DNA from: an uncultured virus (IMG/VR IMGVR_UViG_3300014073_000001)
Taxonomy: Duplodnaviria; Heunggongvirae; Uroviricota; Caudoviricetes
Reading direction: 5' to 3' (one strand)
DNA length: 64,000 nucleotides
Virus record (IMG/VR): IMGVR_UViG_3300014073_000001
Shown: positions 1-64,000 of the stretch, one piece after another
Position numbering within the stretch: the first letter of the stretch is position 1
Layout: each line of letters opens with the position of its first letter
Position numbers and translations under genes: made by a program
Notes under the pieces: generated by a model
What the model saw: only the letters and a program-made list of their open reading frames with translations
Databases searched by the model: none
What the model was told of the DNA's origin: nothing

Positions 1-2741
1 ACCTCTGAACTCTGTCTTATCAAAAAGCTGCCTAAATCCAATGCTTTGAGCATTTGGCCTTTATCGTCTGAATAATAATCACCGTATTCATCCATAAACA
101 TTATATTATAATATTGACCGACGAAATCAAATACGCAATTACCGACTCCACCCATATTGTCTTGCGCTTCAATTGTAACATTGTTTTGTGCGTTTAAAAT
201 AACATCTTGAGTTGAGATTCGGTATTCTATTACGGTTGGTGCCTCCATAAACTGAGTCCAATCCCGCCTTACTTTACCATTGACAAGTATTCTGTATTTG
301 ATAAGATCACCTTCAGGATCGCCTACTGTAGCACTTAAGCAGTCACCTGTTAATACTCCTGTTATTGTAGGGTTATCATTAGTACGAGTTAAGTATATGA
401 TAGTAGGAATGGCTGATTTATCGCCATCTGAAGCTTCAATTGTAATAGCATTCGTCCCTACCGGGCTAGACTCAACAGGAATTACAATATTAATTTCTTG
501 CGGACCAGCAGTTAGCTGAGTCCAAGGGACAATATCTTCCTGGTTGTTTACACTTATACGATATTGAACATCGTCTTCTTCTTTGTCTGTGATTAGCCCA
601 GTTAAAGTTGCACTTCCTACATGTATAGTGGAAGGTGACAAGTTCACATTTTGTATAACTGGCGCTTGGTTGGGGGGTAGAGATACTAGTATTTTCTCTA
701 CGTTTGGTCTGTACGTTGCCCATAACCTGTATCCTGAAGGGAGTGAGCTTGCACCTCGCAATAGAGGCTGATCTCCAAAGTTAAATGTGGCACTACTATA
801 AGACATTAATGCTGGGGCCCATTCCTGCCCTGATGGAATGCTGTATGAACCTTGATTCCCACTAGATGTTCGAATAGTTACCACATTTTTATCTAAATCA
901 ACACTAAACGATAGTGTTCCTACGGTGGCATTGGTTAAAGCTGTTACATAATTTTCGTCTATGTAAATTCCGCCGGTATTAGCGAATACATAGAAACTAT
1001 GTTTTCCGTCCCTAGATACAAGACCCTGCTTAGCCTGGTTAGCGTATGTCCCGTTAGCAGTAACTTCAAAGTAATACTTACCTTTACTTCTAAAAGCGTT
1101 ACTATAAGCAGGGTAAGTTTTTGTAGATATCACTGTCATACCGTCTTGTGAAAACGTAGCATCTTGACCATTGTCTATCCTGTAGTTATCGTAGTACTCT
1201 ATGTCTTGTACAGGAAGATACGACATTATGTCTAATTTAGTGGGTGTAAATATGTCAGCCCACATAGCAGTCGTAGCAGTATTAATATCTGACTCGGTCA
1301 TACCTACGGTTTCTACGTCTTCTTTATTACAAACACCGAAACCGTAAATAGGTATGGCCCTGTACATCTCTAGCTCAGTTATCTGTAGTCCACCAGTCGA
1401 TGTTGGGTGGTTAATATCCGTTACAACGAGTCTGTAATATAAGTACGCGGTAGAATTGGGAGCTGTATACTGGTAAAAAGTCTGTACACCGTTAGATAAT
1501 CCTGTTACAGATCTTGTGTCAAGTACAACCCACTCAGTTCCATTTACGCTTCCTTGAAATGTCCAGTCCTTGGGGAGTGCAGCACCATTAGATAGGTACA
1601 GATTTATACCGTACTTATTTATAACTACAGGGGCAGTAAACTTATACTGTAGAATAGTAGGGGATGCTACTGTTGCTCTAGTAGTCGCTGCGTAACCTGT
1701 CCATGGGTTAATAGACTTATCGAAAGCCTTGTACGGATCATAATTAGCTCCGAGTGACGTACTCCCGGACGCTACCCCAGATGGCACTATATTAGAAGTC
1801 ATAGTAGGTATAGCCGTAATTGTTTCACTACCGGGGTACCCTATGATACGTTTTCTATTATACCAGGTAACCCCGTTATCGAAGCTTACTAAGTACCTAC
1901 AATCTCTGCCTGTTACAGTTACCCCGTTTATCCCTGCGTACTTGCGCAGATCTATAGACGTAGTATTCTCAGTCTGTAAGCCACCACCGGTAGTTGTTAC
2001 TTTAGGGATGGGCTTGTAGTCAGCATCGTCTACGTATAGCGATAGTTCTGGTGAGTTAAGTATTGCGTACGTTCCCGCGCTATCCACGTATTTAAGAACA
2101 TCATCGTTAAACCCGTTCTCTATAAAGATGTCAGAACTAGGCTCATCTGTGCCTAAAGATACTAAATCAACAGTAGGTGAACTCCTAAATACTCTAAATC
2201 CTCTTAGATAGAGGCTACTAATTAACTGTGGGCTATCAATCGCAGAGACATTAATCCTGATTTTAGACGCGTATTTTGGTAAAGGTAGCGTGTAGTAAGC
2301 CATTGGATACGGATCGTCTATAGGATTATAGGAGTCGTATGTAGCATTTGATACAGTATGTATAACTTCCCAATCTGTACCCTCAGAACTAGACTCCAAC
2401 GTCCAAGATATAGGGCGTCCAATAGGGTTACTGTTAGTTTCCCCTGTTACGGAATAACCCCCTATTAGTACCGTTTCCGGAAAGTCATAACGTAACCAAC
2501 CCGTTTTAATTCCAGAAGTTGTAACCCAGCTCTGCGTGGGATTCCCCATCATTGCTCTAAATGCTCGAGTATACTGGCTGCTCTCGGAACTGGCGCTAGC
2601 TACACCGCTTGGGGTGGTATTTGAAGACATTAATGGGATACATGTTGAACTTTCTAGGTTAAAATTTATCTCGCACTTATAGTACTCGCGTTGTAAGCTT
2701 GAGTTAAGGGCAGATAATAAGTATTTTTTTGTAACTGCCAC
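1..2741 (-). CDS. Tail fibre/receptor-binding protein, partial (>910 aa, runs off left edge); two F5/8C(discoidin)-like repeats, SPRY-like domain, Ig-like repeats
   Basis: Absent from the ORF track because no stop lies in the window. GTG at 2741 directly follows the upstream stop and gives MAVTKKYLLS... It contains IPLMSSNTTPSGVASASS and IPTMTSNSAPSGVASGS repeats, SPRY-like KGKYYFEV...FNFGDQP, and is still in frame at the window edge (..DDKGQMLKALDLGSFLIRQSSE). Confidence 0.75.
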   Translation of the reverse strand, partial: MAVTKKYLLSALNSSLQREYYKCEINFNLESSTCIPLMSSNTTPSGVASASSESSQYTRAFRAMMGNPTQSWVTTSGIKTGWLRYDFPETVLIGGYSVTGETNSNPIGRPISWTLESSSEGTDWEVIHTVSNATYDSYNPIDDPYPMAYYTLPLPKYASKIRINVSAIDSPQLISSLYLRGFRVFRSSPTVDLVSLGTDEPSSDIFIENGFNDDVLKYVDSAGTYAILNSPELSLYVDDADYKPIPKVTTTGGGLQTENTTSIDLRKYAGINGVTVTGRDCRYLVSFDNGVTWYNRKRIIGYPGSETITAIPTMTSNIVPSGVASGSTSLGANYDPYKAFDKSINPWTGYAATTRATVASPTILQYKFTAPVVINKYGINLYLSNGAALPKDWTFQGSVNGTEWVVLDTRSVTGLSNGVQTFYQYTAPNSTAYLYYRLVVTDINHPTSTGGLQITELEMYRAIPIYGFGVCNKEDVETVGMTESDINTATTAMWADIFTPTKLDIMSYLPVQDIEYYDNYRIDNGQDATFSQDGMTVISTKTYPAYSNAFRSKGKYYFEVTANGTYANQAKQGLVSRDGKHSFYVFANTGGIYIDENYVTALTNATVGTLSFSVDLDKNVVTIRTSSGNQGSYSIPSGQEWAPALMSYSSATFNFGDQPLLRGASSLPSGYRLWATYRPNVEKILVSLPPNQAPVIQNVNLSPSTIHVGSATLTGLITDKEEDDVQYRISVNNQEDIVPWTQLTAGPQEINIVIPVESSPVGTNAITIEASDGDKSAIPTIIYLTRTNDNPTITGVLTGDCLSATVGDPEGDLIKYRILVNGKVRRDWTQFMEAPTVIEYRISTQDVILNAQNNVTIEAQDNMGGVGNCVFDFVGQYYNIMFMDEYGDYYSDDKGQMLKALDLGSFLIRQSSE

Positions 2742-4286
2742 TTACAACACCTCTACTTTTTTTACATAGTTACCTAGTTTAATAGTGAACTTCCTACCAG
2801 ACCCTAGTGTTGAGGTCGTGTACTCTTGTTCGTGTATAAAAGGTAACGACCTAGCTATTCCGCTAAATGCAACGTCTTCTGTTTTATAGCCACCATCGTA
2901 ACTGAGGAATGTTCGTTCCACTAACTCTCTCTTAAGGGCTTCTTTGGTTACTTTAAAAGATAGGTAACCTAGACCGCTAGGAAGTTGGTATTCGATCTTG
3001 CAGTTGTTTACTCCAGGAAGGAGGTCAGACGGGTTAATATCAAACTCTACGGTGCGAATATCTGCTGTTATTTCGCTGTAAGGTATTATTACTGTCGATC
3101 CTATAGATACTTTGTATTTACCCAGTACCTCGGCTATCCCTCGCGCCGAACCTTTAACGTGGACTACTTGTTCTTTATGTTGATGCGTAGGTGTAACAAG
3201 GAGATTGAAGTCATTACTGATATTCGTATCGAAATCAAATACAGGTAACTCGACTGCTTCTCTATTTGAGGCTATTCGGTCTGCTTGGTGTTCTTCAAGT
3301 ACGGTTACACCATCCTTATTAGAGGATCTGATAGTATCAGCAGCCATATCCATGACGATTTCGTTGTTAAGAACACGAGCACCATTTACACGGGGGCCTA
3401 CACCTAGTAGCTGCTCTACCCGTATTACAGGTTTAATTTTCCGAGTTAAAGATCCAACACCTACTAGCTGTTCTACACGTATTACCTGTTTGGTTGCTCT
3501 GGTTAGCGATCCTAGGGAATCTAGACACCCCGTTTCGTAAGAAGGCTTAATAGCTGAGCGCTCACAGGACTCTGTGGACGCGAACTCGTACCCGGTTACT
3601 TCAAGATAAGGCGTAGCCTCTACTACGTACGCATCCTCCGGGGGTGTAAAGGTTTCTGTGTATAAGGCTTTGCCATTTATTACTAAAAATTCGTCTATTG
3701 TCCCCGACATGGCGTACTGTTTGTTGCGACCTACGCCTAAGTAGCTAGGGTTGGACTTATTAAAGTATATGGGGCTCGAGTCTCCTACATCCAGTGTAAG
3801 CGTGTTTACCCCGGACATAAACGCCTTTATATACCTACCCGCTCTACATAGCGCTACATGCGTGTATGTTCCCCTGGTTAAAGGAGGCCCCATATCCTGG
3901 GCAATGTTATTACTTATCCCATTCGCACTCATATATAGGTTTGAGGAGCGAACTGACCCGTTACATAAACCCAATCCTGGTACGCCTGTCGCCGAGTTAA
4001 GGGAGAGTACAAGTAGTTCTTTATTGCTCATATCTACTGTCGGACGTACCCACAGAGCGATGGTAAAGTCGTTAATACCAAAGTTAAATAACTCAGCCTT
4101 CGTATCTAACTGGATGTACGTATTAGATAGGGAAAGCGCTCCCGTACCTGTCTTTTGAAGACTTGTGTCTATTGTTGCATTATTTTTATTAACTACTATT
4201 CCCGGTATGTTGCCGTTAATAGACGCCACATCGTCGAAATTCATAAGGAGGTAACTTTCTTCCCTTACTCCTGTAATTAATGGCAT
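2742..4286 (-). CDS. LamG/concanavalin-A-like domain tail-associated protein
   Basis: 514-aa ORF with AGGAGG RBS. LamG-like motifs DFTIALWVRP, YTHVALCR, GTIDEFLV. Short internal repeat VIRVEQLxGVG. Confidence 0.7.
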   Translation of the reverse strand: MPLITGVREESYLLMNFDDVASINGNIPGIVVNKNNATIDTSLQKTGTGALSLSNTYIQLDTKAELFNFGINDFTIALWVRPTVDMSNKELLVLSLNSATGVPGLGLCNGSVRSSNLYMSANGISNNIAQDMGPPLTRGTYTHVALCRAGRYIKAFMSGVNTLTLDVGDSSPIYFNKSNPSYLGVGRNKQYAMSGTIDEFLVINGKALYTETFTPPEDAYVVEATPYLEVTGYEFASTESCERSAIKPSYETGCLDSLGSLTRATKQVIRVEQLVGVGSLTRKIKPVIRVEQLLGVGPRVNGARVLNNEIVMDMAADTIRSSNKDGVTVLEEHQADRIASNREAVELPVFDFDTNISNDFNLLVTPTHQHKEQVVHVKGSARGIAEVLGKYKVSIGSTVIIPYSEITADIRTVEFDINPSDLLPGVNNCKIEYQLPSGLGYLSFKVTKEALKRELVERTFLSYDGGYKTEDVAFSGIARSLPFIHEQEYTTSTLGSGRKFTIKLGNYVKKVEVL

Positions 4287-4301
4287 AACGGGTTACCTCC
4301 T

Positions 4302-5270
4302 TTAAGATACTCTGATTGCGTAGTAGTTTGTAAGATCTAAGGGGATAATTTTGTATCCTCCTATTTGACCTAGGATAACTTTATAAGTGTACTGCCCGTC
4401 TGAGATTAAGTCACCATCATACAAACCAGAGAAAACATATACGCCAGCGGTAGTCTTTGGTACAACGAACAGGTCCTTTAGTAGCATTAGCATACCCTCA
4501 TAAGATCCACCACAGACTAAATCGAGTAGCATAAAGCTTCCTGTTACGTTTCTAGTCTTGAACATAGGACTTGTATCCAGTTTATATATAGGGTTAATGT
4601 CGTATGTTTTCAAAACAGGGTCATTACCAATACTAGAATATACGGATACCCCTTGATAGTAAAAACCCCCATTTCCTTGATTTCTTCTAGTTCCAAAAAC
4701 AATTAACCCTTTGGATGACGCAGAGTCCGTGGACGATGTTGAATATAGCTCGGGTGCCCCTATATACCACAGGGAACTTTTCCCATAAAATCCACTATAA
4801 GTTGCTGAAGCATCAGACGTAAACAACCCCTCAGGTAAGGTAATAGCTACTATTGCCCTATCCTTATTAATAAAAAACCTTATTGAAAAGAGGGTGGAAC
4901 TTGAAGGGGGTGTAAATACTCCGTCAAACCCATTCCCCGCATGAATAGGGAGGGCAAGTCCATACGTAGCGAATCCACCATCTACACCAGAACCAATAAA
5001 GACTCCCGCACTTCCCGAGACTCCCGGTGTATACTTTAAATAAGGCTTAGTAATCATACCCGCGTGCGATTCAGGCGCAAACGTTTGAAAGTAATAATTC
5101 TTTGTTCCACTTTCTCCGGTACTGTACCATACGTCGCCATCTGTTGCGTAGTTGCTTGTAATGTTTTCCCACCCAGCAGCGGCCAGCTTGGCTTTAAACC
5201 AAGCGTAGAAGTCGCCGTATGTAACCTGCTCACTCATAAAAATTGCAGGCTCGTACATTTCTGAAGCCAT
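4302..5270 (-). CDS. Virion structural/tail-fibre-associated protein (paralog of 5283-6146)
   Basis: 322-aa ORF sharing KLAAAGW, YTPGVSG and GGSYEG motifs with the neighbouring 287-aa protein. Confidence 0.6.
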   Translation of the reverse strand: MASEMYEPAIFMSEQVTYGDFYAWFKAKLAAAGWENITSNYATDGDVWYSTGESGTKNYYFQTFAPESHAGMITKPYLKYTPGVSGSAGVFIGSGVDGGFATYGLALPIHAGNGFDGVFTPPSSSTLFSIRFFINKDRAIVAITLPEGLFTSDASATYSGFYGKSSLWYIGAPELYSTSSTDSASSKGLIVFGTRRNQGNGGFYYQGVSVYSSIGNDPVLKTYDINPIYKLDTSPMFKTRNVTGSFMLLDLVCGGSYEGMLMLLKDLFVVPKTTAGVYVFSGLYDGDLISDGQYTYKVILGQIGGYKIIPLDLTNYYAIRVS

Positions 5271-5282
5271 GTTTTTATCCTC

Positions 5283-6146
5283 CTACTCTGTACGCACCGC
5301 TAGAGCCAAACTTTGGAAAGAGTTGTAACCTTGAGATTGACATACTAGGGCGTAGTATTTCTTAGCACCAATTGTGATAGTGTCTCCTGTAACCAGATTT
5401 CCTAGAGGGAGGGCATAAATCCCGTCAAGCTTACCACGTACACCCTCAGTTGCGCTACCATAGTAAATATGAGATACTGCGTACTTACCCGCGTTATTGG
5501 GGTTTTTAGGAGAGATGGTTGCGTAAGTAGACACAGTATAAGTTGCTGTAACAGTCCCCAACCCGGATGGGGTATTGCATATAGATATTGTATTAGCTCC
5601 AGGACCATTAGCAGTAGTACCAAATAGGACTCCACGACTGGCCCCTTCTGTACAGTATAGGCTATCCGGCAGACCCATGTATATTAGCATAGGTCCTAAA
5701 TTGGTAGCATAGGGGTACTCCATCGCTAGTATGATCTTGCTGGCATCTGCGTATACTTTGTAATTAATTGTAGTATCCATAGGAAGTGTTCCAGTTGTCT
5801 GCGTTGTAGGTACAATGTCCAGTGCTGACCAAGCTAAGGCGGATCTACCAAATGTTCCTGCTACGCCTGCTGCTCCAGGAGTATAAGTATCTTGCAGTCT
5901 ATACGATATTGTGCAGTACGCAGTTGTCTTAACAGAGTTAGCATTAGAAGCATTGGTATCTCTAATATTTAGCACAAGAGCCTGGTCGCCTGTATTACCA
6001 GCTGATTTTAGGACAGTACCATCTGAAGAAGCTAGAGATGCTACAGAAGTCCACCCTGCTGCAACCAATTTACTAACAATTAGATCGAATATACCGCTCT
6101 TAGCAACTGTACCACTCTGGAAAATATAATCTGTAGGAATAGCCAT
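5283..6146 (-). CDS. Virion structural/tail-fibre-associated protein
   Basis: 287-aa ORF with GGAGG RBS. KLVAAGW...YTPGAAGVAG...EGVRGKLDGIY resembles Bacillus myophage tail-module proteins. Confidence 0.6.
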   Translation of the reverse strand: MAIPTDYIFQSGTVAKSGIFDLIVSKLVAAGWTSVASLASSDGTVLKSAGNTGDQALVLNIRDTNASNANSVKTTAYCTISYRLQDTYTPGAAGVAGTFGRSALAWSALDIVPTTQTTGTLPMDTTINYKVYADASKIILAMEYPYATNLGPMLIYMGLPDSLYCTEGASRGVLFGTTANGPGANTISICNTPSGLGTVTATYTVSTYATISPKNPNNAGKYAVSHIYYGSATEGVRGKLDGIYALPLGNLVTGDTITIGAKKYYALVCQSQGYNSFQSLALAVRTE

Positions 6147-6164
6147 TAAAATTTACCTCCATAG

Positions 6165-6199
6165 AACTAACAGCAGATATCAATTATCTGCTGTTAGTT
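6165..6199. terminator. Inverted repeat (stem-loop) between gene blocks
   Basis: AACTAACAGCAGAT-n7-ATCTGCTGTTAGTT, a 14-bp perfect stem. Confidence 0.55.
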
Positions 6200-6237
6200 A
6201 ATCATTATTATTTTCTACTTATCGAGATTGATAAAAA

Positions 6238-6723
6238 TCAGGTGTAAAAGTATTGAATACGAAGCCTGAAATCATGTTTGCCGGCTGGCGCATTTAAGGG
6301 GACGCCTACTTTGAAAGTCATCTTAGAGTGGTTCTCTGCTGCTTCTTCCATAATGCCGCTATTAGCAATACCTTTAACAAGATTGCCCTCCGCAGCAGTT
6401 ACGCCCTGGGCACGAACAGGGCGAGCATCAACTCCACCAATAGCAGAGAACTTCTTGACTCCCCCAACTACTTCAGCCGTAGTATCGACCAGAACTTTCA
6501 TCCATCTCTCAGTAATCATTTTCGATTGATCACCAGCAGTGCCATCCAGGCAGGTTACACTAACATCTTGCATATCGGATACATCTTCCGCGCCGCCTTT
6601 GTTGTTCCAAACAACGACGTTTAGAGTAGGCGATTCGGTATTCGCATCTACTTCACCGATATCCCATCGATCAACGACAGCAGAGCTGCCTTCGTTATAA
6701 AATGTCACTAGAGGTTGAGCCAT
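6238..6723 (-). CDS. Phage structural protein (WNN-motif family, paralog of 12005-12451)
   Basis: ATG 6723 follows an AAGGAG RBS. VVWNNKGG motif. Confidence 0.6.
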   Translation of the reverse strand: MAQPLVTFYNEGSSAVVDRWDIGEVDANTESPTLNVVVWNNKGGAEDVSDMQDVSVTCLDGTAGDQSKMITERWMKVLVDTTAEVVGGVKKFSAIGGVDARPVRAQGVTAAEGNLVKGIANSGIMEEAAENHSKMTFKVGVPLNAPAGKHDFRLRIQYFYT

Positions 6724-6816
6724 TATAACCACTCCTTATTTGTTTTAGTAAGTAACTGTTGTTCGTTTATACATTACCTGTGATTTGTTCAATAATCACA
6801 GAGTAATAATTAAAAA

Positions 6817-7239
6817 TTACATTGTTGCCAATACGGTAACGATTACGACTAAATTAACAAGTCCTTCTTGACAATTTACGATGTTAAGTCGTAACGGCTC
6901 CATGTTAATCGGGTATTCTGAAAGGACTAGTTTCATTGCTGAATTTTTATTGGGGCTAACAACGATTTGATCAACTTTTTTCCAGATGCCGTCTTGCTTG
7001 CATTCAATATCGATAACTAGGTTTTCTGTTACGATTGCATCCGTAGGTAGGTTGACAAAAAGCTTATTGACCTTTCCATCATACGGAAATGGTATTTCTG
7101 TCTTTTGTTCGCCGAGATTGACGCGCGGAATGACAAATACTACATCTTTGTTAACGACCTTCATAGTATCAGTTGTAGCAAAGATTCGTTTAAAGCTGAC
7201 CAGGTCAACTTGCTCTACACGTAATTTGCCTACTGCCAT
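6817..7239 (-). CDS. Phage tail-associated protein (shares C-terminal domain with 11446-11988)
   Basis: 140 aa. EIPFPYDGKV...PINMEPLRL matches EIMFPYYGKI...PINGEVLRF. Confidence 0.6.
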   Translation of the reverse strand: MAVGKLRVEQVDLVSFKRIFATTDTMKVVNKDVVFVIPRVNLGEQKTEIPFPYDGKVNKLFVNLPTDAIVTENLVIDIECKQDGIWKKVDQIVVSPNKNSAMKLVLSEYPINMEPLRLNIVNCQEGLVNLVVIVTVLATM

Positions 7240-7377
7240 TCAGTATTCTCCTTCCTACCTTGCGTTGAAATCAATACGATTGCTCGAAGTTCATCTTCGC
7301 AAGGCTGTACTATTTATTTTTTATTAAAAGCAGGGGTAACTGCTTTGGGCCTATTTAATTGGGAAAGCTTTAAGAAT

Positions 7378-7992
7378 TTAAGGATTTTCTGGTGCTTCCA
7401 CTACGTTTTCAGAATATAGAAAGTCATAAATTAAGCTGACAACAAAATCCTTGTCAATGTTGAAACCATCATTCTCTTCTGTAAAATTCCATATGATTTT
7501 GTTGTCAGCTTTAACATAGGTCCAGTTGCTATCTTTATATAGCAATCCATTAATGAATACCTGAATAGGACTGCATGGTTTGTATTTGAGTACAAACTCC
7601 GTAGTTGGCATCTCAGAGATAACGACAATGTCTTGACTAAAGTCCTCAAAACGGTTTTGATTCTTCAACTGCTGTATTTCTTGGTTGAGCTTAACAATGG
7701 CTGATAAAATATTAACATCGAGTTTCTGAAGTTCAATTAATAAAGTCGGATCAGTTGTAAAATCTCCTATCACACTGTTCTGCTGATTAATGGTAGTCGC
7801 AACAGAAGCTTGCAAAGTTTTAAGCGTGCTCAAAAGCTCGTTGATCCCTTGAATAACATTTTGCTTTCCTGTGTTGAGTCCTTTATTGAGCGCTGCAACA
7901 GTGCTTTTAGGAAGAAGTGAATTCGTATTTAGATTTTCTATCAGTACATCAGATTGCATTTGATGCAATTGCGGTGGTTGCGTGTAAGGCAT
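7378..7992 (-). CDS. Phage tail-fibre-associated protein, coiled-coil N-terminus
   Basis: ATG 7992 is best spaced from the GAGGAGG RBS. NTGKQNVIQGINEL motif and C-terminal QVFINGLLY beta domain. Confidence 0.6.
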   Translation of the reverse strand: MPYTQPPQLHQMQSDVLIENLNTNSLLPKSTVAALNKGLNTGKQNVIQGINELLSTLKTLQASVATTINQQNSVIGDFTTDPTLLIELQKLDVNILSAIVKLNQEIQQLKNQNRFEDFSQDIVVISEMPTTEFVLKYKPCSPIQVFINGLLYKDSNWTYVKADNKIIWNFTEENDGFNIDKDFVVSLIYDFLYSENVVEAPENP

Positions 7993-8009
7993 TATCATGC
8001 CCTCCTCTC

Positions 8010-10235
8010 TTACTTGTATTTAACAAGTTTATATATCCGGTTGCCCATTGAGGAGCCACCGAAGCTGATGATTTCCGTTTCGTTATCATAATCAACAGCA
8101 CCATCTGGACTAAGCTTGGTTTCACCAGCAGCGAACTCAATTGACGTCGGATGAGGTACACCATTAGGGTCATGGATACGATTAGCTTCATAACCGATCC
8201 AACGAACTTCTACTTTGTTGTCAGATCCGTTATAGTCCGTTCCGTAGAATTCTTCAAGGGTGAATTTGTGGGCAGGATTCCATTCCGAAATCTCTGACAA
8301 CATAATTTGTACACCCTCGAATCCAGAGAGTACAAATTCATATTCCCATTCATATGGACTTCCAGCATCCTGAGGCTTAACTGTTACAGAGATTGTCGGC
8401 TTAATATTGCCGGTATTCGAAATCCCTGCAGGCAAAACAATATCACCAGTTAAAGTATAAGTTCCTGTAACAGCTGGATCGAATAAGCCTTGATGCCAGG
8501 TTGTATTAATCTGTGCAGTACTACTATCGCTTAAGTTAACAGTGGTTTTTGCCGGCAATCCTAATGAATTAAAAGGTGTTCCATAAGCGACATTGATTGG
8601 AGACAATGCGAAAAAGGAAAGGATGTTTTTCAGTTCTCCGCTGCCACCTTCTAAGGCAACAATTCTTGCAAATGCCGCAGCGAGCTGTTCTTCCAGAGAG
8701 ACTACCTTGGCAACATTGGCAGTAAGAACAGCAGTGTCAGCCTTCTGCTCTAATCCTGCTTGAACGCCCGCTAAGTCGCCCTGAATCGTTGATATTGTGC
8801 TTTGCAAACCTGTCACGGAAGATGCATCTGCCTTATTAGCAACAATTGTCTGAAGAGACATTACTACTTCTGCTTCAGCTTTTGAATTAACAGCGTTAGC
8901 TACTAGGCTAAGTTCTGACTTATCAGCTTTGTTGTTAACGGTAGTTGCTAAGGATGTCAAGACAGACTTATCAGCCTTACTGGTTTGAAGATCAGTGATG
9001 TCTGCTTTAACCAGGCTATCGTCGTAACCAGGCTCAGAGCCAATACTATTTAATTTATCGCGCACTTCTTGCGAAAGATCAGTTTCAGCAATACTATCAT
9101 TTTTCTTACGGTAATCTGTTAGTGCACTCGCATCTGCTTTGACGCCCAATTCGGTTTTGGTAGCAAGATCTGCCAAAGCTGTTATATCTGCTTTCGTTGA
9201 TAAAGCACTCTTGTCAGCTTTACTATCCTGAAGGGTCACAATATCGGCTTTAATACCAGTATCGTCATACCCTGTCCCTGCGCCGATTCCGTTTAATTTA
9301 TCACGGACAGCCTGAGTCAAATCTGTCTCCGTAATAACATCCACCATTTTTCTATATGAGACAAGCTCAGATTTATCGGCCTTAGTTGTATCTAAATCAT
9401 GTAGGTAAGTGCGAACTGAAGTATCATCATAAGGAGTCGCTGCTGCATTTATCTTGTCGATAACGGTTTGAGCGAGATCATTTTCGGCGATCTTATCATT
9501 ACTCTTTCTGTATCCTATTAATTCTACTTTGTCGGCCTTTCCGGTTAAATCGGTCTTGTCGGCTTTGTTAACAAGAGCAGTCTCTGTAGCTCCGACTCGA
9601 TTCACAAAAGAAGTATCGAGATCGCTTTCAGCAATCTTGTCACTCATTTTTCGAAAGCTGGTTAGTTCGATTTTATCGGCTTTACCGCTTACAGTGTTCT
9701 CTAAAGCATTAACTTTATTGCTAAGAGTGGTGTCAGTAGTTTGCCGCGCAAGCTGAATATAGCGCTTACTTGTCGCATCAAAACGATACATTACATCATT
9801 ATCTTTAGCGATATAGATAGATTTTTCTACGCCAGCTGCAGGAAAAACCATTATACTTTCATATTCAAAAATTTTAGTTGGCGTAACAGTCCCACCACCG
9901 CTCCCGCCAGCCATCGTTTGATAAGCATCACCGTCCCAGAAAAACAGTGTTTTTTCACTCTTAGCTACAAAGAGCTTTTCTGGAAGGCCAAAATCAGGTA
10001 ATTGCTCAATACTATCCACAACTACAATATCAGATAACTTTTGAAGAGGTCGCCCAGAACCTGCACCATAAAAAAGTTCCGCAGTATCGGTATAAATAAT
10101 AACATTTTTTTCTTCTTTCAAAGGCAAGTTTTGTTTCGTCGAATATTTCAACACAGCATTGACTGGTGCTTTTTGCTTAATTTCCACTGTCTTGTCTTTC
10201 AGCTTAGGATTTTTAAAGCTAATAGTTGACGACAT
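8010..10235 (-). CDS. Tail fibre-like protein with KADK repeats and a Big_4-type Ig-like domain
   Basis: ATG 10235 follows AAGGGGG (ORF track starts at 10256). Many KADK / YDDT / IAExDL repeats. Ig-like segment PINVAYGTPFNSLGLPAKTTV...TGTYTLTG. Confidence 0.7.
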   Translation of the reverse strand: MSSTISFKNPKLKDKTVEIKQKAPVNAVLKYSTKQNLPLKEEKNVIIYTDTAELFYGAGSGRPLQKLSDIVVVDSIEQLPDFGLPEKLFVAKSEKTLFFWDGDAYQTMAGGSGGGTVTPTKIFEYESIMVFPAAGVEKSIYIAKDNDVMYRFDATSKRYIQLARQTTDTTLSNKVNALENTVSGKADKIELTSFRKMSDKIAESDLDTSFVNRVGATETALVNKADKTDLTGKADKVELIGYRKSNDKIAENDLAQTVIDKINAAATPYDDTSVRTYLHDLDTTKADKSELVSYRKMVDVITETDLTQAVRDKLNGIGAGTGYDDTGIKADIVTLQDSKADKSALSTKADITALADLATKTELGVKADASALTDYRKKNDSIAETDLSQEVRDKLNSIGSEPGYDDSLVKADITDLQTSKADKSVLTSLATTVNNKADKSELSLVANAVNSKAEAEVVMSLQTIVANKADASSVTGLQSTISTIQGDLAGVQAGLEQKADTAVLTANVAKVVSLEEQLAAAFARIVALEGGSGELKNILSFFALSPINVAYGTPFNSLGLPAKTTVNLSDSSTAQINTTWHQGLFDPAVTGTYTLTGDIVLPAGISNTGNIKPTISVTVKPQDAGSPYEWEYEFVLSGFEGVQIMLSEISEWNPAHKFTLEEFYGTDYNGSDNKVEVRWIGYEANRIHDPNGVPHPTSIEFAAGETKLSPDGAVDYDNETEIISFGGSSMGNRIYKLVKYK

Positions 10236-10278
10236 ACTTATGCCCCCTTTCAACAATAGGTTATATGTTTCATTGATA

Positions 10279-10284
10279 TATTAC
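10279..10284 (-). promoter_or_regulatory. GTAATA putative late-promoter element
   Basis: About 44 nt upstream of ATG 10235. The same motif recurs upstream of most transcription units. Confidence 0.45.
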
Positions 10285-10313
10285 TGGCTTAAACACACGA
10301 ATTGACATGAGGG

Positions 10314-10961
10314 TTATAAGATAAAATAATAGTTTTTCTTGGGAATGTTCAAACTTCTCAAAGTATCGGCCCTAAACTTGCTTACTTCAATTGTATTTCG
10401 CATCAAATTGGCTCTTAATTGAGATTGAATGGAAGTAACTCGGACCGTATCTGCCATAAGACCCTCTTGAATATAAGTTTCACGGATAGCATCGCAGTCC
10501 AGGCGTAGACCAAGTGCAACAAGTGTTCGAGAAGTATCAAATCTTGTGATCCCTACTGCTAGCAAATTGCGTACCGTATCAAAGATATCCGTTTGGGTTG
10601 TAAAAACTCTTAGTGCTGTCGAATAATCCTCCCCTGGCACTTCAGTAATCCCATCGCTTGAAGCACGTATCCAGAAATAAGCCGGTAATGAATTAATTGT
10701 AATCGTTGCTGTAAATGTTTCAGGTTTATTGTTGTTATCTAAGGCGACATACCATTTACCATTCGCTCCGGCATAATCTATTTTGGCTGTAGTTACCTCA
10801 TCATCGTATTTATCAATAAATATCCGCTTTACTTCATAAGAAGGATTGATGGTACTAAGCAGTAAGCGAACCGGCGATTGTCCAGTACGATCATCTGAGA
10901 TTGCAACATCATAAACTCCAGCGGTAGTACCTTCCATAAATAATCTAACTTTTGATGCCAT
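10314..10961 (-). CDS. Phage structural protein (paralog of 11013-11432)
   Basis: 215 aa. VYDVAISDD..SP and KWYVALD..PETF match the neighbouring protein. Confidence 0.55.
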   Translation of the reverse strand: MASKVRLFMEGTTAGVYDVAISDDRTGQSPVRLLLSTINPSYEVKRIFIDKYDDEVTTAKIDYAGANGKWYVALDNNNKPETFTATITINSLPAYFWIRASSDGITEVPGEDYSTALRVFTTQTDIFDTVRNLLAVGITRFDTSRTLVALGLRLDCDAIRETYIQEGLMADTVRVTSIQSQLRANLMRNTIEVSKFRADTLRSLNIPKKNYYFIL

Positions 10962-11012
10962 TTTCTTTACCTGCTTTCCTAGTAATAAGAGAAGAGTTAC
11001 TATGCTCTTTCC

Positions 11013-11432
11013 TTATGCTGCTTGTACTCCATACAATACTTGCAGATCAACACTTGTATCAATTTGAACCAATTCTCCTTCTGTCGAAAGTGCCTTTGAC
11101 CAAATATAAATGCCGCTAGTTGTTATTTGCGTACCAATCGTAAGAGCTGCTCCAGGAGTTGTAAATGTACCAGGGGTACCACTTCCGTCAAGTGCTAATT
11201 GCCACTTAGCAGCAGCAACTCCGATTGGCTGAATTACTGTATTTTGACCTGCAAGCGTTTTGTAACCAAGTTCTGTTTTAAGTAGCAGTTTCTTCATGCC
11301 GCTCTCAGAAGCAGCCACGTTTAATGGACCAATGCTGATCGGCGTGCTTCCACTTCCATCGCTTGATACACAAACATTAAACACACCCGGGATTGATTCT
11401 TTGTAAATGTTGATATACGGATTATTGGCCAT
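11013..11432 (-). CDS. Phage structural protein
   Basis: 139 aa, starts MANNPYINIYK, AAGGAG RBS. Confidence 0.6.
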   Translation of the reverse strand: MANNPYINIYKESIPGVFNVCVSSDGSGSTPISIGPLNVAASESGMKKLLLKTELGYKTLAGQNTVIQPIGVAAAKWQLALDGSGTPGTFTTPGAALTIGTQITTSGIYIWSKALSTEGELVQIDTSVDLQVLYGVQAA

Positions 11433-11445
11433 ACTTTATCTCTCC

Positions 11446-11988
11446 TTACACATTAATTTGGATCGTCGCGACAAGATTGTTTAAGTTGTCTTGTATATCA
11501 TATACACGAAAACGCAGCACTTCACCGTTGATTGGAACATCTAAATCGCTGTCATTTAAAATAACATCGCCGACATTCATGTACAATCTCCTAAGCTGGC
11601 TCCAAACACCCGACCGGTTAATTTCTAAATCAATAATAAGCCGCTGTGAAATAGGCTGGTTAGAAGAGGGTAGAAGCTGAACATTTCTTATTTTTCCATA
11701 GTATGGAAACATTATTTCAGGCTCTACAACACCGACTTGTAAGTCATACATTACATAAACAAGCTCTTTTGTAACAATACGATCATTAGTAATCCGACTT
11801 AGTGGGGCTCCTTGACCGTTACCATGATATAGTTCATGACTATCAATCGTGTAGATTGCAACACCTTTTTCTTCTGCTGGAGGCAGTTGATCATGTAAAC
11901 AATATTTTAATACTGCCGTTCTTGGTTTATTCTCTAACTTTACTCCAATGAAATCTTTTTGTTTTTTGAAGCTAATTGTTTCGGACAT
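11446..11988 (-). CDS. Phage tail-associated protein (N-terminus like 8010-10235, C-terminus like 6817-7239)
   Basis: 180 aa, assigned by direct sequence comparison with the two neighbours. Confidence 0.6.
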   Translation of the reverse strand: MSETISFKKQKDFIGVKLENKPRTAVLKYCLHDQLPPAEEKGVAIYTIDSHELYHGNGQGAPLSRITNDRIVTKELVYVMYDLQVGVVEPEIMFPYYGKIRNVQLLPSSNQPISQRLIIDLEINRSGVWSQLRRLYMNVGDVILNDSDLDVPINGEVLRFRVYDIQDNLNNLVATIQINV

Positions 11989-12004
11989 TTCGGACGCTCC
12001 TTTT

Positions 12005-12451
12005 TTAGCTGGATATGATCTCGAAATATAATGATTTTAGATCATTTTCTTTAAGCCGGTATTCGGTAGCAGAAAACTCGAACGTCAATGCTAGGTAATT
12101 ATCGCCGCTATTGGCTGACGATCCATCATTTTTTACCCCGCTTAACTTAACCTTTTCTGGAAATGAAACAGTGGCTTTTTGTCCAGATATGATTAATGAT
12201 AATTCATCCATACCGCCGAGGATAACTTTACAGCATTGTAATAATGCTGAATCTTCCAGGCTATCAAAGTAGATATTAAGTGAAAAGTTATCAAGTGTTT
12301 CCACATCTTCAGTTCCCCACCGATTATTCCATATCTGAATATCTACACTAATTTTTTCCTCCTTTGTATACGTCCCAGCATAAAATTCTGATTGAGGTTG
12401 ATAAGTTTCGTCACCTATTCTGGAGTACCAAGATATGCGTGGCTTGTCCAT
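12005..12451 (-). CDS. Phage structural protein (WNN-motif family)
   Basis: 148 aa, IQIWNNRWG motif, AGGAGG RBS. Confidence 0.6.
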   Translation of the reverse strand: MDKPRISWYSRIGDETYQPQSEFYAGTYTKEEKISVDIQIWNNRWGTEDVETLDNFSLNIYFDSLEDSALLQCCKVILGGMDELSLIISGQKATVSFPEKVKLSGVKNDGSSANSGDNYLALTFEFSATEYRLKENDLKSLYFEIISS

Positions 12452-12462
12452 TTATTCTCCTC

Positions 12463-14424
12463 CTATAAGCCAAACTTAATGCCAGTTACATAAAGTGTTG
12501 CGCCTGCTGACATTAAGTCAGGATGTAAACTTATACGTACGTTATTACCTTCAGTTTGAAGCACGTACTCGGTTTCACGCATTAAGATGCGACTTGCACT
12601 TGCAGTTGCGTAGAATACTAAGATAAAATCAGTTATCTTAGTATTCTGAATCAAAATGTCACTGGCTGCCGACTTAACCTCGTTAATGCAACTTGCCATA
12701 GTCCCAGCTACAATCTCATCAGGTACATTATCTATTACGAGCTTATCTGTCTTTTTGACAAATTCTTTGAGCTCAGCTACCTTAGAATTAAGCCCCACAA
12801 TTTGACTGCTGATTGCTGTAAACTCATCTTGAACATTGCTGTTCAGTCTTGTTATCTGCTCCTGGAGATCTTCGCACTTAACAAGGCTATCATCAGCTTT
12901 TGTTTCGATATCATGCATCATCTGATCTAAGTGATCATAACTCCATACATGACGAGTAATTTTATGCGTTATGATTTGGCCAGAGGTTAGTGTAGTCAGC
13001 ACCTTAAAGCCGGAAGACATGTTGCCCCTGTCTCCAGCTGCGGCAACCGTTAAAGTGTTGGTAAGCTCCACAAACTCGGTTCCCCGATCCAGGCGTTTGC
13101 CATCTACAAAAACTTCCAACTGTTGTTCTCCTATCACAAACGGTGTGACTGTATTAAATGTTTTGTCCGTATTTAGAACGTTGTATGGAGTGAAGTTTTC
13201 CGTTACAAAAATTGCAGCTCTTTGGAATGTCTCACGGAGCGGTGCGCTGCGTATACTATGGAGAATAGTAACTTGTACAAAGGTTGCTCTGTCGAGTGGA
13301 TCCTTGAGTTTAAATCCTATACCATTATTCATATACGGCTTATCGGTCGGCAATATCATTTCTTCGAACTGGTCTCGCATTAGCAATGCGTTATCAATAA
13401 TCACTTCCAATGCATTCGTACCAGGAATGTAACGAAGATTGAGTTCATCTTCTTCGAACAGAAACGTCTGCGCATCAGCCGGGAATGTATCGATCGTCCA
13501 CATCTTGGATTCACGTAGCGGGATTGAAGAAGCATCATTGATAATAACCCAGCCATAATCGCCATTCTGTTCTTTCCAAATCATTAATTGGTTTGTGTTG
13601 TGATCGTACCAAAGGTCGTTAACCTGTGGCGCCTCAGGCTCTACGAAGTATATCTCTTGGGAGTCTTTATAAAGCTTACCGTTTAAATACAGCCTGTTCT
13701 GCTTATCTACGTACACTTTGCGGAATGTGCGGTATGTATCGTAGAACTGAACTGTTACGGTACGGTCAATCTGCCAATATACTAATCCGATTGCTCTGTA
13801 GTCCGGATAGTCCTCCAAGTCTACATGGCTGGGTGAGGTCGACATAATTCCTTTTTGATACAGGTACTGACCATTCTTGTGAAGCATAATCGAATCCATG
13901 CGGTTCCGGGTGTACTTGTATTCTACCTTTAGCTTACGGTTACTCCAGTTGAGAGCATTAACAGTTACGTTCTGACCAAGGATCGCCAACGCCGGTACGC
14001 GGCTGCCGGTATCTACATCAGTAATATAGAATTCTTCCTTGGCAGGGTACGATGCATCGACCGGAGGATTGTAAAATATAAAACCGTATTGGGTCGTTGA
14101 ATATGGAACGAACTTTAGTGTAAATACGCCTTCTGCATCAGGAACAACTTCTTCCGTAATGGCAATACTCTCAGGACCTCCCGGACGAAATGTTGCTGGA
14201 GGAACTTCGATCTCCTCCCCTGCTTCATTAATTATCATTCCTCTGCCAACGGTGATTGTGAAGTCACAGAGATTCGCCGTCATATCAAAGCCTTCGACGA
14301 TTCCATGACCGGCTACGCGCAAGCGCTCTCTCTTTAGCCATTCATGAACCAAATCAAAATTGAAATTGAGGTCATCTGCTTTGATGCCTGGCGAGAAGTC
14401 CAATCTATGCAGTTCAGTAGTCAT
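12463..14424 (-). CDS. Baseplate/tail-fibre-proximal structural protein
   Basis: 653 aa in the baseplate operon. GHGIVEGF, PQVNDLWYD and LEVFVDG motifs with a coiled-coil segment. Confidence 0.55.
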   Translation of the reverse strand: MTTELHRLDFSPGIKADDLNFNFDLVHEWLKRERLRVAGHGIVEGFDMTANLCDFTITVGRGMIINEAGEEIEVPPATFRPGGPESIAITEEVVPDAEGVFTLKFVPYSTTQYGFIFYNPPVDASYPAKEEFYITDVDTGSRVPALAILGQNVTVNALNWSNRKLKVEYKYTRNRMDSIMLHKNGQYLYQKGIMSTSPSHVDLEDYPDYRAIGLVYWQIDRTVTVQFYDTYRTFRKVYVDKQNRLYLNGKLYKDSQEIYFVEPEAPQVNDLWYDHNTNQLMIWKEQNGDYGWVIINDASSIPLRESKMWTIDTFPADAQTFLFEEDELNLRYIPGTNALEVIIDNALLMRDQFEEMILPTDKPYMNNGIGFKLKDPLDRATFVQVTILHSIRSAPLRETFQRAAIFVTENFTPYNVLNTDKTFNTVTPFVIGEQQLEVFVDGKRLDRGTEFVELTNTLTVAAAGDRGNMSSGFKVLTTLTSGQIITHKITRHVWSYDHLDQMMHDIETKADDSLVKCEDLQEQITRLNSNVQDEFTAISSQIVGLNSKVAELKEFVKKTDKLVIDNVPDEIVAGTMASCINEVKSAASDILIQNTKITDFILVFYATASASRILMRETEYVLQTEGNNVRISLHPDLMSAGATLYVTGIKFGL

Positions 14425-14435
14425 TATCTCAACTC

Positions 14436-16337
14436 CTATTCATAAACGATTAATGGGTAGTCTCCAGACGCTGCATGCTTACCAATCGCATCACGAATCT
14501 TAGTATCGTGTTCTTTTAAGCGAATGGGAAGTCTAATGACCATCGTAGCGCCTACACGGTATGGTCGGCCATTCACATGGCCAATGTCCAGCATGCTATA
14601 ATTAGGATCACTATCCAGCGGCAGCCCGCCGCCATTAACTCGAATGTTAAATGCTTTTGCAGCGGGATTGCTAACCACTCTGATGGTAGCAACCTTCAAT
14701 CCGTCAGAAGCGGTAAAGTCGTTTACAGGGATTAGTACGAAATCGTTCTTGATATCTGTCGTTCCGGGTTTGCAAACAAGTACATATTCCTTGCGAGGAT
14801 CCTCGATTCGCATGGTTTGATCTTGCCTCGTATGTATCCGATTCTGTGTACTGTGACAGGGGTGGATCGTGATGTACAATCCAGTATCGTTGATTTCCGT
14901 ACTGATATCTAACCCTGACTCTATTTTTTTAATTACCTCTTGTCGGTAGTGAATTACACTATGCTTGGACGTATAAATAGAAATATCTCCGTCATTTTTT
15001 GCCGGGTCAGGATTAGTGCTGATCTTGTAAAAGAACATATCCTTAGCCGAGTTCATATTAAGGAAGATAACATCGGTGCTTGATGTATTGACTGCAAGCA
15101 GTGTGAATTCATTACCGATGTCGTAGTTATCGTTCTTTAGGAGATCACTGAGATTTAGCTCTGCATGCTGCAGATTATACTTGGAACGTTTATAGGCAAT
15201 GAAGTCTACCGGTTGATCTGTAATCCAGCTGCTAACTTCCTTAGTCCTATAGTACGACTTCAAAAATACCTGCATCATCAGTTCGTAGAGCAGATTAACA
15301 TTCTCATGCAAGTTATCAAAGAATGTCTTATGAGTTACAACTACGAAACCACCATTCGCTTTCTCCAGGATGAGAGCGGCTCCATCTTCAAATGGGTAGG
15401 AGTATGTGTAGCTGGCCGCCGGATAGCCTGGATGCTCTCCCTCATCAAAGTACTGGATATAATCTTTAATAGAATAGTCAGTGGTTTTATACAGAGTAGG
15501 TGCTTTTAACCTGAAATTGGAATTGTTCTTAGTCTTAATCAAGCTGCCAAAGGTCTCTACACTCAGCCACGCATTGGTGTTAGAACTTAACAACGTATCC
15601 ATATCTAACACCCGCAAGGTGGTGGCTACGACCGTCGTTGTTTTCACCTTCTCGGTCCCCTTGAGCGCTATCGTAACAGTTGTTGTCGTGCTTGTATCTC
15701 CATTTACATCAGTTGTGCTAGTCGTTTCGGCAGGAGTCGCTGCGGCTACAGTCTCCTCGGTGGTGGTCGTTACGATCTTCTTATAGTGGGTGCCGTCTGG
15801 TGATTTAATAAACATAAAGTCATTTCCTATGAAGGAAGCATTAATTAAAGTCTCTGGAGTCATACCACAATCATTGATCGAAATATTAGGCGGACAGAGT
15901 CTACGCCGCGGTGCATCACCAAACACCGCGATTAACTGCTTGGAAAATGCAAGGTCGGCCGCCTCTTCGTGAACGGCCACTTTGAGATTGTAATGCTTAT
16001 CATTCCGGAAGGTCATATTCTTTTTGACCAATGCACTAAAGGAGAACCGCAGAGGAGTGAATTCCACTGCATTCTGCGGCTCATAGACATACCGGTTGCC
16101 CAAGCGCTTTAACATTAAGCTTTTAATGATCTCATTATTCTCATCGAAGAAATACGCTTCAGGACTATCAAACTCTTCATAAGCTCTGATTATACCCTCA
16201 CTACCGTTGAAGATCGGTTCCCTTGCTATGCTGATAAACTGCTCGGTGCTGCTCGTATCAATATAGGCCAATGGGATATCGCGCAGTTCTACCTTGCTAA
16301 CTTCTTTAACATCATGCTGTGATGCGTATATCTTCAA
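14436..16337 (-). CDS. Virion/baseplate structural protein with Thr-rich insertion
   Basis: 633 aa. C-terminal NIRVNGGGLP...DIGHVNGRPY motif resembles large-myophage baseplate proteins. Confidence 0.55.
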   Translation of the reverse strand: MKIYASQHDVKEVSKVELRDIPLAYIDTSSTEQFISIAREPIFNGSEGIIRAYEEFDSPEAYFFDENNEIIKSLMLKRLGNRYVYEPQNAVEFTPLRFSFSALVKKNMTFRNDKHYNLKVAVHEEAADLAFSKQLIAVFGDAPRRRLCPPNISINDCGMTPETLINASFIGNDFMFIKSPDGTHYKKIVTTTTEETVAAATPAETTSTTDVNGDTSTTTTVTIALKGTEKVKTTTVVATTLRVLDMDTLLSSNTNAWLSVETFGSLIKTKNNSNFRLKAPTLYKTTDYSIKDYIQYFDEGEHPGYPAASYTYSYPFEDGAALILEKANGGFVVVTHKTFFDNLHENVNLLYELMMQVFLKSYYRTKEVSSWITDQPVDFIAYKRSKYNLQHAELNLSDLLKNDNYDIGNEFTLLAVNTSSTDVIFLNMNSAKDMFFYKISTNPDPAKNDGDISIYTSKHSVIHYRQEVIKKIESGLDISTEINDTGLYITIHPCHSTQNRIHTRQDQTMRIEDPRKEYVLVCKPGTTDIKNDFVLIPVNDFTASDGLKVATIRVVSNPAAKAFNIRVNGGGLPLDSDPNYSMLDIGHVNGRPYRVGATMVIRLPIRLKEHDTKIRDAIGKHAASGDYPLIVYE

Positions 16338-16338
16338 C

Positions 16339-18201
16339 TTAGTTCCCTCCTTGCTGCTTTCTCAGAACGATGTACTTGTTCCGATCCGGCTTAATGCTGG
16401 TGATCTTATAATCACTCACGGATCCGTCGGTGCTCTCGTAGGACATATATAGTGCATCGTTATTGCTCGATGCTTCTACTTCGTAGGAACCGTATTCTTG
16501 CAAGAAATTAATGCAATAGCTGTCATTCTTGAGATAATCGACGAGGAAGGCTTGGTATAGAGCCCTGACTTCTGCAGTAATTTCTATCTCGGGCCGATCG
16601 TAATTGATTATATATTTCATTTCATCGATGATGTCGTATTTGCTAGTATACAAATCGATAGAGTTGACCATGGCCTTTTGCGGAATGAGATAGAAGTTTT
16701 CTTCGCTTATCACCGCATCATGAGGAATTCCGTATAATTTTACTGCACCAGATACATCAGCAACGGGCTTAGCAAGCACGATGGGTTCACGTACATCAGG
16801 GAAGATCTCACGTTCGTAGTTAGTGAACAGGTAGTAGTTTTTATTTCCATTGAGTACTTCACGATACGATGCGGAAAGATCGAGCGGATTGCCATCTTCA
16901 CTTTCTATAATTACGGGACCGCTAATCGTACTCGGTACAAACTTTCGAAAGGTTTTTTGAAGTAGTACATTAGTCTCTTTATTCTGATCATCAACAATGA
17001 GGAGTTCCGCAATGATTGCCGACATGTTTTTAAAGAGAAGCAATTTATGTTCATCATCTGTTCTGAGGCCGATGTCGAGTTCTCTATAGAGCTCATTCGC
17101 ACGCTGTATCACCAGCTTATTCGTAGCCACTGTGTAAACATATTGGTATTCCTTATTGAGATCGATGTTGGCCATGTCTTTGGTAACACGTTCATGCTTA
17201 GTCGCCACGATACCGTATGGACATTCCTTGGTTAAATCTTCCCACTCAGGGAGATCGCTTATCGTACCCTTCCAGGAAATGCTCTTTAGGCGGATCAGGT
17301 TGACGGTGATATAGCTACCATCTTGCGTTACTACTTCTCCTTCAGTTTCTACATAAGCGCCATCAGCCAGATCTTTCATACTCACATTCGTGATCTTGCC
17401 AGAGGTACCCTTAAACTTAATATTTACTTTGCCGTCTGCAGCGAGTATGAACCGGCCATTTTCAAGAATACTCTTTTGGGCGTCATCAAAATGAATATCA
17501 GTAGAGTTAAAAATAAAGCATTCAATATCATTTGCTTCATTGACCTTTTCGCTTTGATACTCCACGTAATAAGTGCCCGCGCACAGCTCAATTTCCTGTT
17601 GCTCCAATTCGGCAGCGTGCTCACACCCCTCTATAATAAAACCGTCTCTAAAGAAAGCTATCCGTCCACCATTCGTATTCTTGATGTTGACCATCCAGTT
17701 AGTCGGAATGCCACTGGCGATTGACGCATATTTCAGCGTATTGCCGGCATTGGAGTAAAACCCTATCCGGTATTTATCTAATGAGCCTTTGATTGTGTAA
17801 TGACCAAGTTCCCTCAGTTCCCGTGCGTTGGTCACTGGATTGTGTGTGACCAGATTGAGCTCTACGACTTGTCCTTTCTTGGAGAAGATTAGATTAGCAT
17901 TTGTGTTTGCATCAGAAGCAGCAAATGCGCATGAGGCTTCTACAGGGGTTGATTGCGACAGATAGTGTCGCTCAATCACATGGAAGTCATTATCGCCCAG
18001 CTTAAATAGATAGAGGCTGTCTACTTCGTTTAGCGGCTTGCCATTGTCTACAGCCAGCAATATACCGATACCGGGATAAAGGTAATCGACCGAGAGATCG
18101 ATTACCATATCGCCAGTATATACATAATCGGAGGATAGAACATCTTGTTCATAGAACCGTATTCCGTTATCTCGTTCCACCCGACTATTTGTCTGAAACA
18201 T
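16339..18201 (-). CDS. Virion/baseplate structural protein
   Basis: 620-aa ORF whose start overlaps the upstream stop (translational coupling). Confidence 0.55.
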   Translation of the reverse strand: MFQTNSRVERDNGIRFYEQDVLSSDYVYTGDMVIDLSVDYLYPGIGILLAVDNGKPLNEVDSLYLFKLGDNDFHVIERHYLSQSTPVEASCAFAASDANTNANLIFSKKGQVVELNLVTHNPVTNARELRELGHYTIKGSLDKYRIGFYSNAGNTLKYASIASGIPTNWMVNIKNTNGGRIAFFRDGFIIEGCEHAAELEQQEIELCAGTYYVEYQSEKVNEANDIECFIFNSTDIHFDDAQKSILENGRFILAADGKVNIKFKGTSGKITNVSMKDLADGAYVETEGEVVTQDGSYITVNLIRLKSISWKGTISDLPEWEDLTKECPYGIVATKHERVTKDMANIDLNKEYQYVYTVATNKLVIQRANELYRELDIGLRTDDEHKLLLFKNMSAIIAELLIVDDQNKETNVLLQKTFRKFVPSTISGPVIIESEDGNPLDLSASYREVLNGNKNYYLFTNYEREIFPDVREPIVLAKPVADVSGAVKLYGIPHDAVISEENFYLIPQKAMVNSIDLYTSKYDIIDEMKYIINYDRPEIEITAEVRALYQAFLVDYLKNDSYCINFLQEYGSYEVEASSNNDALYMSYESTDGSVSDYKITSIKPDRNKYIVLRKQQGGN

Positions 18202-21200
18202 TACCCCACCACCTCAAAGTTGAAGCTGCCTACAGCGATTTTTGCTTGTTCATCGTCCAGGCAGATTTTAAATTGGAACAGTCTATAGTTCTCGAACACC
18301 AGCAAATCACCAATAGCTTTCATGTTACTATCCAGGTTTAAATTCTTCCATTCAGTCCATACAGCATGCTCAGCATCTTCTCTACAGGCTCGGATCTGGA
18401 CGCGAATCTTGTTGGGCAGGTTCAGCTCTTTGGCATCTAAGCCGCGGATTTTGAACTTGGCCATATAACCGGTATCATAAACTTTAGTTATCATATCGCC
18501 AGAGCGATTTGTCGTAATGCGGAGCGGAGCATCAGTTTCCGCATATTCCGCAAATACTTCTATGTTATTTATTACGTGTCCATCAGGCATTTCTACCCTA
18601 ACCTTCATGTAAGTTGATAGCTTATTTCTGAATACTTGCAACGTGTTCGTATTCTCAAGCGAGTTAACTACATTGAAGCCGCTGTTGGATGCATCAGATG
18701 TCAGCGCGGTGATTTTGAAACCAGACAGCATATCGAGTGTTACGTCGTTGACTTTCACGATCAAGCTCTTAATAGACTCTTTATTTCTCAGATAGAAGGC
18801 CGCTGATTCTATGGCAGCCGCATCACCGTCGGCATACATCGCCTCTTTCCCTTGCTTGACATTCGTTAGTTTGCAAGTGCTCCAGTTCGCGCGTGCTTCA
18901 TAAATCTTAGTCACTCCCCAGTCGACGTTAGCACCGGTTTGCAACTTACCGTCCGTATCAAGCTCAAGGTTGTTGAACTGATTGCCGTTAGCATCAAATA
19001 GCAAGCGATGTACGTAATTGGTTCTCGCCCGTTCATTGATGGTCAGATCCAAAGCATCAATGTTTTTGAGGTGGATCGTGCGCTGCATTTCTGTCGGTAC
19101 ATACTCTTTAATTACGATATCATCGATAATACCGCTGCCGGTTAAGAGCAAGAAGTATTTATAATCTGGATCATACTCCTCATCAAACACGAAGTATTGA
19201 TAGGCTCCGTCTACTTTGAGATCTTCATAAGGCTGAGCAAACAGTGCTTTGCTATAGGTGCTGTTGCGGTGTTTAATCTCTTTTGCGATTTTTACGGTAA
19301 GCGGTCCGCTCGCTGTGAGCGAAACGATTGTGTTCGTCCATAGGAATCTCGAGATATCCATGATCGCATAGGAGTTATCGCTGTTGGCTTTAAACTCTAA
19401 TGCCTTGCCGTTCGTGCCTGTTTTGAAGGAGATATCCATATCAAAGTCGATCCAGCAGTTATAGCTGTCGCAGGCAGTGAGAGAATTGATCCTGCTCAAC
19501 CCATTGATGTTTTGGTTATTCACGAAGTCGACGTTACATAGCTCACCGGTACGGCCTGGGCGCATGGCTGAGTCAAGTAGATAGTTGATCGACTTCTGAA
19601 TAAATGCCAATGAGTTTCCAAGGCGCCGTACATTATGCAGGCTTACATTGCTCATGCGATCGATAGTCTCGGTAGTCTTGGAATGATACTGGTAGTACTC
19701 CAGTCCATCTACATAGAAAAATCCGGTCTTCACAGCCACTACATTGTCGATGTTTGCCTTCACAACTTTGAGCACATTACCATCTTCTACTTTCGCTTTG
19801 AAGTTGGGGTTGGTGCAATTGATATATACCTTATCCGGATTACGTCCAGCTTCCATGCCGAAGTCGAGAACGACAAGGCTGCCATCGACAAGATCTCGAA
19901 TTGTGATCGGAACATTGTTAATAATCTTGTAAGCTTCTGTCGTGTAACCAACCAGCTCATAGAGGTGCTCTAAACTAGTGTAGGCTAGATACTTAGGAGA
20001 ATTATACTTGAGATATACTTCCGCCTCCATGCCAACGTAATTTTGATTCTTCCAAACAATGATGCCTTCTTTCCCCATTAATTCGTAATCAGCTGAGCTA
20101 ATGGTGACGCCGTTGATCACAATCTTGCTAATGAAGTCAATATTCGAGTAAAACAGTTTATTGAAGCCGTCTTCTTCAACATAGATACGACAGCCGTAAT
20201 CTTTGGTCTCGTAGACAATCTTCATATTTGCTGGTGGAGTAATGATATATTGTGCCAGTTCCGCGGTTTGCCCTTCTACCTCATATTCAGTGTCTAAGAG
20301 AATATTATTGGAGACGACAAATTTCTTAGTGAATTGCTTTAGCTCCAGCTCATAGCTGTCGCTGTTGCCCTGCCCCATATCGATCTCCACACAAATAGGT
20401 TTTGGCCCCAAAGACCAGGAACTAAGTCCATTATTTTTTTCGAAGCGCGCAGTGGCAGTTAACTCCGGATTTACGATCGCGTCAATTGTATAAACCACGC
20501 TGCTGTTGGGCGGAAGAAGCGGCATAAATGTATCGACTATCGCAACACCTGGATAAACGCTCTTAAGCGCCCTGAGCTTGTTATATGCTATATATTCTTT
20601 CGACTCAGTAGGAAACAAATATAGTTCTTCGAAACTATGATCGAAGGAGTTGCCAATCGATTCTACGTTGTTAGCCTTGTCAACAATAAATGAGCCGGTT
20701 ACTCCGATCGGTAAATTTTTAAGTTTAAAGGCATCGGCAAATCCATTCAAGTTACTTCTGGACAGGCGGACGAAAGATTCTTCGTAAGTCATGGTATCCC
20801 GCAGGATAAATCCTTTAAGAGCTTTGCTGACATACACCTGAAAGGCGCCGGCAGATGGGCAGACTAATTTCTGCAGGGTAACAGATTCCATCAAGATCAG
20901 CGAGTTACCCTCAATTATAATTGTATCCAGTTCTTGCCCAGGCTGCAGCATGACGAGACTCAGTACCGCTCCAGCTTCCGTTGTGCGTTCAATAGCAGGG
21001 GTAGATTTCGTGATCGTCAAGAAGCGGCTAGTGTCGACTATGAGTCCCACCGAGCCGGTAGTGTCGTTTCGATAAATCGGTTTGGTAATCAGATTGTCTG
21101 TAACCAAAGTTTCTACGGTGCCATTAATTTTATAAAGCTTCACGAAACAATTAGAGGAGATATCGAGAGAATGATTTCCTGCGCCGGTTACTACTTCTCT

Positions 21201-23219
21201 AACATAAACAGCGTTACCGAGAGAAGCACCCACATGTACGTAATTGAGTATCGGTGCAAATGCACTGTAGGCCTTCATGCGAACCGTCAGCGTATTGCTT
21301 TCACCTGCCGGCAATGACGGTAAGATCGTACCAAATGGGCTTGTACGAACACTTCCCTTCTCGGTGATGTAGCTAATTTCATAGCGAGAAGCCATGATGT
21401 CCTTAATTGTCACCGGATTCATGCCGGACTTTTGGATATCAATCTTTACATGAGACATTTTGTCAAAATTCTTTTCCAACTTACGGCCAGTCGGCCACAA
21501 TCCGGAAGAGGCAGGATCGATGACTCCATCGACCCTGACGATAACTGTACAGCTGCCTTGTTGACTCGGGTTCGCTGCCGTCGCTAATTCGAAGGCGATA
21601 TAGTTACAATCTAATTCGATTGCAATATTGCTTGTAGAGTCGGTGCCGCTGGCCACCAGTTTATCTTCACTGTCAAGCACAAAGCCATTGGGGTTGACGA
21701 ATGCGGCATTTTTGATGATATCTACGGGACGGCAGGTATGGCCCAGCTTCAAGAGCTTTCCACCCATGCCTGTGATATCAACCGTAAATGAGCCATCTAT
21801 GGCCGAGCTGTCAATTGACACACCGTCATGAACATCAACGATATTACTGAAAGTCTTAAATTGCTTGATGGATGTGGCATGCAGCGAAACATCAGTATTC
21901 TGAAACACGCCGTTCACTTTCTTGTACACGGAATCTTCGACAAGCAGGCTCTCCGTTTGATCCCCAGGCTTATTAAGATTTGCCTTGCTGATCATCATGT
22001 TGTTATATAGACTCTTCGGATAGAATTTCAAACGGTACTTGGAGTTTTCATCTAAGATACCGCGGGGAATTACTGTGGCACCACGCATCTCAGTGACCAG
22101 ATCAGCAAGATAATGTTCGCCCTCCCCCAACGCTTGTTTGTAACATTCTACAGAGATGTTTCCAACCGGCAATTCTTTTACCTCAGATGCAGTAATTTTA
22201 TATTCTACCTCTTTGGCCTTAAGAATATTGTCATACTTCGTAAGGGATATATCGATATCCGCTTCAATCCGTTGGGAACGGATATATTCGTTGATAGTGA
22301 TCTCCGACTTCTGGTAGCCGGTTATCTCCACATCGGTGGTCTCCTGATCTTTCAGCTCACCAGTTAGAATAGCTTGCAATGCATTGTTTTGGCCGACACC
22401 GTTTTGGTGGGTCTCGATCGGTGCATCCCATACATGAGGCAAGTAGATCAGTGTTTTGAAATTGTGTTCCCAGGTGTCCATGTCCCACTTCTTAGTCCGG
22501 AATACGTCCTGATTGAATTGTGCCAGACGCTCATAGAGTGTACCGAATTCCTCATCGCTTAGCATCAGGTTATTTTCATTCGGCTGCTCAATCACGATAT
22601 CTTCAGTATCGACAGCAGTGTAGTTGCATACCGCATTGATGACAGCATTCTTTAGGCCCCTCTCGGTGCTGTTCGTAGGATTCTTAAAAGCTAAGAGGGT
22701 ACGCTTTAGAAGCGCTGCATTGGTCTCATCAAAGTATCGCTCCAGACCAGCGAAGAGCGCAAATTCATCAAACACATTCCATACGTGAAACTTATTAGCT
22801 CCTGCACTAAATTTAAAATCATCAACAGTGTAGAGCACCTTCGGGTCGTCTTTAGCGATGAGATTCATCCTAAATAACAAATAGCCTTCTTGCCAAAGGG
22901 CAATAGGCTCTGTGCTTTGGTAAAACTCTTTTGCATTTGTAGTAATAGCTGCAGCCGGAGAGGTAAGTACAAAATTATCGCCTATATCGCCAACTTGCGC
23001 AGCGTATAAATAGTCGATGACAGTGTGTTCCCGCCCTATATAGTAAAGAATAAAAAAGTCCTTTTTAAAATTGATCAGGCTCTGCTGAATGATATCCTGC
23101 TCTTCAATGATGGAGCGAAGGAAATGACCACCCACAGATTTGAAGGGTCTCTTCCGAATATCCATCCAGTTAGGGAAATGTTTAATTGCTTCTAGGAATG
23201 CGGTCCTTGAATCTTGCAT
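18201..23219 (-). CDS. Large baseplate wedge/structural protein (1672 aa)
   Basis: Follows the baseplate-J-like gene. N-terminal HFPNWMDI...HVWNVFDEFALFAGLER...NSTERGLKNA resembles wedge proteins of large myophages. Confidence 0.6.
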   Translation of the reverse strand: MQDSRTAFLEAIKHFPNWMDIRKRPFKSVGGHFLRSIIEEQDIIQQSLINFKKDFFILYYIGREHTVIDYLYAAQVGDIGDNFVLTSPAAAITTNAKEFYQSTEPIALWQEGYLLFRMNLIAKDDPKVLYTVDDFKFSAGANKFHVWNVFDEFALFAGLERYFDETNAALLKRTLLAFKNPTNSTERGLKNAVINAVCNYTAVDTEDIVIEQPNENNLMLSDEEFGTLYERLAQFNQDVFRTKKWDMDTWEHNFKTLIYLPHVWDAPIETHQNGVGQNNALQAILTGELKDQETTDVEITGYQKSEITINEYIRSQRIEADIDISLTKYDNILKAKEVEYKITASEVKELPVGNISVECYKQALGEGEHYLADLVTEMRGATVIPRGILDENSKYRLKFYPKSLYNNMMISKANLNKPGDQTESLLVEDSVYKKVNGVFQNTDVSLHATSIKQFKTFSNIVDVHDGVSIDSSAIDGSFTVDITGMGGKLLKLGHTCRPVDIIKNAAFVNPNGFVLDSEDKLVASGTDSTSNIAIELDCNYIAFELATAANPSQQGSCTVIVRVDGVIDPASSGLWPTGRKLEKNFDKMSHVKIDIQKSGMNPVTIKDIMASRYEISYITEKGSVRTSPFGTILPSLPAGESNTLTVRMKAYSAFAPILNYVHVGASLGNAVYVREVVTGAGNHSLDISSNCFVKLYKINGTVETLVTDNLITKPIYRNDTTGSVGLIVDTSRFLTITKSTPAIERTTEAGAVLSLVMLQPGQELDTIIIEGNSLILMESVTLQKLVCPSAGAFQVYVSKALKGFILRDTMTYEESFVRLSRSNLNGFADAFKLKNLPIGVTGSFIVDKANNVESIGNSFDHSFEELYLFPTESKEYIAYNKLRALKSVYPGVAIVDTFMPLLPPNSSVVYTIDAIVNPELTATARFEKNNGLSSWSLGPKPICVEIDMGQGNSDSYELELKQFTKKFVVSNNILLDTEYEVEGQTAELAQYIITPPANMKIVYETKDYGCRIYVEEDGFNKLFYSNIDFISKIVINGVTISSADYELMGKEGIIVWKNQNYVGMEAEVYLKYNSPKYLAYTSLEHLYELVGYTTEAYKIINNVPITIRDLVDGSLVVLDFGMEAGRNPDKVYINCTNPNFKAKVEDGNVLKVVKANIDNVVAVKTGFFYVDGLEYYQYHSKTTETIDRMSNVSLHNVRRLGNSLAFIQKSINYLLDSAMRPGRTGELCNVDFVNNQNINGLSRINSLTACDSYNCWIDFDMDISFKTGTNGKALEFKANSDNSYAIMDISRFLWTNTIVSLTASGPLTVKIAKEIKHRNSTYSKALFAQPYEDLKVDGAYQYFVFDEEYDPDYKYFLLLTGSGIIDDIVIKEYVPTEMQRTIHLKNIDALDLTINERARTNYVHRLLFDANGNQFNNLELDTDGKLQTGANVDWGVTKIYEARANWSTCKLTNVKQGKEAMYADGDAAAIESAAFYLRNKESIKSLIVKVNDVTLDMLSGFKITALTSDASNSGFNVVNSLENTNTLQVFRNKLSTYMKVRVEMPDGHVINNIEVFAEYAETDAPLRITTNRSGDMITKVYDTGYMAKFKIRGLDAKELNLPNKIRVQIRACREDAEHAVWTEWKNLNLDSNMKAIGDLLVFENYRLFQFKICLDDEQAKIAVGSFNFEVVG

Positions 23220-23221
23220 TA

Positions 23222-24013
23222 TTAATTCCCTCCAGTCCAGATAATCTCATCAAATAAGAACTTACTGTCGATCTCTTGCAGTAATTCAATCTCTGTGCTC
23301 TCCTCATTGTTTATAATAAGAGACAGTACATTAAAGTAATCGACCTTGGGCTCTATTACACCGATCCGATTCATGTCACCGACCTTTAATTTCCCTGTCG
23401 GCGGAATAGTGTTGATATATTCTTTAAGCTTCTTTTCGATATTGCTCTTAACCAGTGCTGCATCTCCGCTGGTTTCCATGAAGATTTGCAGCTTGACGCC
23501 GCGGATAGCGGGAACAATATATTCAACGAAGAGCGAAGGAGAAGCAATTTTTTTAACAACCTCTGCAGCCTCTGCTAATGCATTAGCAAGCGTAGTGTTA
23601 TCGTAAAATTTAGGGATTACATAACAGGTAGCTGTTCCACTGCCCTTCGTAAAGGGCACATAGTCAATATTACTCGCATACTGAGGATTTAACAGCGCGT
23701 CACTGATTGCTGTCGTATTACTTGCCTCATTCTGCAGCATCCAATGCATCAGGCGATACATATAGCTCTCGTCATCTTCATTGGCTTTGCGCGGACAATT
23801 TACCCAGAATCCTGTATCGTCCAACTCCTGCCCTGATAAGCCGGTGAAGATGTGTGGATTTTTAGAGTCTTCAATCTCCTGGTATACATCTTCCAGGGTC
23901 TCAGCAACAGCAACATTGTACATATCGATGACAGAGCCTTCTTGCGTCTTCTTGAGGGTTTTATCTTCAAACCGGAGTGCTATCTCTTTCTGAATAGTGT
24001 CGGAGGTTCTCAT
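23222..24013 (-). CDS. Baseplate J-like wedge protein
   Basis: EGSVIDMY...LSGQELDDTG..VNCPR..NEDDESY..R and GSGTATCYVIP motifs typical of baseplate J. Confidence 0.7.
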   Translation of the reverse strand: MRTSDTIQKEIALRFEDKTLKKTQEGSVIDMYNVAVAETLEDVYQEIEDSKNPHIFTGLSGQELDDTGFWVNCPRKANEDDESYMYRLMHWMLQNEASNTTAISDALLNPQYASNIDYVPFTKGSGTATCYVIPKFYDNTTLANALAEAAEVVKKIASPSLFVEYIVPAIRGVKLQIFMETSGDAALVKSNIEKKLKEYINTIPPTGKLKVGDMNRIGVIEPKVDYFNVLSLIINNEESTEIELLQEIDSKFLFDEIIWTGGN

Positions 24014-24024
24014 CTTATCACCTT

Positions 24025-24537
24025 CTATAAACTAAATTTGTAGAACAAGATTCCGTCGCTGTAGATGTAAATATTGACGTTCTGACAGTAGAAGTAGCCA
24101 ATACCAGCTTCCGCCTTAGCAACTACCTCTACGTTTGCTACGATGCTGCTAACTGCATCGATTGTCATCTGCCGGATGCGGCTTAGGTTTAGCGTATTGT
24201 TGAGTCGTTCATGTTTCATCAATCGCAGTTGTGAACCGACTGTCTGGCGCTGCGGCAATTCAGTTAGTTCAGTCCGTAGCCGGATCTTCACTTGTTGAAC
24301 TGCCTCTTCTATATCTTCAACAAGTGCTGCTCTATACTTAGCAACATCACTGTGGGCCTTAACATCGAACGTAATTTTGAAGTGATTATTTTTAATCACG
24401 TCCTGGTAAGGCGCCTGAAAAAACTTGAGCTTAAACCCTGGGAGCTGGGCGATCCTAAAATCAAGCCTGAATTTTACAAGCATTGGCTGCTCGTCTAGGA
24501 TCAAATCCCCTTTATCGGTTAAGGCAAAATCAATCAT
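24025..24537 (-). CDS. Baseplate wedge / gp25-like sheath initiator
   Basis: MIDFALTDKGDL...QQVKIRLRTE..E......GSQL motif, located just before the J-like gene. Confidence 0.6.
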   Translation of the reverse strand: MIDFALTDKGDLILDEQPMLVKFRLDFRIAQLPGFKLKFFQAPYQDVIKNNHFKITFDVKAHSDVAKYRAALVEDIEEAVQQVKIRLRTELTELPQRQTVGSQLRLMKHERLNNTLNLSRIRQMTIDAVSSIVANVEVVAKAEAGIGYFYCQNVNIYIYSDGILFYKFSL

Positions 24538-24551
24538 TTCAATCCGCCTTT

Positions 24552-25526
24552 CTACATCTTAATTTTGACGCTCTTCTTAATCTCATCGACCAGCTGTTTC
24601 TCAACCTTCTTAAGCTCAATATTCACCTTCTCCTGAAGAGCTTTAACTTGATCTTTAAGCTTCTGCTCGAAGGCCTGGACTTGTTTCTGAACTTCAACGA
24701 TCTGTTTCTGTACAGCAGCCACTCTCTTTTGTTCAGCTGCTATGTTAGCGCTCATTCCTTTAGTGATGCTCTTCGCCAGGTTTCCCTGGAGAGCAGCCAC
24801 TTGCGAATTTAGTGCCTTATTGAGCGAATCCAAATGGAGTTGGTTTAGTGCTTTACTAACATCTTTCATTGGGTCTTTAAGAATCCCGCCAATTGCATTA
24901 TTCAAGCTTTTGGTAACATCGATACGAATCAACTTTTTTAATTCGGCATTAAGTTTAAGATCGATATTCTGATGAATATCCACGTTCAGTGGACGTAGAG
25001 CCTGCTCCATCATCTTTGCATCAACCAACTCTTTGACCTGTTTATCGATTATACTATCCAATTGTTTTTTAGTGTCGGCTACAGTAGCTGTTAAAAGCTT
25101 ATTTGAGTTAAAGACGGCATTTTTATGGCCGCGTACGATTTCTTTTATCTGCTGATCCAGCTCGGCTTGATTCTTGGAGCTCTTATCATTTTTCGCCGCT
25201 TTGACCGCGTCATCAATCATCTTGTTTAAGGCGTCATCCACAACTTTCCGTGCAGCTTTTCCAGTATCGAAATTGTTGATCTGTTTATCTAATGCAGCTT
25301 GCTCCTCCTTGACTTGCTTCTCGGTTTGAACTTGGGCGCTTTGGGCCGCCTTCGCAAGTGCATCAGATGCATTGACTTTATCGTTTTTCGCCATAGCCGT
25401 ATCGGTAGAAGAGCTTGTCTTTTGGGCCAGCTCAGAATTCACTCGTTTCTCCACATAATCCATGACGTTTTTCTCCGCCTTACCAAGAACTTTGTCAATT
25501 TTATCTCGAACACCCATATGATTCAC
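24552..25526 (-). CDS. Lys/Gln/Ala-rich coiled-coil protein, function unknown
   Basis: 324-aa ORF with all-alpha composition, between spike and wedge genes. Confidence 0.6.
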   Translation of the reverse strand: MNHMGVRDKIDKVLGKAEKNVMDYVEKRVNSELAQKTSSSTDTAMAKNDKVNASDALAKAAQSAQVQTEKQVKEEQAALDKQINNFDTGKAARKVVDDALNKMIDDAVKAAKNDKSSKNQAELDQQIKEIVRGHKNAVFNSNKLLTATVADTKKQLDSIIDKQVKELVDAKMMEQALRPLNVDIHQNIDLKLNAELKKLIRIDVTKSLNNAIGGILKDPMKDVSKALNQLHLDSLNKALNSQVAALQGNLAKSITKGMSANIAAEQKRVAAVQKQIVEVQKQVQAFEQKLKDQVKALQEKVNIELKKVEKQLVDEIKKSVKIKM

Positions 25527-25529
25527 TCC

Positions 25530-26585
25530 TTACGTTGCGGATGCCTTAGCCTTGTCATCGGCTTCTTTCGCAGCAGTCTCTGCAAAACGATACTTATTGT
25601 AATATCCATCTCTTTCTTTAGCAGCTGCATCCCGTATTGTGGTGTAAGTAGCGACAGCCTGACTTTGAATTTTCCGTTCGTCATCGGTCTGACACTTAGC
25701 AAGTTTTACTTGCGCAGTCTTTACATCGTTATCAGCTTTCTCAAACTTTTCTTGAGCCTTATCGTAATCGGCTTTAGCAGCAGCAGCAACATCCTGAGCT
25801 GTCTTAGCCGCTTTCTCAAGAGACGGATCAGGTTTCTTAGGCGCATTTGGATCGACCTTGTCGTAGCTGGCGGGCTCTTTTTTAACAGCCTCAGTTGCTT
25901 TATCTTTAACGTCTGCAACCTTTTGCGCATTGACGGAAGTCGTTGAAGTCGGATTAAGCGCTGACTTAGCATCTGTAATCTCGCCATTAACTTGGTAACC
26001 ACTGGCCATAGTACTCTGCAGATCTTGAACCTCTTTGAGCGGATCGCCGATCCCGAGTTCTGGCATGATCTCCGGTACATTTAACAGAGGTGAAAACATT
26101 GGCATGCGCACCTGACGGCGAATTAATACATATCGCTTCAGGTTTGGTTCCCAGGACTTAACAAGCACGGTGCCCATAACGCAAAAATTGCCGACTACGG
26201 AAGTGCTATCATCTAAAACTCGTTTAAAGTCGGTTAACTCGTAAAGCATAGGATTGAGCTTATGCTCATTGACGACAATCTCGTCGGTCGTAATCTTCTT
26301 ACGATTGGTCATCGTTACACTTTCAATCGATTGTTGGATAAGTCGGCCATCAGGATTTAATTTGATTTGTGTGTATTCATTAGCGGACACATTTACCTGG
26401 CCATTATCCCTGGCCACAATTGATGCGCCGAACACTTCATTGACAATGCCACGCTCACTGGAACGGCTTAAGTTCTCTGATCTCTCCTGCAGCTTATTGA
26501 GCGACGGCTTAAACGATTCTGGAACTTCAGTCTCAACTGTTACTTTCGTTTGCTCAGCGATTGTAGTCGTAGTTTCGTCTGCCAT
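25530..26585 (-). CDS. Spike/baseplate-associated protein with Ala/Lys-rich C-terminal coiled coil
   Basis: 351 aa. Beta-rich N-terminal half (DEIVVNEHKLNP...WEPNLKRYVLIRR), low-complexity C-terminal half. Confidence 0.5.
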   Translation of the reverse strand: MADETTTTIAEQTKVTVETEVPESFKPSLNKLQERSENLSRSSERGIVNEVFGASIVARDNGQVNVSANEYTQIKLNPDGRLIQQSIESVTMTNRKKITTDEIVVNEHKLNPMLYELTDFKRVLDDSTSVVGNFCVMGTVLVKSWEPNLKRYVLIRRQVRMPMFSPLLNVPEIMPELGIGDPLKEVQDLQSTMASGYQVNGEITDAKSALNPTSTTSVNAQKVADVKDKATEAVKKEPASYDKVDPNAPKKPDPSLEKAAKTAQDVAAAAKADYDKAQEKFEKADNDVKTAQVKLAKCQTDDERKIQSQAVATYTTIRDAAAKERDGYYNKYRFAETAAKEADDKAKASAT

Positions 26586-26596
26586 TCTCCCACCCC

Positions 26597-26965
26597 TTAA
26601 AAGATCTGACCTCCAATTGCACCGCCGAAACTATCCGAGTGTATGTCTTTGGTCAGTCGTAATTTACTGCGCACGTCCATGTTGTAGTTGTCGACATGGC
26701 GCGCCACTATTGCTACGGTTGAACCCGTATCTTCTATGACTACGAAATCATCCATTGCAGGAAACCAGTCTCCTCCATTCCCATACAATCGAACTGTTAC
26801 GTTATCTTTATTACGCTTGTTTCCGTCTTTATCAACGTATTTTATAGAGCACATATTGTTAATTTCGTCCGATTTCATCACTTGACCGATCGTAGTAATA
26901 CTCCCACGGATATGATCCGCGGGGCTTACTATCCGGTCCTGTATGATCTGCTTTAGTTTATTCAT
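26597..26965 (-). CDS. Putative baseplate spike (gp5/gpV OB-fold-like)
   Basis: 122 aa directly downstream of the hub gene. IGQV...CSIKY...WFPAMDDFVVIE pattern. Confidence 0.5.
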   Translation of the reverse strand: MNKLKQIIQDRIVSPADHIRGSITTIGQVMKSDEINNMCSIKYVDKDGNKRNKDNVTVRLYGNGGDWFPAMDDFVVIEDTGSTVAIVARHVDNYNMDVRSKLRLTKDIHSDSFGGAIGGQIF

Positions 26966-29900
26966 GCTGTTGCCTCCTCTTTCTTTTTGCTGACGCTAGG
27001 AAGAAGAACTGTAATTGCGATTTCATTATTGCTTCTTACCTCACTCCTGAACATTTCAGGAGCAAGTAATTGATTCGTCTTAGCCTCTTGTGCTATCTCT
27101 GTTTGCAATTCTATGATGGCGCTTACCAATGGTTTGGCAGCTTCTTTCATGCCCTGCAGAATAAAGGAGAAGCCAGTGGAAGAGAAGGTATCTTTATCGC
27201 CTACACGTAATGACGATTTCAGCATTATGAAGGAGCCTTTTGTATCCTCGAACGCTTGATGTTGGTCCGATGCGTCAGCGTAAGGCATTTTGTTCTTTAC
27301 CCGCTTAACGATTTCACATAAGATATTTAGCGCATCATGATTTAAGAAAGGCAAATCATAAACGACAGAGTTATCTTTGCTTGTTCCTACGATTGCTTTG
27401 GTATTGACTGATTGGCCATTTATCGTCAAGGTCATCGGCTTAACCGTTTTACTGGCGTTCAAATTTTCCTGCTCATGCACGATCTGGAAGAACTTGCTGT
27501 CAATACAGGGTTTAAGTCGAGGATCTGAACTAATCAAAGTGTTGCTCTGCAGCTTCGGCTCTGCCTGCACCCGGGTCACATCAAGCATTGCATAGTAGTC
27601 GTATGATTTCCTGACTTCGCTCTTATCGTTAAGAGCAGCACGCGGAGTCAGCTGGGACGCACGATAGCTGGAGGTTATCTCTCCTTGACTGCTGGCTACG
27701 GCTTTCAAGGTTTTCGTAAACATTCTTTCATCAGAGACCGGATTGCCCTTGTCGTTAGTGAGGCCGCCATCACGACGATACTTGGCACCGATGTTCTTCA
27801 TTTCATCCGACAGTAACCATTCCTGGCATACCCCGAGGAGAGGATCGACCCATTTATTGTTGAACTTGCCTGTAGTCAGCTTAGCAAACATTCCTTTGAT
27901 TAGGCCAGTATCTCCATAGGAAGGTGATCCGTATACCAGACCTTTGTTGCCATTTATGCCGGCCGTCATAGGCAGCCCGTATCTTTTAAGCGGGAATATC
28001 TGAACTACTTGCAGATTTTTAGCCCATCTCGAAATGGATTCGGTTACGTAGTTACCAATTAGAACAGTCGTTCCAATAACAGCTGCATTAACCAGTAAAG
28101 CGGAACAGATAGCAGCTGCGCTGGCTCCGGCCACGATAGTACCGGCTGCGCCAATTGCTCTACCTGCCGGCAACAAAGCTTTGACTGCTTTTATACCAGA
28201 CTTCATTTGGGAAACTGCTCCAGTTACGCCAGCTTTATCTGCGACCAAGGCACCTTTGATCAGCCCTCTCGTCGCTTTGGAACCGATGTAATCGATCCCT
28301 TTACCAAGGGAGGCAGCCGGACCACCAAAAGCCATGGAAGCCAACCATATCGCAGAGCCGCAGACAAGGGACTGCAAGGAGAACAGGAAGTTGCCTGTCG
28401 ACTGAACGGCTAACTCATGGCGATCATCTACGGTAATGATTGCATCCGGGTAAACAGATGTTACGTAGCCAGTCATTGCAGAAAAGTTGTGCACTACCTC
28501 TTTCACCAGGCATTGACCAGTCATATTCTCGTACGAATCATTGATGAACATACGGTCATACGGTTTCACCGTCGGATCACCAAGAATGATCATATCACCC
28601 TGGTACATATCCTTCATAGAATCCTTAAGAGCGCTGGCCGCCATTCTCCAGCAGACCTTGTCATGACTGATTAATCCCCAGTCTCCACTATCGTCTGCAA
28701 ACCAGTTTGTTAAGCGACTCGTTATTGAATTAGTGATAAAGCCAACGACAGGAACGCCTTTGCCATACAGTTGGGTGTCAACAATCATGGTACGTTGATA
28801 TTCAGGATAGATTTCTGCGTCGGCCCAGAGCGGCCCAACGCGTTTTTGATTCTTAATGTTTAAACTTTCTGCTATCTCGTAAAGGCCGATTGCGCAGGTC
28901 TTCATATCCTTATCCGAAGTCGTAATATTGTTCTTCACGATATCCGTCGTCGAATTATAAATATGGTACTGCTGGTATGGCTTACGCTTCTCCAGGATTA
29001 TGCCATCCTTTTGAATGTAATCATATGCGTAGTAGTACCGTGGGTGTCCATGGAAAATCGTACTACGGAAGCCAAATGGCGCAACGGCTGCAATGAAATC
29101 GGGACTTACCGATTGACAGATATGGAGCATATCCCATATGGATTTACCGTAAACCTCGAACGAGATTTTAGGGGCCTCGTCAGTAGCGTAGCTTGCCGTT
29201 ACAGAATCATCTTCCCCCCATACAGGACGCGACATTGCCTCGTAGATATTCTGAATCGTTTCGCCGCCTCTGAAGATTTGGTTGTTGTCTGGATTCCCAA
29301 AGTGATAGACACCATATGGGCTCCTACCAAGCAAGTGCGCATATTCGGTATCTTTCATCAGGTTTTTGAGTATACCACCCTTGACCGTCAGAATTGCATT
29401 CAGGATTGTCTTCGGAGTGGCTCCATTCGTAAAAAGCCCTCGTAAGGAATCTTTGTATTGAATGGAGTGTGCCTCATCATCCTCCAGAATCGGATTCGTA
29501 AGCTCTACACCATCCCCTTGTGCAATCAGTTCTACAGCTTCACCGATTTGAACTTCTGCAATGCTTCCGTTAAAAACAACAGGCAATGTAGCAGCATTGG
29601 CGCCGTAGCCTAAACGAATGTGAATCCGAGTACCGGCATGCAGGCGAATTTGATCAACTGGAGCGTCGTTCTGTCTTTTAGCTTCTTCTCTCATTTTGTA
29701 CACACGTGGGTTAAAGATGGAGTCGACTACATCGCTCCAGTTGGCGTTATAATTCGCGTTAGCATCTTCATCGTCTGAAGTGAAAGTTTTATACATATTG
29801 CTCATTACGATCCGCGCTGTATCGGCCGCAATCTTGCGTGATTTCGTGATCTGGATCTCGGCGATAGAAGACGTGTTATAGAAATTATCATGGAGCTTCC

Positions 29901-32900
29901 AGATTTCATTTTCTCGTCCTTCGTCAATGAATAGCATATAGAATGCCGGAAATGCTCTCAGCATACGCCCACGTGCATCGTGAACCGTCATATCATGGAA
30001 GCTATGCTGAATGTATTGGCGAGGATCTTCAGCCGCTTTTAGATACATTTTTTCATTATTATCTTGAATAAATTCAGTGGCTGGGTTTACAGGACTCACA
30101 CCTACTGCACTGAAATTCTTTATCCGTTTTAGGCCTACCAGAGCCAGCATCATCTTGCGGAGCGCTAAGCTTGCACCATCGCTCGGATCAATGCTATTGT
30201 CCGGCATCGCCACTCCCTGCAAGTATCCATTCAGTCCTTTGTAATCCCGCTTCCTGATCCGGTCTTTGATCTTGCTATCACCGGATGTTAATGCCATCGT
30301 CACGGCCGCAAAGAATTTACCGGAGTCAAGCGCATGACTATTCTTCAGGAAGAAGTTGACATGCTTTTCCATGGTACTCTTCGTATTGGACGTTACGTGC
30401 TGATTTATCTTCTCAATCGTGTCGAGCTCATTCTTAGCAGCGACCCGGAGAATGTCGGTCGTGATAGTAGGAATTGCGCTTGTATCGATTAGCTGCTTGA
30501 GCCAATACAGCGTCAGCCGAAAGAATGCTACGGCAGCGTACTTAGTGTTGTAAATGCAGCCTTTCTTGTAGTCTCTGATATCCTCTAGTGTAGTCTCTGC
30601 TCTGCGGAAATAGGGGTCCAAGAGATAACGGCGAGTATTGACCGAGTTAGAATATTCGATAAACATATCCTTTGGGCTCTCACCAGTAATTTTGATAAGC
30701 TCCTCTTTCGTATATTGCTTAATCCGGAATAAACTGAACTCTACAGCATTGTCAACGGCATCATCGACATTAGTTGTAATGTCCTTTCCGCCCTTATCTT
30801 GCGCCCCGCCCAGACGGACGCCGATGAAGTTCGCGTCAGGCTTCCAGGAATTATCAATGCTCTTGTTGGCGAATTCCTTTTTCGCCGTAGCAGAACAAGC
30901 TGCTGCATATACAATCTCTGATACAATATCCTGAAATGTACCCGTGTTTTCAATGTTAAGATAGTACATGATCTCACAAATCTTATCGTCAACAAGATAT
31001 CTTTTGATAGTCGATGTTACATCCAGCTTCGCATCATAGTCAGGGCCACGATAGAATGGGCCGAGCTGCTCATTGATCTGAGTACCATTGAGGTACTTTT
31101 CAATAAGAGATGAAGCCTCGCGCGCCTTTGACGTGCTATCATAGGTCCATTGGCCTTCCGGCGGCTTTGTTCCAGTTACTGCTTTTGGATCTACATCCTT
31201 AATTGCATCCTGCGCTTTCTTCCAGTTCTTATACGCATCCAGCTCCAGCTGGTAATTCCTTTCAAGAAACAGACACTTGATATCTTGGCAAATGTTCCAA
31301 GATTCTTGGGTATCAGAGCCATTCAGAACATTGAGCAAGTTATTGTTTTTAGCTTTTGCGTTGTCAGGGAATTGGTTCTCTGCTAATTGTTTGGCTTTGG
31401 CCTCATTCATTGCCCGGACTGCATTTCTTTGACTCTTGGCCGACTCATTCATTTTATAGACACCGACGCCAGTGCCAGCTTCCGCCTTAGTCGTCATTTC
31501 ACCTCCGGCCTTGTCTGTCCAGGTAATATCATCAAAGTTGTTTTCGATGGACGTAAGAACCGACTCGCGAAGCAGCTGTGATGTTAAGATGTGTGGATAG
31601 ATGAAGTAGAAATCCGGATCAGGGTATACCCTGTTGTCTTGGAATTTATATCGGATGAACTGGAATCCGTCATCTTTAAGCTCTTGGATCGTCGGCAATT
31701 CAAGGTCTGGATAAATCTCTGCTTGCGCGAGTTGATCCTGTAGCTCAAAGTAAGATAGGGTATTGGTTTGCGTACTGGCCTCTCCGCCTTGCTTGCTTGT
31801 ATTGGCCTCGATACGTTTCAATGCTTCCCGGTCACGCAGCGTGCGGTCAACAGAAATCATGGTCATATTGATTTGATACAGTCCCGGCATACCAGGTGAG
31901 GTATCTACCGTAACACTCTCAATCAATACCTCATTGATGCCGAAAAATGCTGTTAATTCGCTTTCCAGCTTCAGTGGCCAGCAAGGTAGCACCAGACGAT
32001 ATTCTCTCGCATAATAAGCGGACAACTTCGGCAATGCATTCAGCATGGCCGCCGTCTTTTTGCTGGTGGTTTGAATCTGGATGTTAAGCGTAGAGTCTTG
32101 GCCGCCCATGTATTGTGGCGCATACCCATCCATGCTCGTTACACCGATCTTGGCAAAGTTATTGCCAAAAGATATTTCCATGCTAGTAACCCTGGCGTTA
32201 TCGAGATCATAAGGATCGAATGTAATGCTGTTCAGCTTGTCTACATCGATCGCTTGCTTACGAGCAATATTCTCAGAATTCGGATCTGATTTCGCATTGT
32301 TGAGGTCGTTACAATAGCTAAGGAATTTCATATCAGGATGCCTGCCATCCAAATAAAATCTCGTACTGTCACTGCTAACATAGTAAGTTAATTCTCCAGA
32401 AGCCACAGCTTCTAGGTTCATAGCTACCGGAATAAACAGCTTGCGATCCTTGAAAAATTGGTCAACTGATTCTTTGATTTTCAAGGAGGCATCTCGACGC
32501 ATATTAGAAATCATCTCGTCATTTGTAAGGTAATCGAGTTGTGTTTCGATTACAATGCCGATAGAGACCTTTGCTTTTTTGGCAGTGGATTTGTCGTCTT
32601 CTACTTCCTCCTCTACATACTTAAGACCAATATTATTGATGATAATTTTGCCTGCCTCTGCATTGGTTGAGTTCATGTATTGACGCATCCGATGCATGAG
32701 ATCATTCACTTTTTTGTTGAGCTCCGTGGCATCCATCGGCTCATATTTATATAGGCTCTTGTCGGTTATTCTGAGCGGCAGCATATTGGTATTGGTGATA
32801 TCGCCTTGAGCAGTAGATACACTAGGAGACAGAAGCCATGACTTTATGCCGACTGTCGTGCCAGTTGAAAATGTATTGAGCACTGCCAACGGTGCAGTGA

Positions 32901-35058
32901 ACGCCGGATCGCTTGCCATCGCCTGAATCTTCTTATAGATGATTGCAAGATCTGCTCCTGCTTGCTTCTCGGCTTTGGTAAGCACGATCGTAGCATCCGT
33001 TTTTCCCATTGCCTCAATCTTTGTCTGCAGCATCTGTTTTAAATAAGTCTCGTTTGCAATGTAGAATTTTACCTTGGGGTCTTTAAACTGCATCGGCAAT
33101 AAAGCCGTCTTGTTACCAATGGTGGACTCGATGTATTCTTTGGAGTTAAAAGCTACTTTCTTTGCTGCAAGCTTTTGCCCTTTCTGGATTGCACGCTGAT
33201 AATAATAGCGCATAGTCTCAAAATTAATGCAGCCAGCAAAGTAATTTCGATACTCACTTTCGTCAGTTTCCTGGATAGGAACCTCAGGCATGTATACACG
33301 ATAATTAAACTCCTGCAGGGTTAATGTTACTTGCAAAAGCTTTGGATATCCAGGCACCGTGCTAACTCTTAAATCCACTAAAGAGACTGCCTCAACATTG
33401 AGAACACTATTGATATAGTCATTATCGATCGGCAAGAACGGAGTAAATTTGAATTGCGATATCAAGGACCGCAACCCATTCATGTAATAGGTGACTGGCT
33501 TACCGTTAGGAGTGGTTGAGTTGAGCTCGAATCCGTTAATGCCTCTCTCATCGTTAAAGTAAAGCGACAACTGGAGAATCCTTTCAGACTTCTCGGCAGA
33601 TTTCGCCATAGTGCCTTTTGCACGAAGTACCGGCATCCTTTCTGCTGTTGTTTGGGTAATACATCTGATAGATGTAGGAGGAACAAACAGAGCAGTGTCA
33701 CCAATAAGTACAGTCCATTCTTTAAGCGCATCAAAAGACATATTGGAGAATAGTTTCGCTTGCGTTTTACGCCTGTCATCGAATGATTTATCGGCACTCC
33801 ATACTGCGTCAGCATACAGCTTCTCATCAAATTGATAAGAAGAAATTCCAAAGGCATCAGAAAGACCCCCGTCCCGGCTGACTAAAGTCGGCTTATCATG
33901 GAAGTTCTTATTGATAATGATTTTGTCATAGTTAGCTATTAAATACTTATTCAGGTTCAACCATTGACCGTCTATCTTTAAATAGATAGCACCGAGGAAT
34001 CGCCCATACAGCTCTTGTGCCAGCAAATTAAAGCCAGCTAAACGATATTGGTTCGGATCCATAATGCTGTTGGCAAACTGCTTAAAAGTATTAACGATGT
34101 CGCTTTTATATATGTCGCCACCAAACCGGGCAGGATATTGAGTAGCATTCCGCGCCAGGACGTTACCGTCAAGCATAAGATATAGTTCATTGCCTGCCTT
34201 ATTAATCAAATCATATACGGCCTTTTGAGCTGCAAAGCCCTGACTTAGCAGCTCAGCCTTGCTATTATCTTTACTGAGTACAAGGAGATCTCCGCCATAG
34301 GCTTTGTATTCAGCCCATGTAGAGTCGCCTAGTCGAATAAGTTTCACGGGATCTGTGTCTAGGCGGTCTGCCCCCTCCTTAACTAATACACATAGATAAT
34401 CTTCATTGCCTTTTACCTCGCTGTATTTCATTTCTTTTGTGGTGAACTTGCTAAGGTCGACATTGCGCTCAATCGACCAGTGCGGTATCTCTGGAGCATC
34501 AATGCCCACAAATCGAATCAGGAAATCATCAGTAGCAGCCGGAACTGATTGGTCAGCGGCGATTTTAGCTATGGATTTCCTCTGCTCGGCAGCGTAAGAA
34601 ATACCCTGCTTGAGATGATCGATAACTCTCTCATCGTCGCCATAGTCAATGATATCGCTAATCCTGACATTGATCGTATCGCCATCAACTAAGCCAGTAT
34701 CAAGATCTTCTTGAGTAAATGCCGTTTTAGCCTTAAAGAAATATACACCCTGGTCCGGATAGTATCCAAGGGTTGTTACGGCTGGAGTCTCCATATAGAA
34801 CGCAGCCTTTTTAGCGTCCCCAGCCGGGGTACCACGTAACTGTGCGTCAATTAATTGAAGATAGGTATCGTCAACTTCACCGATATAGTAATCACCCATG
34901 GATGGTGTTTTAAACTTATCCTCAGTTATCACGAAGCGGCTTTCGTCGAGTTGTTTTGCCGCTTCATCAGCTATGGCCTCACCTTCAGCTGACTTCTGCG
35001 CTTTTTGGGCTTCTTTTTGAGCCGCTAAATCTATGTATGGATCGCTTTCGTATGACAT
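26962..35058 (-). CDS. Giant baseplate hub-like protein with N-terminal staphylococcal-nuclease(SNase)-like domain (~2700 aa)
   Basis: ATG 35058 follows AAGGGGG (track start 35103). SNase motifs VDGDTI, IRFVGIDAPE, YGRFLG. Hub-like RIHIRLGYG..VVFNGSIAEV..LIAQGDG and GDPTVKPYD. Hydrophobic helices near the C-terminus. Confidence 0.65.
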   Translation of the reverse strand: MSYESDPYIDLAAQKEAQKAQKSAEGEAIADEAAKQLDESRFVITEDKFKTPSMGDYYIGEVDDTYLQLIDAQLRGTPAGDAKKAAFYMETPAVTTLGYYPDQGVYFFKAKTAFTQEDLDTGLVDGDTINVRISDIIDYGDDERVIDHLKQGISYAAEQRKSIAKIAADQSVPAATDDFLIRFVGIDAPEIPHWSIERNVDLSKFTTKEMKYSEVKGNEDYLCVLVKEGADRLDTDPVKLIRLGDSTWAEYKAYGGDLLVLSKDNSKAELLSQGFAAQKAVYDLINKAGNELYLMLDGNVLARNATQYPARFGGDIYKSDIVNTFKQFANSIMDPNQYRLAGFNLLAQELYGRFLGAIYLKIDGQWLNLNKYLIANYDKIIINKNFHDKPTLVSRDGGLSDAFGISSYQFDEKLYADAVWSADKSFDDRRKTQAKLFSNMSFDALKEWTVLIGDTALFVPPTSIRCITQTTAERMPVLRAKGTMAKSAEKSERILQLSLYFNDERGINGFELNSTTPNGKPVTYYMNGLRSLISQFKFTPFLPIDNDYINSVLNVEAVSLVDLRVSTVPGYPKLLQVTLTLQEFNYRVYMPEVPIQETDESEYRNYFAGCINFETMRYYYQRAIQKGQKLAAKKVAFNSKEYIESTIGNKTALLPMQFKDPKVKFYIANETYLKQMLQTKIEAMGKTDATIVLTKAEKQAGADLAIIYKKIQAMASDPAFTAPLAVLNTFSTGTTVGIKSWLLSPSVSTAQGDITNTNMLPLRITDKSLYKYEPMDATELNKKVNDLMHRMRQYMNSTNAEAGKIIINNIGLKYVEEEVEDDKSTAKKAKVSIGIVIETQLDYLTNDEMISNMRRDASLKIKESVDQFFKDRKLFIPVAMNLEAVASGELTYYVSSDSTRFYLDGRHPDMKFLSYCNDLNNAKSDPNSENIARKQAIDVDKLNSITFDPYDLDNARVTSMEISFGNNFAKIGVTSMDGYAPQYMGGQDSTLNIQIQTTSKKTAAMLNALPKLSAYYAREYRLVLPCWPLKLESELTAFFGINEVLIESVTVDTSPGMPGLYQINMTMISVDRTLRDREALKRIEANTSKQGGEASTQTNTLSYFELQDQLAQAEIYPDLELPTIQELKDDGFQFIRYKFQDNRVYPDPDFYFIYPHILTSQLLRESVLTSIENNFDDITWTDKAGGEMTTKAEAGTGVGVYKMNESAKSQRNAVRAMNEAKAKQLAENQFPDNAKAKNNNLLNVLNGSDTQESWNICQDIKCLFLERNYQLELDAYKNWKKAQDAIKDVDPKAVTGTKPPEGQWTYDSTSKAREASSLIEKYLNGTQINEQLGPFYRGPDYDAKLDVTSTIKRYLVDDKICEIMYYLNIENTGTFQDIVSEIVYAAACSATAKKEFANKSIDNSWKPDANFIGVRLGGAQDKGGKDITTNVDDAVDNAVEFSLFRIKQYTKEELIKITGESPKDMFIEYSNSVNTRRYLLDPYFRRAETTLEDIRDYKKGCIYNTKYAAVAFFRLTLYWLKQLIDTSAIPTITTDILRVAAKNELDTIEKINQHVTSNTKSTMEKHVNFFLKNSHALDSGKFFAAVTMALTSGDSKIKDRIRKRDYKGLNGYLQGVAMPDNSIDPSDGASLALRKMMLALVGLKRIKNFSAVGVSPVNPATEFIQDNNEKMYLKAAEDPRQYIQHSFHDMTVHDARGRMLRAFPAFYMLFIDEGRENEIWKLHDNFYNTSSIAEIQITKSRKIAADTARIVMSNMYKTFTSDDEDANANYNANWSDVVDSIFNPRVYKMREEAKRQNDAPVDQIRLHAGTRIHIRLGYGANAATLPVVFNGSIAEVQIGEAVELIAQGDGVELTNPILEDDEAHSIQYKDSLRGLFTNGATPKTILNAILTVKGGILKNLMKDTEYAHLLGRSPYGVYHFGNPDNNQIFRGGETIQNIYEAMSRPVWGEDDSVTASYATDEAPKISFEVYGKSIWDMLHICQSVSPDFIAAVAPFGFRSTIFHGHPRYYYAYDYIQKDGIILEKRKPYQQYHIYNSTTDIVKNNITTSDKDMKTCAIGLYEIAESLNIKNQKRVGPLWADAEIYPEYQRTMIVDTQLYGKGVPVVGFITNSITSRLTNWFADDSGDWGLISHDKVCWRMAASALKDSMKDMYQGDMIILGDPTVKPYDRMFINDSYENMTGQCLVKEVVHNFSAMTGYVTSVYPDAIITVDDRHELAVQSTGNFLFSLQSLVCGSAIWLASMAFGGPAASLGKGIDYIGSKATRGLIKGALVADKAGVTGAVSQMKSGIKAVKALLPAGRAIGAAGTIVAGASAAAICSALLVNAAVIGTTVLIGNYVTESISRWAKNLQVVQIFPLKRYGLPMTAGINGNKGLVYGSPSYGDTGLIKGMFAKLTTGKFNNKWVDPLLGVCQEWLLSDEMKNIGAKYRRDGGLTNDKGNPVSDERMFTKTLKAVASSQGEITSSYRASQLTPRAALNDKSEVRKSYDYYAMLDVTRVQAEPKLQSNTLISSDPRLKPCIDSKFFQIVHEQENLNASKTVKPMTLTINGQSVNTKAIVGTSKDNSVVYDLPFLNHDALNILCEIVKRVKNKMPYADASDQHQAFEDTKGSFIMLKSSLRVGDKDTFSSTGFSFILQGMKEAAKPLVSAIIELQTEIAQEAKTNQLLAPEMFRSEVRSNNEIAITVLLPSVSKKKEEATA

Positions 35059-35122
35059 GCGCAAATCCCCCTTATATAAAAGCCTCATATGAGAGCCCGT
35101 CATTGCATTGTTTCTATTTGTA

Positions 35123-35128
35123 TATTAC
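35123..35128 (-). promoter_or_regulatory. GTAATA putative late-promoter element
   Basis: About 65 nt upstream of ATG 35058. Confidence 0.45.
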
Positions 35129-35387
35129 TTGTCAAATCGGTGCTATTCACGATGCATTGACAAATCTGCTTTTCCACAGATTGCCGTAATAATGACATAC
35201 AATGATCGGCAATTATCATTGTTTAGTCATTCAGAGGAATGGTACATGTGCTTTATTTGACGCTTACTTTGTCCCACTACATTATCATTATTATCTTTCA
35301 TTCTCCTCTAATTTTTTCTAACACTCCTCCATTTTCTCTGTTCTGCATTCCAGCTTTATTCGACTCCTTGGATACTGACGAGTTTAA

Positions 35388-35433
35388 CAAAAGAGAAGAA
35401 GCAAGATACGCATATCTTGCTTCTTCTCTTTTG
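35388..35433. terminator. Strong (likely bidirectional) terminator hairpin downstream of toxin-immunity pair
   Basis: Perfect 21-bp stem CAAAAGAGAAGAAGCAAGATA-cgca-TATCTTGCTTCTTCTCTTTTG. Confidence 0.75.
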
Positions 35434-35507
35434 CATTCTGCTTGTTATTTACTTATTTACATATAGGACTTAACATTAACTAGCTAATGTCCATCTAAAC
35501 GACTACT

Positions 35508-35846
35508 TTATATTGCTTCCCAGTCTTTTATTCCTAAATTGGGATTAATCATCTTATCAGTATCATGTTCTTTAATAAAAAAGTAAACTAGATCGACAAA
35601 AATTCGTAACGCTTTTTTTTCTACAACAAAATACCAATTTTCCATACTATTTCCTTCGAGGATGTATTCAATACCTCTTTCAGAAACTTCCTCATCAAAT
35701 CCCCACATTTCCATTGGCATAGTAATATTATATCCCTTATAATTCAACCAAATATTTACGAAATTTCCATTTTCTTTGATTTTTAACTGGCAAACATCGC
35801 TTGTATACCACAACACATTTTTTTCTTCTTCAATTTCCCAAATCAT
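35508..35846 (-). CDS. Putative immunity protein (112 aa)
   Basis: ATG 35846 follows GGAGGA and overlaps the toxin stop by 17 nt. Small, acidic/aromatic protein encoded in AT-rich DNA. Confidence 0.55.
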   Translation of the reverse strand: MIWEIEEEKNVLWYTSDVCQLKIKENGNFVNIWLNYKGYNITMPMEMWGFDEEVSERGIEYILEGNSMENWYFVVEKKALRIFVDLVYFFIKEHDTDKMINPNLGIKDWEAI

Positions 35847-36822
35847 CTTTAATTCCTCCATGATATCTATCATACAAACCAACGCAAGCGTCCATTCCTG
35901 GATTACTGCTCACTGATGCTTCAATAACACCTTCCCATGAACCGTATTTTTTAAACATCGATTCTGGTGTTGGCCCATCTGCATTTTGATAAGTGTCTAA
36001 ATTACTTCTCCTTGCCATTTCATATCCTTCCATATCTCCCCTTGCAAGATAGCTATTTAATCTATTTGCATTACGCTCGTTAACCATTTTTTGTGCTATC
36101 CCTTCAGTTGAGTAACCTTGACTATAAAGATTGTCAAGCATTTGTTGATTACTCTCATGATATGCCAGTCTAGTTTGTCTTGCTATTTCTACTTGATTGG
36201 GATCATTCCAATCTATCTTATTTGCAAATTTTCCTATGCGTGTTGATTTTGGATTTGGTGAATAACCATATACAGCATCGGGATTCTCTACTATATCCTT
36301 TGCGGCTTTCGGGTTATTCATCGGATTATTCTTATAAATAAATTCAGGTCTTCTCGACTCCTCAACACCAGCAATTTTCCTACTGTCATCTGCTTCCCCA
36401 ACACCTTCGGCAAATTTACCTGCAATTCCTCTACCATATTTAGCAGGAACAACATCCAGTACATGTTCTTTTCTCGTCAGTTTCTGCATTCCATCGTCTA
36501 TTTCTTTAGCACTCGTTATTAATACAGGCTCTTTCAGATTTTGTTGTATCGTTCCTGCAATTTGATTATTCCTTAAAGCTATTGGTTCGCCGCTAATATA
36601 AGGTATTGCTCTGCCAAAGTTAGCATGCCCCTTAATTGGAGATGAAGCAATCATTGGTTTAAACTCATTAAAATCCACTACTTTACCTGGAATGTTAGTT
36701 GATCTTTTACATAAAATAACGCTTGCTCTTTTTGTTAAATCGTCGACCCTATTAATCGTTTTATTAGATTCGAGCAATGTTCCCTTAAGGCTATTTTTAA
36801 ATTTTATAAATTTAGATAACAT
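35830..36822 (-). CDS. Putative polymorphic-toxin-type effector (330 aa)
   Basis: Bipartite. An EGVGEA-type linker precedes a C-terminal domain (AVYGYSP...ERNANRLNSY...KKYGSWEGVIE..NPGMDACVGLY) resembling Firmicute polymorphic toxin tips. A small overlapping gene follows. Confidence 0.55.
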   Translation of the reverse strand: MLSKFIKFKNSLKGTLLESNKTINRVDDLTKRASVILCKRSTNIPGKVVDFNEFKPMIASSPIKGHANFGRAIPYISGEPIALRNNQIAGTIQQNLKEPVLITSAKEIDDGMQKLTRKEHVLDVVPAKYGRGIAGKFAEGVGEADDSRKIAGVEESRRPEFIYKNNPMNNPKAAKDIVENPDAVYGYSPNPKSTRIGKFANKIDWNDPNQVEIARQTRLAYHESNQQMLDNLYSQGYSTEGIAQKMVNERNANRLNSYLARGDMEGYEMARRSNLDTYQNADGPTPESMFKKYGSWEGVIEASVSSNPGMDACVGLYDRYHGGIKDDLGN

Positions 36823-36858
36823 TGATTTGCGCTCCTCGATATAAGCTTGTCATATACT

Positions 36859-36864
36859 TATTAC
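36859..36864 (-). promoter_or_regulatory. GTAATA putative late-promoter element of the toxin gene
   Basis: About 37 nt upstream of ATG 36822. Confidence 0.45.
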
Positions 36865-36945
36865 CGAGTACCTACGCTTTATTTAGTGTGTTGATGCCAG
36901 CACTCAATTCTTACTGCATTATTCCATTTATACATTTTGTGAAAC

Positions 36946-36984
36946 AGTCCAAATATGAATGTCATTGGACATTATATTTGGACT
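36946..36984. terminator. Stem-loop between the 2545-aa gene and the toxin cassette
   Basis: AGTCCAAATAT(g)AATGTC-attg-GACATT-ATATTTGGACT inverted repeat. Confidence 0.55.
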
Positions 36985-37111
36985 ATTAAAGTACTGGGGA
37001 TGGTAATACGTATCTATAGCTTGTTTGAGCATTGATATTTAAATCAAAGACGATGATATTGCCTGGAAAAACCACGTAATCATAGATTTAAAGCACCTTG
37101 CAGATGCTCGT

Positions 37112-40100
37112 TTATTGGAAAGCTGACATTAGCATCTTCGATATTTGCGCCGTATTTGCTTCGCCGAAGTTGTGAATATTCATCGCAACATTTATATTCG
37201 TGTTATTGAATCCACTAGATAATGCTTGCTGTATTGCACTAGACGCATGTCCCTGCCCTTGACTGGTCTGAGCATTAATATTGATAACATATCCTTGCTT
37301 CGGACCGACTCTGACATTAGGTAGATTTGAATCAGATAGCACAGGTATTCGATATTCGCCTTCTGCATCATCTTGTGCCTGCGTCTCTGCAGGCCTAGAA
37401 GGATGACCGCCGACGAATCCAGCGACCATTACTGCTCCTGCTAAGCCCAGGGCGCCAAATGCTAGTGACTTTCCGGTAAGACCTATAGAACCAATCTTAG
37501 ATCTTATAGTATTTATTAGCTGCTCCGAGTCACTAAGAACTTTATGAGAAGCATTTCTCCTTACGATGGCTTGTGTTGCAGCACTATCACCGGCCAAGGA
37601 AGGCTGGAGCTGCTTTTGAACAATTTGGGGATCCATCCTTGACTCACTCATTGCATCATAAGCAATCGTGAGCTCCCTGCTCATAGAGTCAACTACTTCA
37701 TTGGTACGGATTCGTTTCTTGTCGACTTCAACACCTTTAGTGAGTATTCCCTGAGTAAAATATTCCTTTAGATCCGGACTAAGTTGTATTCTTTCTCCAA
37801 AGTCCGAGAAAATTCTTGCCGCTTCTTGATAGTCCATATCTCTAAGCAAATTATTTAGTTTAGTTTGCTCGTTTATGTTCAATTGTTTGGTAAGAAACTC
37901 GTACATGCGCTGAACATTTGCCGCGCCATGATAACCCACCATTTCGCCGAGAGAAGCTTTCTGCATAGCACTTCTCTCATCTTGAGTAATAGCAGCGTGT
38001 TCATAATTACTGGTAATGTCGATAAGCTGCCTATCCTGGTACAGATAACGGGTTGTTTCGCATGCCGCCGCTTTTCTGCCCTTAGCAACGTCATCAATCT
38101 GCCCTTGCCAGTTTGAAATACCGTAATGTAAAGATTCAAAATGATTTTCTCTATCGGTTTCATCTAGCGTATTAATATATTTATCTAAATTTTCAGAGAT
38201 TCGCTCAATGTCTTCTGGCTGTGCTCGGTATAACTTGTTATTGTCAGGCGCATTATAGTGTATCAATGCGCTTGCATCTTTGAATATTTCCGTTTCTTCA
38301 GTAAGTTGTGCATCTATGCCTTTCTTATACTCGAACTGTGCAATGGTACTCAATGCCATATTATCGGTAATGACATCGGATAGGTACACTGCAGATACGC
38401 TTACAGACTTTTTATAGCCGGCCGGTTCATGAACATTTAGTGATAACGTACCTTTGGATTTGCTATGCTCAAAGACCTCTTCTTGCGTAAGACCAAAGCC
38501 ACTGAAGTATTCATCGTTATAGATCGTATTCATGAAGCTTCGTCCCACGAATGTTGCGTCGTATTCGGCGCCTTTCCTGGCGGCCTCTAGAACCAAGTTC
38601 ATCCCGTCAAACTCAAGTTGCCGATGGTAAGCACTGGTCTCATTCCCGAAACACTCAATGCCGCTCGCCTTAAATCTTCCCGAATCAAGAAGTCTTACAG
38701 CCCCTAGAGCAGCTGCCCCTTGCTGTTTTACCGTTAGGGACTCAGATACAGCTATTTTAGCTCCGGCCACAGTATTGCGCATGCTATTAAGGATCTTATC
38801 TTTTTCTGCTGCAATTCCAGACGACGAGTAATCTGCTTGCGGTTGTTCCAGCTGGGAAGCATTTTTTTGAAAAGAAATTCTTGCTTCCTCTTGTTTTTGA
38901 GGATCAATAAACTCCCGTGAGGGGGATAGTAAGGGCAAATAATGCTCGTCATTTTTTGCATACTGATTATTTCCTAACTGTTCCATATGCAGATCGATTA
39001 ACAGTTTCTTCCCATAGATCGCATCGGCAATGACATCGTTACCGCCGAAGCTGGTATCAATTCGGCTTAATCTTCTAACTTCGAAGCCTGCCTTTCCTAT
39101 CATATCCGCTAGCCTGTAACCACTGTTGCCAGTATTCCAGTTGCTGGCCAGGACTTCGGTCATTACCGAGTACCTGTCTTCGATTGTATGCTGGCTAACG
39201 TAGCCTACACCTTGTTTGTTCATTGCGCCAAGCATGGTCTTACCAACTAGGCCCATGCCTTTCAGTTTGTCTTTTATGACCTGATTTATTTCGCCATCTT
39301 GCATTAGTAAGACATCGCCCGGCTGAACGAACATAGCGCAACGGCTCTGATCTCCTATGCTTTTTGTAATAGCCTGTTTTTGATGTTCCTTTTTAATAGC
39401 GTCATAGTCGTCAAGCACATGAGCAAAACGAATCTTAGGCACTTCTGGTACAACGGCTTCCCTTACTCGTGCTAAGCTTTCCTCGTTGTAGCGCTCCCAC
39501 TCCATCATTTGAGAGTTACGATCCGTGAACTTAACTCCTTTTGTCACTTTTTTCAGACCTTGGGTCGCATTAGCCGCTACCGTAGCCTCATGATCATAGA
39601 AGTCCATAGCTACAAGCTCAATTTGCGACAAATCAGCTTCAATACCGTTAACTTCCCGGGTGATTTTAAGATTATGTTCAGGATTGTTAATAACTGCTTG
39701 CCGTTTATCCAAATAGATATTGCCGTTTGGTGCAACTAGCTGACTGTTCTTTACTTCGAATCCAGGGATAGCATCTTTTAGGATATTCTGCTCTTTGTTA
39801 GCATCACTACTGTAATTGTAAAGCAAATTGTCAGCAACGCGCTTAATTACACCAGGCGAATCTTGATGCTTTAATTCTGCTTCAGAGTTATTGCTAATCG
39901 CTTGGAATGTCTTGCCTGGGTTGAGAAAATCGCTGTCGCCGATGGCACCCCTTAGTGCTACTCCGAGCGACTCAATATACTCTTTGTCGGGTACTTCGTG
40001 AAGGAAGCTGCCCAAATTAAGAGTTTTTAAGATTTGTGTCGTCGGACCATCTCCAGAGGTTCCCAAGCTACCCACCAGGAAGCGCGCCATGTTTTTCTCG

Positions 40101-43100
40101 CTACTGCCCTCTGCTATCTTGCGGAGCGGATTAGCATCGAATGCTTTGATATAGTAAGCTAATTCGTAATTATTGTTCAAGATACGATACGCTTCTTGCT
40201 CCATGTCAGCCGCACTCATGATTTGGTCTTTATGGCGGGTTAGTGTTTGTATAACGCTTTTTTCGTCGACCATTAAGCCGCTGCGCTTTGACAAGATACC
40301 AAAGCGGAACATACCGGCTTCTTGGGCATATGTCTCCTGGACCGTATCGTTATAGCCACCTACGTTGGTGAGAAACTCGCCTTGGTGTACGAATACCCCA
40401 TTGCGATATTCAAACGTGATCTTGCCGTCTGTCCCAATTAGGAGCTGAGGTGCTAGATTACGTTTGGCTTTAAGATCGTCAATAGTATTGAGATTATGCT
40501 CATTTATCTTGTAGAGGGCTATCTTTTGTGTAGTGGCTCGTATATGGAAGATGCTATCGAACATTTCCAGTGCAGCGACAGCAGCGCCGTCATCAAGGTA
40601 GATGTTGGTAAGTATCTCTTTGACATACTGATTTTTGATGTCTGCAGAGTTACTAAGCTTACGCAGGTCTCCAGTTCGCATGGATAATCGGCTTACACGC
40701 ACAGCACTTTCCATGACATACTCCATACCGCTCAACTTTCTCCTAGCCTCAACTACCTCAGTAGCCATGTATAAGTTGCGACTGCTAGAGACATCTTTCA
40801 ACGCTTTGCTGGTAATGGTTGCTTTGGCATCATCTGCATTAAAACGAAGATCCCTAGAAACATGTTGATGGATACCACACTTAGCAGCGCCATAAACATC
40901 ACATAAGTGTGACTTGTTAAATAGTGTACCAACAAGGCCAGTTATCTCTTTGTTGTCCCAGGAGAACTTATTGATCATGTCTTTGAGGCTACTGTCTCCG
41001 GAGTCTCTTACAATACCCTGCAGTATATTGCGAGCATTAAAAGTAATTAATGACCTAGCTCTGTAGGTTAAACGCTCTGGATCTAGTTTTTCACCATTTA
41101 AGAGCACTATCATTTCTTTATGCTGCTCGAATTTTATGCCTTTAAATACGCCTTGCCCATACAGATCCTGTAGCTTGGGAACTACATCGTACATTGAGAA
41201 GGCAAAGTCATATCGAGAATCTTGCATATCGCCTTTCATTACAGAGGAACTTTCGCGTAACGATTTGGCCAAGCAGCCAATAATACGATTGATTTGTCCG
41301 GCAAGATCTCCTTCCTTCATGCCACGCTCAAATGCCGTATCCATCCAATACAAGTCATCATGTGCTTTACCAATCAAAGATTGGAACTTAAGGTTTTTGT
41401 CCCATTTGGAAGTATATAAGCCCACGGGGGAAGATACTTTCATATTACCAATTTCTGTATAGAATCGGCCGTCTTGGAATAAATCGCGTGGAAGATTGCC
41501 CAAGCGAGTTTGTATGCCATCAGCTATTAAGTTGAATTCTTTTACATCCTCATTATAAAGGAGCTCTGCCCCCGTTTTGTGAATACCCGCCATGAAGTCC
41601 TTTATGAAGCTGATAGTATCATTCATTCGGATATTCCGCATGTTCATCAGATCCTTAGCTTGGTCTTCGGTATAGCCAAGTTTAAAAAGATCATTCATTT
41701 CCACGTTATCGAACAGTAAATTCTTGACAATATTCTCCGCTTCACTATGGATGTTGTTCTTATTCAGGAATCTTGCGTTCGGCAATGTCTTATCGATTTC
41801 ACGCAAAATATTTTGTATCGCTTCTTTGCCAAAGCCCAGTTTAGCCATGTTTGAAACGGTCGTTACGTTTTGGCGTTTGCCGATAAGAATGCGCCCAGCT
41901 GCTTCACCATACTGGCCATTTGTATTTTTACGCACTGTGCGCAAACTATCAAGTAGATGCTGTGTGAGTGTCTCAGAGGTGTGAGTTTCTAGCTCTTCAG
42001 CTGAAACTACGCGATCGCTGCTGATGATTCCCTTATTGTTCAAGTGGCTCATAAAGTGATGAATTTCTTTTATCTTTTCGCTTTCATCTGTTACCCCTGT
42101 AAATCCACGCTTCTGAATCAGACGATCGGCAAGAGTGAGGTTGGATGTCTTTAAATTTATCGAAAAAATATCGCTATTGTCATCATAAATACTAGGCACT
42201 TTGATGCCAGGGCGGTGTCCATAACCATCCATATTTACTTCAAACTTATTACGATCTATCGCACGAACCCTTAGGGTTTCAGTATTAGTTGATTCAATGC
42301 CGGTTGCAGTATTCTTCGCCATATATCCTTGTAAGCCGGTGAAGTATTGTTTGAAATAGAAATCTTGGAGCTTCCTGTCTGTGCCTCCACGTTTTTCGGC
42401 AGCATCAATAACAACACTCATAATATCGCGAATGCTATTGGCGTAGTTCTCAGATTTAAGAGCTGCATCGACAATTTCGCGATATACGCGCCATTCGCCA
42501 GAGCCCTCCCTCTGCCGCCAACCAAAATACTCTTGGTATGTTTTGAGCATATTGACCCCTGGCAGACTTAATTCGCGCTTAGTAACGCCGTGCGCAACAT
42601 CTAACGACTGATTACGAATAGCTTCATGGAATTCTTTACGAAGAGCTGTACGCACATCTACCGATGCATTCTCATCAGCATTGTATTTTACATATTTTTC
42701 CACGTCGTTAAGAAATTCTAATAATCCCTTCTGCTTATTCATCACAAATCCACGTCTTGCCCTGGTTGTAGATTCATTCTGAAGATGGAATTTGCTTTCG
42801 CTAAGTTGGTTTACAACGGTGAAACCTACATTGGTTTCTTTGCCATCCGGCCCGATCTCAATTTCCGAGAGATAATCAATAGCGTCTTTTGTCGTATGCC
42901 AGCAACCGTCCTGTTTATATCTGGTTAGGATCAGCTGTTGGTTAATGCGGCATTCAATATCTTCTCTTGTGCCAACTAACGTAACCGACGATAGAGCTTC
43001 AAAGGATTCGTCACCAGCTTCAGGATTGAAGGTTGCTGTCACGATACGTTCGGCAACCATGCCAGGGTGAGTATCTGCAATTACATTACCCCACTGGTCG

Positions 43101-44749
43101 GTCATCTCATGTTCATAAATGCTATCAAGAGTATATGATACACCTCTTTGAAAACCGGACTGGTTGAATAGTTCTTTGTGAACTACTCCATTATTAGAGA
43201 TGCCGTACCCACCGAATGTGCGGATATCGCCTGTGAATACATCATCAACGAATGACATCATTCCACCGAGATTGCTGTCCATACCCATACTCTCATGAGC
43301 ATAGAAGAACATCTTTCTCCCACCCATTAAGGCCCGCGGTTCTGAAACTGCCTTGTGGAAAATATAGTCCGCGCCATCAGGATTGAATAAACCGGACTGT
43401 ACATACATAGATGCGTTTACAGCAATGTCTATCTTGCCGATATGAGCAGCATAGTTATTATAAACGGCTGGATCGCAGTAGCACGTCAATTCTTCTTCTT
43501 TCATGGCTTTTCGGACTGCTTCAGTATATATGTCTGACCAGCGATCGCTACGAGTAGCACGCAAACAAGCAAGGGTGTCCATGTGACGATTCTGCCAATT
43601 AAAGCCTAATCCCAAATCGTGCATTACACTTTTTGCGTTAGCGGACAACATATTCCCTTGGGTAAAGCGCTTCATCATTTCTAGATTGAAGGAACCACTA
43701 TTGTGGCCTAAAGCTGTTATATCTTCTGTTTGCCTAACATGCAGACCTTCAATAAACCGTTTTTCCCAAGCAAGCATTTGCTTACCTTGATACGTTACGA
43801 TGCTCTTCTTCTGCTGATTGTAGATATCGAGGTATCTGTCAGCACCACGGCGCATATCCCGAGTATTCATGGCTTTAATATCTGCATCGCTAGCATAAGA
43901 AGTAAATTTAAATAAGCCAGACTGTCCTGGCATTTCTTGATAATTGGTATTTAGATGACCAGTCTTTGCAAGCCGTTTCAGAATACCCATATCACGGTCT
44001 GACATTTCGGCTCCGCTTTCATACCGATTAATGACATTCGTGAACTCTTTATGCATCTTATAATCTTGGCCGATAACCGAGGAATAGAAATCGCCTATCG
44101 TTCCTGTTTTTGAATCGGCCATACCAAAGGAGAACGCGGTAACAGCATCGAGAACTTGTTGACCAGTATGATTAATGCCGCCCATGGTCTCAATGTCGTA
44201 AGCCAAGAACTTGCCTTTATCCCAAATGTTCTGATTCGCTGCCACAAGCTGGTTATATGGAATCGAAACGTCCTTTTGAGTATATTGATATAACATAGTA
44301 CCATTCAGATTAATGGTATGCTGAATAAGCGATGTGCCTGTCTGCTTTGCTACAAGGCCATTTCGCGCTACATTGCGGACATACTGATAGAAATCTACAG
44401 AGATCTTACCATATGTCTCAGCGATGCTCTCAGGGGCTACATATCTACTCGCTACTTCTTTCTCGGTAGCATTCAACAAACAGATGCTATTTTGCGTACT
44501 AGCTACGACATCACGCATGTCGTTAAAACGGGCCAATGCGATCGAATTCTGATGATCGTTAATTTTTTTCTTAAAATCGCCTACATTTTCTTTGATCCAG
44601 GCGTCTACATCCTTTTCCCCCAGATTTCGTTCTCTCATCAGAACTTGTCGCACATATTTCTTTACGAATTCGAAGTAGTTAGAAAAACAGGTATCTATAT
44701 CATTTTTTTGTATTGCTTTATTAAAATGAGTCCTTGTTTCGGCTGCCAT
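37112..44749 (-). CDS. Giant virion-associated protein (2545 aa) with degenerate DEDD exonuclease-like N-terminal domain and C-terminal hydrophobic helix
   Basis: ExoI-like LAYDIETMG, ExoII-like GHNSGSFN, DTL and AH...D motifs. C-terminal TM-like SLAFGALGLAGAVMVAGFVGG. Confidence 0.6.
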   Translation of the reverse strand: MAAETRTHFNKAIQKNDIDTCFSNYFEFVKKYVRQVLMRERNLGEKDVDAWIKENVGDFKKKINDHQNSIALARFNDMRDVVASTQNSICLLNATEKEVASRYVAPESIAETYGKISVDFYQYVRNVARNGLVAKQTGTSLIQHTINLNGTMLYQYTQKDVSIPYNQLVAANQNIWDKGKFLAYDIETMGGINHTGQQVLDAVTAFSFGMADSKTGTIGDFYSSVIGQDYKMHKEFTNVINRYESGAEMSDRDMGILKRLAKTGHLNTNYQEMPGQSGLFKFTSYASDADIKAMNTRDMRRGADRYLDIYNQQKKSIVTYQGKQMLAWEKRFIEGLHVRQTEDITALGHNSGSFNLEMMKRFTQGNMLSANAKSVMHDLGLGFNWQNRHMDTLACLRATRSDRWSDIYTEAVRKAMKEEELTCYCDPAVYNNYAAHIGKIDIAVNASMYVQSGLFNPDGADYIFHKAVSEPRALMGGRKMFFYAHESMGMDSNLGGMMSFVDDVFTGDIRTFGGYGISNNGVVHKELFNQSGFQRGVSYTLDSIYEHEMTDQWGNVIADTHPGMVAERIVTATFNPEAGDESFEALSSVTLVGTREDIECRINQQLILTRYKQDGCWHTTKDAIDYLSEIEIGPDGKETNVGFTVVNQLSESKFHLQNESTTRARRGFVMNKQKGLLEFLNDVEKYVKYNADENASVDVRTALRKEFHEAIRNQSLDVAHGVTKRELSLPGVNMLKTYQEYFGWRQREGSGEWRVYREIVDAALKSENYANSIRDIMSVVIDAAEKRGGTDRKLQDFYFKQYFTGLQGYMAKNTATGIESTNTETLRVRAIDRNKFEVNMDGYGHRPGIKVPSIYDDNSDIFSINLKTSNLTLADRLIQKRGFTGVTDESEKIKEIHHFMSHLNNKGIISSDRVVSAEELETHTSETLTQHLLDSLRTVRKNTNGQYGEAAGRILIGKRQNVTTVSNMAKLGFGKEAIQNILREIDKTLPNARFLNKNNIHSEAENIVKNLLFDNVEMNDLFKLGYTEDQAKDLMNMRNIRMNDTISFIKDFMAGIHKTGAELLYNEDVKEFNLIADGIQTRLGNLPRDLFQDGRFYTEIGNMKVSSPVGLYTSKWDKNLKFQSLIGKAHDDLYWMDTAFERGMKEGDLAGQINRIIGCLAKSLRESSSVMKGDMQDSRYDFAFSMYDVVPKLQDLYGQGVFKGIKFEQHKEMIVLLNGEKLDPERLTYRARSLITFNARNILQGIVRDSGDSSLKDMINKFSWDNKEITGLVGTLFNKSHLCDVYGAAKCGIHQHVSRDLRFNADDAKATITSKALKDVSSSRNLYMATEVVEARRKLSGMEYVMESAVRVSRLSMRTGDLRKLSNSADIKNQYVKEILTNIYLDDGAAVAALEMFDSIFHIRATTQKIALYKINEHNLNTIDDLKAKRNLAPQLLIGTDGKITFEYRNGVFVHQGEFLTNVGGYNDTVQETYAQEAGMFRFGILSKRSGLMVDEKSVIQTLTRHKDQIMSAADMEQEAYRILNNNYELAYYIKAFDANPLRKIAEGSSEKNMARFLVGSLGTSGDGPTTQILKTLNLGSFLHEVPDKEYIESLGVALRGAIGDSDFLNPGKTFQAISNNSEAELKHQDSPGVIKRVADNLLYNYSSDANKEQNILKDAIPGFEVKNSQLVAPNGNIYLDKRQAVINNPEHNLKITREVNGIEADLSQIELVAMDFYDHEATVAANATQGLKKVTKGVKFTDRNSQMMEWERYNEESLARVREAVVPEVPKIRFAHVLDDYDAIKKEHQKQAITKSIGDQSRCAMFVQPGDVLLMQDGEINQVIKDKLKGMGLVGKTMLGAMNKQGVGYVSQHTIEDRYSVMTEVLASNWNTGNSGYRLADMIGKAGFEVRRLSRIDTSFGGNDVIADAIYGKKLLIDLHMEQLGNNQYAKNDEHYLPLLSPSREFIDPQKQEEARISFQKNASQLEQPQADYSSSGIAAEKDKILNSMRNTVAGAKIAVSESLTVKQQGAAALGAVRLLDSGRFKASGIECFGNETSAYHRQLEFDGMNLVLEAARKGAEYDATFVGRSFMNTIYNDEYFSGFGLTQEEVFEHSKSKGTLSLNVHEPAGYKKSVSVSAVYLSDVITDNMALSTIAQFEYKKGIDAQLTEETEIFKDASALIHYNAPDNNKLYRAQPEDIERISENLDKYINTLDETDRENHFESLHYGISNWQGQIDDVAKGRKAAACETTRYLYQDRQLIDITSNYEHAAITQDERSAMQKASLGEMVGYHGAANVQRMYEFLTKQLNINEQTKLNNLLRDMDYQEAARIFSDFGERIQLSPDLKEYFTQGILTKGVEVDKKRIRTNEVVDSMSRELTIAYDAMSESRMDPQIVQKQLQPSLAGDSAATQAIVRRNASHKVLSDSEQLINTIRSKIGSIGLTGKSLAFGALGLAGAVMVAGFVGGHPSRPAETQAQDDAEGEYRIPVLSDSNLPNVRVGPKQGYVININAQTSQGQGHASSAIQQALSSGFNNTNINVAMNIHNFGEANTAQISKMLMSAFQ

Positions 44750-44827
44750 GTAATCACCGTCCTAATGCGTTCTCATTCAAATAATACCCATTAAAGTTCC
44801 CTATATTAAAGGAATTCTACCGAATAT

Positions 44828-44857
44828 AAAAATAAAGCCCCCGGATTATCCGGGCGC
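44828..44857 (-). terminator. Rho-independent terminator after 312-aa gene
   Basis: Minus strand reads GCCCGGATAATCCGGGGGC followed by TTTATTTT. Confidence 0.55.
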
Positions 44858-44862
44858 CTATC

Positions 44863-45801
44863 TTATAGCAATCTGAAGATATCGTGCACTGCATTCTCGA
44901 CCTTGTTTTCTACTAGCCTTGCTACGTTAGCTACAACCTGGACGCCGCTCGTAGGAGCCGGTTGCACGCTTACATCAACACCCCATAGGCCCAACCCCTT
45001 TAGAGTAGCCTGAAGACTTGCCTGTAGCGTGAGCGGATCTTGGCCTCCATGGAACTTAAGGTTAGGAGCATTGCTACCAGCAGGTTCACGAAGTTGCGAT
45101 TCATAGTACCCAAAATCACTTAACAACATACCTTCATTGTGAATTGCTTTAACCTGCACATCAGTATCCACGTCAGGGCTCCAGCCAGACCACGAAGATA
45201 CTTCAAGGGTTTCTTTTCGTTTCTCTGGATCTCGTTCTTGGCCGAGTTCAATAAAATATTCGCGCTCGTTCTTCGGCAGGGACCGGATGAGATCTGCACC
45301 GGAAACATCTTCTCTGAGACCGTAAACAGGAGAATTAGCTGCTTTCTTGTAGAGCAGCGCAGATTGCGTATAGCGGCCGTCACGCAGTACAACCTGTGAT
45401 TCTTGAGCCGCCTGCAACTCCTTATTAATTACTGCTTCCAGAGGATTGTGGGGTTCGCCTTCCGATAATCCAAACTTAGACATTTCAGACAGATATCCCC
45501 ACGGTTTATTGCTTTTTCTTGCTACATCGCTACCTATATTTTTCCAGGCTCTGCGTAAGCTCTTTGCTGCATTGCCGAGCTCATCCGAGTTCCAGTCCTG
45601 CAATAATCGAGCAGAAACCTCTGAATGGGCATGAATAAGAAGCCTACCGGATTTCTCCAAACCAGAGGATAAGAACTTTGCACCGCCCGATCTGTAAAAA
45701 AGGGCAGCACCAGCTGTTATGCTAAGGGCTGCCTCTCTAATGTCTAACAGATCGTCCGACAATGTTGGCTGACTTTCTTCCCTTAATTCATCATCGGCCA
45801 T
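44863..45801 (-). CDS. Virion protein at the tape-measure position, probably an internally deleted large protein (312 aa)
   Basis: Lies directly after the tail chaperones. C-terminal block LPKNEREYF...WSGWSPDVD..VQVKAIHNEGMLLSDFGYY. Confidence 0.45.
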   Translation of the reverse strand: MADDELREESQPTLSDDLLDIREAALSITAGAALFYRSGGAKFLSSGLEKSGRLLIHAHSEVSARLLQDWNSDELGNAAKSLRRAWKNIGSDVARKSNKPWGYLSEMSKFGLSEGEPHNPLEAVINKELQAAQESQVVLRDGRYTQSALLYKKAANSPVYGLREDVSGADLIRSLPKNEREYFIELGQERDPEKRKETLEVSSWSGWSPDVDTDVQVKAIHNEGMLLSDFGYYESQLREPAGSNAPNLKFHGGQDPLTLQASLQATLKGLGLWGVDVSVQPAPTSGVQVVANVARLVENKVENAVHDIFRLL

Positions 45802-45814
45802 CTATGTCATTCCT

Positions 45815-46618
45815 TTAGAACCCCGGCCTTAGTGCCGGCGGTGTAGTGTCGATTGATTCTTGTTCCAGTCCTTCAATACCACTAAAGCCTGCATCAGATG
45901 CCCAGTTAATATCAGGGAACTTGGTTTTTAATTCTCTCAATTTATCTGGGGTGAGCTTCTCTCCTTTACTCCCTCCCCGAATCGTTTTATCTTTTGATTT
46001 TTCTTGTACGGCTTGGACCTCTTCGGTACGGACGCGGTTATCATTGTATCCCTTTCCTTGCTGCTGGTTGACATCATTACCGTAGAAATCCCCCTGTGGT
46101 TCGACAAAGCTCATTCCGCGAAGGTTGTGCAGCTTCCATTCTGCACGACTTAAATATTTTGTTGTTTTATCAATATCCCAAGATTCGATTTCTTCAATAT
46201 CGAACTGAGGAAACGCTTCGTTGATGATGCAGCTAATTTGGTTGTCCAGATCAAACATCTCACTGCGATAAAACTGAAGACATTTTGTACGAGACATGTC
46301 TTCGTCCAAATAAGAATTCCTGAGAATCTCCTTCCTTAGTACGGTTGGCAGACCAGCATCGCTTTCGCCATAATCAAAGTCTTCTGGCCAAAGTACACAT
46401 ACCTGGCAAATCAATTCTTCCTTCATTAAATCGTCAAATCGTTCATCAGTTAGGATTTTGCGATACTCACTGCGGCCTAATGAACGATAAATGAAGACTT
46501 GATTGTCAGCCTGATATATGAAGACGTTACGGTGTTGATTCTTAAAGTTAAGAAACAACTCTGTAATATCTATTTGTTGATGTGCGGGCGTGGCCGCAAC
46601 ATGATTTTGTATTCTCAT
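45815..46618 (-). CDS. Tail assembly chaperone-like protein 2
   Basis: ATG 46618 has its own RBS. N-terminus (FIYRSLGRSEY...CVLWPE...AGLPTVL..EIL..S) is paralogous to the upstream chaperone. Confidence 0.6.
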   Translation of the reverse strand: MRIQNHVAATPAHQQIDITELFLNFKNQHRNVFIYQADNQVFIYRSLGRSEYRKILTDERFDDLMKEELICQVCVLWPEDFDYGESDAGLPTVLRKEILRNSYLDEDMSRTKCLQFYRSEMFDLDNQISCIINEAFPQFDIEEIESWDIDKTTKYLSRAEWKLHNLRGMSFVEPQGDFYGNDVNQQQGKGYNDNRVRTEEVQAVQEKSKDKTIRGGSKGEKLTPDKLRELKTKFPDINWASDAGFSGIEGLEQESIDTTPPALRPGF

Positions 46619-46631
46619 CCGAGACACCGCC

Positions 46632-46961
46632 TTACAGTTCTTGCGTGTCAGTTATATCGAAACCAGACTTAAGAATAACTTCATCCGCAACGCAGGTCGC
46701 TAAGCCGGCATTATCGGCAATTAGATCTTTGATATTTTCAGGATACAAAGCAACAGCAGCTACGATCAGGTCTTGCCTTGCATAAACCTTGTCACCAGCT
46801 ATGCCATCAGTAGCTTCCTGAGACATGATGTGAACATACTCTCTGCGCTTTAACTTGCGCCAGATCACGACATCATCCCCTATGGTAGTTTTGAAGATCC
46901 GGCCGTACTGAGCTTTCCACTCCTCAATTTGTTCTTGGTTAAGAGCTTCTTTGGTATTCAT
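46632..46961 (-). CDS. Tail assembly chaperone
   Basis: ATG 46961 follows GGGAGG. EQIEEWKAQYG..VIWRKLKRREY..ALYP..AGL...ADEVILKSGF is a classic myophage tail-chaperone pattern. Confidence 0.7.
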   Translation of the reverse strand: MNTKEALNQEQIEEWKAQYGRIFKTTIGDDVVIWRKLKRREYVHIMSQEATDGIAGDKVYARQDLIVAAVALYPENIKDLIADNAGLATCVADEVILKSGFDITDTQEL

Positions 46962-46996
46962 AGATGATAACCTCCCATAATGTATTTCACTCTGTT

Positions 46997-47002
46997 TATT
47001 AC
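46997..47002 (-). promoter_or_regulatory. GTAATA putative late-promoter element
   Basis: About 36 nt upstream of ATG 46961. Confidence 0.45.
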
Positions 47003-47027
47003 TGGTTCGAAAGTGCATATTACACTT

Positions 47028-47657
47028 TTACTCGACGGTTTTTATGTCTTTCGCAATAAAGGAATATATTTCAGCTACGGGTGCACCAGCTGTATTTAAA
47101 CTCATATTGCAGCCCTTAATCTGTACGCCCTCCAATACGATGTGCACCGGCGTACCGATGGAGGTTTTGTCACCGAAGATCACATCAATATCAAAGGTTT
47201 GCGGCCAAATCGGTCCGTCGTTAGGTATTGCTTTTCCGCCAGTGCCGGTATTAATCATCTCTTTGACCGTCGCTTCCTCTTTGGTCTTAGTGGTCATGTA
47301 CTGCCCCATTTCTGTAATTGAATCTTGTCGGGCAGTTTCGAGCAGCCTAAATAGGTAGTTTGGCGACGTAAAGTTGATAACAAAATTGCCTTGGATGAAT
47401 CGCGCCCCTAATGCCACCTCGTCGTAAACATAGGAGTTAAATCCGAATAGCGGCATCTGGCCTTGGTTAATTTGCCAGTCGATTGCTAACACTTCTTCTA
47501 CAAATTCATTACCAAAGTAAACTTCAGCATCGAGAGAGCTGTAATATCGCTTAAAGAATGCCGAGTCATAGGAGTAGCCATCTTTGGTCTTATGCTTTGA
47601 ATAGCCTTTGATCAGATTCGTATATATCGGTTTATTGTCAACTTCCGTGCGCGCCAT
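47028..47657 (-). CDS. Tail tube-like protein (tube initiator paralog)
   Basis: YYSSLDAEVYFG...PLFGFNSY..DEVALGARFIQGNFVINF...FDIDVIFG...YSFIAKD has the same layout as the tube protein. Confidence 0.65.
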   Translation of the reverse strand: MARTEVDNKPIYTNLIKGYSKHKTKDGYSYDSAFFKRYYSSLDAEVYFGNEFVEEVLAIDWQINQGQMPLFGFNSYVYDEVALGARFIQGNFVINFTSPNYLFRLLETARQDSITEMGQYMTTKTKEEATVKEMINTGTGGKAIPNDGPIWPQTFDIDVIFGDKTSIGTPVHIVLEGVQIKGCNMSLNTAGAPVAEIYSFIAKDIKTVE

Positions 47658-49400
47658 CTATATCACCTCAATTTGGATATTCCAGTTAGCAATATTGAAA
47701 TTGTACTTGGTGGTGTTGACGAATACATACCCAGATCGGCGATACGTTTGTTTATCGATTGCTTGAAATATGAAATAATCAGCCCCACGCGTTTGCACCT
47801 CAATAGCACCTAACTCGGAATCATAATGATCGGTAATTATTTCATTACTGTTGATGCTGATTCTATTTACCACCAAAACGTACTTGTTATCTTTGGGCGG
47901 GAAGACAAATTTATCAAGCGCTCTGTCATATTTGATGCCGTTAGGGAAAAACAGTTGTGAGAATAATGCATTACCGATCTTATCTTCCATGATCGTGTTT
48001 ACGGCGCCATTAAAATAGTGCAAGTGTTTGTTAGCATTCAGCTTGCTAATTAGGTATCGCTGAATATTGACTGAATTGACATCAGCGTCACTTTTAGCCA
48101 CTTCAAGTAATTCCTTGATAACCTCCGTAGCAGTTTCGATTCGATAGTCGACCAACGGTATTAATCGTTTGGAATAATCGTAGAGCTCCAGCTGCCTAAC
48201 GCTTTCTTTGTAGTCATCATAGTTAGCATCAGTCAGCGCAACAAGTTCGATCTTACTTACCAAGTTCTTATTATCATCCTGGATGTAGAAGTAATACTCT
48301 TCGGTGTCTGACAACAAATGCTTCGCTTTACTAAAGCTTACCGTCGGACCGGTAATTAGCTCCTTGCGATCAAAGCCATTAGCAAACAACTGGTCTGGCT
48401 CTTTCGCAACAACATAGAAGTTGCCTATCGAGGTAAGTAGGGAGTAATCCGCAATTCCTACGTCGACACTGTTTTTGTTGACCATCACTGTAGGGCGCTC
48501 GACAAGCGAGTCGAACGGGTTCTTGGATCTTTCCAGTAAAATTCTTTGCTGTTCTTCCTCACTAAAGAAGGAGAATGAAGCCGGCAAATTGATAAGCTGC
48601 TCTTTCGCTTCGGATACTTTATCTGCCGTTTCACATTGCGATTCCCAAAGCCATTGTTTAGTTGCCGCATTACCGCTAAAGTGGTAATATACGCCGACTA
48701 GGTCATTGCCTGCGTATGCTTCAATCATGTATTCTCCATTATCGACCAGCTGTGGTATATGTTTCGATTGGTATTCGTTAGCAATCGATAAGTAATAAAT
48801 CTTCTTACCGCCAACGATTCTGTACATAATCAGCCGAGTAACCATTGGGCTTACCTCGATTGAGAATTGAGAAGTATTGTTAATGCAAACCTGAGCTTCA
48901 TTCTCTTTATTCATGTGGAGGCTCCGATTATTATCACAGTATTGTGCACTTGCGATTAATTGGAAGAACGCTTTCTGCTTATTAACGCTTTCCTTCTGAG
49001 ATCCTCTATAAAGCGCGATAAGGTGGCTTATGAGTGTTACCTTGGGTTTGGCCTTTAAATGCTCTCTAAGGAGCTGTAGAGCGCTCATATGATACTGATT
49101 GATGTTATCTACATATTGTTCAATCCGTTTAACCGACTCTTCGACTGTCTCTTTTAGAATAGTGACATACAATCTAACAGAATATGATTCTTCATCCCGG
49201 GTACAAAATACATATTCTCCTTCTTCAAGACCGTTAATCGTCATAAAGGGAGATTTCATGTCGGCTTCCTTTTTATTAGCCGGGTCTTCGACTTTATACC
49301 ATACTAAATGAGTATGACCTTTCTTGAGTGAATTGCAGTAAAGGTCAAGCTTATCTTCATATTGTCTGATGGGACAAATGGCTCGCCATAATTTATCCAT
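47658..49400 (-). CDS. Hypothetical phage protein (580 aa)
   Basis: Long ORF inside the tail operon with no recognised motif. Confidence 0.6.
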   Translation of the reverse strand: MDKLWRAICPIRQYEDKLDLYCNSLKKGHTHLVWYKVEDPANKKEADMKSPFMTINGLEEGEYVFCTRDEESYSVRLYVTILKETVEESVKRIEQYVDNINQYHMSALQLLREHLKAKPKVTLISHLIALYRGSQKESVNKQKAFFQLIASAQYCDNNRSLHMNKENEAQVCINNTSQFSIEVSPMVTRLIMYRIVGGKKIYYLSIANEYQSKHIPQLVDNGEYMIEAYAGNDLVGVYYHFSGNAATKQWLWESQCETADKVSEAKEQLINLPASFSFFSEEEQQRILLERSKNPFDSLVERPTVMVNKNSVDVGIADYSLLTSIGNFYVVAKEPDQLFANGFDRKELITGPTVSFSKAKHLLSDTEEYYFYIQDDNKNLVSKIELVALTDANYDDYKESVRQLELYDYSKRLIPLVDYRIETATEVIKELLEVAKSDADVNSVNIQRYLISKLNANKHLHYFNGAVNTIMEDKIGNALFSQLFFPNGIKYDRALDKFVFPPKDNKYVLVVNRISINSNEIITDHYDSELGAIEVQTRGADYFIFQAIDKQTYRRSGYVFVNTTKYNFNIANWNIQIEVI

Positions 49401-49403
49401 GCA

Positions 49404-50975
49404 TTATCTCCCCCTTTGCTCATCAAAATATTGTTTAGCGGTCGCAATCTTCTGATTGACCGTTCCGTTGTAAGCCGCTCTCACCCTGGCTTCTTCCGAT
49501 GCAGACTTGTATTCACCATTTGCTGCTTTCTCATCAATGTTACTCATAGCAATTTTCCGCTCACCCTCAAGCCTTTTTAAGACTTCCACCTCCGTCATGT
49601 CGCCATACGGATTTGTCGGCTGCGGCTCTGACGTCGGATCCGGCTTAGGCGGATCTTGCGGAGTCGGATCGGGCTGTGGCGTGGGCTCCGGTTGTGGCAC
49701 AGTTTCATCAAAGGAAGCTACAGGAGTATTCGGCTTCGATGGCAATGGTGTAGAGGTCATTGAAGGAAGCGGTGGTACACGAATCGCTTTCGGCTTCGCA
49801 TAACCAGTAGCAGCTGTTAAGTAATCTAGATCTGTCGCTACAAACTGATAGGTGTTTTCAGTGTAAACATCGTTAACAGCCATGACTTGGCCCTCGTTTA
49901 CAATACGCACACCGTATAATGCTAGTCGTGCAGCGGTACCATACTCATTAGCAGCGGTAATGGTAATTTGAAACGGCGGCAGCTCGTCCATTAGGAAGTG
50001 AGCTGAACCTAAATCCCCAGCTTTGCGGTATTCATCCATAATCTCATAAGCCCAGTGTTTATTAAATACAGCAAATATCAGTGTGCCGGCAATTGTGCGA
50101 GGCCCAAAAACATAATCTTTAGCATTCATATTGCCTAACGCTCTTACTGGCTGCTTATCCTGGTGGACGGAATATGTAAGCGTTTGCAAACTTCCGACAA
50201 CTTTAACAGCTTTGGTACCATCCGGCAGCGAGATATCGATCGAGCAAACCATGTCTGTGCCAGAGAAGCTCGTATTTGTTTTCGTATAAGAAGATATACC
50301 ATTCACGTTCTTGACTGGCTTTGGTACATCGTCAAGTGGCTGATAAGGATTGGACGGAGTCCATGGAAAATCATTCGTTACTTTCCGTGGCACCATCTGC
50401 ATAGAGTAATCATAGATCTTGCCGACAAGTTGATTCTCGATCCACGGAAGAGAGTAGTTTTGTATATAAATCTTTGCCTGCTCGTCGAGATTTGACATGT
50501 TAACAATCTCATTTTGCATTTCGGTCTGCAGATATATATTAACTTGCTCTTTGCTAGGAGTTTTGCCGGTCCTAATTGACTCGTTCATCAACTCCGTCAT
50601 TTTCTTAGATACCTTGTCCCGAACTTCGGTATACTTAGTTTGAACGTTCTTATACCAGTCATCAGTAACCGAATCCGGTAATTTGCCATCAACCTCACGC
50701 GGTAGCCTTGCTATCGATACACGGTAAGTGGGTATAATCGAGGTCTTGTTGAAGTTGTTAACGCCGGTTTGAATTATATTTTTCTCGGTGTCGTTTAAAG
50801 AATAACCGCACGTATCTATGAGTTGTCCCGTATATTGGCCCAAGATCTGATTAAGTTGAGCTTCCGTGGGAGTACTCCCGCTTCGTTCTGAATCACGGAT
50901 AATGTCTCTGGCATACTGAGCAACTTTCGTTCGTATATCTCTTAAAAGTTCTTTCGATTTTTCACTAATATCCAT
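49404..50975 (-). CDS. Tail tube paralog with duplicated N-terminal helical module and Pro-rich linker
   Basis: Core YTKTNTSFSGTDMVC...SLQTLTYSVH..K.PV...GPRTIAGTLIFAVF...DELPPF.ITI.AANEYG aligns with the 210-aa tube protein. Confidence 0.7.
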   Translation of the reverse strand: MDISEKSKELLRDIRTKVAQYARDIIRDSERSGSTPTEAQLNQILGQYTGQLIDTCGYSLNDTEKNIIQTGVNNFNKTSIIPTYRVSIARLPREVDGKLPDSVTDDWYKNVQTKYTEVRDKVSKKMTELMNESIRTGKTPSKEQVNIYLQTEMQNEIVNMSNLDEQAKIYIQNYSLPWIENQLVGKIYDYSMQMVPRKVTNDFPWTPSNPYQPLDDVPKPVKNVNGISSYTKTNTSFSGTDMVCSIDISLPDGTKAVKVVGSLQTLTYSVHQDKQPVRALGNMNAKDYVFGPRTIAGTLIFAVFNKHWAYEIMDEYRKAGDLGSAHFLMDELPPFQITITAANEYGTAARLALYGVRIVNEGQVMAVNDVYTENTYQFVATDLDYLTAATGYAKPKAIRVPPLPSMTSTPLPSKPNTPVASFDETVPQPEPTPQPDPTPQDPPKPDPTSEPQPTNPYGDMTEVEVLKRLEGERKIAMSNIDEKAANGEYKSASEEARVRAAYNGTVNQKIATAKQYFDEQRGR

Positions 50976-51002
50976 GTATAACCACCCCTTTTGTCAGCTA
51001 AT

Positions 51003-51044
51003 AAAAAAGAAGGAATCAGCAAAATGCCTCATCCTTCTTATTAC
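51003..51044 (-). terminator. Hairpin/U-tract after tail tube gene, overlapping a GTAATA element (51039-51044)
   Basis: Minus strand reads AAGAAGGATGAGGC...GCTGATTCCTTCTTTTTT. Confidence 0.45.
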
Positions 51045-51072
51045 TACGACTTATTGCGTTAATCACTGATTT

Positions 51073-51705
51073 TTAAGCTTCATCAGCAACCTTTTTCATG
51101 TACTCGATGCGGCGAGCTACGAAAGTACAAGCTCTCTCAGAGGTTACGGAGTCAATGGAGAATCCAGATCCTTCGTTCAGAATCTCAACGCCGTAAATGA
51201 CTAATACAGCTTTTTGGCCATATTCGTTGGCGAAGGATATAGTTACGTCAAATGGAGGAATCTCATCTGCGTACTTAGGATCAGCAGTAGGAGCTACTTT
51301 GTTGGTGATACTGGAAGCGTCTCCACCGATATTGCCAGAAGTCTCACTCTGAGTGGACTCAGTCATTTTTTTGTCCCAGTCATCCATGCTGATTGCCTGA
51401 GTAGTCAACTCTCCGCCCATACGGTGAAAGGAAGCAGATTGAGCAATATGTTCTTTCAGGCCTTCGATAAGGGCATCTCTGTCGAATACTGTAAAGACGA
51501 GAGTACCGGCGATACCGCGTTTGCCACGGCTAAAGCTGCGGGGTTCTGCACTGCCCATAGTGTACACAGGTGCCTTCTCACGCGATACGGAGTAGGTAAT
51601 TGCCTGCAACTCGCCAATGACAGTGTTGCCGAATGTGCACACAATATCACAACCCGAGAAGGTTGTGTAGGTTTTGGTATATTCAGAAGCTATAGTTCCT
51701 GCCAT
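51073..51705 (-). CDS. Major tail tube protein
   Basis: Directly downstream of the sheath gene. YTTFSGCDIV..FG...IGELQAITYSVSREKAPVYTMGS..PRSFSRGKRGIAGTLVF...DEIPPFDVTISFANEYG. Confidence 0.8.
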   Translation of the reverse strand: MAGTIASEYTKTYTTFSGCDIVCTFGNTVIGELQAITYSVSREKAPVYTMGSAEPRSFSRGKRGIAGTLVFTVFDRDALIEGLKEHIAQSASFHRMGGELTTQAISMDDWDKKMTESTQSETSGNIGGDASSITNKVAPTADPKYADEIPPFDVTISFANEYGQKAVLVIYGVEILNEGSGFSIDSVTSERACTFVARRIEYMKKVADEA

Positions 51706-51761
51706 AGTCTTGTCAACTCCTTGTCGAATTTATTTAGAGGGAGGGACTTATACCCCGCCTC

Positions 51762-54653
51762 TTACAGTTGGTCTTTTACAGAAATCCGGTTACGAACCTC
51801 ACGAATTTCGTAGATTGGAACGATCTTGTAATCAATGTCGATGTACGAGAACTTCATGACTTTCGGATCAACAACCATGTTGAAGTCGTATGCTTCGATC
51901 AGGCGCCCTTTGATCTTGTCAAGATTAGATTTGATGGCAGTCTGCAAGCTGTTACGGTTAGCAGCATGGTTTTGTTTTCCGATGAATGGCTCAGCTGCTT
52001 GGCGGATCAGATCTTCTACTGCACCGATAATCCGGCTTGCTGCCAATCGGCGGAAAACAGAGCTGACAGGAGCCATCGTGATACCATCGGTAACTACGAT
52101 ACCCTTTGTGAAGGATTGCTTCAGGGTAACAATACCTTTCGAAGTCAACCGGGTTAACTGGTTGTTGGTCAGGTTGAACATGGGGTTAGTAATGTTAATC
52201 GGCTGATTGGTAGAGCTCTGATCAAGCGGTAAAGTAGAAACCATGCCAGCGTACCCGGCTGCACCAGTCGCCATGAAGCGATAGCCATCATCCATGTTGA
52301 CGAAGTATTGGGCGAAGATCACAGAGATGTTCTTACCGATCGGATACGGCATGTTGTTTCTGTCCAGCATGTTGCGGCCGGCGCTATTTTTAGCGTAGAG
52401 GTCGAATTCCACCTCAAGAAGAGCTTCAACTTTCTTAGCTATGCTGTTAAGACTCGTATCCATTAGACGTTTGCAACCGATTTTACCGAAGGTAGGAGCA
52501 GTCTTAAGCTCAGTGTAAGTACAATGCTGCGCCAGTTGACGAGCAAAGTTGTCCGTGGTTTTGTAAGGGATATATAAGTTATAGTCGTAACCAAGCTTAC
52601 GGTCATCACTCAGGGTGTACTCGCCAACGTCGAGAACGGCAGCGCCTACTTCAGAAACAAAATCGTCTTTTACTTCAGCACCTTTGTCTGTCAGATCAAA
52701 GGTGAAGTGATGAGCAAGAACTTCGTGTTCATTTAGGAATGCTACAAATTCCTCCAATGTCGTTGCATCGAAGATTGCTGACCTAATAATTACAGGGTTC
52801 GTTACAAAGTAATTATCTTGAGCATAGATCAACGTCTTATCGATGTTATCGGAAAGCATCGTCTTCAGGTCCCCTAGCGGTTTTACCTGAGTCAGAGGAT
52901 CCTCAATCACTTGGAAGACAAATACATGATCACAGCTCTGCCCAAGAACGTATTCTTTTGATCGGAATGTCGCTAACCCATTAGAGGTCGGAGTGACAAC
53001 TACTTTACTGAAGACCACAGAGCCGGCTACTATTTGCCCTTCGTAAATATTGCCATCGACGATGAACAGTTCGCCAACAAGTCCTTCTCCAGCAAGAGTT
53101 TCATAAGCAGATACACCAACACGAATCAACTTACCTTGACCAGTAGCGTCGATTAACATTACTTGAGTACCAGGCTTAACATTTTTAGTGTTAAGATCGG
53201 TGATGGCGCTAATGGAGGACAGTACGGGCAATACGCTTTCCGTGAAGATATCTTCTAAATTGTCAGAGGCAACATTAGTCAGATTTTCGAATTTGAATTT
53301 GTACGCTTTAGACGAAGTGTGGTCAGTTGAATCTACCTTTGGAGTAACACGGATCAATCCATCAAGAACGTCGACTTCTTCGGGAATCGCTACTAGAAAA
53401 TCGGCCGGGCGAGGAAGCTTCCCAGTAATGGCTTCGTCAGCAAATGCGCAGTTAAGGACACGATATTTAATAGTTGCATTTTCCAGCATGCTATAGATAC
53501 CGTCTTTGATCGCCATAATCCGGTTAACATTATCCATCGGAGTTTCTTTAATCCGGGGAGTAAGTTCGTTGCCAGCACCATCAATCCGGCGTTCTGCTTT
53601 TGCAGTAGCAGCAAAACCGCTACCTAGCCGTTTGTAAATCTCAAATGAAGTCAGGTTTACTTCTTCGTAGTCTTTGGTATCGAGCGCAAATGCACGCTCA
53701 GCAAGACCAGATACTTCGAGGAAGTCGAACTCTTTAATCATAGAGATATTTACGTCACGAAGAATGTCGCGAAGATCGGTTATGGACTCGGCATAAATCG
53801 GAAGGGAAGCAGCTACATCCGTATTGATTTTCAACTTTCTGTAGTAGAATCCATCAAAGGAGCTGTAAGGCTTCGAAGAAGTCCCATTCTCGATCAAATT
53901 GAATTTAACATCAGTGAAGCTGGTGCACTTAGTAGTGTCGCGGCCGATAAAGTACACGCCAGGATACATAGCGCCGATAGCAACTTCATACACCTCATTG
54001 GAGTTAGTGATATCAACTCCGTCGACATCGACTACAGACAACTTAATAACATTGTTGTAGTTATGCTCGTTTACAAGGCGAATCAGGTCAACTAACTTTC
54101 CATCGCGGCTGATACCATAGTCTTGATTCAAGCGAAGTTCAGTTACGAGAACTGCGGTATCACTAGTTACCAAACCACTCATTTTTTCAGCGATAGTTGC
54201 GCGGGAAGCAGGCTTATAGAACTTCAATGCTTCAGCGCCAGGAGTGTTGTCATAAAGCATATAGACTTGCTTGCCAAGGTTGCTCGGATTGGCAGCGGAT
54301 ACGCGAAGTTTCATGTTCAAATCTATTGCGAAGTCGAAATCCTTGAACAGTTCAATGCCGCCGATACGTACTGCGTAGATTGTTCTACAGCCACGATCCC
54401 AAGCATCCTGAACGCCTGCTACAAGATTGGCCTCCTGCTTGCTTTTGCTGTCGTAGGACTTACCGAAGATATAAGCTGCATGTTCAGGGCTGTATACTGG
54501 AGTAATAACTCCAACAGGACCATCAAATGCTGTGCCGATAATTACCTCGGAGTCGGTGGTGCCGAAGAGTGATGTGTCATACCCAAACGAGTAATCTGCC
54601 TCGATTTCGGTAATTACACCAGGTAGGTTGTTGTCATTGCTAAAAACACCCAT
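51762..54653 (-). CDS. Contractile tail sheath protein (963 aa)
   Basis: N-terminal LPGV..E...IIGTAFDGPV..ITPV and C-terminal sheath domain (AGYAGMVSTL...STN...QLTRLTSKGIV...VTDGIT...FIGK.N...RNSLQTAI...L). Confidence 0.85.
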   Translation of the reverse strand: MGVFSNDNNLPGVITEIEADYSFGYDTSLFGTTDSEVIIGTAFDGPVGVITPVYSPEHAAYIFGKSYDSKSKQEANLVAGVQDAWDRGCRTIYAVRIGGIELFKDFDFAIDLNMKLRVSAANPSNLGKQVYMLYDNTPGAEALKFYKPASRATIAEKMSGLVTSDTAVLVTELRLNQDYGISRDGKLVDLIRLVNEHNYNNVIKLSVVDVDGVDITNSNEVYEVAIGAMYPGVYFIGRDTTKCTSFTDVKFNLIENGTSSKPYSSFDGFYYRKLKINTDVAASLPIYAESITDLRDILRDVNISMIKEFDFLEVSGLAERAFALDTKDYEEVNLTSFEIYKRLGSGFAATAKAERRIDGAGNELTPRIKETPMDNVNRIMAIKDGIYSMLENATIKYRVLNCAFADEAITGKLPRPADFLVAIPEEVDVLDGLIRVTPKVDSTDHTSSKAYKFKFENLTNVASDNLEDIFTESVLPVLSSISAITDLNTKNVKPGTQVMLIDATGQGKLIRVGVSAYETLAGEGLVGELFIVDGNIYEGQIVAGSVVFSKVVVTPTSNGLATFRSKEYVLGQSCDHVFVFQVIEDPLTQVKPLGDLKTMLSDNIDKTLIYAQDNYFVTNPVIIRSAIFDATTLEEFVAFLNEHEVLAHHFTFDLTDKGAEVKDDFVSEVGAAVLDVGEYTLSDDRKLGYDYNLYIPYKTTDNFARQLAQHCTYTELKTAPTFGKIGCKRLMDTSLNSIAKKVEALLEVEFDLYAKNSAGRNMLDRNNMPYPIGKNISVIFAQYFVNMDDGYRFMATGAAGYAGMVSTLPLDQSSTNQPINITNPMFNLTNNQLTRLTSKGIVTLKQSFTKGIVVTDGITMAPVSSVFRRLAASRIIGAVEDLIRQAAEPFIGKQNHAANRNSLQTAIKSNLDKIKGRLIEAYDFNMVVDPKVMKFSYIDIDYKIVPIYEIREVRNRISVKDQL

Positions 54654-54675
54654 GTTTTTGCCTCCTTTATTGTGG

Positions 54676-55323
54676 TTAAATTATTGTGATTTCCTCAATT
54701 TCAGACTCGAACACGGCTGTCAGCTTTTCGATTTCCAAGTAGTATTGGAGACTACGAGCTGACAATGGTTGCCGGAATATGTCCAAATTCTTGTCAGTAA
54801 AGTGTTTTTGAAACAATATTTCAGCTACCCCATTTCGTTTGAAGTAAGGAGTATAACTGAATATCAAGCTTTCAAAATCATTCATTACTGCATTAACTGT
54901 GCTATAATCACAAGCGAGAAAATTAAATTGTACAATTACGCTAAATTTTTGCCCCCAAATACGCCCTTGCCGATTACTCCTCTTGTCATTAGACGCTTCG
55001 ACGATGGCTTCACGTTCACGTGGCTTAAGCTCAAGTTTAGGCTTGCGTTCAATGACTTCGTAGAATATGTATGGATTCTCCAAAGACTTAGATGGATCAA
55101 CCACCAAACGCGCACCCTCATCTGGCTTAAAAATAACATTGCGTTTCTTCATAGTTTTAGAAACGAGCATGGCAACCATTTCTATGAAGTCTTGCAACGA
55201 AGCGCTCTTATTGGCCTTTTGAGGAGTTTGATTAGCATTTTTTGGTACGTAGTTGAGCGGCAATATATTGTTGTCGTTATCGACTTTATCTTGAAGTAAC
55301 CGTTCCAAATCTTTGGGATCCAT
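54676..55323 (-). CDS. Tail completion/terminator-like protein
   Basis: Located upstream of the sheath gene. LKPREREA...WGQKF..IVQFN...FE.LIF.Y..YFK.NGV motif. Confidence 0.5.
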   Translation of the reverse strand: MDPKDLERLLQDKVDNDNNILPLNYVPKNANQTPQKANKSASLQDFIEMVAMLVSKTMKKRNVIFKPDEGARLVVDPSKSLENPYIFYEVIERKPKLELKPREREAIVEASNDKRSNRQGRIWGQKFSVIVQFNFLACDYSTVNAVMNDFESLIFSYTPYFKRNGVAEILFQKHFTDKNLDIFRQPLSARSLQYYLEIEKLTAVFESEIEEITII

Positions 55324-56339
55324 TAAACTTCAACTCCTATTCCAATAGAACACTTCTCAATAGAATGAACCGTCCATATGTCGAAACGATTCAGTACTAC
55401 GACTGTTCCCGGGTCGCTTTGGTATGAGGTAATTGATTCAATACGAAAATCCTCTATAATATACCCCTTAAGGGATTGCAAGAATGTTTTGAGCTTCTGC
55501 TCGATGCGAAGCTTCTGATAACCGGTAAACAGCTTTCCTTTGAATTCGGAGAAGTCGATTTCACGCTTAATATATTTAACAATTCGATCGATTGTTACGA
55601 TCTTTTGAGGCCCGTCTTCCCTAAAGTTCAAGAGATTTTCAATCGATGTTTCCGCTATCGAGTTATTCTTGAAAAATGCCAGCTCACTACCGACATCGAA
55701 CGTATCGATATTGAATATTGCCGGCCCGAATGCTAAGGTCGGATAGCTATCAAGGTCACATACACATAAGGCGCTTGCTAATACAACGTTCGCTAACGGA
55801 TAGTTAGCGAGGTTGTTAGCAACAAAAATCAAATTCTGGCCTTGTAGGTTCTTTGAAGAATTGATGTGAAACTGACTGATAAGCTCCTCCATTTCACCGA
55901 TAAAACCATCTAAGTCTTCGTATAGCGAGGCGTGCTTGTCGGTAACTATGAGAGTAGAGTCATTAAAGCCGCCGATCTCTTCCAGGATGTATTGAAAATA
56001 TGTGATGCGCTTATTGTCGTGATAGGCATCGTTATAACCATCAGACATGAAAAGATTTACCGGAACGATATAGGTAAAATCATTGTGTTTGAGCGTAGTT
56101 ACAATATCAAAATAGTCGTGGTTTCGTTTGACATTTATTAAGAAGATGTTCTCGACGCCAAATCCTTTTGCGACCTTGAAAGCGCTTGTTAATTTACATT
56201 CTCCATAGCTTTCGATCACGGCCTGAATGGTGTCGAAATACGTTACTTCATTTAGCTTGTAGTTGGTTTTTGCCGTACCGATAAGTACCATGTTCTTGTG
56301 TTTATCAATTGTCTGCATTATCTCTGCCATGCTAACCAC
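55323..56339 (-). CDS. Short sheath-like protein
   Basis: VLIGTA...V...YG...LT.AF..A N-terminus and C-terminal RIVKYIKR..DF.EFKGK...KI...L..FL..L...I.DF.I both resemble sheath terminal domains. Confidence 0.45.
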   Translation of the reverse strand: MVSMAEIMQTIDKHKNMVLIGTAKTNYKLNEVTYFDTIQAVIESYGECKLTSAFKVAKGFGVENIFLINVKRNHDYFDIVTTLKHNDFTYIVPVNLFMSDGYNDAYHDNKRITYFQYILEEIGGFNDSTLIVTDKHASLYEDLDGFIGEMEELISQFHINSSKNLQGQNLIFVANNLANYPLANVVLASALCVCDLDSYPTLAFGPAIFNIDTFDVGSELAFFKNNSIAETSIENLLNFREDGPQKIVTIDRIVKYIKREIDFSEFKGKLFTGYQKLRIEQKLKTFLQSLKGYIIEDFRIESITSYQSDPGTVVVLNRFDIWTVHSIEKCSIGIGVEV

Positions 56340-56778
56340 GCCCTATAATTTTATTGAAGTTCTGAAGGAAGGTCTGGATACTTACCTTCTTGGGCGTGGT
56401 TACGCACTTATAGTATAACGGCACCTGGTGATCACCCCGAATCTTCTCCAGTCGCTGTACGACATCAACTTCCATGCCATTAACAAAGATGTTATCCTGA
56501 TAGATTGGAGTATTACCCTTTACGTAGTAGACTCTGGTAGTTGCCTTCTCTCCCACGCTCTGTAAGCGAATAGAAACTTTACTATTTTGGCTTACACCTT
56601 TGATCTTTTTAATCCGAATCTTCTTTCCTGTCCCCAAACACTTTGGACAACAAATTACGGCCTGCTTAGTCGTGAAATTTACACAGCTGCAGTCTATTTT
56701 GAACTCCTGCTGCACCACGAACATCTCACAGGAAACCTTGTTCAATACTTTAAGAATGCTGCTATTAAATGGGTTCAC
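56332..56778 (-). CDS. Head-closure/neck-like protein with Zn-finger motif
   Basis: CSC-x10-CPKCLGTG motif in the neck-gene position. Confidence 0.55.
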   Translation of the reverse strand: MNPFNSSILKVLNKVSCEMFVVQQEFKIDCSCVNFTTKQAVICCPKCLGTGKKIRIKKIKGVSQNSKVSIRLQSVGEKATTRVYYVKGNTPIYQDNIFVNGMEVDVVQRLEKIRGDHQVPLYYKCVTTPKKVSIQTFLQNFNKIIGRG

Positions 56779-57377
56779 TCATCATTCCTCCTGAGCCCGT
56801 GCCCGGGTAACATTTGAGGATAGTCGCTGTTAGCACGGCTTTCATTTTTGTAACCACGTACTGCATCTTCCCATTTTTCAAGCTCATCCTTAAGAATTTT
56901 AATTAGGTCTTGTATGCCCTCAAAACGTGTTGCGTTTTCAAACGTAATATCACCCAGCGTTCCTTTTGAACCACTATCGGCTACTTTCTCAACATATGCT
57001 TTTAGCAAAGCATCAAGGGAAGCTTTCGTTTTAACGAATTGCTCCACCTCAAAAATGATAGAACCGTCGGTGTTTGTTACTGTTCCTGTGCCCTTTAGAT
57101 AATCGGCATACCGCGATGCCTCCCGTATGTAATACAGCAGCTTATCCTCTGGTATACCAAATACTTCTACTAGTGCGTTAACATCCTCTATGGTGCAATA
57201 CGAAGGTGTCAGCTCAGTAACTACCTTAAGAGTTAAAGATTCAAGCTTTTTGTTCTTATTAGGAGCTTTTAATCCCTTAATGCGGATTTCATATACCGAA
57301 TTGTTTTTAATTGCTTCAGCAGGAGTAATTTCTAAGAAATTATCAAAAACTTTATAAGTTGTCTGCACTCGTTCCAT
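56775..57377 (-). CDS. Neck/adaptor-like protein
   Basis: 200 aa. TPSYCTIEDV...IREASRYAD...TLGD motif typical of head-tail adaptor-like proteins. Confidence 0.5.
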   Translation of the reverse strand: MERVQTTYKVFDNFLEITPAEAIKNNSVYEIRIKGLKAPNKNKKLESLTLKVVTELTPSYCTIEDVNALVEVFGIPEDKLLYYIREASRYADYLKGTGTVTNTDGSIIFEVEQFVKTKASLDALLKAYVEKVADSGSKGTLGDITFENATRFEGIQDLIKILKDELEKWEDAVRGYKNESRANSDYPQMLPGHGLRRNDE

Positions 57378-58148
57378 TTATAACGTCCTCCTTGTTACAA
57401 GGATTTCAATATTCTCAGTATCAAGGTTTCCGTCAAATTCAATCAAGAAAGAGTTTGGTGTGACGCCATTTACTGGTGTCGACACAACAATTAGCTCGTC
57501 ATCATAGGCCGGAGCGTCACCCGGATTAGGAGCAGGCACATTCGAAGTTTTCTTATGCAGGAAAGTAATCACATCACTCCAACTACCATACTGGTTGCCA
57601 GATTGGGCACGTATACGTACGTAATATTGGCCTTCAGGGATATCCGTTAAGCTGATCTCGTTTTTGTCATACACATTGGTCGCAGTGACAAGGTTATAGA
57701 ATGCATTCTCCTTGGCAATTTCTATATAATAAGAATTGACTAGATCCATGTCTTCTTTAGCTAACTTTTCAGTCCAGGCTAATTTCAGCTTATTAACTTC
57801 TTCATAGTCGCTTGGGCTGGTGACCACCACAGTAGATGTAATTTCACTAGGAAAAATTATCTTGCGCTTAAGAGCAGCAGATAAGGCTTCATCTGTGATA
57901 GATTTAATTCCAGTCTGAACGACCAGCATGTACTCAACATTAGGAACAGGCCAATCTTTGAGATCGAGTTCAATAATCGGACCGTTTACTGCTAGATCGT
58001 AGTTCATAATCCGACTTGAGTAACGACTGGTCAGAGTGATTGTATCGACAGTTACTGAGTCTTCGTCGACATCCAGCGTACACTCGATGTATACCTTCTT
58101 ATCTTTTAAAGATGCTGCTATCCCCAGGATATCGAATTTCTGGTACAT
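57378..58148 (-). CDS. Ig/fibronectin-III-like virion protein
   Basis: 256 aa. FN3-like GQYYVRIRAQSGNQYGSWSDV. Confidence 0.55.
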   Translation of the reverse strand: MYQKFDILGIAASLKDKKVYIECTLDVDEDSVTVDTITLTSRYSSRIMNYDLAVNGPIIELDLKDWPVPNVEYMLVVQTGIKSITDEALSAALKRKIIFPSEITSTVVVTSPSDYEEVNKLKLAWTEKLAKEDMDLVNSYYIEIAKENAFYNLVTATNVYDKNEISLTDIPEGQYYVRIRAQSGNQYGSWSDVITFLHKKTSNVPAPNPGDAPAYDDELIVVSTPVNGVTPNSFLIEFDGNLDTENIEILVTRRTL

Positions 58149-58152
58149 ACAA

Positions 58153-58653
58153 TCACACCTTTACTGGCACATTTTTTTTTCTTGCGGCTGGTTCTCTTTC
58201 CGGCGCCTTCTTCAGCAACTTTCTCAGCTGCTTCTTGGGCACTTCAGCTGCCTTTTCAAGAACGACAATATCAACTACACCGGATTCTTCAGCAAGAGTA
58301 CCGACTACGGGAGCGGTTTTTATTTCGACTGAATCTTCGACAACAGGCACTACGTCAATAACTGACTCGGTCACAGAAACGGCTGTAGTATCCTCTACTG
58401 CAAAAGCAGGAGCTACTGCTCCGGTAAATCTATTACCTTTCTTTCCAAGGTCAAGCTTCTTCTCTTCACCGAGAGAGCCGGACAACAGACGCAAACGACC
58501 AGACTTTACAGACCGGCGAAGTTGTGTGCAATTTGTACCTGCCAAAATTTCTCTTAGCGGATTGCTCTGTGTCAAATGAATACGACTTAACTCGTCATAA
58601 TAGCCGGACTCGCCTATATTCAGTCTTACTACTGCAATAATCTCTTTACTCAT
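58153..58653 (-). CDS. Hypothetical phage protein (gene expected directly downstream of major capsid)
   Basis: 166 aa. N-terminal GYYDELSRIHLT..NP...LRRSVKSGRL block and low-complexity C-terminus. The synteny claim is from recall. Confidence 0.5.
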   Translation of the reverse strand: MSKEIIAVVRLNIGESGYYDELSRIHLTQSNPLREILAGTNCTQLRRSVKSGRLRLLSGSLGEEKKLDLGKKGNRFTGAVAPAFAVEDTTAVSVTESVIDVVPVVEDSVEIKTAPVVGTLAEESGVVDIVVLEKAAEVPKKQLRKLLKKAPEREPAARKKNVPVKV

Positions 58654-58687
58654 TGAATCCCTCTCCCTTACGAAAGTTTAATTTTAT

Positions 58688-58813
58688 TTACCCAAATATG
58701 AGATAAATAGCGGTTACCGAATAGCCGTTATAAGGCGCGTTTTTGCTGCTACCAGGTGCTTCATAGAGAATTTGTTGCTCTATAGGATTCAGCTTCTTTC
58801 GCCAAAACATCAA
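58688..58813 (-). pseudogene. Short stub (possible portal N-terminus remnant)
   Basis: GGTGAGG RBS, then ATA TAA TTA TCT GAT TTG ATG TTT TGG CGA AAG AAG (x*LSDLMFWRKK...). A 40-codon ORF in the slot where head genes are expected. Confidence 0.25.
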
Positions 58814-58867
58814 ATCAGATAATTATATGGCCTCACCGTCACTTAAGTGGTTGCTAAGTCTTTGTTA

Positions 58868-59941
58868 TTATTTTTTTGCAGTTTCTGCCTTAGACATTGC
58901 GATACTTTCTTGCGTCGCGTAGATGTTAACACCGTTCTTTAGCAACGTCCCTTTAGCCTGAGATTCCTTCTTGCTCATAGCTAACGTATCATCAATAATC
59001 ATTACCGATGCATTTAGGTATTTGTACACATCATAAAGAGATTGATTGTACTTTTTGTTATATTGGGCCCTAGACTCGCGCAAGAGTGTGTTGCTTTGCG
59101 AGTTGAGATAAGTCTCACTATCGCCGTACTTCGCCGCGTAATAGCGCTCACGCTGCTTCTCAGCGGCATATAAGGAGCGTATATGCATCATTGTCTGATC
59201 AATATTGTGTGTTTTCTTAAATAGCCGAGTTTTCTGCTCCCTTACTACCTGAGAACGGACAATATAGTCACCGAGATGCTTTAGATTGGGATTACGTATA
59301 ATAACGGCCGTTCCGTCATAAGGCCTTGTCAGTTCTGCTATATCAGAAAGACCGGTCTCTGACATAATCATGATCATATCTTGTAAATATCTTTGCATAA
59401 CCGTCTGTAGTTTCTTGGTATAATCCTCTTTCAAATCAATAAGATCTTGCTTGTATGTGTTCTCGGCGATCTCTACCAAGGACTTAGGTGTAATAATTTC
59501 AATTTTAATAGCTGTGGAGTTTGGCAATAACTCTGGGAGCTCAGGATCTAGATACTCATATTCATCAATTAATTCGAGAACTGGCGGCAAATCTGGCAAC
59601 GATTCTTCCACCTCCGGATTATATACTTCCGTAATTGGTACATCCGATGGTTCTGGCTCTCCTTCGGGGAATATTATCTTAATTTGCTCAATTATTGGAT
59701 TTATTGGCCCCTCTATGATTGCAGGAAGGTCACCCGGTAAAAACTGGGCTACTTCTTTAATTTCCTCAAGGTCTTCTATTAGTTGTGTTAACCGGTCCTT
59801 CGCTGGAGTCGTTTCCTCTGGGGTAACCACTACTGTGGTTGTTCCCTGCTCGGGTATCAACGCATCAGAGTGATAATCGCGTTCCGGCTGCAAATCGGGT
59901 TTGTAAAAAAGACTTTCTTTATTATCCATGCTGTAATTCAC
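58868..59941 (-). CDS. Hypothetical phage protein (357 aa), Pro/Glu-rich N-terminal half
   Basis: Long ORF with a YKPDLQPERDY motif. Confidence 0.6.
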   Translation of the reverse strand: MNYSMDNKESLFYKPDLQPERDYHSDALIPEQGTTTVVVTPEETTPAKDRLTQLIEDLEEIKEVAQFLPGDLPAIIEGPINPIIEQIKIIFPEGEPEPSDVPITEVYNPEVEESLPDLPPVLELIDEYEYLDPELPELLPNSTAIKIEIITPKSLVEIAENTYKQDLIDLKEDYTKKLQTVMQRYLQDMIMIMSETGLSDIAELTRPYDGTAVIIRNPNLKHLGDYIVRSQVVREQKTRLFKKTHNIDQTMMHIRSLYAAEKQRERYYAAKYGDSETYLNSQSNTLLRESRAQYNKKYNQSLYDVYKYLNASVMIIDDTLAMSKKESQAKGTLLKNGVNIYATQESIAMSKAETAKK

Positions 59942-59962
59942 TCCTCATATAAGGAAAAGTAT

Positions 59963-60005
59963 AAAAAAAAGGGGACGCTAGACGGAGGGAGATATCTAGC
60001 GTCCC
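59963..60005 (-). terminator. Rho-independent terminator
   Basis: GGGACGCTAGA...TCTAGCGTCCC stem, followed on the minus strand by a T8 tract. Confidence 0.7.
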
Positions 60006-60045
60006 GCTGGAAGGATATATAGCACCGGCTGGGAGTGACCGGAAA

Positions 60046-60183
60046 CTACCACATTGATCTACCACCGCTATTACCTCCTCACCCGCCCATTCGTGATCCT
60101 CATGAAAGTGCCCAGGATTGCCAGAATCGCCTTGAACTTTGCACGCTCAACTAGAGATATTTTATATAGGATGGTATATTCAT
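60046..60183 (-). pseudogene. Collapsed gene remnant, likely terminase large subunit (N- and C-terminal ends fused)
   Basis: After an AAAGGAG RBS the fragments read ISLVERAKFKAILA and, in another frame, S*GSRMGG*GGNSGGRSMW*. The identity is from recalled similarity to large-myophage terminases plus position. Confidence 0.4.
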
Positions 60184-60191
60184 CTCCTTTA

Positions 60192-60779
60192 TTACATGCC
60201 CGGTCTTGGAGCTTGTCCATAGAGCTGTGCATTGCTTTGCTGTCCTCGACTGCTGGCCAAGGAGCTTACCACACCTGCGGTCACTAATGCGCTAGCACCA
60301 ATTTTTCGAATGCTATTTCCATAGAGGTTATCTGTCGTTGTCAGGCCTTTCTTCAAATGCGCTGAATGATGTCCATACACGTCGCCCGCCATTTGGCTTA
60401 CAGACATGCTTTCCTGCCCTTTGATGTTATAGCCTTTGGCAACCTCTACCCTGCTTACCTCAGACTGTATTGCACCGATAGCGGCATCATATTGGTTTTG
60501 CACTTGCTGGACCTGATATTGCTTGCCTTTAGTTACACTCAATCCAGCTTCGAAAATCTTGCGGTCTGCAGATTTAACTCTCGTTTCCATAAGCTCTGCC
60601 CCTTCGGCTGCAGATTGGGTGGCTTTCCTTCGCTGCGCCGTTCGTTCAAATTTATATAAACTGCCTATTCTGCCCCCGCTGCTATTTGGAGCAATATCAC
60701 TTACAAAACCGCCTTGCATTTCAGCAGAAGTCTTTCTGCCTCTTCGGAATAGTTGACCGGCTTTTGCTAAATTACTCAA
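60192..60779 (-). CDS. Small virion/ejection-type protein with C-terminal hydrophobic Gly/Ala segment
   Basis: 195 aa, C-terminal IGASALVTAGVVSSLASSRGQQSNAQLYGQ. Confidence 0.55.
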   Translation of the reverse strand: MSNLAKAGQLFRRGRKTSAEMQGGFVSDIAPNSSGGRIGSLYKFERTAQRRKATQSAAEGAELMETRVKSADRKIFEAGLSVTKGKQYQVQQVQNQYDAAIGAIQSEVSRVEVAKGYNIKGQESMSVSQMAGDVYGHHSAHLKKGLTTTDNLYGNSIRKIGASALVTAGVVSSLASSRGQQSNAQLYGQAPRPGM

Positions 60780-60793
60780 TGTAGCTACACCAC

Positions 60794-61255
60794 CTATCTA
60801 TGCATGTATTTAGCCTCGTTTCCTAGCATCGTCTGCTGAAGGCTATATTTGGATTTTTGTGCCAATGCCATTCCAGCTTGACGCATTGTATATACTTGCT
60901 GAGAATCAGTAAACTGTGCATTATTAAATGGTCTTTGAGTGCTTTGTTGAGCTAACTGACGACCATACTGATCATAGGATTCTGCAATGCTAACAGTTGC
61001 AGATGGGAGTTCGGTAATTCCTATGTAAGCGGCATACCCCCATGGCCCCATGATCATCGGTAATGCCTCTTCAGCTACCGCGTTACCAATAGATGCTATT
61101 ACTCCATTGCCTTCTTTTCGGGCTGTAGAATAGTCCATATATTTGAAACCAAGGTCTATGCCTGTGTTAACTGCGTCACCTATACTTATTTTACCACCTA
61201 CCTTACCGCCAAGTTTTTTTACCATGTCGGTTGTCGCTCTCAACAATGACGCCAT
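60794..61255 (-). CDS. Small phage protein (expected upstream of terminase in large myophages)
   Basis: 153 aa with GGAGAGG RBS. C-terminal F.DSQQ.YTMRQ...LGNEAKYMHR motif. Confidence 0.6.
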   Translation of the reverse strand: MASLLRATTDMVKKLGGKVGGKISIGDAVNTGIDLGFKYMDYSTARKEGNGVIASIGNAVAEEALPMIMGPWGYAAYIGITELPSATVSIAESYDQYGRQLAQQSTQRPFNNAQFTDSQQVYTMRQAGMALAQKSKYSLQQTMLGNEAKYMHR

Positions 61256-61278
61256 AGTTAACCCCTCTCCTATACATA

Positions 61279-61512
61279 TTAGTCATCCCTAAGATGCTCA
61301 GGACCCTGTTCTACTTACATAAATTTCTCTTGTGATATAACTTTAGCCATATATTCAGCAACAACTTTTCTCTCGCCACTTTCCTTCTTATCATGCCAGT
61401 AGCCATCATAATTGGATAAGCTTATCACGTTTTTTTAAGCTCCCTCATAGGCCTCCCAAGCTTTAGATATACCAGGTTACCTTTTGGAATCGCCAATGTG
61501 TTCTTCGCTCAT
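61279..61512 (-). pseudogene. Frameshifted, internally deleted remnant (possible terminase small subunit)
   Basis: AGGAGGTG RBS and ATG 61512 (MSEE...), then fragments GISKAWEAYE, KKRDKLIQL/MMAT and HDKKESGERKVVAEYMAKVISQEKF interrupted by stops and frameshifts. Confidence 0.4.
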
Positions 61513-61560
61513 ACTTGTCACCTCCTACGGCTTTCACGGAAATTGCCGGCTGTAGATAAC

Positions 61561-61566
61561 TATTAC
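61561..61566 (-). promoter_or_regulatory. GTAATA putative late-promoter element at head of morphogenesis operon
   Basis: About 49 nt upstream of ATG 61512. A second copy lies at 61667-61672. Confidence 0.45.
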
Positions 61567-61702
61567 ACTGAACCGAAGCCCTCATGTTTAATATTGATAT
61601 TTTGAGAGTATAACGTTCGTTGACTTTAATTCCCGACATTCTGTGATAGACATCTCTATTATCAGTTATTACTAGGCAAAATCAGCTATATCCAATGCAG
61701 GG

Positions 61703-61739
61703 AAAAAATAAAGGGCAGCTTTCGCTGCCCTTTATTTAT
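61703..61739. terminator. Rho-independent terminator (bidirectional)
   Basis: AAATAAAGGGCAGC-tttc-GCTGCCCTTTATTT flanked by A/T tracts. Confidence 0.75.
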
Positions 61740-62175
61740 CGCACATCCGTAAGTGCAACAATCTTACCGTAAGTATAAATTTTGTTAGTTTTAAGCCCAG
61801 AGGGATAGCCAGAGCCATCGGAAGCGCTCGTGATGATGTAGAATGCCCAAATAAACATTATTTGGCATCGTAATCCTGTGCTATTTTATAGCTTAGCAAC
61901 GGATGCCTCTTGATAACTGCCCACTCTTCATCATTAGATTTGCCCGGCATCGTCCATATGTAACGAGTTCTTCGAATTTTGCCAATATGATGTAATATCG
62001 CAGCCATTCCAAGTGTTGCAGTGGGCTTCTATCGAGGTCGCAGCATTTGCCAACAGACATCGAGATTAAACAGACATTAATTGAATGGTGAAAATGATAC
62101 GTATCAATAATCTAGTTCTCTTGCTATGTTTATGGCTACGTGCTTAACATCGCAAAAAGCTTATACGATTTTCAT
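61736..62175 (-). pseudogene. HD-GYP phosphodiesterase pseudogene
   Basis: Frameshifted fragments DTYHFHHSINVCLIS / LGMAAILHHIGK...PGKSNDEEWAVIKRHP / LGILHHHERF / DGSGYPSGLK...KIVALTDV. Confidence 0.8.
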
Positions 62176-62360
62176 AATATCACCCACCAAATTTTATCAC
62201 GATAATATTTAATATTACCTTACACTTTCATACTAAAATGCCAGAGGGAATCTTTTCACGGTGTTTTTTAAGCACAACTCTGGAAAAAATTGCAGGAGAT
62301 AAATAATATTTTGTAGAAATTAAATCTCTAAGGTTATTGTAGACAGAGGTGAAATTATAA

Positions 62361-63215
62361 ATGGCGGCTCGCACTAAAGAAAGAAATGCCAAGATAATCA
62401 GTTTTGGCATTCAAAAAGGCGGCGTAGGCAAAACAACTACGTCATCGATTATTACATATTTAATCGGCGAAAAGATGAAGAAGAAAATATTGCTCGTCGA
62501 CGTGGATTCGCAAGGAAATTCTACATTCTTCCTAACACGTCGAAGCATATACGACTTCGAGAACCGCACAACACTGGAGATGATCTCGGGGTACTTAGAT
62601 CCACACGAGTGTATCGTTGAAGTAACCAAAAACGTTCATGTTATACCTGCCGAGGATCGATTGAGCGATCTTGAGGAGTTTGTTTACGTTGAATGGCGAG
62701 ATAACAATAAATACTTGTTTGATAATTTTGCACATCTTAACATGCTTAAGCAAAGACTTGAACCATTGAGAAAGGAATACGACTATATCATCCTAGATTT
62801 GCCGCCAAGCACTGGCCTCGCGACCAGAATGGGATTAGTGGCCAGTGATTATGCTGTCGTCTTGATGTCTTGTGATATGCTCTGCTATGAGGCTGTTAAG
62901 CGATACTTCGGATTTCAAAGAGGTATAGTATCAAGAGGCTTCAATCCAGACTTACGGATTCTTGGCATCCTGCCGTCACTAATAAACAGTAGATATGGTA
63001 TTAACCAAGGTTTTCTACAAAAAGCCAACGAGGAGTATGATGCGTTAGTATTTGACGCCTTAATTCAGTCCAAGGTTAAAATTCAGGAATTCGCTGCCGA
63101 GGGCATATCCATGAAGCGAAAAGACGAGCGTGAGGCATTAGAACAATACGAAGAAGTTCTTAAGGAGGTATTGATGCGTGTCGACATCTACGAACAAGCA
63201 AAAGCAAAACAGTAA
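62361..63215 (+). CDS. parA: ParA/Soj family partition ATPase
   Basis: Deviant Walker A QKGGVGKTT, LLVDVDSQGN, YDYIILDLPP. Confidence 0.92.
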   Translation: MAARTKERNAKIISFGIQKGGVGKTTTSSIITYLIGEKMKKKILLVDVDSQGNSTFFLTRRSIYDFENRTTLEMISGYLDPHECIVEVTKNVHVIPAEDRLSDLEEFVYVEWRDNNKYLFDNFAHLNMLKQRLEPLRKEYDYIILDLPPSTGLATRMGLVASDYAVVLMSCDMLCYEAVKRYFGFQRGIVSRGFNPDLRILGILPSLINSRYGINQGFLQKANEEYDALVFDALIQSKVKIQEFAAEGISMKRKDEREALEQYEEVLKEVLMRVDIYEQAKAKQ

Positions 63216-64000
63216 ATTATCCAAGTTTGCAAGTATGGTCGTACCTGGAGGTCAAAATGCGCCGGAAATAAGAGATTTTGGTTTTAGTGGATTCGGACGT
63301 AGGGAAGAGATCGCTAGCGAACAACTAAAGACAGTTGAAGCTCCGTTACCAGGCTATAAACTAATGAAAGTAAAAATAAACCAAATCAATCCTGCGCCAA
63401 GAACCAGAGAATGGAATTTCTGGGAGGAACAATCTCACGAGGCAATAATCAGGAGAGCTATATCATTTCTGAATGAGGGTCAGTTGTCTCCTATCATCAT
63501 AAGAGAGTATAAATACAACGACCCATCTAAAAAGTACCAATGTCTAGCAGGCCATACTCGCACACAATCAGCCGAACTACTGGTAGAAGAAGGATATGAA
63601 GAATGGCAAGAGCTTTGGGCCTTTGTTTACCCAGAAGGAGCATGCGATGACCTACAGGCAAGAAGAATTATCCATTATTCAAATACAGAGCAGCGCACTA
63701 ACATGTCGGCGAAAGAAAAACTAAACTGCTTCATATTCGAATGGCTCGACGAAACCAATAGAGAAAGATCCCAAAACGCATCGCAGCTTATATCGAAGCT
63801 TGCCGAGAAATACAGTCTTAAGAAAACTCGCGCTTATGAGCTTAAAGCAATTGCTGAGAAGGTCATTCCAGAAATGAGAGATCTCATAATGGAAGATACT
63901 ATCACCCTACAGGATGCCAAACACATTGCAAAGATGGGAGCATCCATACAGAATCACTTATACAACAATTACAGGGATCGTTTTAGTCAAATAAAATTCA
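63178..64000 (+). CDS. parB: ParB-like (ParB/Srx N-terminal domain) partition protein, partial
   Basis: Not in the track because it runs off the right edge. GTG 63178 follows AAGGAGG and overlaps parA. KVKINQINPAP...WNF...GQLSPIIIR...YQCLAGHTR...SNTEQR motifs, then an HTH-like region. Confidence 0.8.
   Translation, partial: MSTSTNKQKQNSKLSKFASMVVPGGQNAPEIRDFGFSGFGRREEIASEQLKTVEAPLPGYKLMKVKINQINPAPRTREWNFWEEQSHEAIIRRAISFLNEGQLSPIIIREYKYNDPSKKYQCLAGHTRTQSAELLVEEGYEEWQELWAFVYPEGACDDLQARRIIHYSNTEQRTNMSAKEKLNCFIFEWLDETNRERSQNASQLISKLAEKYSLKKTRAYELKAIAEKVIPEMRDLIMEDTITLQDAKHIAKMGASIQNHLYNNYRDRFSQIKF

Follow-up and report, generated by a model that had tools for sequence, protein, structure and literature searches.

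An in-place loss of head and packaging genes from the tail operon of a plasmid-maintained, very large Bacillus-type phage

The window, which is the whole 64-kb stretch analysed here and part of a contig measuring at least 154,403 b, is the operon with which a very large Bacillus-type phage, maintained as a plasmid, builds its tail. It represents one end of a plasmid-like element with a jumbo-myophage ancestor in the 0305phi8-36 / pBtic235 lineage, and the host of this element is probably a member of the soil Bacillales. The operon runs on the minus strand from 61255 to 1 and contains 42 co-oriented open ORFs (at least 120 aa, between 61255 and 3), totalling 59,280 nt, the largest being 2713, 2545 and 1672 aa. 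A previous reading of the sequence only (the sequence-only reading) had described about 45 co-oriented ORFs of up to ~2700 aa; orientation and size stand, and the count is 42 with our threshold. The last ORF (3..2741) crosses the window start and the operon's end therefore lies beyond the 64 kb. The operon head and the region upstream of it contain:

62361..63215, plus strand: partition ATPase of the ParA type, in divergent orientation to the tail operon (PF13614, 1e-34; NCBIfam PrgP-like, 1.3e-35)
63178..63999, plus strand: ParB-like gene, weakly assigned, overlapping the end of ParA and open at the window end
61736..62007, minus strand: broken HD-domain (HD_5) gene in two fragments, between ParA and the operon head
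61706..61737, no strand: perfect inverted repeat of 14 nt with a 4-nt loop, upstream of the operon
60794..61255, minus strand: first gene of the operon, 153 aa, with a C-terminus resembling 0305phi8-36 gp115 (tblastn, L001 10679-10792, 2.8e-5)
60192..60779, minus strand: 195-aa gene at the position of 0305phi8-36 gp116, with no family match in Pfam, PHROGs or NCBIfam
60115..60183, minus strand: residual start of the terminase large-subunit gene (junction 1), with ribosome site and ATG followed by a broken frame
58868..59941, minus strand: 357-aa all-helical protein whose conserved family separates terminase from portal in all relatives, and which survives between the two deletions
58691..58822, minus strand: dead remnant of the portal N-terminus (junction 2; BLASTP E 2e-5)

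The top tblastn matches of the ParA gene were Bacillales plasmid ParA genes (40-47% identity), and its ParB-like neighbour matched PF02195 (E 0.0062) and TIGR00180 (4.6e-4), both below the family cut-off. The HD_5 gene persists as two ORFs (49 and 40 aa) whose frames differ, corresponding to profile positions 44-89 (E 0.013) and 109-134 (E 0.0056). The inverted repeat, 100% complementary in the repeat search, is a possible two-way terminator. Profile searches with Pfam, PHROGs and NCBIfam did not find any holin, endolysin, regulator, lysis cassette or effector in the window.

We compared this arrangement with that of related loci, where the 153-aa gene is followed by terminase, 357-aa gene, portal, protease, decoration, capsid and neck. 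This order is complete in L005-L007, L009-L011, L017, L018 and L020-L023; L016 covers only the capsid-to-neck end, the shorter L004, L008 and L019 agree over the portion covered, and the portal starts of L012, L013 and L015 and the neck genes of L012-L015 occupy matching places. Of 20 metagenome loci, 19 have a homologue of the 153-aa gene upstream of the terminase, and the remaining one (L008) begins too late to include it. An equivalent head block is present in 0305phi8-36, MTATph1 and pBTHD789-2, and in L003, the closest relative (sheath 79% identical), the capsid gene is immediately upstream of the neck. The window retains the 153-, 195- and 357-aa genes and the neck, with the terminase and the portal-to-capsid genes missing. 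None of its 42 ORFs matched capsid, portal, protease or terminase families (Pfam, PHROGs, NCBIfam), and the relatives' head proteins, used as tblastn queries, gave no match in the 64 kb beyond the junction remnants. Both approaches agree with the earlier observation that no intact gene of these four types lies between operon head and neck, and extend it to the 64 kb.

Of the genes retained near the operon head, the 195-aa gene matches, by its C-terminus alone, the ORF following the 153-aa homologue in L017 (E 0.004). The 357-aa protein has 53 homologues, many of which lie on 150-260-kb contigs; its AF2 model (pLDDT 67) shows long helices and no meaningful fold match, and a profile comparison links it weakly to gp118-like proteins (probability 33%). 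When proteins were linked by the length of their contigs, eight relatives' contigs held both a 357-aa homologue and a capsid protein, and neither the 120 of 995 capsid matches listed nor the 103 members listed for 10 capsid clusters included any of the five contigs of the window lineage.

The two gaps coincide with gene remnants. By-eye comparison with the terminase N-termini of five relatives revealed, at junction 1, around 14-16 terminase-like codons followed by a deletion joint near 60114; BLASTP gave no support to this remnant. Run X1, from a soil metagenome, departs from the window exactly at 60115 and continues for 557 further letters, the first 30 of which, translated by hand, encode the next terminase motif (7 of 9 residues matching). 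At junction 2, the remnant matches portal residues 3-28 and 2-42 of L004 and L005; it retains the ribosome site, its start codon is ATA and its second codon is a TAA stop. The stretch of ~6.5 kb that encodes portal, protease/scaffold, decoration and major capsid in relatives is absent beyond this remnant, and homology to L003 resumes at 58666. Because the portal and terminase remnants sit exactly at the two junctions, both losses are deletions in place, one removing portal, protease/scaffold, decoration and major capsid, and a second one the terminase. The head and packaging genes were thus deleted in place, rather than merely situated beyond the window, and of the short broken stubs reported by the sequence-only reading, that of the portal is well founded and that of the terminase weakly supported. 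A contig from X1 also spans junction 2 (58331-59183), and the portal-to-capsid deletion is common to the window and this ~4%-diverged variant, which keeps more of the terminase. X1 differs from the window at 267 of 6,822 letters (3.9%; eight listed pieces), and a second run, X2, at 357 of 7,806 (4.6%; listed pieces).

Downstream of junction 2, the module comprises the neck, sheath, tube, chaperone, tape-measure, hub, baseplate and fibre genes of the 0305phi8-36 / pBtic235 / Moorella MTATph1 lineage:

58153..58653, minus strand: 166-aa gene, the first after the capsid gene in relatives (58% identity to L003 4773-5294, concentrated in the N-terminal 44 aa)
57378..58148, minus strand: Ig/fn3-type virion protein, 256 aa, 0305phi8-36 gp127-like (67% identity to L003; weak fn3 match)
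56775..57377, minus strand: head-to-tail adaptor with a HK97 gp6 / Mu gp36-like fold (AF2 pLDDT 71; VIA-align)
56332..56778, minus strand: neck/virion protein, 148 aa, at the gp136 position (phrog_38102, 2e-8)
55323..56339, minus strand: 338-aa protein at the sheath-like gp137 position (71% identity to L003)
54676..55323, minus strand: gp138-like virion protein, 215 aa, directly upstream of the sheath (phrog_20284, 1.7e-27)
51762..54653, minus strand: tail sheath, 963 aa (phrog_16991, 2.4e-59; 79% identity to L003)
51073-51705, minus strand: tail tube, 210 aa (phrog_9206, 5.5e-55), a gp140/gp141 counterpart
49404-50975, minus strand: tube paralogue, 523 aa (phrog_9206, 8.2e-40), a gp140/gp141 counterpart
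47028..49400, minus strand: 580-aa and 209-aa proteins of the gp142 region (58% and 72% identity to L003)
45815..47018, minus strand: two-gene tail chaperone pair, 128 and 270 aa, gp143/gp144-like (tblastn, L001 45720-46511 and L002 23800-24601)
37112..45801, minus strand: 312-aa protein and 2545-aa candidate tape measure, by position, with no family match
26962..36822, minus strand: ORFs of 330 and 124 aa and a 2713-aa baseplate hub homologue, gp147-like (phrog_20474, 1.6e-196)
23222..26965, minus strand: baseplate block of 122, 351, 324, 170 and 263 aa, the last baseplate J/wedge-like and the rest positional
3..23219, minus strand: distal genes of 1672, 620, 633, 653 and 748 aa and smaller ORFs, leaving the window
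within 3..23219, minus strand: 514-aa laminin-G/lectin protein, then a discoidin-domain protein of at least 913 aa

In the neck, gp127 of 0305phi8-36 matches homologues of the 256-aa protein in L005 and L026, and the 148-aa protein has C30, C32, C44 and C47 invariant in 9 of 9 sequences. The 338-aa protein is syntenic with 0305phi8-36 gp137 and MTATph1 CDS17, each annotated as 'tail sheath', and the 215-aa protein, with homologues in L001, L002, L025, L026 and L027, is by position possibly a sheath or tail terminator. The adaptor model aligned with the phage 812 neck (Z 8.4), the Mu neck subunit (Z 8.3, rmsd 2.5 over 91 aa) and HK97 gp6 (Z 7.2), and 34 of 50 rows of the fold search were phage neck, connector, portal-tail or tail entries. 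In the window copy, a frameshifting internal deletion replaces the conserved C-terminal ~37 aa, present in six relatives, among them a 94%-identical 217-aa variant. The DNA alignment lacks 50 + 14 nt, the former C-terminal coding sequence persists out of frame, and X2 has 74 letters at this site versus 15 in the window. This frameshift, affecting the head-joining part, was the only lesion found across the 42 ORFs. The leftovers of terminase and adaptor, both head-related, decay while ~59 kb of tail ORFs stay open.

The C-terminal domain of the sheath shares 27-32% identity with those of 0305phi8-36, MTATph1 and 24 plasmids. PHROGs labels the tube and its paralogue as 'major head protein', which we consider an annotation error because gp140/gp141 are annotated as tail tube in 0305phi8-36. 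The 209-aa protein has a tube-like N-terminus, and the 580/209-aa region also matches L001 43805-44026 and plasmids. The counterparts of the chaperone pair are annotated as tail chaperonins, their two-gene form being described in PMC2147016. The 2545-aa candidate tape measure corresponds in place to gp146 (2537 aa) of 0305phi8-36, and the 312-aa protein, which corresponds to the ~1,900-aa gp145-type protein but is much shorter, matches the N-terminus of a giant ORF in L003 and the C-terminus of MTATph1 CDS26. In tblastn, the hub homologue (26962-35103) matched its counterparts in MTATph1, 0305phi8-36 and three other Bacillus phages, and the Pfam search found no peptidoglycan-hydrolase or other cell-wall hydrolase domain in it. 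In the baseplate block we found phrog_7378 (5e-5) and a tblastn match to an MTATph1 'baseplate wedge subunit' (5.8e-11), with the 122-aa ORF in the gpV-like spike position; 0305phi8-36 and MTATph1 carry homologues of the chaperone pair, the hub and the baseplate J-like gene in matching order. The distal block, presumed to encode fibres and receptor binders, matched PF13385 (1.1e-11), PF00754 (4e-13), phrog_17517 'tail protein' (1.5e-51) and phrog_9130 (3.8e-48). Of the full myophage tail proposed before, homology identifies sheath, tube, chaperones, hub and a baseplate J-like gene; spike, tape measure and fibres are assigned by position. Every gene recognised as part of tail, baseplate or fibres is still open.

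Since the head and packaging genes were deleted in place and the tail genes are intact, the element probably makes giant headless tails. We favour, with a probability of roughly 0.6, a plasmid-borne producer of headless tails that is kept by selection. The shared in-place deletion and the open tail ORFs support the selective loss postulated by the sequence-only reading, with function as the conjectural part of its domestication proposal. Several points count against our reading: the part of the operon within the window yielded neither holin, endolysin, regulator or lysis cassette nor a cell-wall hydrolase domain in the hub; untidy gene fragments persist at the junctions, which Hardies et al. 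(PMC2147016) take as a sign of a relic rather than of a selected module change; at least one headless relative, pBWB401, looks decayed, with a fragmented tube gene; and the adaptor fold match is middling (Z 7-8.4) for a helical domain.

These fragments, the nearby HD-domain pseudogene, the frameshifted adaptor, the state of pBWB401 and the description of pG9842_140 as a 'degenerated prophage remnant' in PMC8026635 would all fit a recently crippled plasmid-prophage in neutral decay, which lost its head accidentally, has had too little time to erode and does not use the particle. We nevertheless consider this unlikely. There are no premature stops in the 42 ORFs (59,280 nt), whereas neutral simulations yielded 8.5, 17 and 34 stops at 0.5%, 1% and 2% divergence, and 0 of 200 runs kept all 42 ORFs open even at 0.5%. 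The portal-to-capsid deletion is common to a ~4%-diverged variant, although the selection argument presupposes a deletion older than 4-5% divergence, as shown for X1 at junction 2 only. Four sheath variants of the same 90%-identity cluster are full length, with merely 15-16 differences per 963 aa and no indels, and the 12 of 59 indels listed all fall outside ORFs. An independent headless pair, pG9842_140 and a B. thuringiensis plasmid, shows a pN/pS of 0.13 (224 synonymous and 112 non-synonymous differences in 28 tail-operon genes). The substitutions listed for the window show only a mild skew (20 synonymous versus 18 non-synonymous; 38 coding substitutions among the 40 changes listed, of 805 in all) that would suit decay, with 13 versus 14 among those listed for the two neck genes.

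Less probable still is a complete virus making headed virions with head and packaging genes elsewhere on the replicon, either relocated or replaced by another head module. Structural genes can be scattered in jumbo phages, the window covers 64 of at least 154 kb, and the neck genes are mostly intact and as strongly conserved with respect to L003 as the tail genes. However, the loss occurred in place at two separate joints with the intervening gene kept, terminase erosion differs in extent between variants, the adaptor is without its conserved C-terminus, and the five lineage contigs have no linked capsid among the matches listed, as opposed to the eight relatives' contigs. Moreover, the lineage includes complete headless replicons of 136-142 kb.

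Very improbable is a helper-dependent element with its own tails and with heads and terminase borrowed from a co-resident related phage, the mirror image of capsid-forming satellites, which borrow tails: plasmid-style maintenance, retention of most neck genes and the far higher conservation of head proteins in the lineage (capsid 70-78% versus neck 25-40% identity), by which borrowed heads would be compatible, speak for it, but the portal-docking adaptor is frameshifted in the window copy, no packaging signal or small terminase was identified in the window, no headed relative was shown in the same samples, and no precedent was found in the literature searched.

If the element is a selected producer of headless tails, a promoter located at 61256 to about 61700 would still drive the operon, whose products would assemble a very long contractile tail without a head. 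By analogy with R-type tailocins, lysis of a few producer cells would free the particles, which would bind and puncture related Gram-positive cells; the benefit to the plasmid's host would hold the tail genes under purifying selection. We infer the killing activity of the tails from the same analogy. The 'weapon or protein injector' of the sequence-only reading was an extrapolation. The searches found neither lysis cassette, regulator, effector nor cell-wall hydrolase domain in the window, and nothing in it is eCIS-like.

The lineage, previously taken as unrecognised, is that of the 0305phi8-36 / pBtic235 plasmid-prophages. Its sheath is present in 24 PLSDB plasmids, 19 with capsid, portal and terminase and five with none of the three; PF05065 and PF03237 were absent from the whole records of four of these five, and both were found in the control. 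Headless members are partly in print already, namely pG9842_140 and the Clostridium saccharoperbutylacetonicum N1-4 megaplasmid, one of the five. The latter has been tied to giant headless contractile 'X particles' of ~450 x 24 nm in a review (PMC10538166, section 8.3), on whose wording N1-4 particle production and killing rest. The candidate tape measure of the window is as long as that of 0305phi8-36, and the predicted tail would resemble the N1-4 particles.

The minus strand of the window contains 42 densely packed open reading frames (ORFs) of at least 120 aa, running from 61255 down to 3, the longest of them with 2713, 2545 and 1672 aa. The last of the operon, 3..2741, is still open where the window starts, and the GC content stays at 39-46% along the entire window. 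Tail components were recognized with PHROGs, with Pfam and NCBIfam contributing almost nothing further for these ORFs. The features on which the analysis draws, including two beyond the operon head, are as follows.

63178-63999, plus strand: ParB-like gene (weak match; cut by the window end)
62361-63215, plus strand: ParA gene, beyond the operon head (profile match)
51762-54653, minus strand: tail sheath (PHROGs, 2.4e-59)
51073-51705 and 49404-50975, minus strand: two tube-family genes (PHROGs; counterparts of gp140 and gp141 of Bacillus phage 0305phi8-36)
26962-35103, minus strand: hub-family giant (PHROGs, 1.6e-196)
within the tail operon, minus strand: several 'virion structural' proteins (PHROGs)

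The PHROGs label 'major head protein' for the tube genes was rejected, because the notes of the 0305phi8-36 record describe gp140 as tail tube and gp141 as a tube paralogue. The same mislabel of this lineage's tube proteins occurs in phrog_9206, in RefSeq NC_009760.1 (gp140/gp141) and in CDS20/22 of Moorella phage MTATph1, a 2023 record, and is spreading through annotation transfer. Likewise, the label 'endolysin' on the hub was carried over from a RefSeq name, and no peptidoglycan-hydrolase domain was found in this protein. The candidate tape measure has 2545 aa as compared with 2537 aa for gp146 of 0305phi8-36, in whose lineage a long tape measure and a long tail have been argued to be old traits (PMC2147016). 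A 312-aa ORF (44863-45801, minus strand) matches both the N-terminus of an ORF of at least 1270 aa in L003, the nearest relative, and the C-terminus of the 1949-aa CDS26 of MTATph1, indicating that it is the counterpart, strongly shortened yet in frame, of the ~1,900-aa gp145-type virion protein. In the 148-aa neck protein (56332-56778, minus strand), C30, C32, C44 and C47 are invariant in nine of nine relatives and likely form a zinc-binding knuckle. Neither a holin/endolysin nor a stress-responsive regulator was found among the 42 ORFs of the 64-kb window, beyond which the operon continues; scans of the window for tRNAs and Rfam families gave nothing, and promoter and terminator scans of it performed no better than on shuffled sequence.

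Searches by tblastn with the sheath and the hub retrieved, as nearest, Bacillus phage 0305phi8-36 (219 kb), MTATph1 (177 kb) and Bacillus phages Edson, WH1 and KLEB27-3 (217-234 kb). A homologous sheath, tube paralogues, a two-gene chaperone, a hub and a baseplate were found in conserved order, and the synteny comparison with large Bacillota myophages, proposed by the sequence-only reading, showed that the neck-to-baseplate order agrees with that of phages of the 0305phi8-36/MTATph1 type. The same reading did not recognise the lineage among described tailocins; gene homology and order place the window in the known 0305phi8-36/pBtic235 lineage. Of the named members, pBtic235 is described as an intact inducible prophage maintained as a plasmid (PMC8026635), and BtI1 and BwK1 as relatives of 0305phi8-36 (PMC2147016). 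The window's own contig has 154,403 b and its variants lie on contigs of 131,614 and 163,998 b, the replicons of the lineage being of ~180-260 kb. L003, an IMG/VR contig, encodes a sheath 79% identical to that of the window. Megablast of 18-24 kb of the window against phages and plasmids gave no match, and no relative was found by searching genome contigs with the sheath or viral contigs with a 357-aa protein encoded upstream of the neck.

The genes directly upstream of the neck in L003 encode a capsid protein (Phage_capsid_4, 7.4e-11; phrog_3922, 1.2e-19), a 537-aa protein and a 433-aa protease/scaffold-like protein. DNA homology between L003 and the window begins 15 nt ahead of the first neck gene, at window position 58666, and searches of the 64-kb window with the L003 head proteins gave no match. 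For the 357-aa ORF (58868-59941), 53 homologues were retrieved, a large share of them from contigs of 150-260 kb, so that it is not junk. Their alignment led to 20 metagenome loci for gene-order comparison, in which a 153-aa gene is followed by the terminase (often split by insertions), the 357-aa gene, portal, protease/scaffold, decoration and capsid genes, and then the neck as in the window. This order is seen whole in L005-L007, L009-L011, L017, L018 and L020-L023; for L016 the order was read at the capsid-to-neck end only, the shorter L004, L008 and L019 agree within their span, and for L012-L015 the comparison covers portal starts (L012, L013 and L015) and neck genes (all four), both at matching coordinates. 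Given the conserved order in relatives, the window has two separate gaps: the terminase is absent, only 250 nt separating the 195-aa gene from the 357-aa gene (junction 1), and so is the portal-to-capsid stretch, of ~6.5 kb in relatives, in whose place 214 nt separate the 357-aa gene from the 166-aa gene (junction 2).

That the head genes are missing and have left short broken stubs, as noticed from the sequence alone, held on closer comparison. At junction 2 (58822-58691, minus strand), a peptide starting LSDLMFWR can be aligned with the portals of L004 (residues 3-28) and L005 (residues 2-42), in both cases at E 2e-5; the ribosome site of this remnant is retained, and the start codon has become ATA, followed by TAA. 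At junction 1, an ATG (60183-60181) with a ribosome site ahead of it leads into a broken frame with ISLVERAKFKAILA, which resembles, when compared by eye, the start of the terminase in relatives, LSPIEQAKLQKIMA. BLASTP of this terminase remnant gave no support, so that it is weak evidence taken alone and depends on the comparison by eye together with the position of the joint. Both gaps are deletions in place; no repeats flank the deletion joints.

A possible third remnant (61444-61515, minus strand) comprises 17 aa with 65% identity (E 0.016-0.04) to five related loci, the longer alignment holding a stop; its target is the C-terminus of a ~230-aa protein, whose gene in these five relatives precedes the 153-aa homologue by ~2 kb. 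From this slight similarity, the head of the operon may bear a further deletion scar. In many relatives the terminase is cut into 2-4 pieces by insertions (L005 5828-9717; L007, L009, L017-L021 and L023; L027 3790-6684), some of which encode LAGLIDADG homing endonucleases, with an intein or intron in plasmid pBTHD789-2. The 357-aa protein matched nothing in PHROGs, Pfam or NCBIfam, gave nothing usable in the Atlas and only generic helical rows with Foldseek; against gp118-like proteins, the hhalign probability was 33%. Two of its distant homologues (P0051 and P0052, 29-30% identity), one named from Lysinibacillus, contain an NlpC/P60 (C40 peptidase) domain.

Four public sequencing runs containing relatives were compared over window positions 50001-64000. 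In the listed pieces, 267 of 6,822 letters differ from the window in X1, a soil metagenome, and 357 of 7,806 in X2, a second run. A contig of X1 spans 58331-59183 unbroken, indicating that the portal-to-capsid deletion is common to X1 and the window. At junction 1, X1 departs from the window exactly at 60115, where 557 unlike letters follow. The first 30 letters past this point, hand-translated on the minus strand, give VLFAKAFVN, with seven of nine residues matching VLWAKAFVR of the relatives' terminase, where this motif comes immediately after the LSPIEQAKLQKIMA-type start. X1 thus retains more of the terminase than the window. X2 and the window share the sequence below 60123; at 60124-60136, inside the terminase remnant, X2 contains 403 letters in place of the window's 13, which could be an insertion or a longer terminase remnant. 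Losses appear to be nested, with the capsid block going first and the terminase being eroded later, and unevenly.

The 200-aa ORF at 56775-57377, a candidate head-to-tail adaptor, can be aligned with its relatives up to about residue 181, and lacks the C-terminal ~37 residues that are conserved in six relatives, one of them a 217-aa variant of the same lineage with 94% identity. DNA alignment with L003 shows 50+14 nt missing, with the former C-terminal coding sequence persisting out of frame; at 56814-56830, X2 has 74 letters as compared with 15 in the window. This frameshift is the one lesion found in the operon. The AlphaFold model of the protein (pLDDT 71, pTM 0.61) combines a beta domain at the N-terminus with a helical domain. 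Foldseek against pdb with this model gave nothing at E 1e-3 or better. An exhaustive VIA search placed residues 58-177 on phage head-to-tail adaptors, with the phage 812 neck (Z 8.4), the Mu neck subunit (Z 8.3; rmsd 2.5, 91 aa), the Mu neck (Z 7.7) and HK97 gp6 (Z 7.2; 90 aligned, 96-residue chain) among the matches, and 34 of its 50 rows were phage neck, connector, portal-tail or tail entries. The protein thus matches the HK97 gp6/Mu gp36 adaptor fold in this search alone, with Z values that are middling for a helical domain and signify fold resemblance, not proof. The leads from the Atlas (Phage_Mu_Gp36, 0.85; Phage_connect_1, 0.81) and the position of the gene are consistent with this match. 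No Pfam match, to PF05135 or PF07030, was obtained for the adaptor or for any of nine alignment members; profile searches of PDB sequences with the 200-aa and 148-aa alignments, and of PHROGs with the adaptor alignment members, also gave nothing. Judging from its fold, the 200-aa protein would work like an adaptor, without being filed in either Pfam family. Adaptors of the HK97 gp6/Mu gp36 type hold the portal by a C-terminal arm, and it is this part that the window's candidate adaptor has lost. The variant series shows the sequence in which head functions are shed: every variant checked is without portal-to-capsid, the terminase is eroded to differing degrees, and one variant has a broken adaptor.

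All 42 ORFs (59,280 nt) are free of premature stops. Neutral simulations with the observed substitution spectrum produced 8.5, 17 and 34 premature stops at 0.5%, 1% and 2% divergence, respectively, and none of 200 runs was free of stops. The 90% cluster that includes the window's sheath has four further members, encoded on other contigs; each has the same length, 963 aa, and between 15 and 16 residue differences, without any indel. Separately, the sheath pieces of X2 differ from the window at 116 of 2,592 nt. Of 59 indels, the 12 that were listed are all outside coding sequence. Among the 40 substitutions listed of 805, the 38 coding ones comprise 20 synonymous and 18 non-synonymous changes, a mild skew in a small sample; within this same sample, the ratio is 5:1 in the 357-aa gene and 13:14 in the adaptor plus a 256-aa gene. 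Between the window and L003, pS is at least 0.74 in 13 of 13 genes, so that synonymous sites are saturated and dN/dS of this pair is uninformative. Together, the open ORFs as set against the simulations, the deletion shared with a variant diverged by ~4% and the conservation of the sheath indicate that the tail genes were kept by selection after head loss. The core of the sequence-only proposal, a selective loss of head functions with the tail retained, is thus borne out by the in-place deletions and open tail ORFs; its novelty is not, as the lineage is known and headless members (without capsid, portal and terminase genes) had been noticed before.

The terminase, portal, protease/scaffold, decoration and capsid genes that precede the neck in a complete virion's genome are represented in the window by dead remnants only, indicating that, so far as the window shows, it is a derivative of the 0305phi8-36/pBtic235 lineage and not a complete phage. 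As to the rest of the replicon, variants with at least 90% identity to the window's proteins occur on contigs of 163,998, 131,614, 36,525 and 17,364 b. Proteins on one contig can be linked through the contig's length, and eight contigs of relatives were linked in this way both to a 357-aa homologue and to a capsid protein (lengths 252309, 126374, 178298, 9671, 57701, 224689, 29300 and 241435). By the same indirect linking, none of the five own-lineage contigs appears among the 120 listed of 995 capsid matches or the 103 listed members of 10 clusters. Contractile-tail genes without capsid, portal and terminase are found within the 64-kb window, with contig linking as indirect support. A relative on a 161,128-b contig (P0003 and P0300; 66% identity in the 357-aa gene and 70% in the adaptor) is in none of the capsid lists and its adaptor C-terminus looks degenerate too; it may be a further headless member.

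Beyond the operon head, the ParA gene and the adjacent ParB gene indicate a partition system, of which ParA is clear and ParB weakly supported and incomplete at the window end. The best matches of ParA are in Bacillales plasmids (40-47% identity). The interval between ParA and the operon contains two short ORFs in different frames (61736-62007, minus strand) that match successive parts of HD_5 (HD-GYP-type) and represent a broken HD-domain gene. Adjoining them, a perfect 14-nt inverted repeat with a 4-nt loop (61706-61737) may be a two-way terminator.

In PLSDB, 24 plasmids match the sheath. Searches by tblastn with a relative's capsid, portal and terminase retrieved 20 plasmids each, the same 19 of the 24 each time, leaving five headless plasmids: NC_020292.1 (Clostridium saccharoperbutylacetonicum N1-4, 136 kb), NC_011774.1 (B. 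cereus pG9842_140), NZ_CP132202.1 (142 kb), NC_010180.1 (pBWB401, 417 kb) and CP052064.1 (552 kb). The whole records of the N1-4 megaplasmid (W01) and pG9842_140 (W02) gave no match with the relative's capsid, portal and terminase, and these two and two further whole headless records (W04 and W05) gave none with PF05065 and PF03237; the complete control, pBTHD789-2 (W03), was positive with all five queries. Three of the five headless plasmids are of 136-142 kb, whereas the 19 complete plasmids range over 185-260 kb. As in the window, three of the five have a partition gene ahead of their tail operon, at a distance of at most ~5 kb in the two 140-kb plasmids and, in N1-4, of ~11 kb from the operon's first gene.

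Gene order is shared by the two 140-kb plasmids, of which 28 tail-operon genes differ by 224 synonymous and 112 non-synonymous changes (pN/pS 0.13). Both pG9842_140, which we take to be CP001188.1, and the 141.8-kb B. thuringiensis plasmid are, like the window, headless, with a partition gene a few kb upstream and an intact tail operon of the same lineage, but their partition gene is ParM and the sheath identity 29%. In print, CP001188.1 is classed with Myoviridae as a 'degenerated prophage remnant' in which components of the terminase and capsid are missing (PMC8026635). In pBWB401 (BwK1; L033 12395-22079), the homing-endonuclease part of the terminase and a gene in the position of the 357-aa gene are kept and followed by the sheath region; portal-to-capsid is absent, in parallel to the window. 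The tube gene of this plasmid is annotated as three small fragments, indicating that some headless copies do decay.

The N1-4 megaplasmid, Csp_135p, resembles the window in that it encodes ParA and has a tail operon belonging to this lineage, with no capsid, portal or terminase on its 136,188-b record, and differs in its Clostridium host and a sheath C-terminal identity of 28%. Its head loss is independent of that of the window, since a capsid gene persists in L003, to which the window is most closely related. According to a review (PMC10538166), induction of N1-4 occasionally yields giant tail-like 'X particles', headless contractile tails of ~450 x 24 nm with wavy fibres, which 'appear to be encoded' by an element outside the chromosome with homology to the genomes of Bacillus phages. 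Headless members have thus been noticed before in print, though not explained. Apart from this review (PMC10538166), no jumbo-derived tailocin was found described among the titles and abstracts listed by full-text searches; enterocoliticin, considered as a candidate, was rejected since it is an ordinary cosmid-sized cluster (PMC13030884).

Our most far-reaching reading, to which we assign a probability of 0.4, is that jumbo phage-plasmids of the 0305phi8-36 lineage have repeatedly become plasmid-borne makers of the largest known tailocin-type particles, headless contractile tails of ~0.45 micrometres, with separate origins in the soil lineage of the window, among plasmids of the B. cereus group and in the Clostridium megaplasmid. 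The window would stand midway in this process, the capsid having gone first, the terminase being eroded next and the adaptor now breaking, with the tail selected as a weapon against Gram-positive competitors. A role of the window's tail as weapon or injector is one that we can only infer, because no lysis, regulatory, effector or wall-degrading function was found in the part seen. To our knowledge, all well-studied tailocins come from small myophages or siphophages, mostly of Gram-negative bacteria. A jumbo phage-plasmid tail operon of >61 kb kept after head loss would, if true, greatly widen the size range and ancestry of phage-derived particles, and with plasmids as their carriers a weapon could travel with the plasmid. 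Additionally, the half-forgotten X particles of solvent clostridia gain a genetic explanation that is testable in available strains, and strong purifying selection may act on plasmids now classed as 'degenerated prophage remnants', as the pN/pS of the 140-kb pair illustrates.

Among known systems, eCIS (Afp, PVC and MAC) are likewise headless contractile particles, a likeness known on the window's side from genes alone, and some of them are plasmid-borne, as is Afp on pADAP. Unlike eCIS, the window encodes neck proteins of the phage type together with a chaperone pair and a giant candidate tape measure, and no AAA+ ATPase, effector/toxin cargo or PAAR/VgrG-type family of the Afp/PVC kind was found in its 42 ORFs with Pfam, PHROGs and NCBIfam. 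With 0305phi8-36, pBtic235 (BtI1) and MTATph1 the window shares, at 25-50% protein homology, a neck, sheath, tube and paralogues, two-gene chaperone, giant tape measure, giant hub and baseplate in equal order; in these three, unlike the window, terminase, portal, protease/scaffold, decoration and capsid genes precede the neck and virions are formed. The tailocins known so far go back to small phages of the P2, Mu or phiCD119 type; their clusters take up ~15-40 kb of the chromosome and include regulators and lysis genes of their own. The window, known from genes alone, differs from the R-type ones (R-pyocins, diffocin and carotovoricin) in its operon of >61 kb, its jumbo lineage, its plasmid-like element and the lack of lysis or regulatory genes in the part seen. 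In concept it resembles them, as a set of contractile-tail genes from which those for head and packaging have been lost and which the host retains.

Follow-up and report, generated by a model that had tools for sequence, protein, structure and literature searches.

What does a pair of low-GC genes do in the tail region of a jumbo phage, squeezed in between two giant genes? This question is raised by a 64,000-nucleotide stretch of DNA from an uncultured virus (IMG/VR record IMGVR_UViG_3300014073_000001), the whole of which we call the window. Sequence comparisons indicate that its source is a 0305phi8-36-like jumbo myophage, and the capsid and sheath genes found within the window mark it as a full DNA-packaging phage. 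We think that the locus is probably a phage-borne polymorphic toxin-immunity module and a putative cargo of the phage tail or baseplate. The evidence for this reading, and for the alternatives that compete with it, is set out below.

Layout of the locus and its insertion into the tail gene block

The gene pair and its surroundings comprise the following features:

26962..35103, minus strand: 2713-aa baseplate-hub gene, downstream neighbour of the pair (phrog_20474, E 1.6e-196)
35388..35433: terminator-like hairpin with a 20-bp palindrome, ~75 nt past the stop of the putative immunity gene (terminator scan)
35508..35846, minus strand: 112-aa predicted cognate immunity gene (preceded by GGAGG at 35855-35859; 17 nt of it overlap the end of the toxin gene)
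35830..36822, minus strand: 330-aa putative chimeric toxin gene composed of leader, junction module and tip (ribosome-binding site GAGGAG at 36832-36837)
36859..36864, minus strand: the hexamer GTAATA, a candidate promoter element lying 36 nt before the ATG of the toxin gene
36947..36983: AT-rich inverted repeat with 10-bp arms in the gap that separates the toxin gene from the gene at the tape-measure position (seen by reading the sequence; not called by the terminator scan)
37112..44749, minus strand: 2545-aa gene in the place of a tape-measure gene, upstream neighbour of the toxin gene (an assignment from its location and length alone)

A preliminary description of this DNA, made from the letters alone, had noted an AT-richer ORF of 330 aa that overlaps a second one of 112 aa. 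ORF coordinates and GC contents bear this out (36.2% for the toxin gene and 29.5% for the small gene, whereas the window as a whole has 42.6% and its two giant genes 42.8-44.9%), and the pair is enclosed by a low-GC island at ~35000-37200. In the program's listing, the small ORF has 124 aa and starts from TTG; translation probably begins at the ATG at 35846, which has GGAGG 8 nt before it, giving 112 aa and agreeing with 110-aa homologs that start with MIW. The description had also located the pair between the 2545-aa gene and the hub gene, which matches the coordinates and the homology of the 2713-aa gene to the baseplate hub ORF147 of 0305phi8-36 and relatives (tblastn). The assignment of the 2545-aa gene as tape measure comes from a comparison of size and position with the 2537-aa tape measure protein ORF146 of 0305phi8-36. 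Neither the 2545-aa gene nor the N-terminal 400 aa of the hub protein has a sequence match in GenBank phages, and the same is true for the toxin-immunity pair at the level of both DNA and protein.

In 0305phi8-36, KLEB27-3, and WH1, only 16-31 nt separate the gene at the tape-measure position from the hub gene. The pair is thus an insertion relative to three of the four annotated relatives examined, as had been claimed for its place in the tail gene block. The fourth, Moorella phage MTATph1, encodes a transposase and small ORFs at this very site, suggesting that the tape-measure/hub junction is an insertion hotspot.

The preliminary description further held that the toxin gene is wired to the same GTAATA promoter as the structural genes. 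This hexamer is indeed present, and on the coding strand it occurs in 5 of the 12 intergenic gaps upstream of minus-strand genes (enrichment P about 0.001-0.006 against Markov shuffles), but it is not distinctive—eight other hexamers are likewise found in at least 5 of these 12 gaps, the distances from GTAATA to the start codon vary from 19 to 127 nt, and the flanks of the toxin gene's site share no common context with those of the other sites. A 20-nt extended promoter consensus derived from two GTAATA sites was discarded, having a single matching site. We therefore regard the suggested promoter link between the toxin gene and the structural genes as weak, and the hairpins and low GC content that the pair has of its own fit an autonomous moron as well as wiring into the tail operon.

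Morons are characteristically flanked by hairpins and carry their own Shine-Dalgarno sites. An autonomous moron or addiction cassette would act outside the virion, through post-segregational killing, phage exclusion or abortion, or export as a weapon by a pathway of the host. This is the most serious alternative to our reading, if an unlikely one. It can draw on the low-GC island, the hairpins on both sides, the ribosome-binding sites of the pair's own, and the insertion hotspot marked by the transposase and small ORFs of MTATph1. In addition, a ParA-like partition gene in the window (62361-63215) would permit the lifestyle of a plasmid prophage in which an addiction role is possible, and prophage toxin-antitoxin addiction is known from P1 and N15 as cited in the Discussion of PMC5576092. 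What argues against addiction is the 157-aa N-terminal part of the larger protein, which is kept with another tip (see below), a hallmark of trafficking that would be superfluous for this purpose. The toxin gene also comes first, which is the order of polymorphic toxin loci, and the pair shows no features of a DNA-binding antitoxin; neither protein has a PADLOC match at E<=0.1 or an NCBIfam match at E<=0.01. Export from lysogens is disfavoured by the 330-aa protein having neither a signal peptide nor an LXG or WXG domain, and it has no HINT domain either.

The N-terminal part and its different tips

Our preferred reading of a polymorphic toxin implies a protein built from separable parts, and the 330-aa protein can be divided as follows:

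36697..36822, minus strand: N-terminal leader of basic character, residues 1-42, with a pI of 10.4 and free of hydrophobic segments (MLSK..LKGTLLESNK.INRVD.L)
36403..36696, minus strand: module of ~98 aa, residues 43-140, ending in the junction motif (duplicated in P0105)
36403-36492, minus strand: junction motif GMQKLTRKEHVLDVVPAKYGRGIAGKFAEG, residues 111-140 (common to P0107 and P0120)
36349..36402, minus strand: linker VGEADDSRKIAGVEESRR, residues 141-158, leading from the junction to the tip (homology to bacterial tips begins after it)
35854..36348, minus strand: C-terminal putative toxin-tip domain, residues 159-323, mostly helical (sequence homology; AF2 pLDDT 92.8)

The protein is bipartite in that all 89 of its 89 database relatives match the C-terminal part only (residues ~83-330, mostly 159-323). 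Homology to bacterial cassettes starts no earlier than residues 159-161, right after KFAEGVGEADDSRKIAGVEES (BLASTP and blastn), and this agrees well with the N-terminal region of ~150 aa and the distinct C-terminal domain that had been proposed from the sequence.

When the N-terminal part was used as a query against 1.84 billion representatives (phmmer), the leader was found in two protein clusters only, and P0105 was retrieved with an E-value of 2e-42. This protein has the same leader, then the module twice, and is 47% identical over residues 1-133. It ends in a different tip and thus provides what the preliminary description had hoped for, a case of the N-terminal 150 aa being joined to another C-terminus. 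In bacteria, the tip type of P0105 ends a VgrG-like protein that adjoins a DUF4280 protein, and also PT-TG and DUF637 proteins, and the next gene of these carriers is in each case an ORF of 141-152 aa. The junction GMQ..YGRGI..AEG recurs before yet other tips in P0107 and P0120; these two proteins share 88% identity up to AEG and are unrelated beyond. P0120 is a RadC-JAB protein of 1306 aa that ends in Tox-REase-9 (E 4e-23). On the 45-kb viral contig that encodes it, its neighbours are a tail-fibre-like gene on one side and an amidase gene on the other, and the protein has no match in GenBank phages.

Apart from this contig (L020/L021, junction only), the collections of viral, metagenome, and genome contigs contained no relative of the leader or junction, and the window has no leader paralog elsewhere. 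Two further candidate relatives of the N-terminus, P0106 and P0108, are repeat proteins and were dismissed as spurious matches. Searches of Pfam, PHROG, and the ESM Atlas showed no likeness of the N-terminus to known packaging or secretion signals, with sub-threshold viral hypotheticals as its only neighbours in the ESM Atlas, where the whole-protein model of the 330-aa protein is poor (pLDDT 0.46). By these comparisons, the N-terminal 157 aa appear to be phage-specific, and a phage-specific leader with swapped tips suggests a class of phage-borne polymorphic toxins defined by a new N-terminus.

In one sequencing run, pieces covering ~36718-36890 were present at much higher summed depth than their flanks and had loose ends on both sides (the contigs being fragmentary), and the same run contained a joint that bypasses 36471-37063. 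We take the depth excess and the joint as no more than hints that other contexts may also contain the leader and the unit upstream of it.

The C-terminal domain is shared with bacterial polymorphic toxins

Among the 89 relatives and nine longer proteins, the tip is located at the extreme C-terminus of two LXG toxins of type VII secretion systems (T7SS; P0111 and P0112) and of ten PT-HINT proteins. Its identity to such T7SS LXG and PT-HINT toxins of Bacillota is 40-83%, and the expectation that the C-terminal domain would match the C-termini of polymorphic toxins is thus confirmed. Unlike P0111 and P0112, the 330-aa protein does not contain the LXG domain PF04740 (Pfam), and its last residues (324-330) form a short extension that is missing from the bacterial homologs. 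In a quick tree built from 97 hits and the window's own sequence, the latter falls within a clade of 30 C-terminal tips (SH-aLRT 99), with a protein of Clostridium frigoriphilum as its sister. Invariant positions of the domain are Y163, D176, R218, R250, N251, R254, D311, and D318.

Judging from its model, the tip is a confidently folded putative toxin domain without a known fold. Foldseek against the PDB gave no match at E<=0.001, the best Z of a wide VIA-align search was only 4.5, the BFVD held no match, and the neighbours of the tip in the ESM Atlas are unnamed Bacillota clusters only. Profile and sequence searches of PDB sequences similarly returned nothing, or only LysM matches that stem from fused partners, while the 330-aa protein matched no Pfam family at E<=1 and its best PHROG was not below E 0.25.

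The domain is not confined to toxin tips, since 53 of the 97 homologs are signal-peptide proteins that carry it near the N-terminus, followed by LysM, SLH, LPXTG, GH3, or TNT. The two loci of this secreted form that were inspected have no small partner gene, suggesting that the domain may act extracellularly or be harmless alone. These homologs and their combination with LysM, SLH, LPXTG, or the GH3 glycosidase could mean that the 330-aa protein is an envelope-acting accessory of the tail, with a C-terminal enzyme or binder of the Gram-positive wall and the small protein as its inhibitor or chaperone until assembly. The adjoining hub protein of this phage lineage is annotated with wall-degrading domains, and the small protein weakly resembles YbjN/T3SS-chaperone-like folds (Foldseek E 0.017-0.2, TM 0.41-0.51), both of which would fit. 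We nevertheless find an envelope accessory improbable because the window's tip nests with the tips at the C-termini of LXG and PT-HINT toxins, away from the secreted forms, because the partner is predicted to be cytoplasmic and is found with toxin-tip forms only, and because the tip has no similarity to known wall hydrolase folds.

The downstream gene and the tip-immunity cassette

For the toxin-immunity module that we favour instead, the gene next to the tip is of particular interest. Where bacterial loci carry the tip at a C-terminus, an ORF of 86-132 aa comes immediately downstream in 12 of 12 cases, and homologs of the 112-aa gene are found in this place, directly beside tip proteins, as had been anticipated. 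Three of these 12 ORFs are 67-75% identical to the 112-aa protein, and adjacency of its homolog to the tip is kept in the loci L001, L002, and L004. Another two are more remotely related (33% identity, E 4e-25; 27% identity, E 4e-7), and six belong to a different family of ~95 aa whose associated tips are 48-55% identical to that of the window. The downstream ORF of L022, where the tip is 40% identical, has no BLAST match to the putative immunity protein. Downstream ORF families hence sort with tip identity, and therefore the type of protector co-varies with the tip clade.

The 112-aa protein begins with MIWE and is acidic and soluble without a signal peptide (hydropathy). Like the 330-aa protein, it has no usable match in Pfam or among the PHROGs. 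Its model shows an alpha+beta structure (AF2 pLDDT 92.8), for which the best Foldseek match is YbjN (E 0.017) and the best VIA match reaches a Z of 5.7; we set both matches aside because such alpha+beta arrangements are common and neither match is decisive. One homolog, P0094, bears the UniRef name "Immunity protein 53", and a table in Zhang et al. 2012 (PMC3482391) describes Imm53 as an alpha+beta fold with W, WE, PGW, and W motifs. The Pfam model of Imm53 (PF15580) matches 0 of 13 members of the immunity family at E<=10.

At the nucleotide level, tip and downstream gene form a single block:

35496..36347, minus strand: 853-nt cassette of tip and putative immunity gene (blastn against bacterial loci)

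This cassette extends from residue 159 to 12 nt beyond the immunity stop and lies within the low-GC island. Its nucleotide identity is 84.4% to the locus of C. frigoriphilum (L001), 79.8% to L002, and 77.7% to L004 (blastn). It seems likely that tip and immunity gene move jointly as a cassette of ~0.85 kb, and the phage has probably gained it via recombination at the junction from a donor like the polymorphic toxin loci of Clostridia. The 84% DNA identity to a bacterial cassette, which implies recent transfer, and the great rarity of the leader family might also be expected of a newly captured passenger without any phage function that is kept by chance or decaying, but we consider this highly improbable given that both ORFs are intact and have good ribosome-binding sites, that three contigs on record encode the identical 330-aa protein and a fourth encodes a variant in its 90% cluster, and that the tip is fused in frame to an apparently phage-specific leader which is 47% conserved with P0105.

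A possible toxin cargo of the virion

In the polymorphic toxin-immunity module that we propose, the 330-aa protein would be a chimera of an N-terminal trafficking part (basic leader and ~98-aa module ending in GMQ..YGRGI..AEG), a short linker, and a putative toxin tip of 165 aa. We infer that the tip is toxic and that the product of the 112-aa gene, probably translationally coupled to the toxin gene, neutralises it by binding as its cognate cytoplasmic immunity protein. Any cell whose phage or prophage produces the toxin would thereby be protected.

The N-terminal part, in turn, may anchor the toxin to the virion, most likely in the tail lumen or at the baseplate, because it is reused with other tips, because its junction ends large RadC-bearing phage proteins, and because the gene adjoins the tape-measure and hub genes. 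Taken by itself, virion loading is a prediction that we make tentatively. From the virion, the toxin would be delivered into the attacked cell, and cells already harbouring the phage would be immune. If tail loading is true, it bears on how contractile injection systems acquire cargo and would offer a natural handle for putting proteins into phage particles. A bolder version, which we regard as speculative and rather doubtful, has a contractile-tail DNA phage carrying exchangeable toxin cargo—toxin first, DNA second—with prophage immunity as a mark of kin. By analogy, leader and junction would then do what leaders, PAAR/VgrG adaptors, and MuF do elsewhere, the phage would represent a living intermediate between phages and effector delivery by extracellular contractile injection systems (eCIS) or type VI secretion systems (T6SS), and the fold of the tip would be new among toxins, as would the immunity families that go with it.

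Irrespective of delivery, the ends of the cassette are sharply defined at this locus, and its 84% DNA identity points to a bacterial donor in the recent past. The junction motif, which is open to testing, is common to small and very large phage proteins. The tip is widespread in LXG and PT-HINT toxins as well as, in another guise, in proteins that Clostridia of gut and rumen secrete to their cell surface, and the downstream genes indicate at least two new immunity families.

Comparison with known systems

Polymorphic toxins are recognised by the modular exchange of their parts (Zhang et al. 2012). At this locus and its relatives, the same tip is found on differing N-terminal domains, one N-terminal part is combined with differing tips (two leader-bearing clusters; junction in P0107 and P0120), and the adjacent downstream gene, the predicted immunity gene, co-varies with the tip. 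With the T7SS LXG toxins and the PT-HINT toxins (PMC3482391), it shares the tip itself, the same or related immunity genes, and the exchange of cassettes at a pre-toxin junction; in contrast to these, it is encoded by a phage, and LXG, WXG, and HINT domains are missing from its protein, as is a signal peptide.

Like morons and prophage toxin-antitoxin modules, the pair is a low-GC insert with its own hairpins between conserved structural genes, but its trafficking-plus-toxin architecture and toxin-first order are atypical of type II toxin-antitoxin pairs. The cargo of eCIS and T6SS is comparable in gene position, as there too a toxin is encoded next to a contractile device's genes for tube, tape measure, and spike. 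PVC (eCIS) cargo effectors have N-terminal loading signals, and here too an N-terminal part is reused with different, putatively toxic C-termini. Furthermore, the tip type of P0105 is also found on a VgrG-like spike protein. Different from these systems, the locus belongs to a complete DNA-packaging phage, and its leader has no sequence similarity to known signals.

Polyvalent proteins, for which virion packaging and injection were proposed and among whose domains RadC is listed (Iyer et al. 2017, PMC5512222), come close through the junction that also ends the 1306-aa RadC-JAB viral protein with Tox-REase-9. The protein of the window differs in being small, with a single effector domain and an accompanying predicted immunity gene; the term "immunity protein" has 0 occurrences in the main text of PMC5512222.

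The closest precedent are the MuF polymorphic toxins. To our knowledge, phage-encoded polymorphic toxins have so far mainly been MuF fusions encoded in the head module of temperate phages. According to Jamet et al. 2017 (PMC5576092), MuF toxins were proposed to be delivered with the virion and to act on the infected cell or favour lysogens, and they share with our locus the phage-specific N-terminal part, variable tips common to bacterial polymorphic toxins, a downstream immunity gene, and hosts among the Firmicutes. However, the 330-aa protein has no MuF (SPP1 gp7-like) head domain by Pfam (E<=1), and while MuF genes are part of the packaging/head module, this locus lies in the tail module of a jumbo myophage. 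With its new leader, its new junction motif, and its unnamed tip domain, it would add a second N-terminal architecture, unrelated to MuF, to the polymorphic toxins of phages.

Genomic setting of the toxin gene and its partner

By its PHROG and tblastn matches, among them the sheath gene as well as baseplate and virion proteins, the window belongs to a jumbo myophage that is a distant relative of Bacillus phage 0305phi8-36. Every long ORF near the putative toxin–immunity pair is encoded on the minus strand (ORF listing).

Features of the window discussed in the text (coordinates, strand where assigned, description)
26962–35103, minus, 2713-aa hub protein, homologous to baseplate hub ORF147 of 0305phi8-36
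35388–35433, palindromic hairpin (20 bp, perfect), 3' of the small gene
35508–35846, minus, small gene (112 aa, ATG at 35846), candidate immunity gene
35830–36822, minus, toxin gene (330-aa ORF), between the 2545-aa gene and the hub gene
36947–36983, AT-rich inverted repeat 5' of the toxin gene, read from the sequence
37112–44749, minus, 2545-aa gene, upstream neighbour of the toxin gene
51762–54653, sheath gene (PHROG and tblastn matches)
62361–63215, plus, ParA-like partition protein (phrog_164, E 1.5e-48)

The 2713-aa protein is also homologous to hub-like giants in four other phages (tblastn). The 2545-aa gene had no match in a sequence search of phages and corresponds in position and size to the tape-measure gene ORF146 (2537 aa) of 0305phi8-36; according to the 0305phi8-36 genomics paper (PMC2147016), that assignment is itself based on position and tail length, and genes of this type diverge past BLAST recognition. 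In 0305phi8-36, KLEB27-3, and WH1, the hub gene follows the tape-measure-position gene after only 16 to 31 nt, and the toxin–immunity pair appears to be an insertion between the two (this comparison covers these three phages and MTATph1, with the fifth relative, Edson, left out). At the equivalent place upstream of its hub gene (L019, 8026–11356), Moorella phage MTATph1 has a transposase plus three hypothetical ORFs; the tape-measure/hub junction is a possible insertion hotspot of this lineage. The toxin gene (36.2% GC) and the small gene (29.5%) lie in a low-GC island (about 35000–37200), compared to 42.6% for the window overall and 43% to 45% for the flanking giants. A mechanical ORF list gives the small ORF as 124 aa with a TTG start, but we take it as 112 aa because its ATG at 35846 lies 8 nt after a GGAGG and because 110-aa homologs start with MIW; it then overlaps the toxin stop by 17 nt.

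The preliminary description had proposed that the toxin gene is wired to the same GTAATA promoter motif as the structural genes. This hexamer is indeed present upstream of the toxin gene and exceeds expectation in the window (68 copies versus 42 expected), but it is not distinctive: 5 of 12 upstream gaps carry it on the coding strand, eight other hexamers are found in 5 or more of these gaps, its distance to the start codon varies from 19 to 127 nt, and its context at the toxin gene differs from that of other copies. Ahead of the toxin gene, no sigma-70-like site was predicted on the coding strand. At the other end of the pair, a non-coding gap of 404 nt (35104–35507) that contains the 20-bp hairpin separates the small gene from the hub gene; a TTGACA-N17-AACAAT site overlaps a GTAATA just 5' of the hub start, and the hub ATG lacks an obvious Shine-Dalgarno sequence. 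Elsewhere, directly downstream of the sheath gene, lie two adjacent minus-strand genes (49404–50975, 523 aa; 51073–51705, 210 aa) that each align to the N-terminal ~165 positions of the "major head protein" family phrog_9206; they may represent paralogous domains or a misnamed tail-tube family.

The C-terminal domain resembles a polymorphic-toxin tip

Neither the toxin nor the small protein matches any family in Pfam, PHROGs, NCBIfam, or PADLOC. Among 5.8 billion clustered proteins, a search recovered 89 relatives of the toxin, all of which align to its C-terminal part only (mostly residues 159–323, a domain ending in GLYDxYHGG), and a search of longer proteins added nine. Among the 97 of these 98 matches used for a tree (the one dropped aligned over less than 140 residues), 44 carry the domain at their extreme C-terminus (type A): behind a T7SS LXG domain in P0111 (named "T7SS effector LXG polymorphic toxin" at NCBI) and P0112, behind a pre-toxin HINT domain in ten proteins, or behind unnamed N-termini. 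The other 53 (type B) have a signal peptide directly followed by the domain and then LysM, SLH, an LPXTG or membrane anchor, a GH3 glycosidase, or TNT. In a quick maximum-likelihood tree, the window's tip falls into a clade of 31 rows comprising 30 type A proteins and itself (SH-aLRT 99), next to a protein of Clostridium frigoriphilum. The expectation that this domain would turn up on LXG-type toxins is borne out, and we read it as a polymorphic-toxin tip. AlphaFold2 confidently predicts a mostly helical tip (pLDDT 92.8, 56-row alignment) without a counterpart in the PDB by Foldseek at E ≤ 0.001, by exhaustive VIA-align (best Z 4.5, no convincing match), or in BFVD. Invariant Tyr, Asp, Arg, and Asn residues suggest an enzyme, though this is only an impression. 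The type B proteins form a large family of signal-peptide proteins from gut and rumen Clostridia (P0018–P0090 and P0113; loci L005–L008), an uncharacterised secreted domain without known fold; in the two type B loci read, no small partner gene lies beside the domain.

The small gene behaves as a cognate immunity gene

A small ORF of 86 to 132 aa directly follows the tip, within a few dozen bases, or overlaps its end in all 12 bacterial type A loci examined. The small protein itself has 12 relatives of 108 to 120 aa (eleven 63% to 79% identical, one 39%), and, as the preliminary description had anticipated, its homologs stand beside tip homologs: partner ORFs 67% to 75% identical to it occur in C. 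frigoriphilum (L001), a Tissierellia MAG (L002), and Bacillus sp. 491mf (L004), and distant ones in L034 (33%, E 4e-25) and L033 (27%, E 4e-7). In six of the 12 loci (L003, L025, L028, L030, L031, and L035, including the B. cereus-group genomes L025 and L028), tips 48% to 55% identical to the window's are accompanied by a second putative immunity family of ~95 aa with the motif EMEYWDMPT, which has no significant BLAST match to the MIW..NYKGYNI family. The partner ORF of L022, behind an almost complete LXG toxin from Bacillus albus, resembles that of L033 by eye only. Partner type therefore co-varies with tip clade, the pattern shown by toxin–immunity pairs, and at the level of sequence the small gene behaves as a cognate immunity gene. 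Its product found no tblastn match in the other loci of the first set searched, which includes four type B loci. It is acidic (pI 4.5) without a hydrophobic segment and should therefore be cytoplasmic; its model has a confident alpha+beta fold (pLDDT 92.8) with weak look-alikes (YbjN, Foldseek E 0.017; best VIA Z 5.7). UniRef names one homolog "Immunity protein 53", but none of the 13 members matches the Pfam model of that name. The tip in L004 is a truncated orphan within a series of small ORFs resembling a poly-immunity locus; there, an HExxH-containing N-terminus and the last ~116 tip residues are combined in one 143-aa ORF, which is followed by the immunity homolog (5908–6673).

Together, tip and partner form a sharply bounded cassette. 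Window positions 36347–35496 are 84.4% identical to L001 over 853 nt (blastn), from toxin codon 159 to 12 nt past the immunity stop, with spans of 817 and 627 nt for L002 and L004. This block indicates that tip and immunity gene moved together, and recently, between the phage lineage and Clostridia-like bacteria; since the tree is rooted only at its midpoint, we infer the direction of this transfer. The left edge of the block coincides exactly with the domain junction proposed earlier from the sequence.

A phage-specific front end with exchangeable tips

When residues 1–157 were compared to 1.84 billion representatives (phmmer), four proteins were found, two of which were rejected as repeat proteins. 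P0105 (370 aa, E 2e-42) has the same leader as the window's protein (MLSK..LKGTLLESNK.INRVD.L), two copies of the ~80-aa module behind it, and the same GIAG..AEG ending, followed by an unrelated C-terminus of ~140 aa; the anticipated fusion of this N-terminal part to another tip therefore exists. The C-terminus of P0105 is a toxin tip in bacteria as well (nine genome loci, three described): it ends a 1043-aa VgrG-like protein (Phage_GPD match at E 3e-6, short of Pfam's cut-off) that adjoins a DUF4280 protein, and it likewise ends a protein with PT-TG (E 2e-17) and another with a weak match to DUF637, each followed by a 141- to 152-aa ORF. P0107 (832 aa, E 5e-5) has only the junction in common with the window's protein (TVYEGMQELAKKGYVLDVVPVEYGRGIEDKVAEG). 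Its relative P0120 (1306 aa), from a 45-kb IMG/VR contig, is 88% identical to it as far as AEGR.E.G.G and unrelated beyond; the two carry different tips. In P0120, a RadC JAB domain is combined with a C-terminal Tox-REase-9 (82 bits versus a cut-off of 27); its gene (L020, 6537–10912) is followed by a 145-aa DUF3805 ORF and flanked by a tail-fibre-like gene and an Amidase_3 gene.

The shared junction motif, GMQ..L......V.......Y..GI....AEG (alignment A4), precedes differing tips and thus marks a point of tip exchange in at least two phage lineages, comparable in this to such pre-toxin junctions as VENN and PT-TG (Zhang et al. 2012). Leader and junction are both rare: apart from the contig of P0120, the viral, metagenome, and genome contig collections yielded no relatives of either, and the window contains no paralog of the leader. 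The N-terminal part is phage-specific and reused with other tips. In run X1, summed contig depth over about 36718–36890 of the window reaches about 100 to 300, compared to 6 to 8 for flanking phage genes; these pieces, loose at both ends, comprise the first ~29 leader codons plus the ~67 nt before them, GTAATA among these, and this unit may occur in other, more abundant contexts in the sample.

Proposed function and alternatives

Comparison shows a putative toxin of modular build whose tip can be exchanged, a partner gene of its own, and a front end that is specific to phages and also occurs with other tips. With a cytoplasmic partner, the tip would be toxic inside cells and the partner would neutralise it by binding, while the front end would direct the protein to the virion; only gene position and the analogy to MuF toxins, polyvalent proteins, and eCIS/T6SS cargo suggest the tail lumen or baseplate as destination. 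A delivered toxin could arrest the newly infected cell until phage-made immunity appears, or could penalise cells without the (pro)phage, as proposed for MuF toxins by Jamet et al. (PMC5576092).

The ParA-like gene, on the strand opposite to the structural block and just past its end, hints at a plasmid-prophage lifestyle. Such a state, which the gene makes plausible, would give the immunity gene a role in resident cells, but it also sustains the rival reading of the cassette as an addiction module. Alternatively, the envelope may be where the tip domain acts, or it may depend on further context, given that its type B branch is large, secreted and wall-anchored, and free of a partner gene in the two loci read; the cytoplasmic character predicted for the partner points to toxicity inside cells.

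Comparison with known systems

In kind, a virion-delivered toxin encoded here would join systems already known, namely the MuF toxins, which are polymorphic toxins carried by phages, and effectors delivered by virions. Literature searches turned up the MuF papers, the polyvalent-protein paper, the 2012 survey, and work on Mycobacterium abscessus prophages, and in none of their titles or abstracts is this arrangement described. New are the N-terminal architecture with its junction motif, the location in the tail module of a jumbo myophage, and tip and immunity families that lack both a name and a known fold. For loading into the virion, which we infer here, MuF toxins, polyvalent proteins, and eCIS or T6SS cargo provide the analogues.
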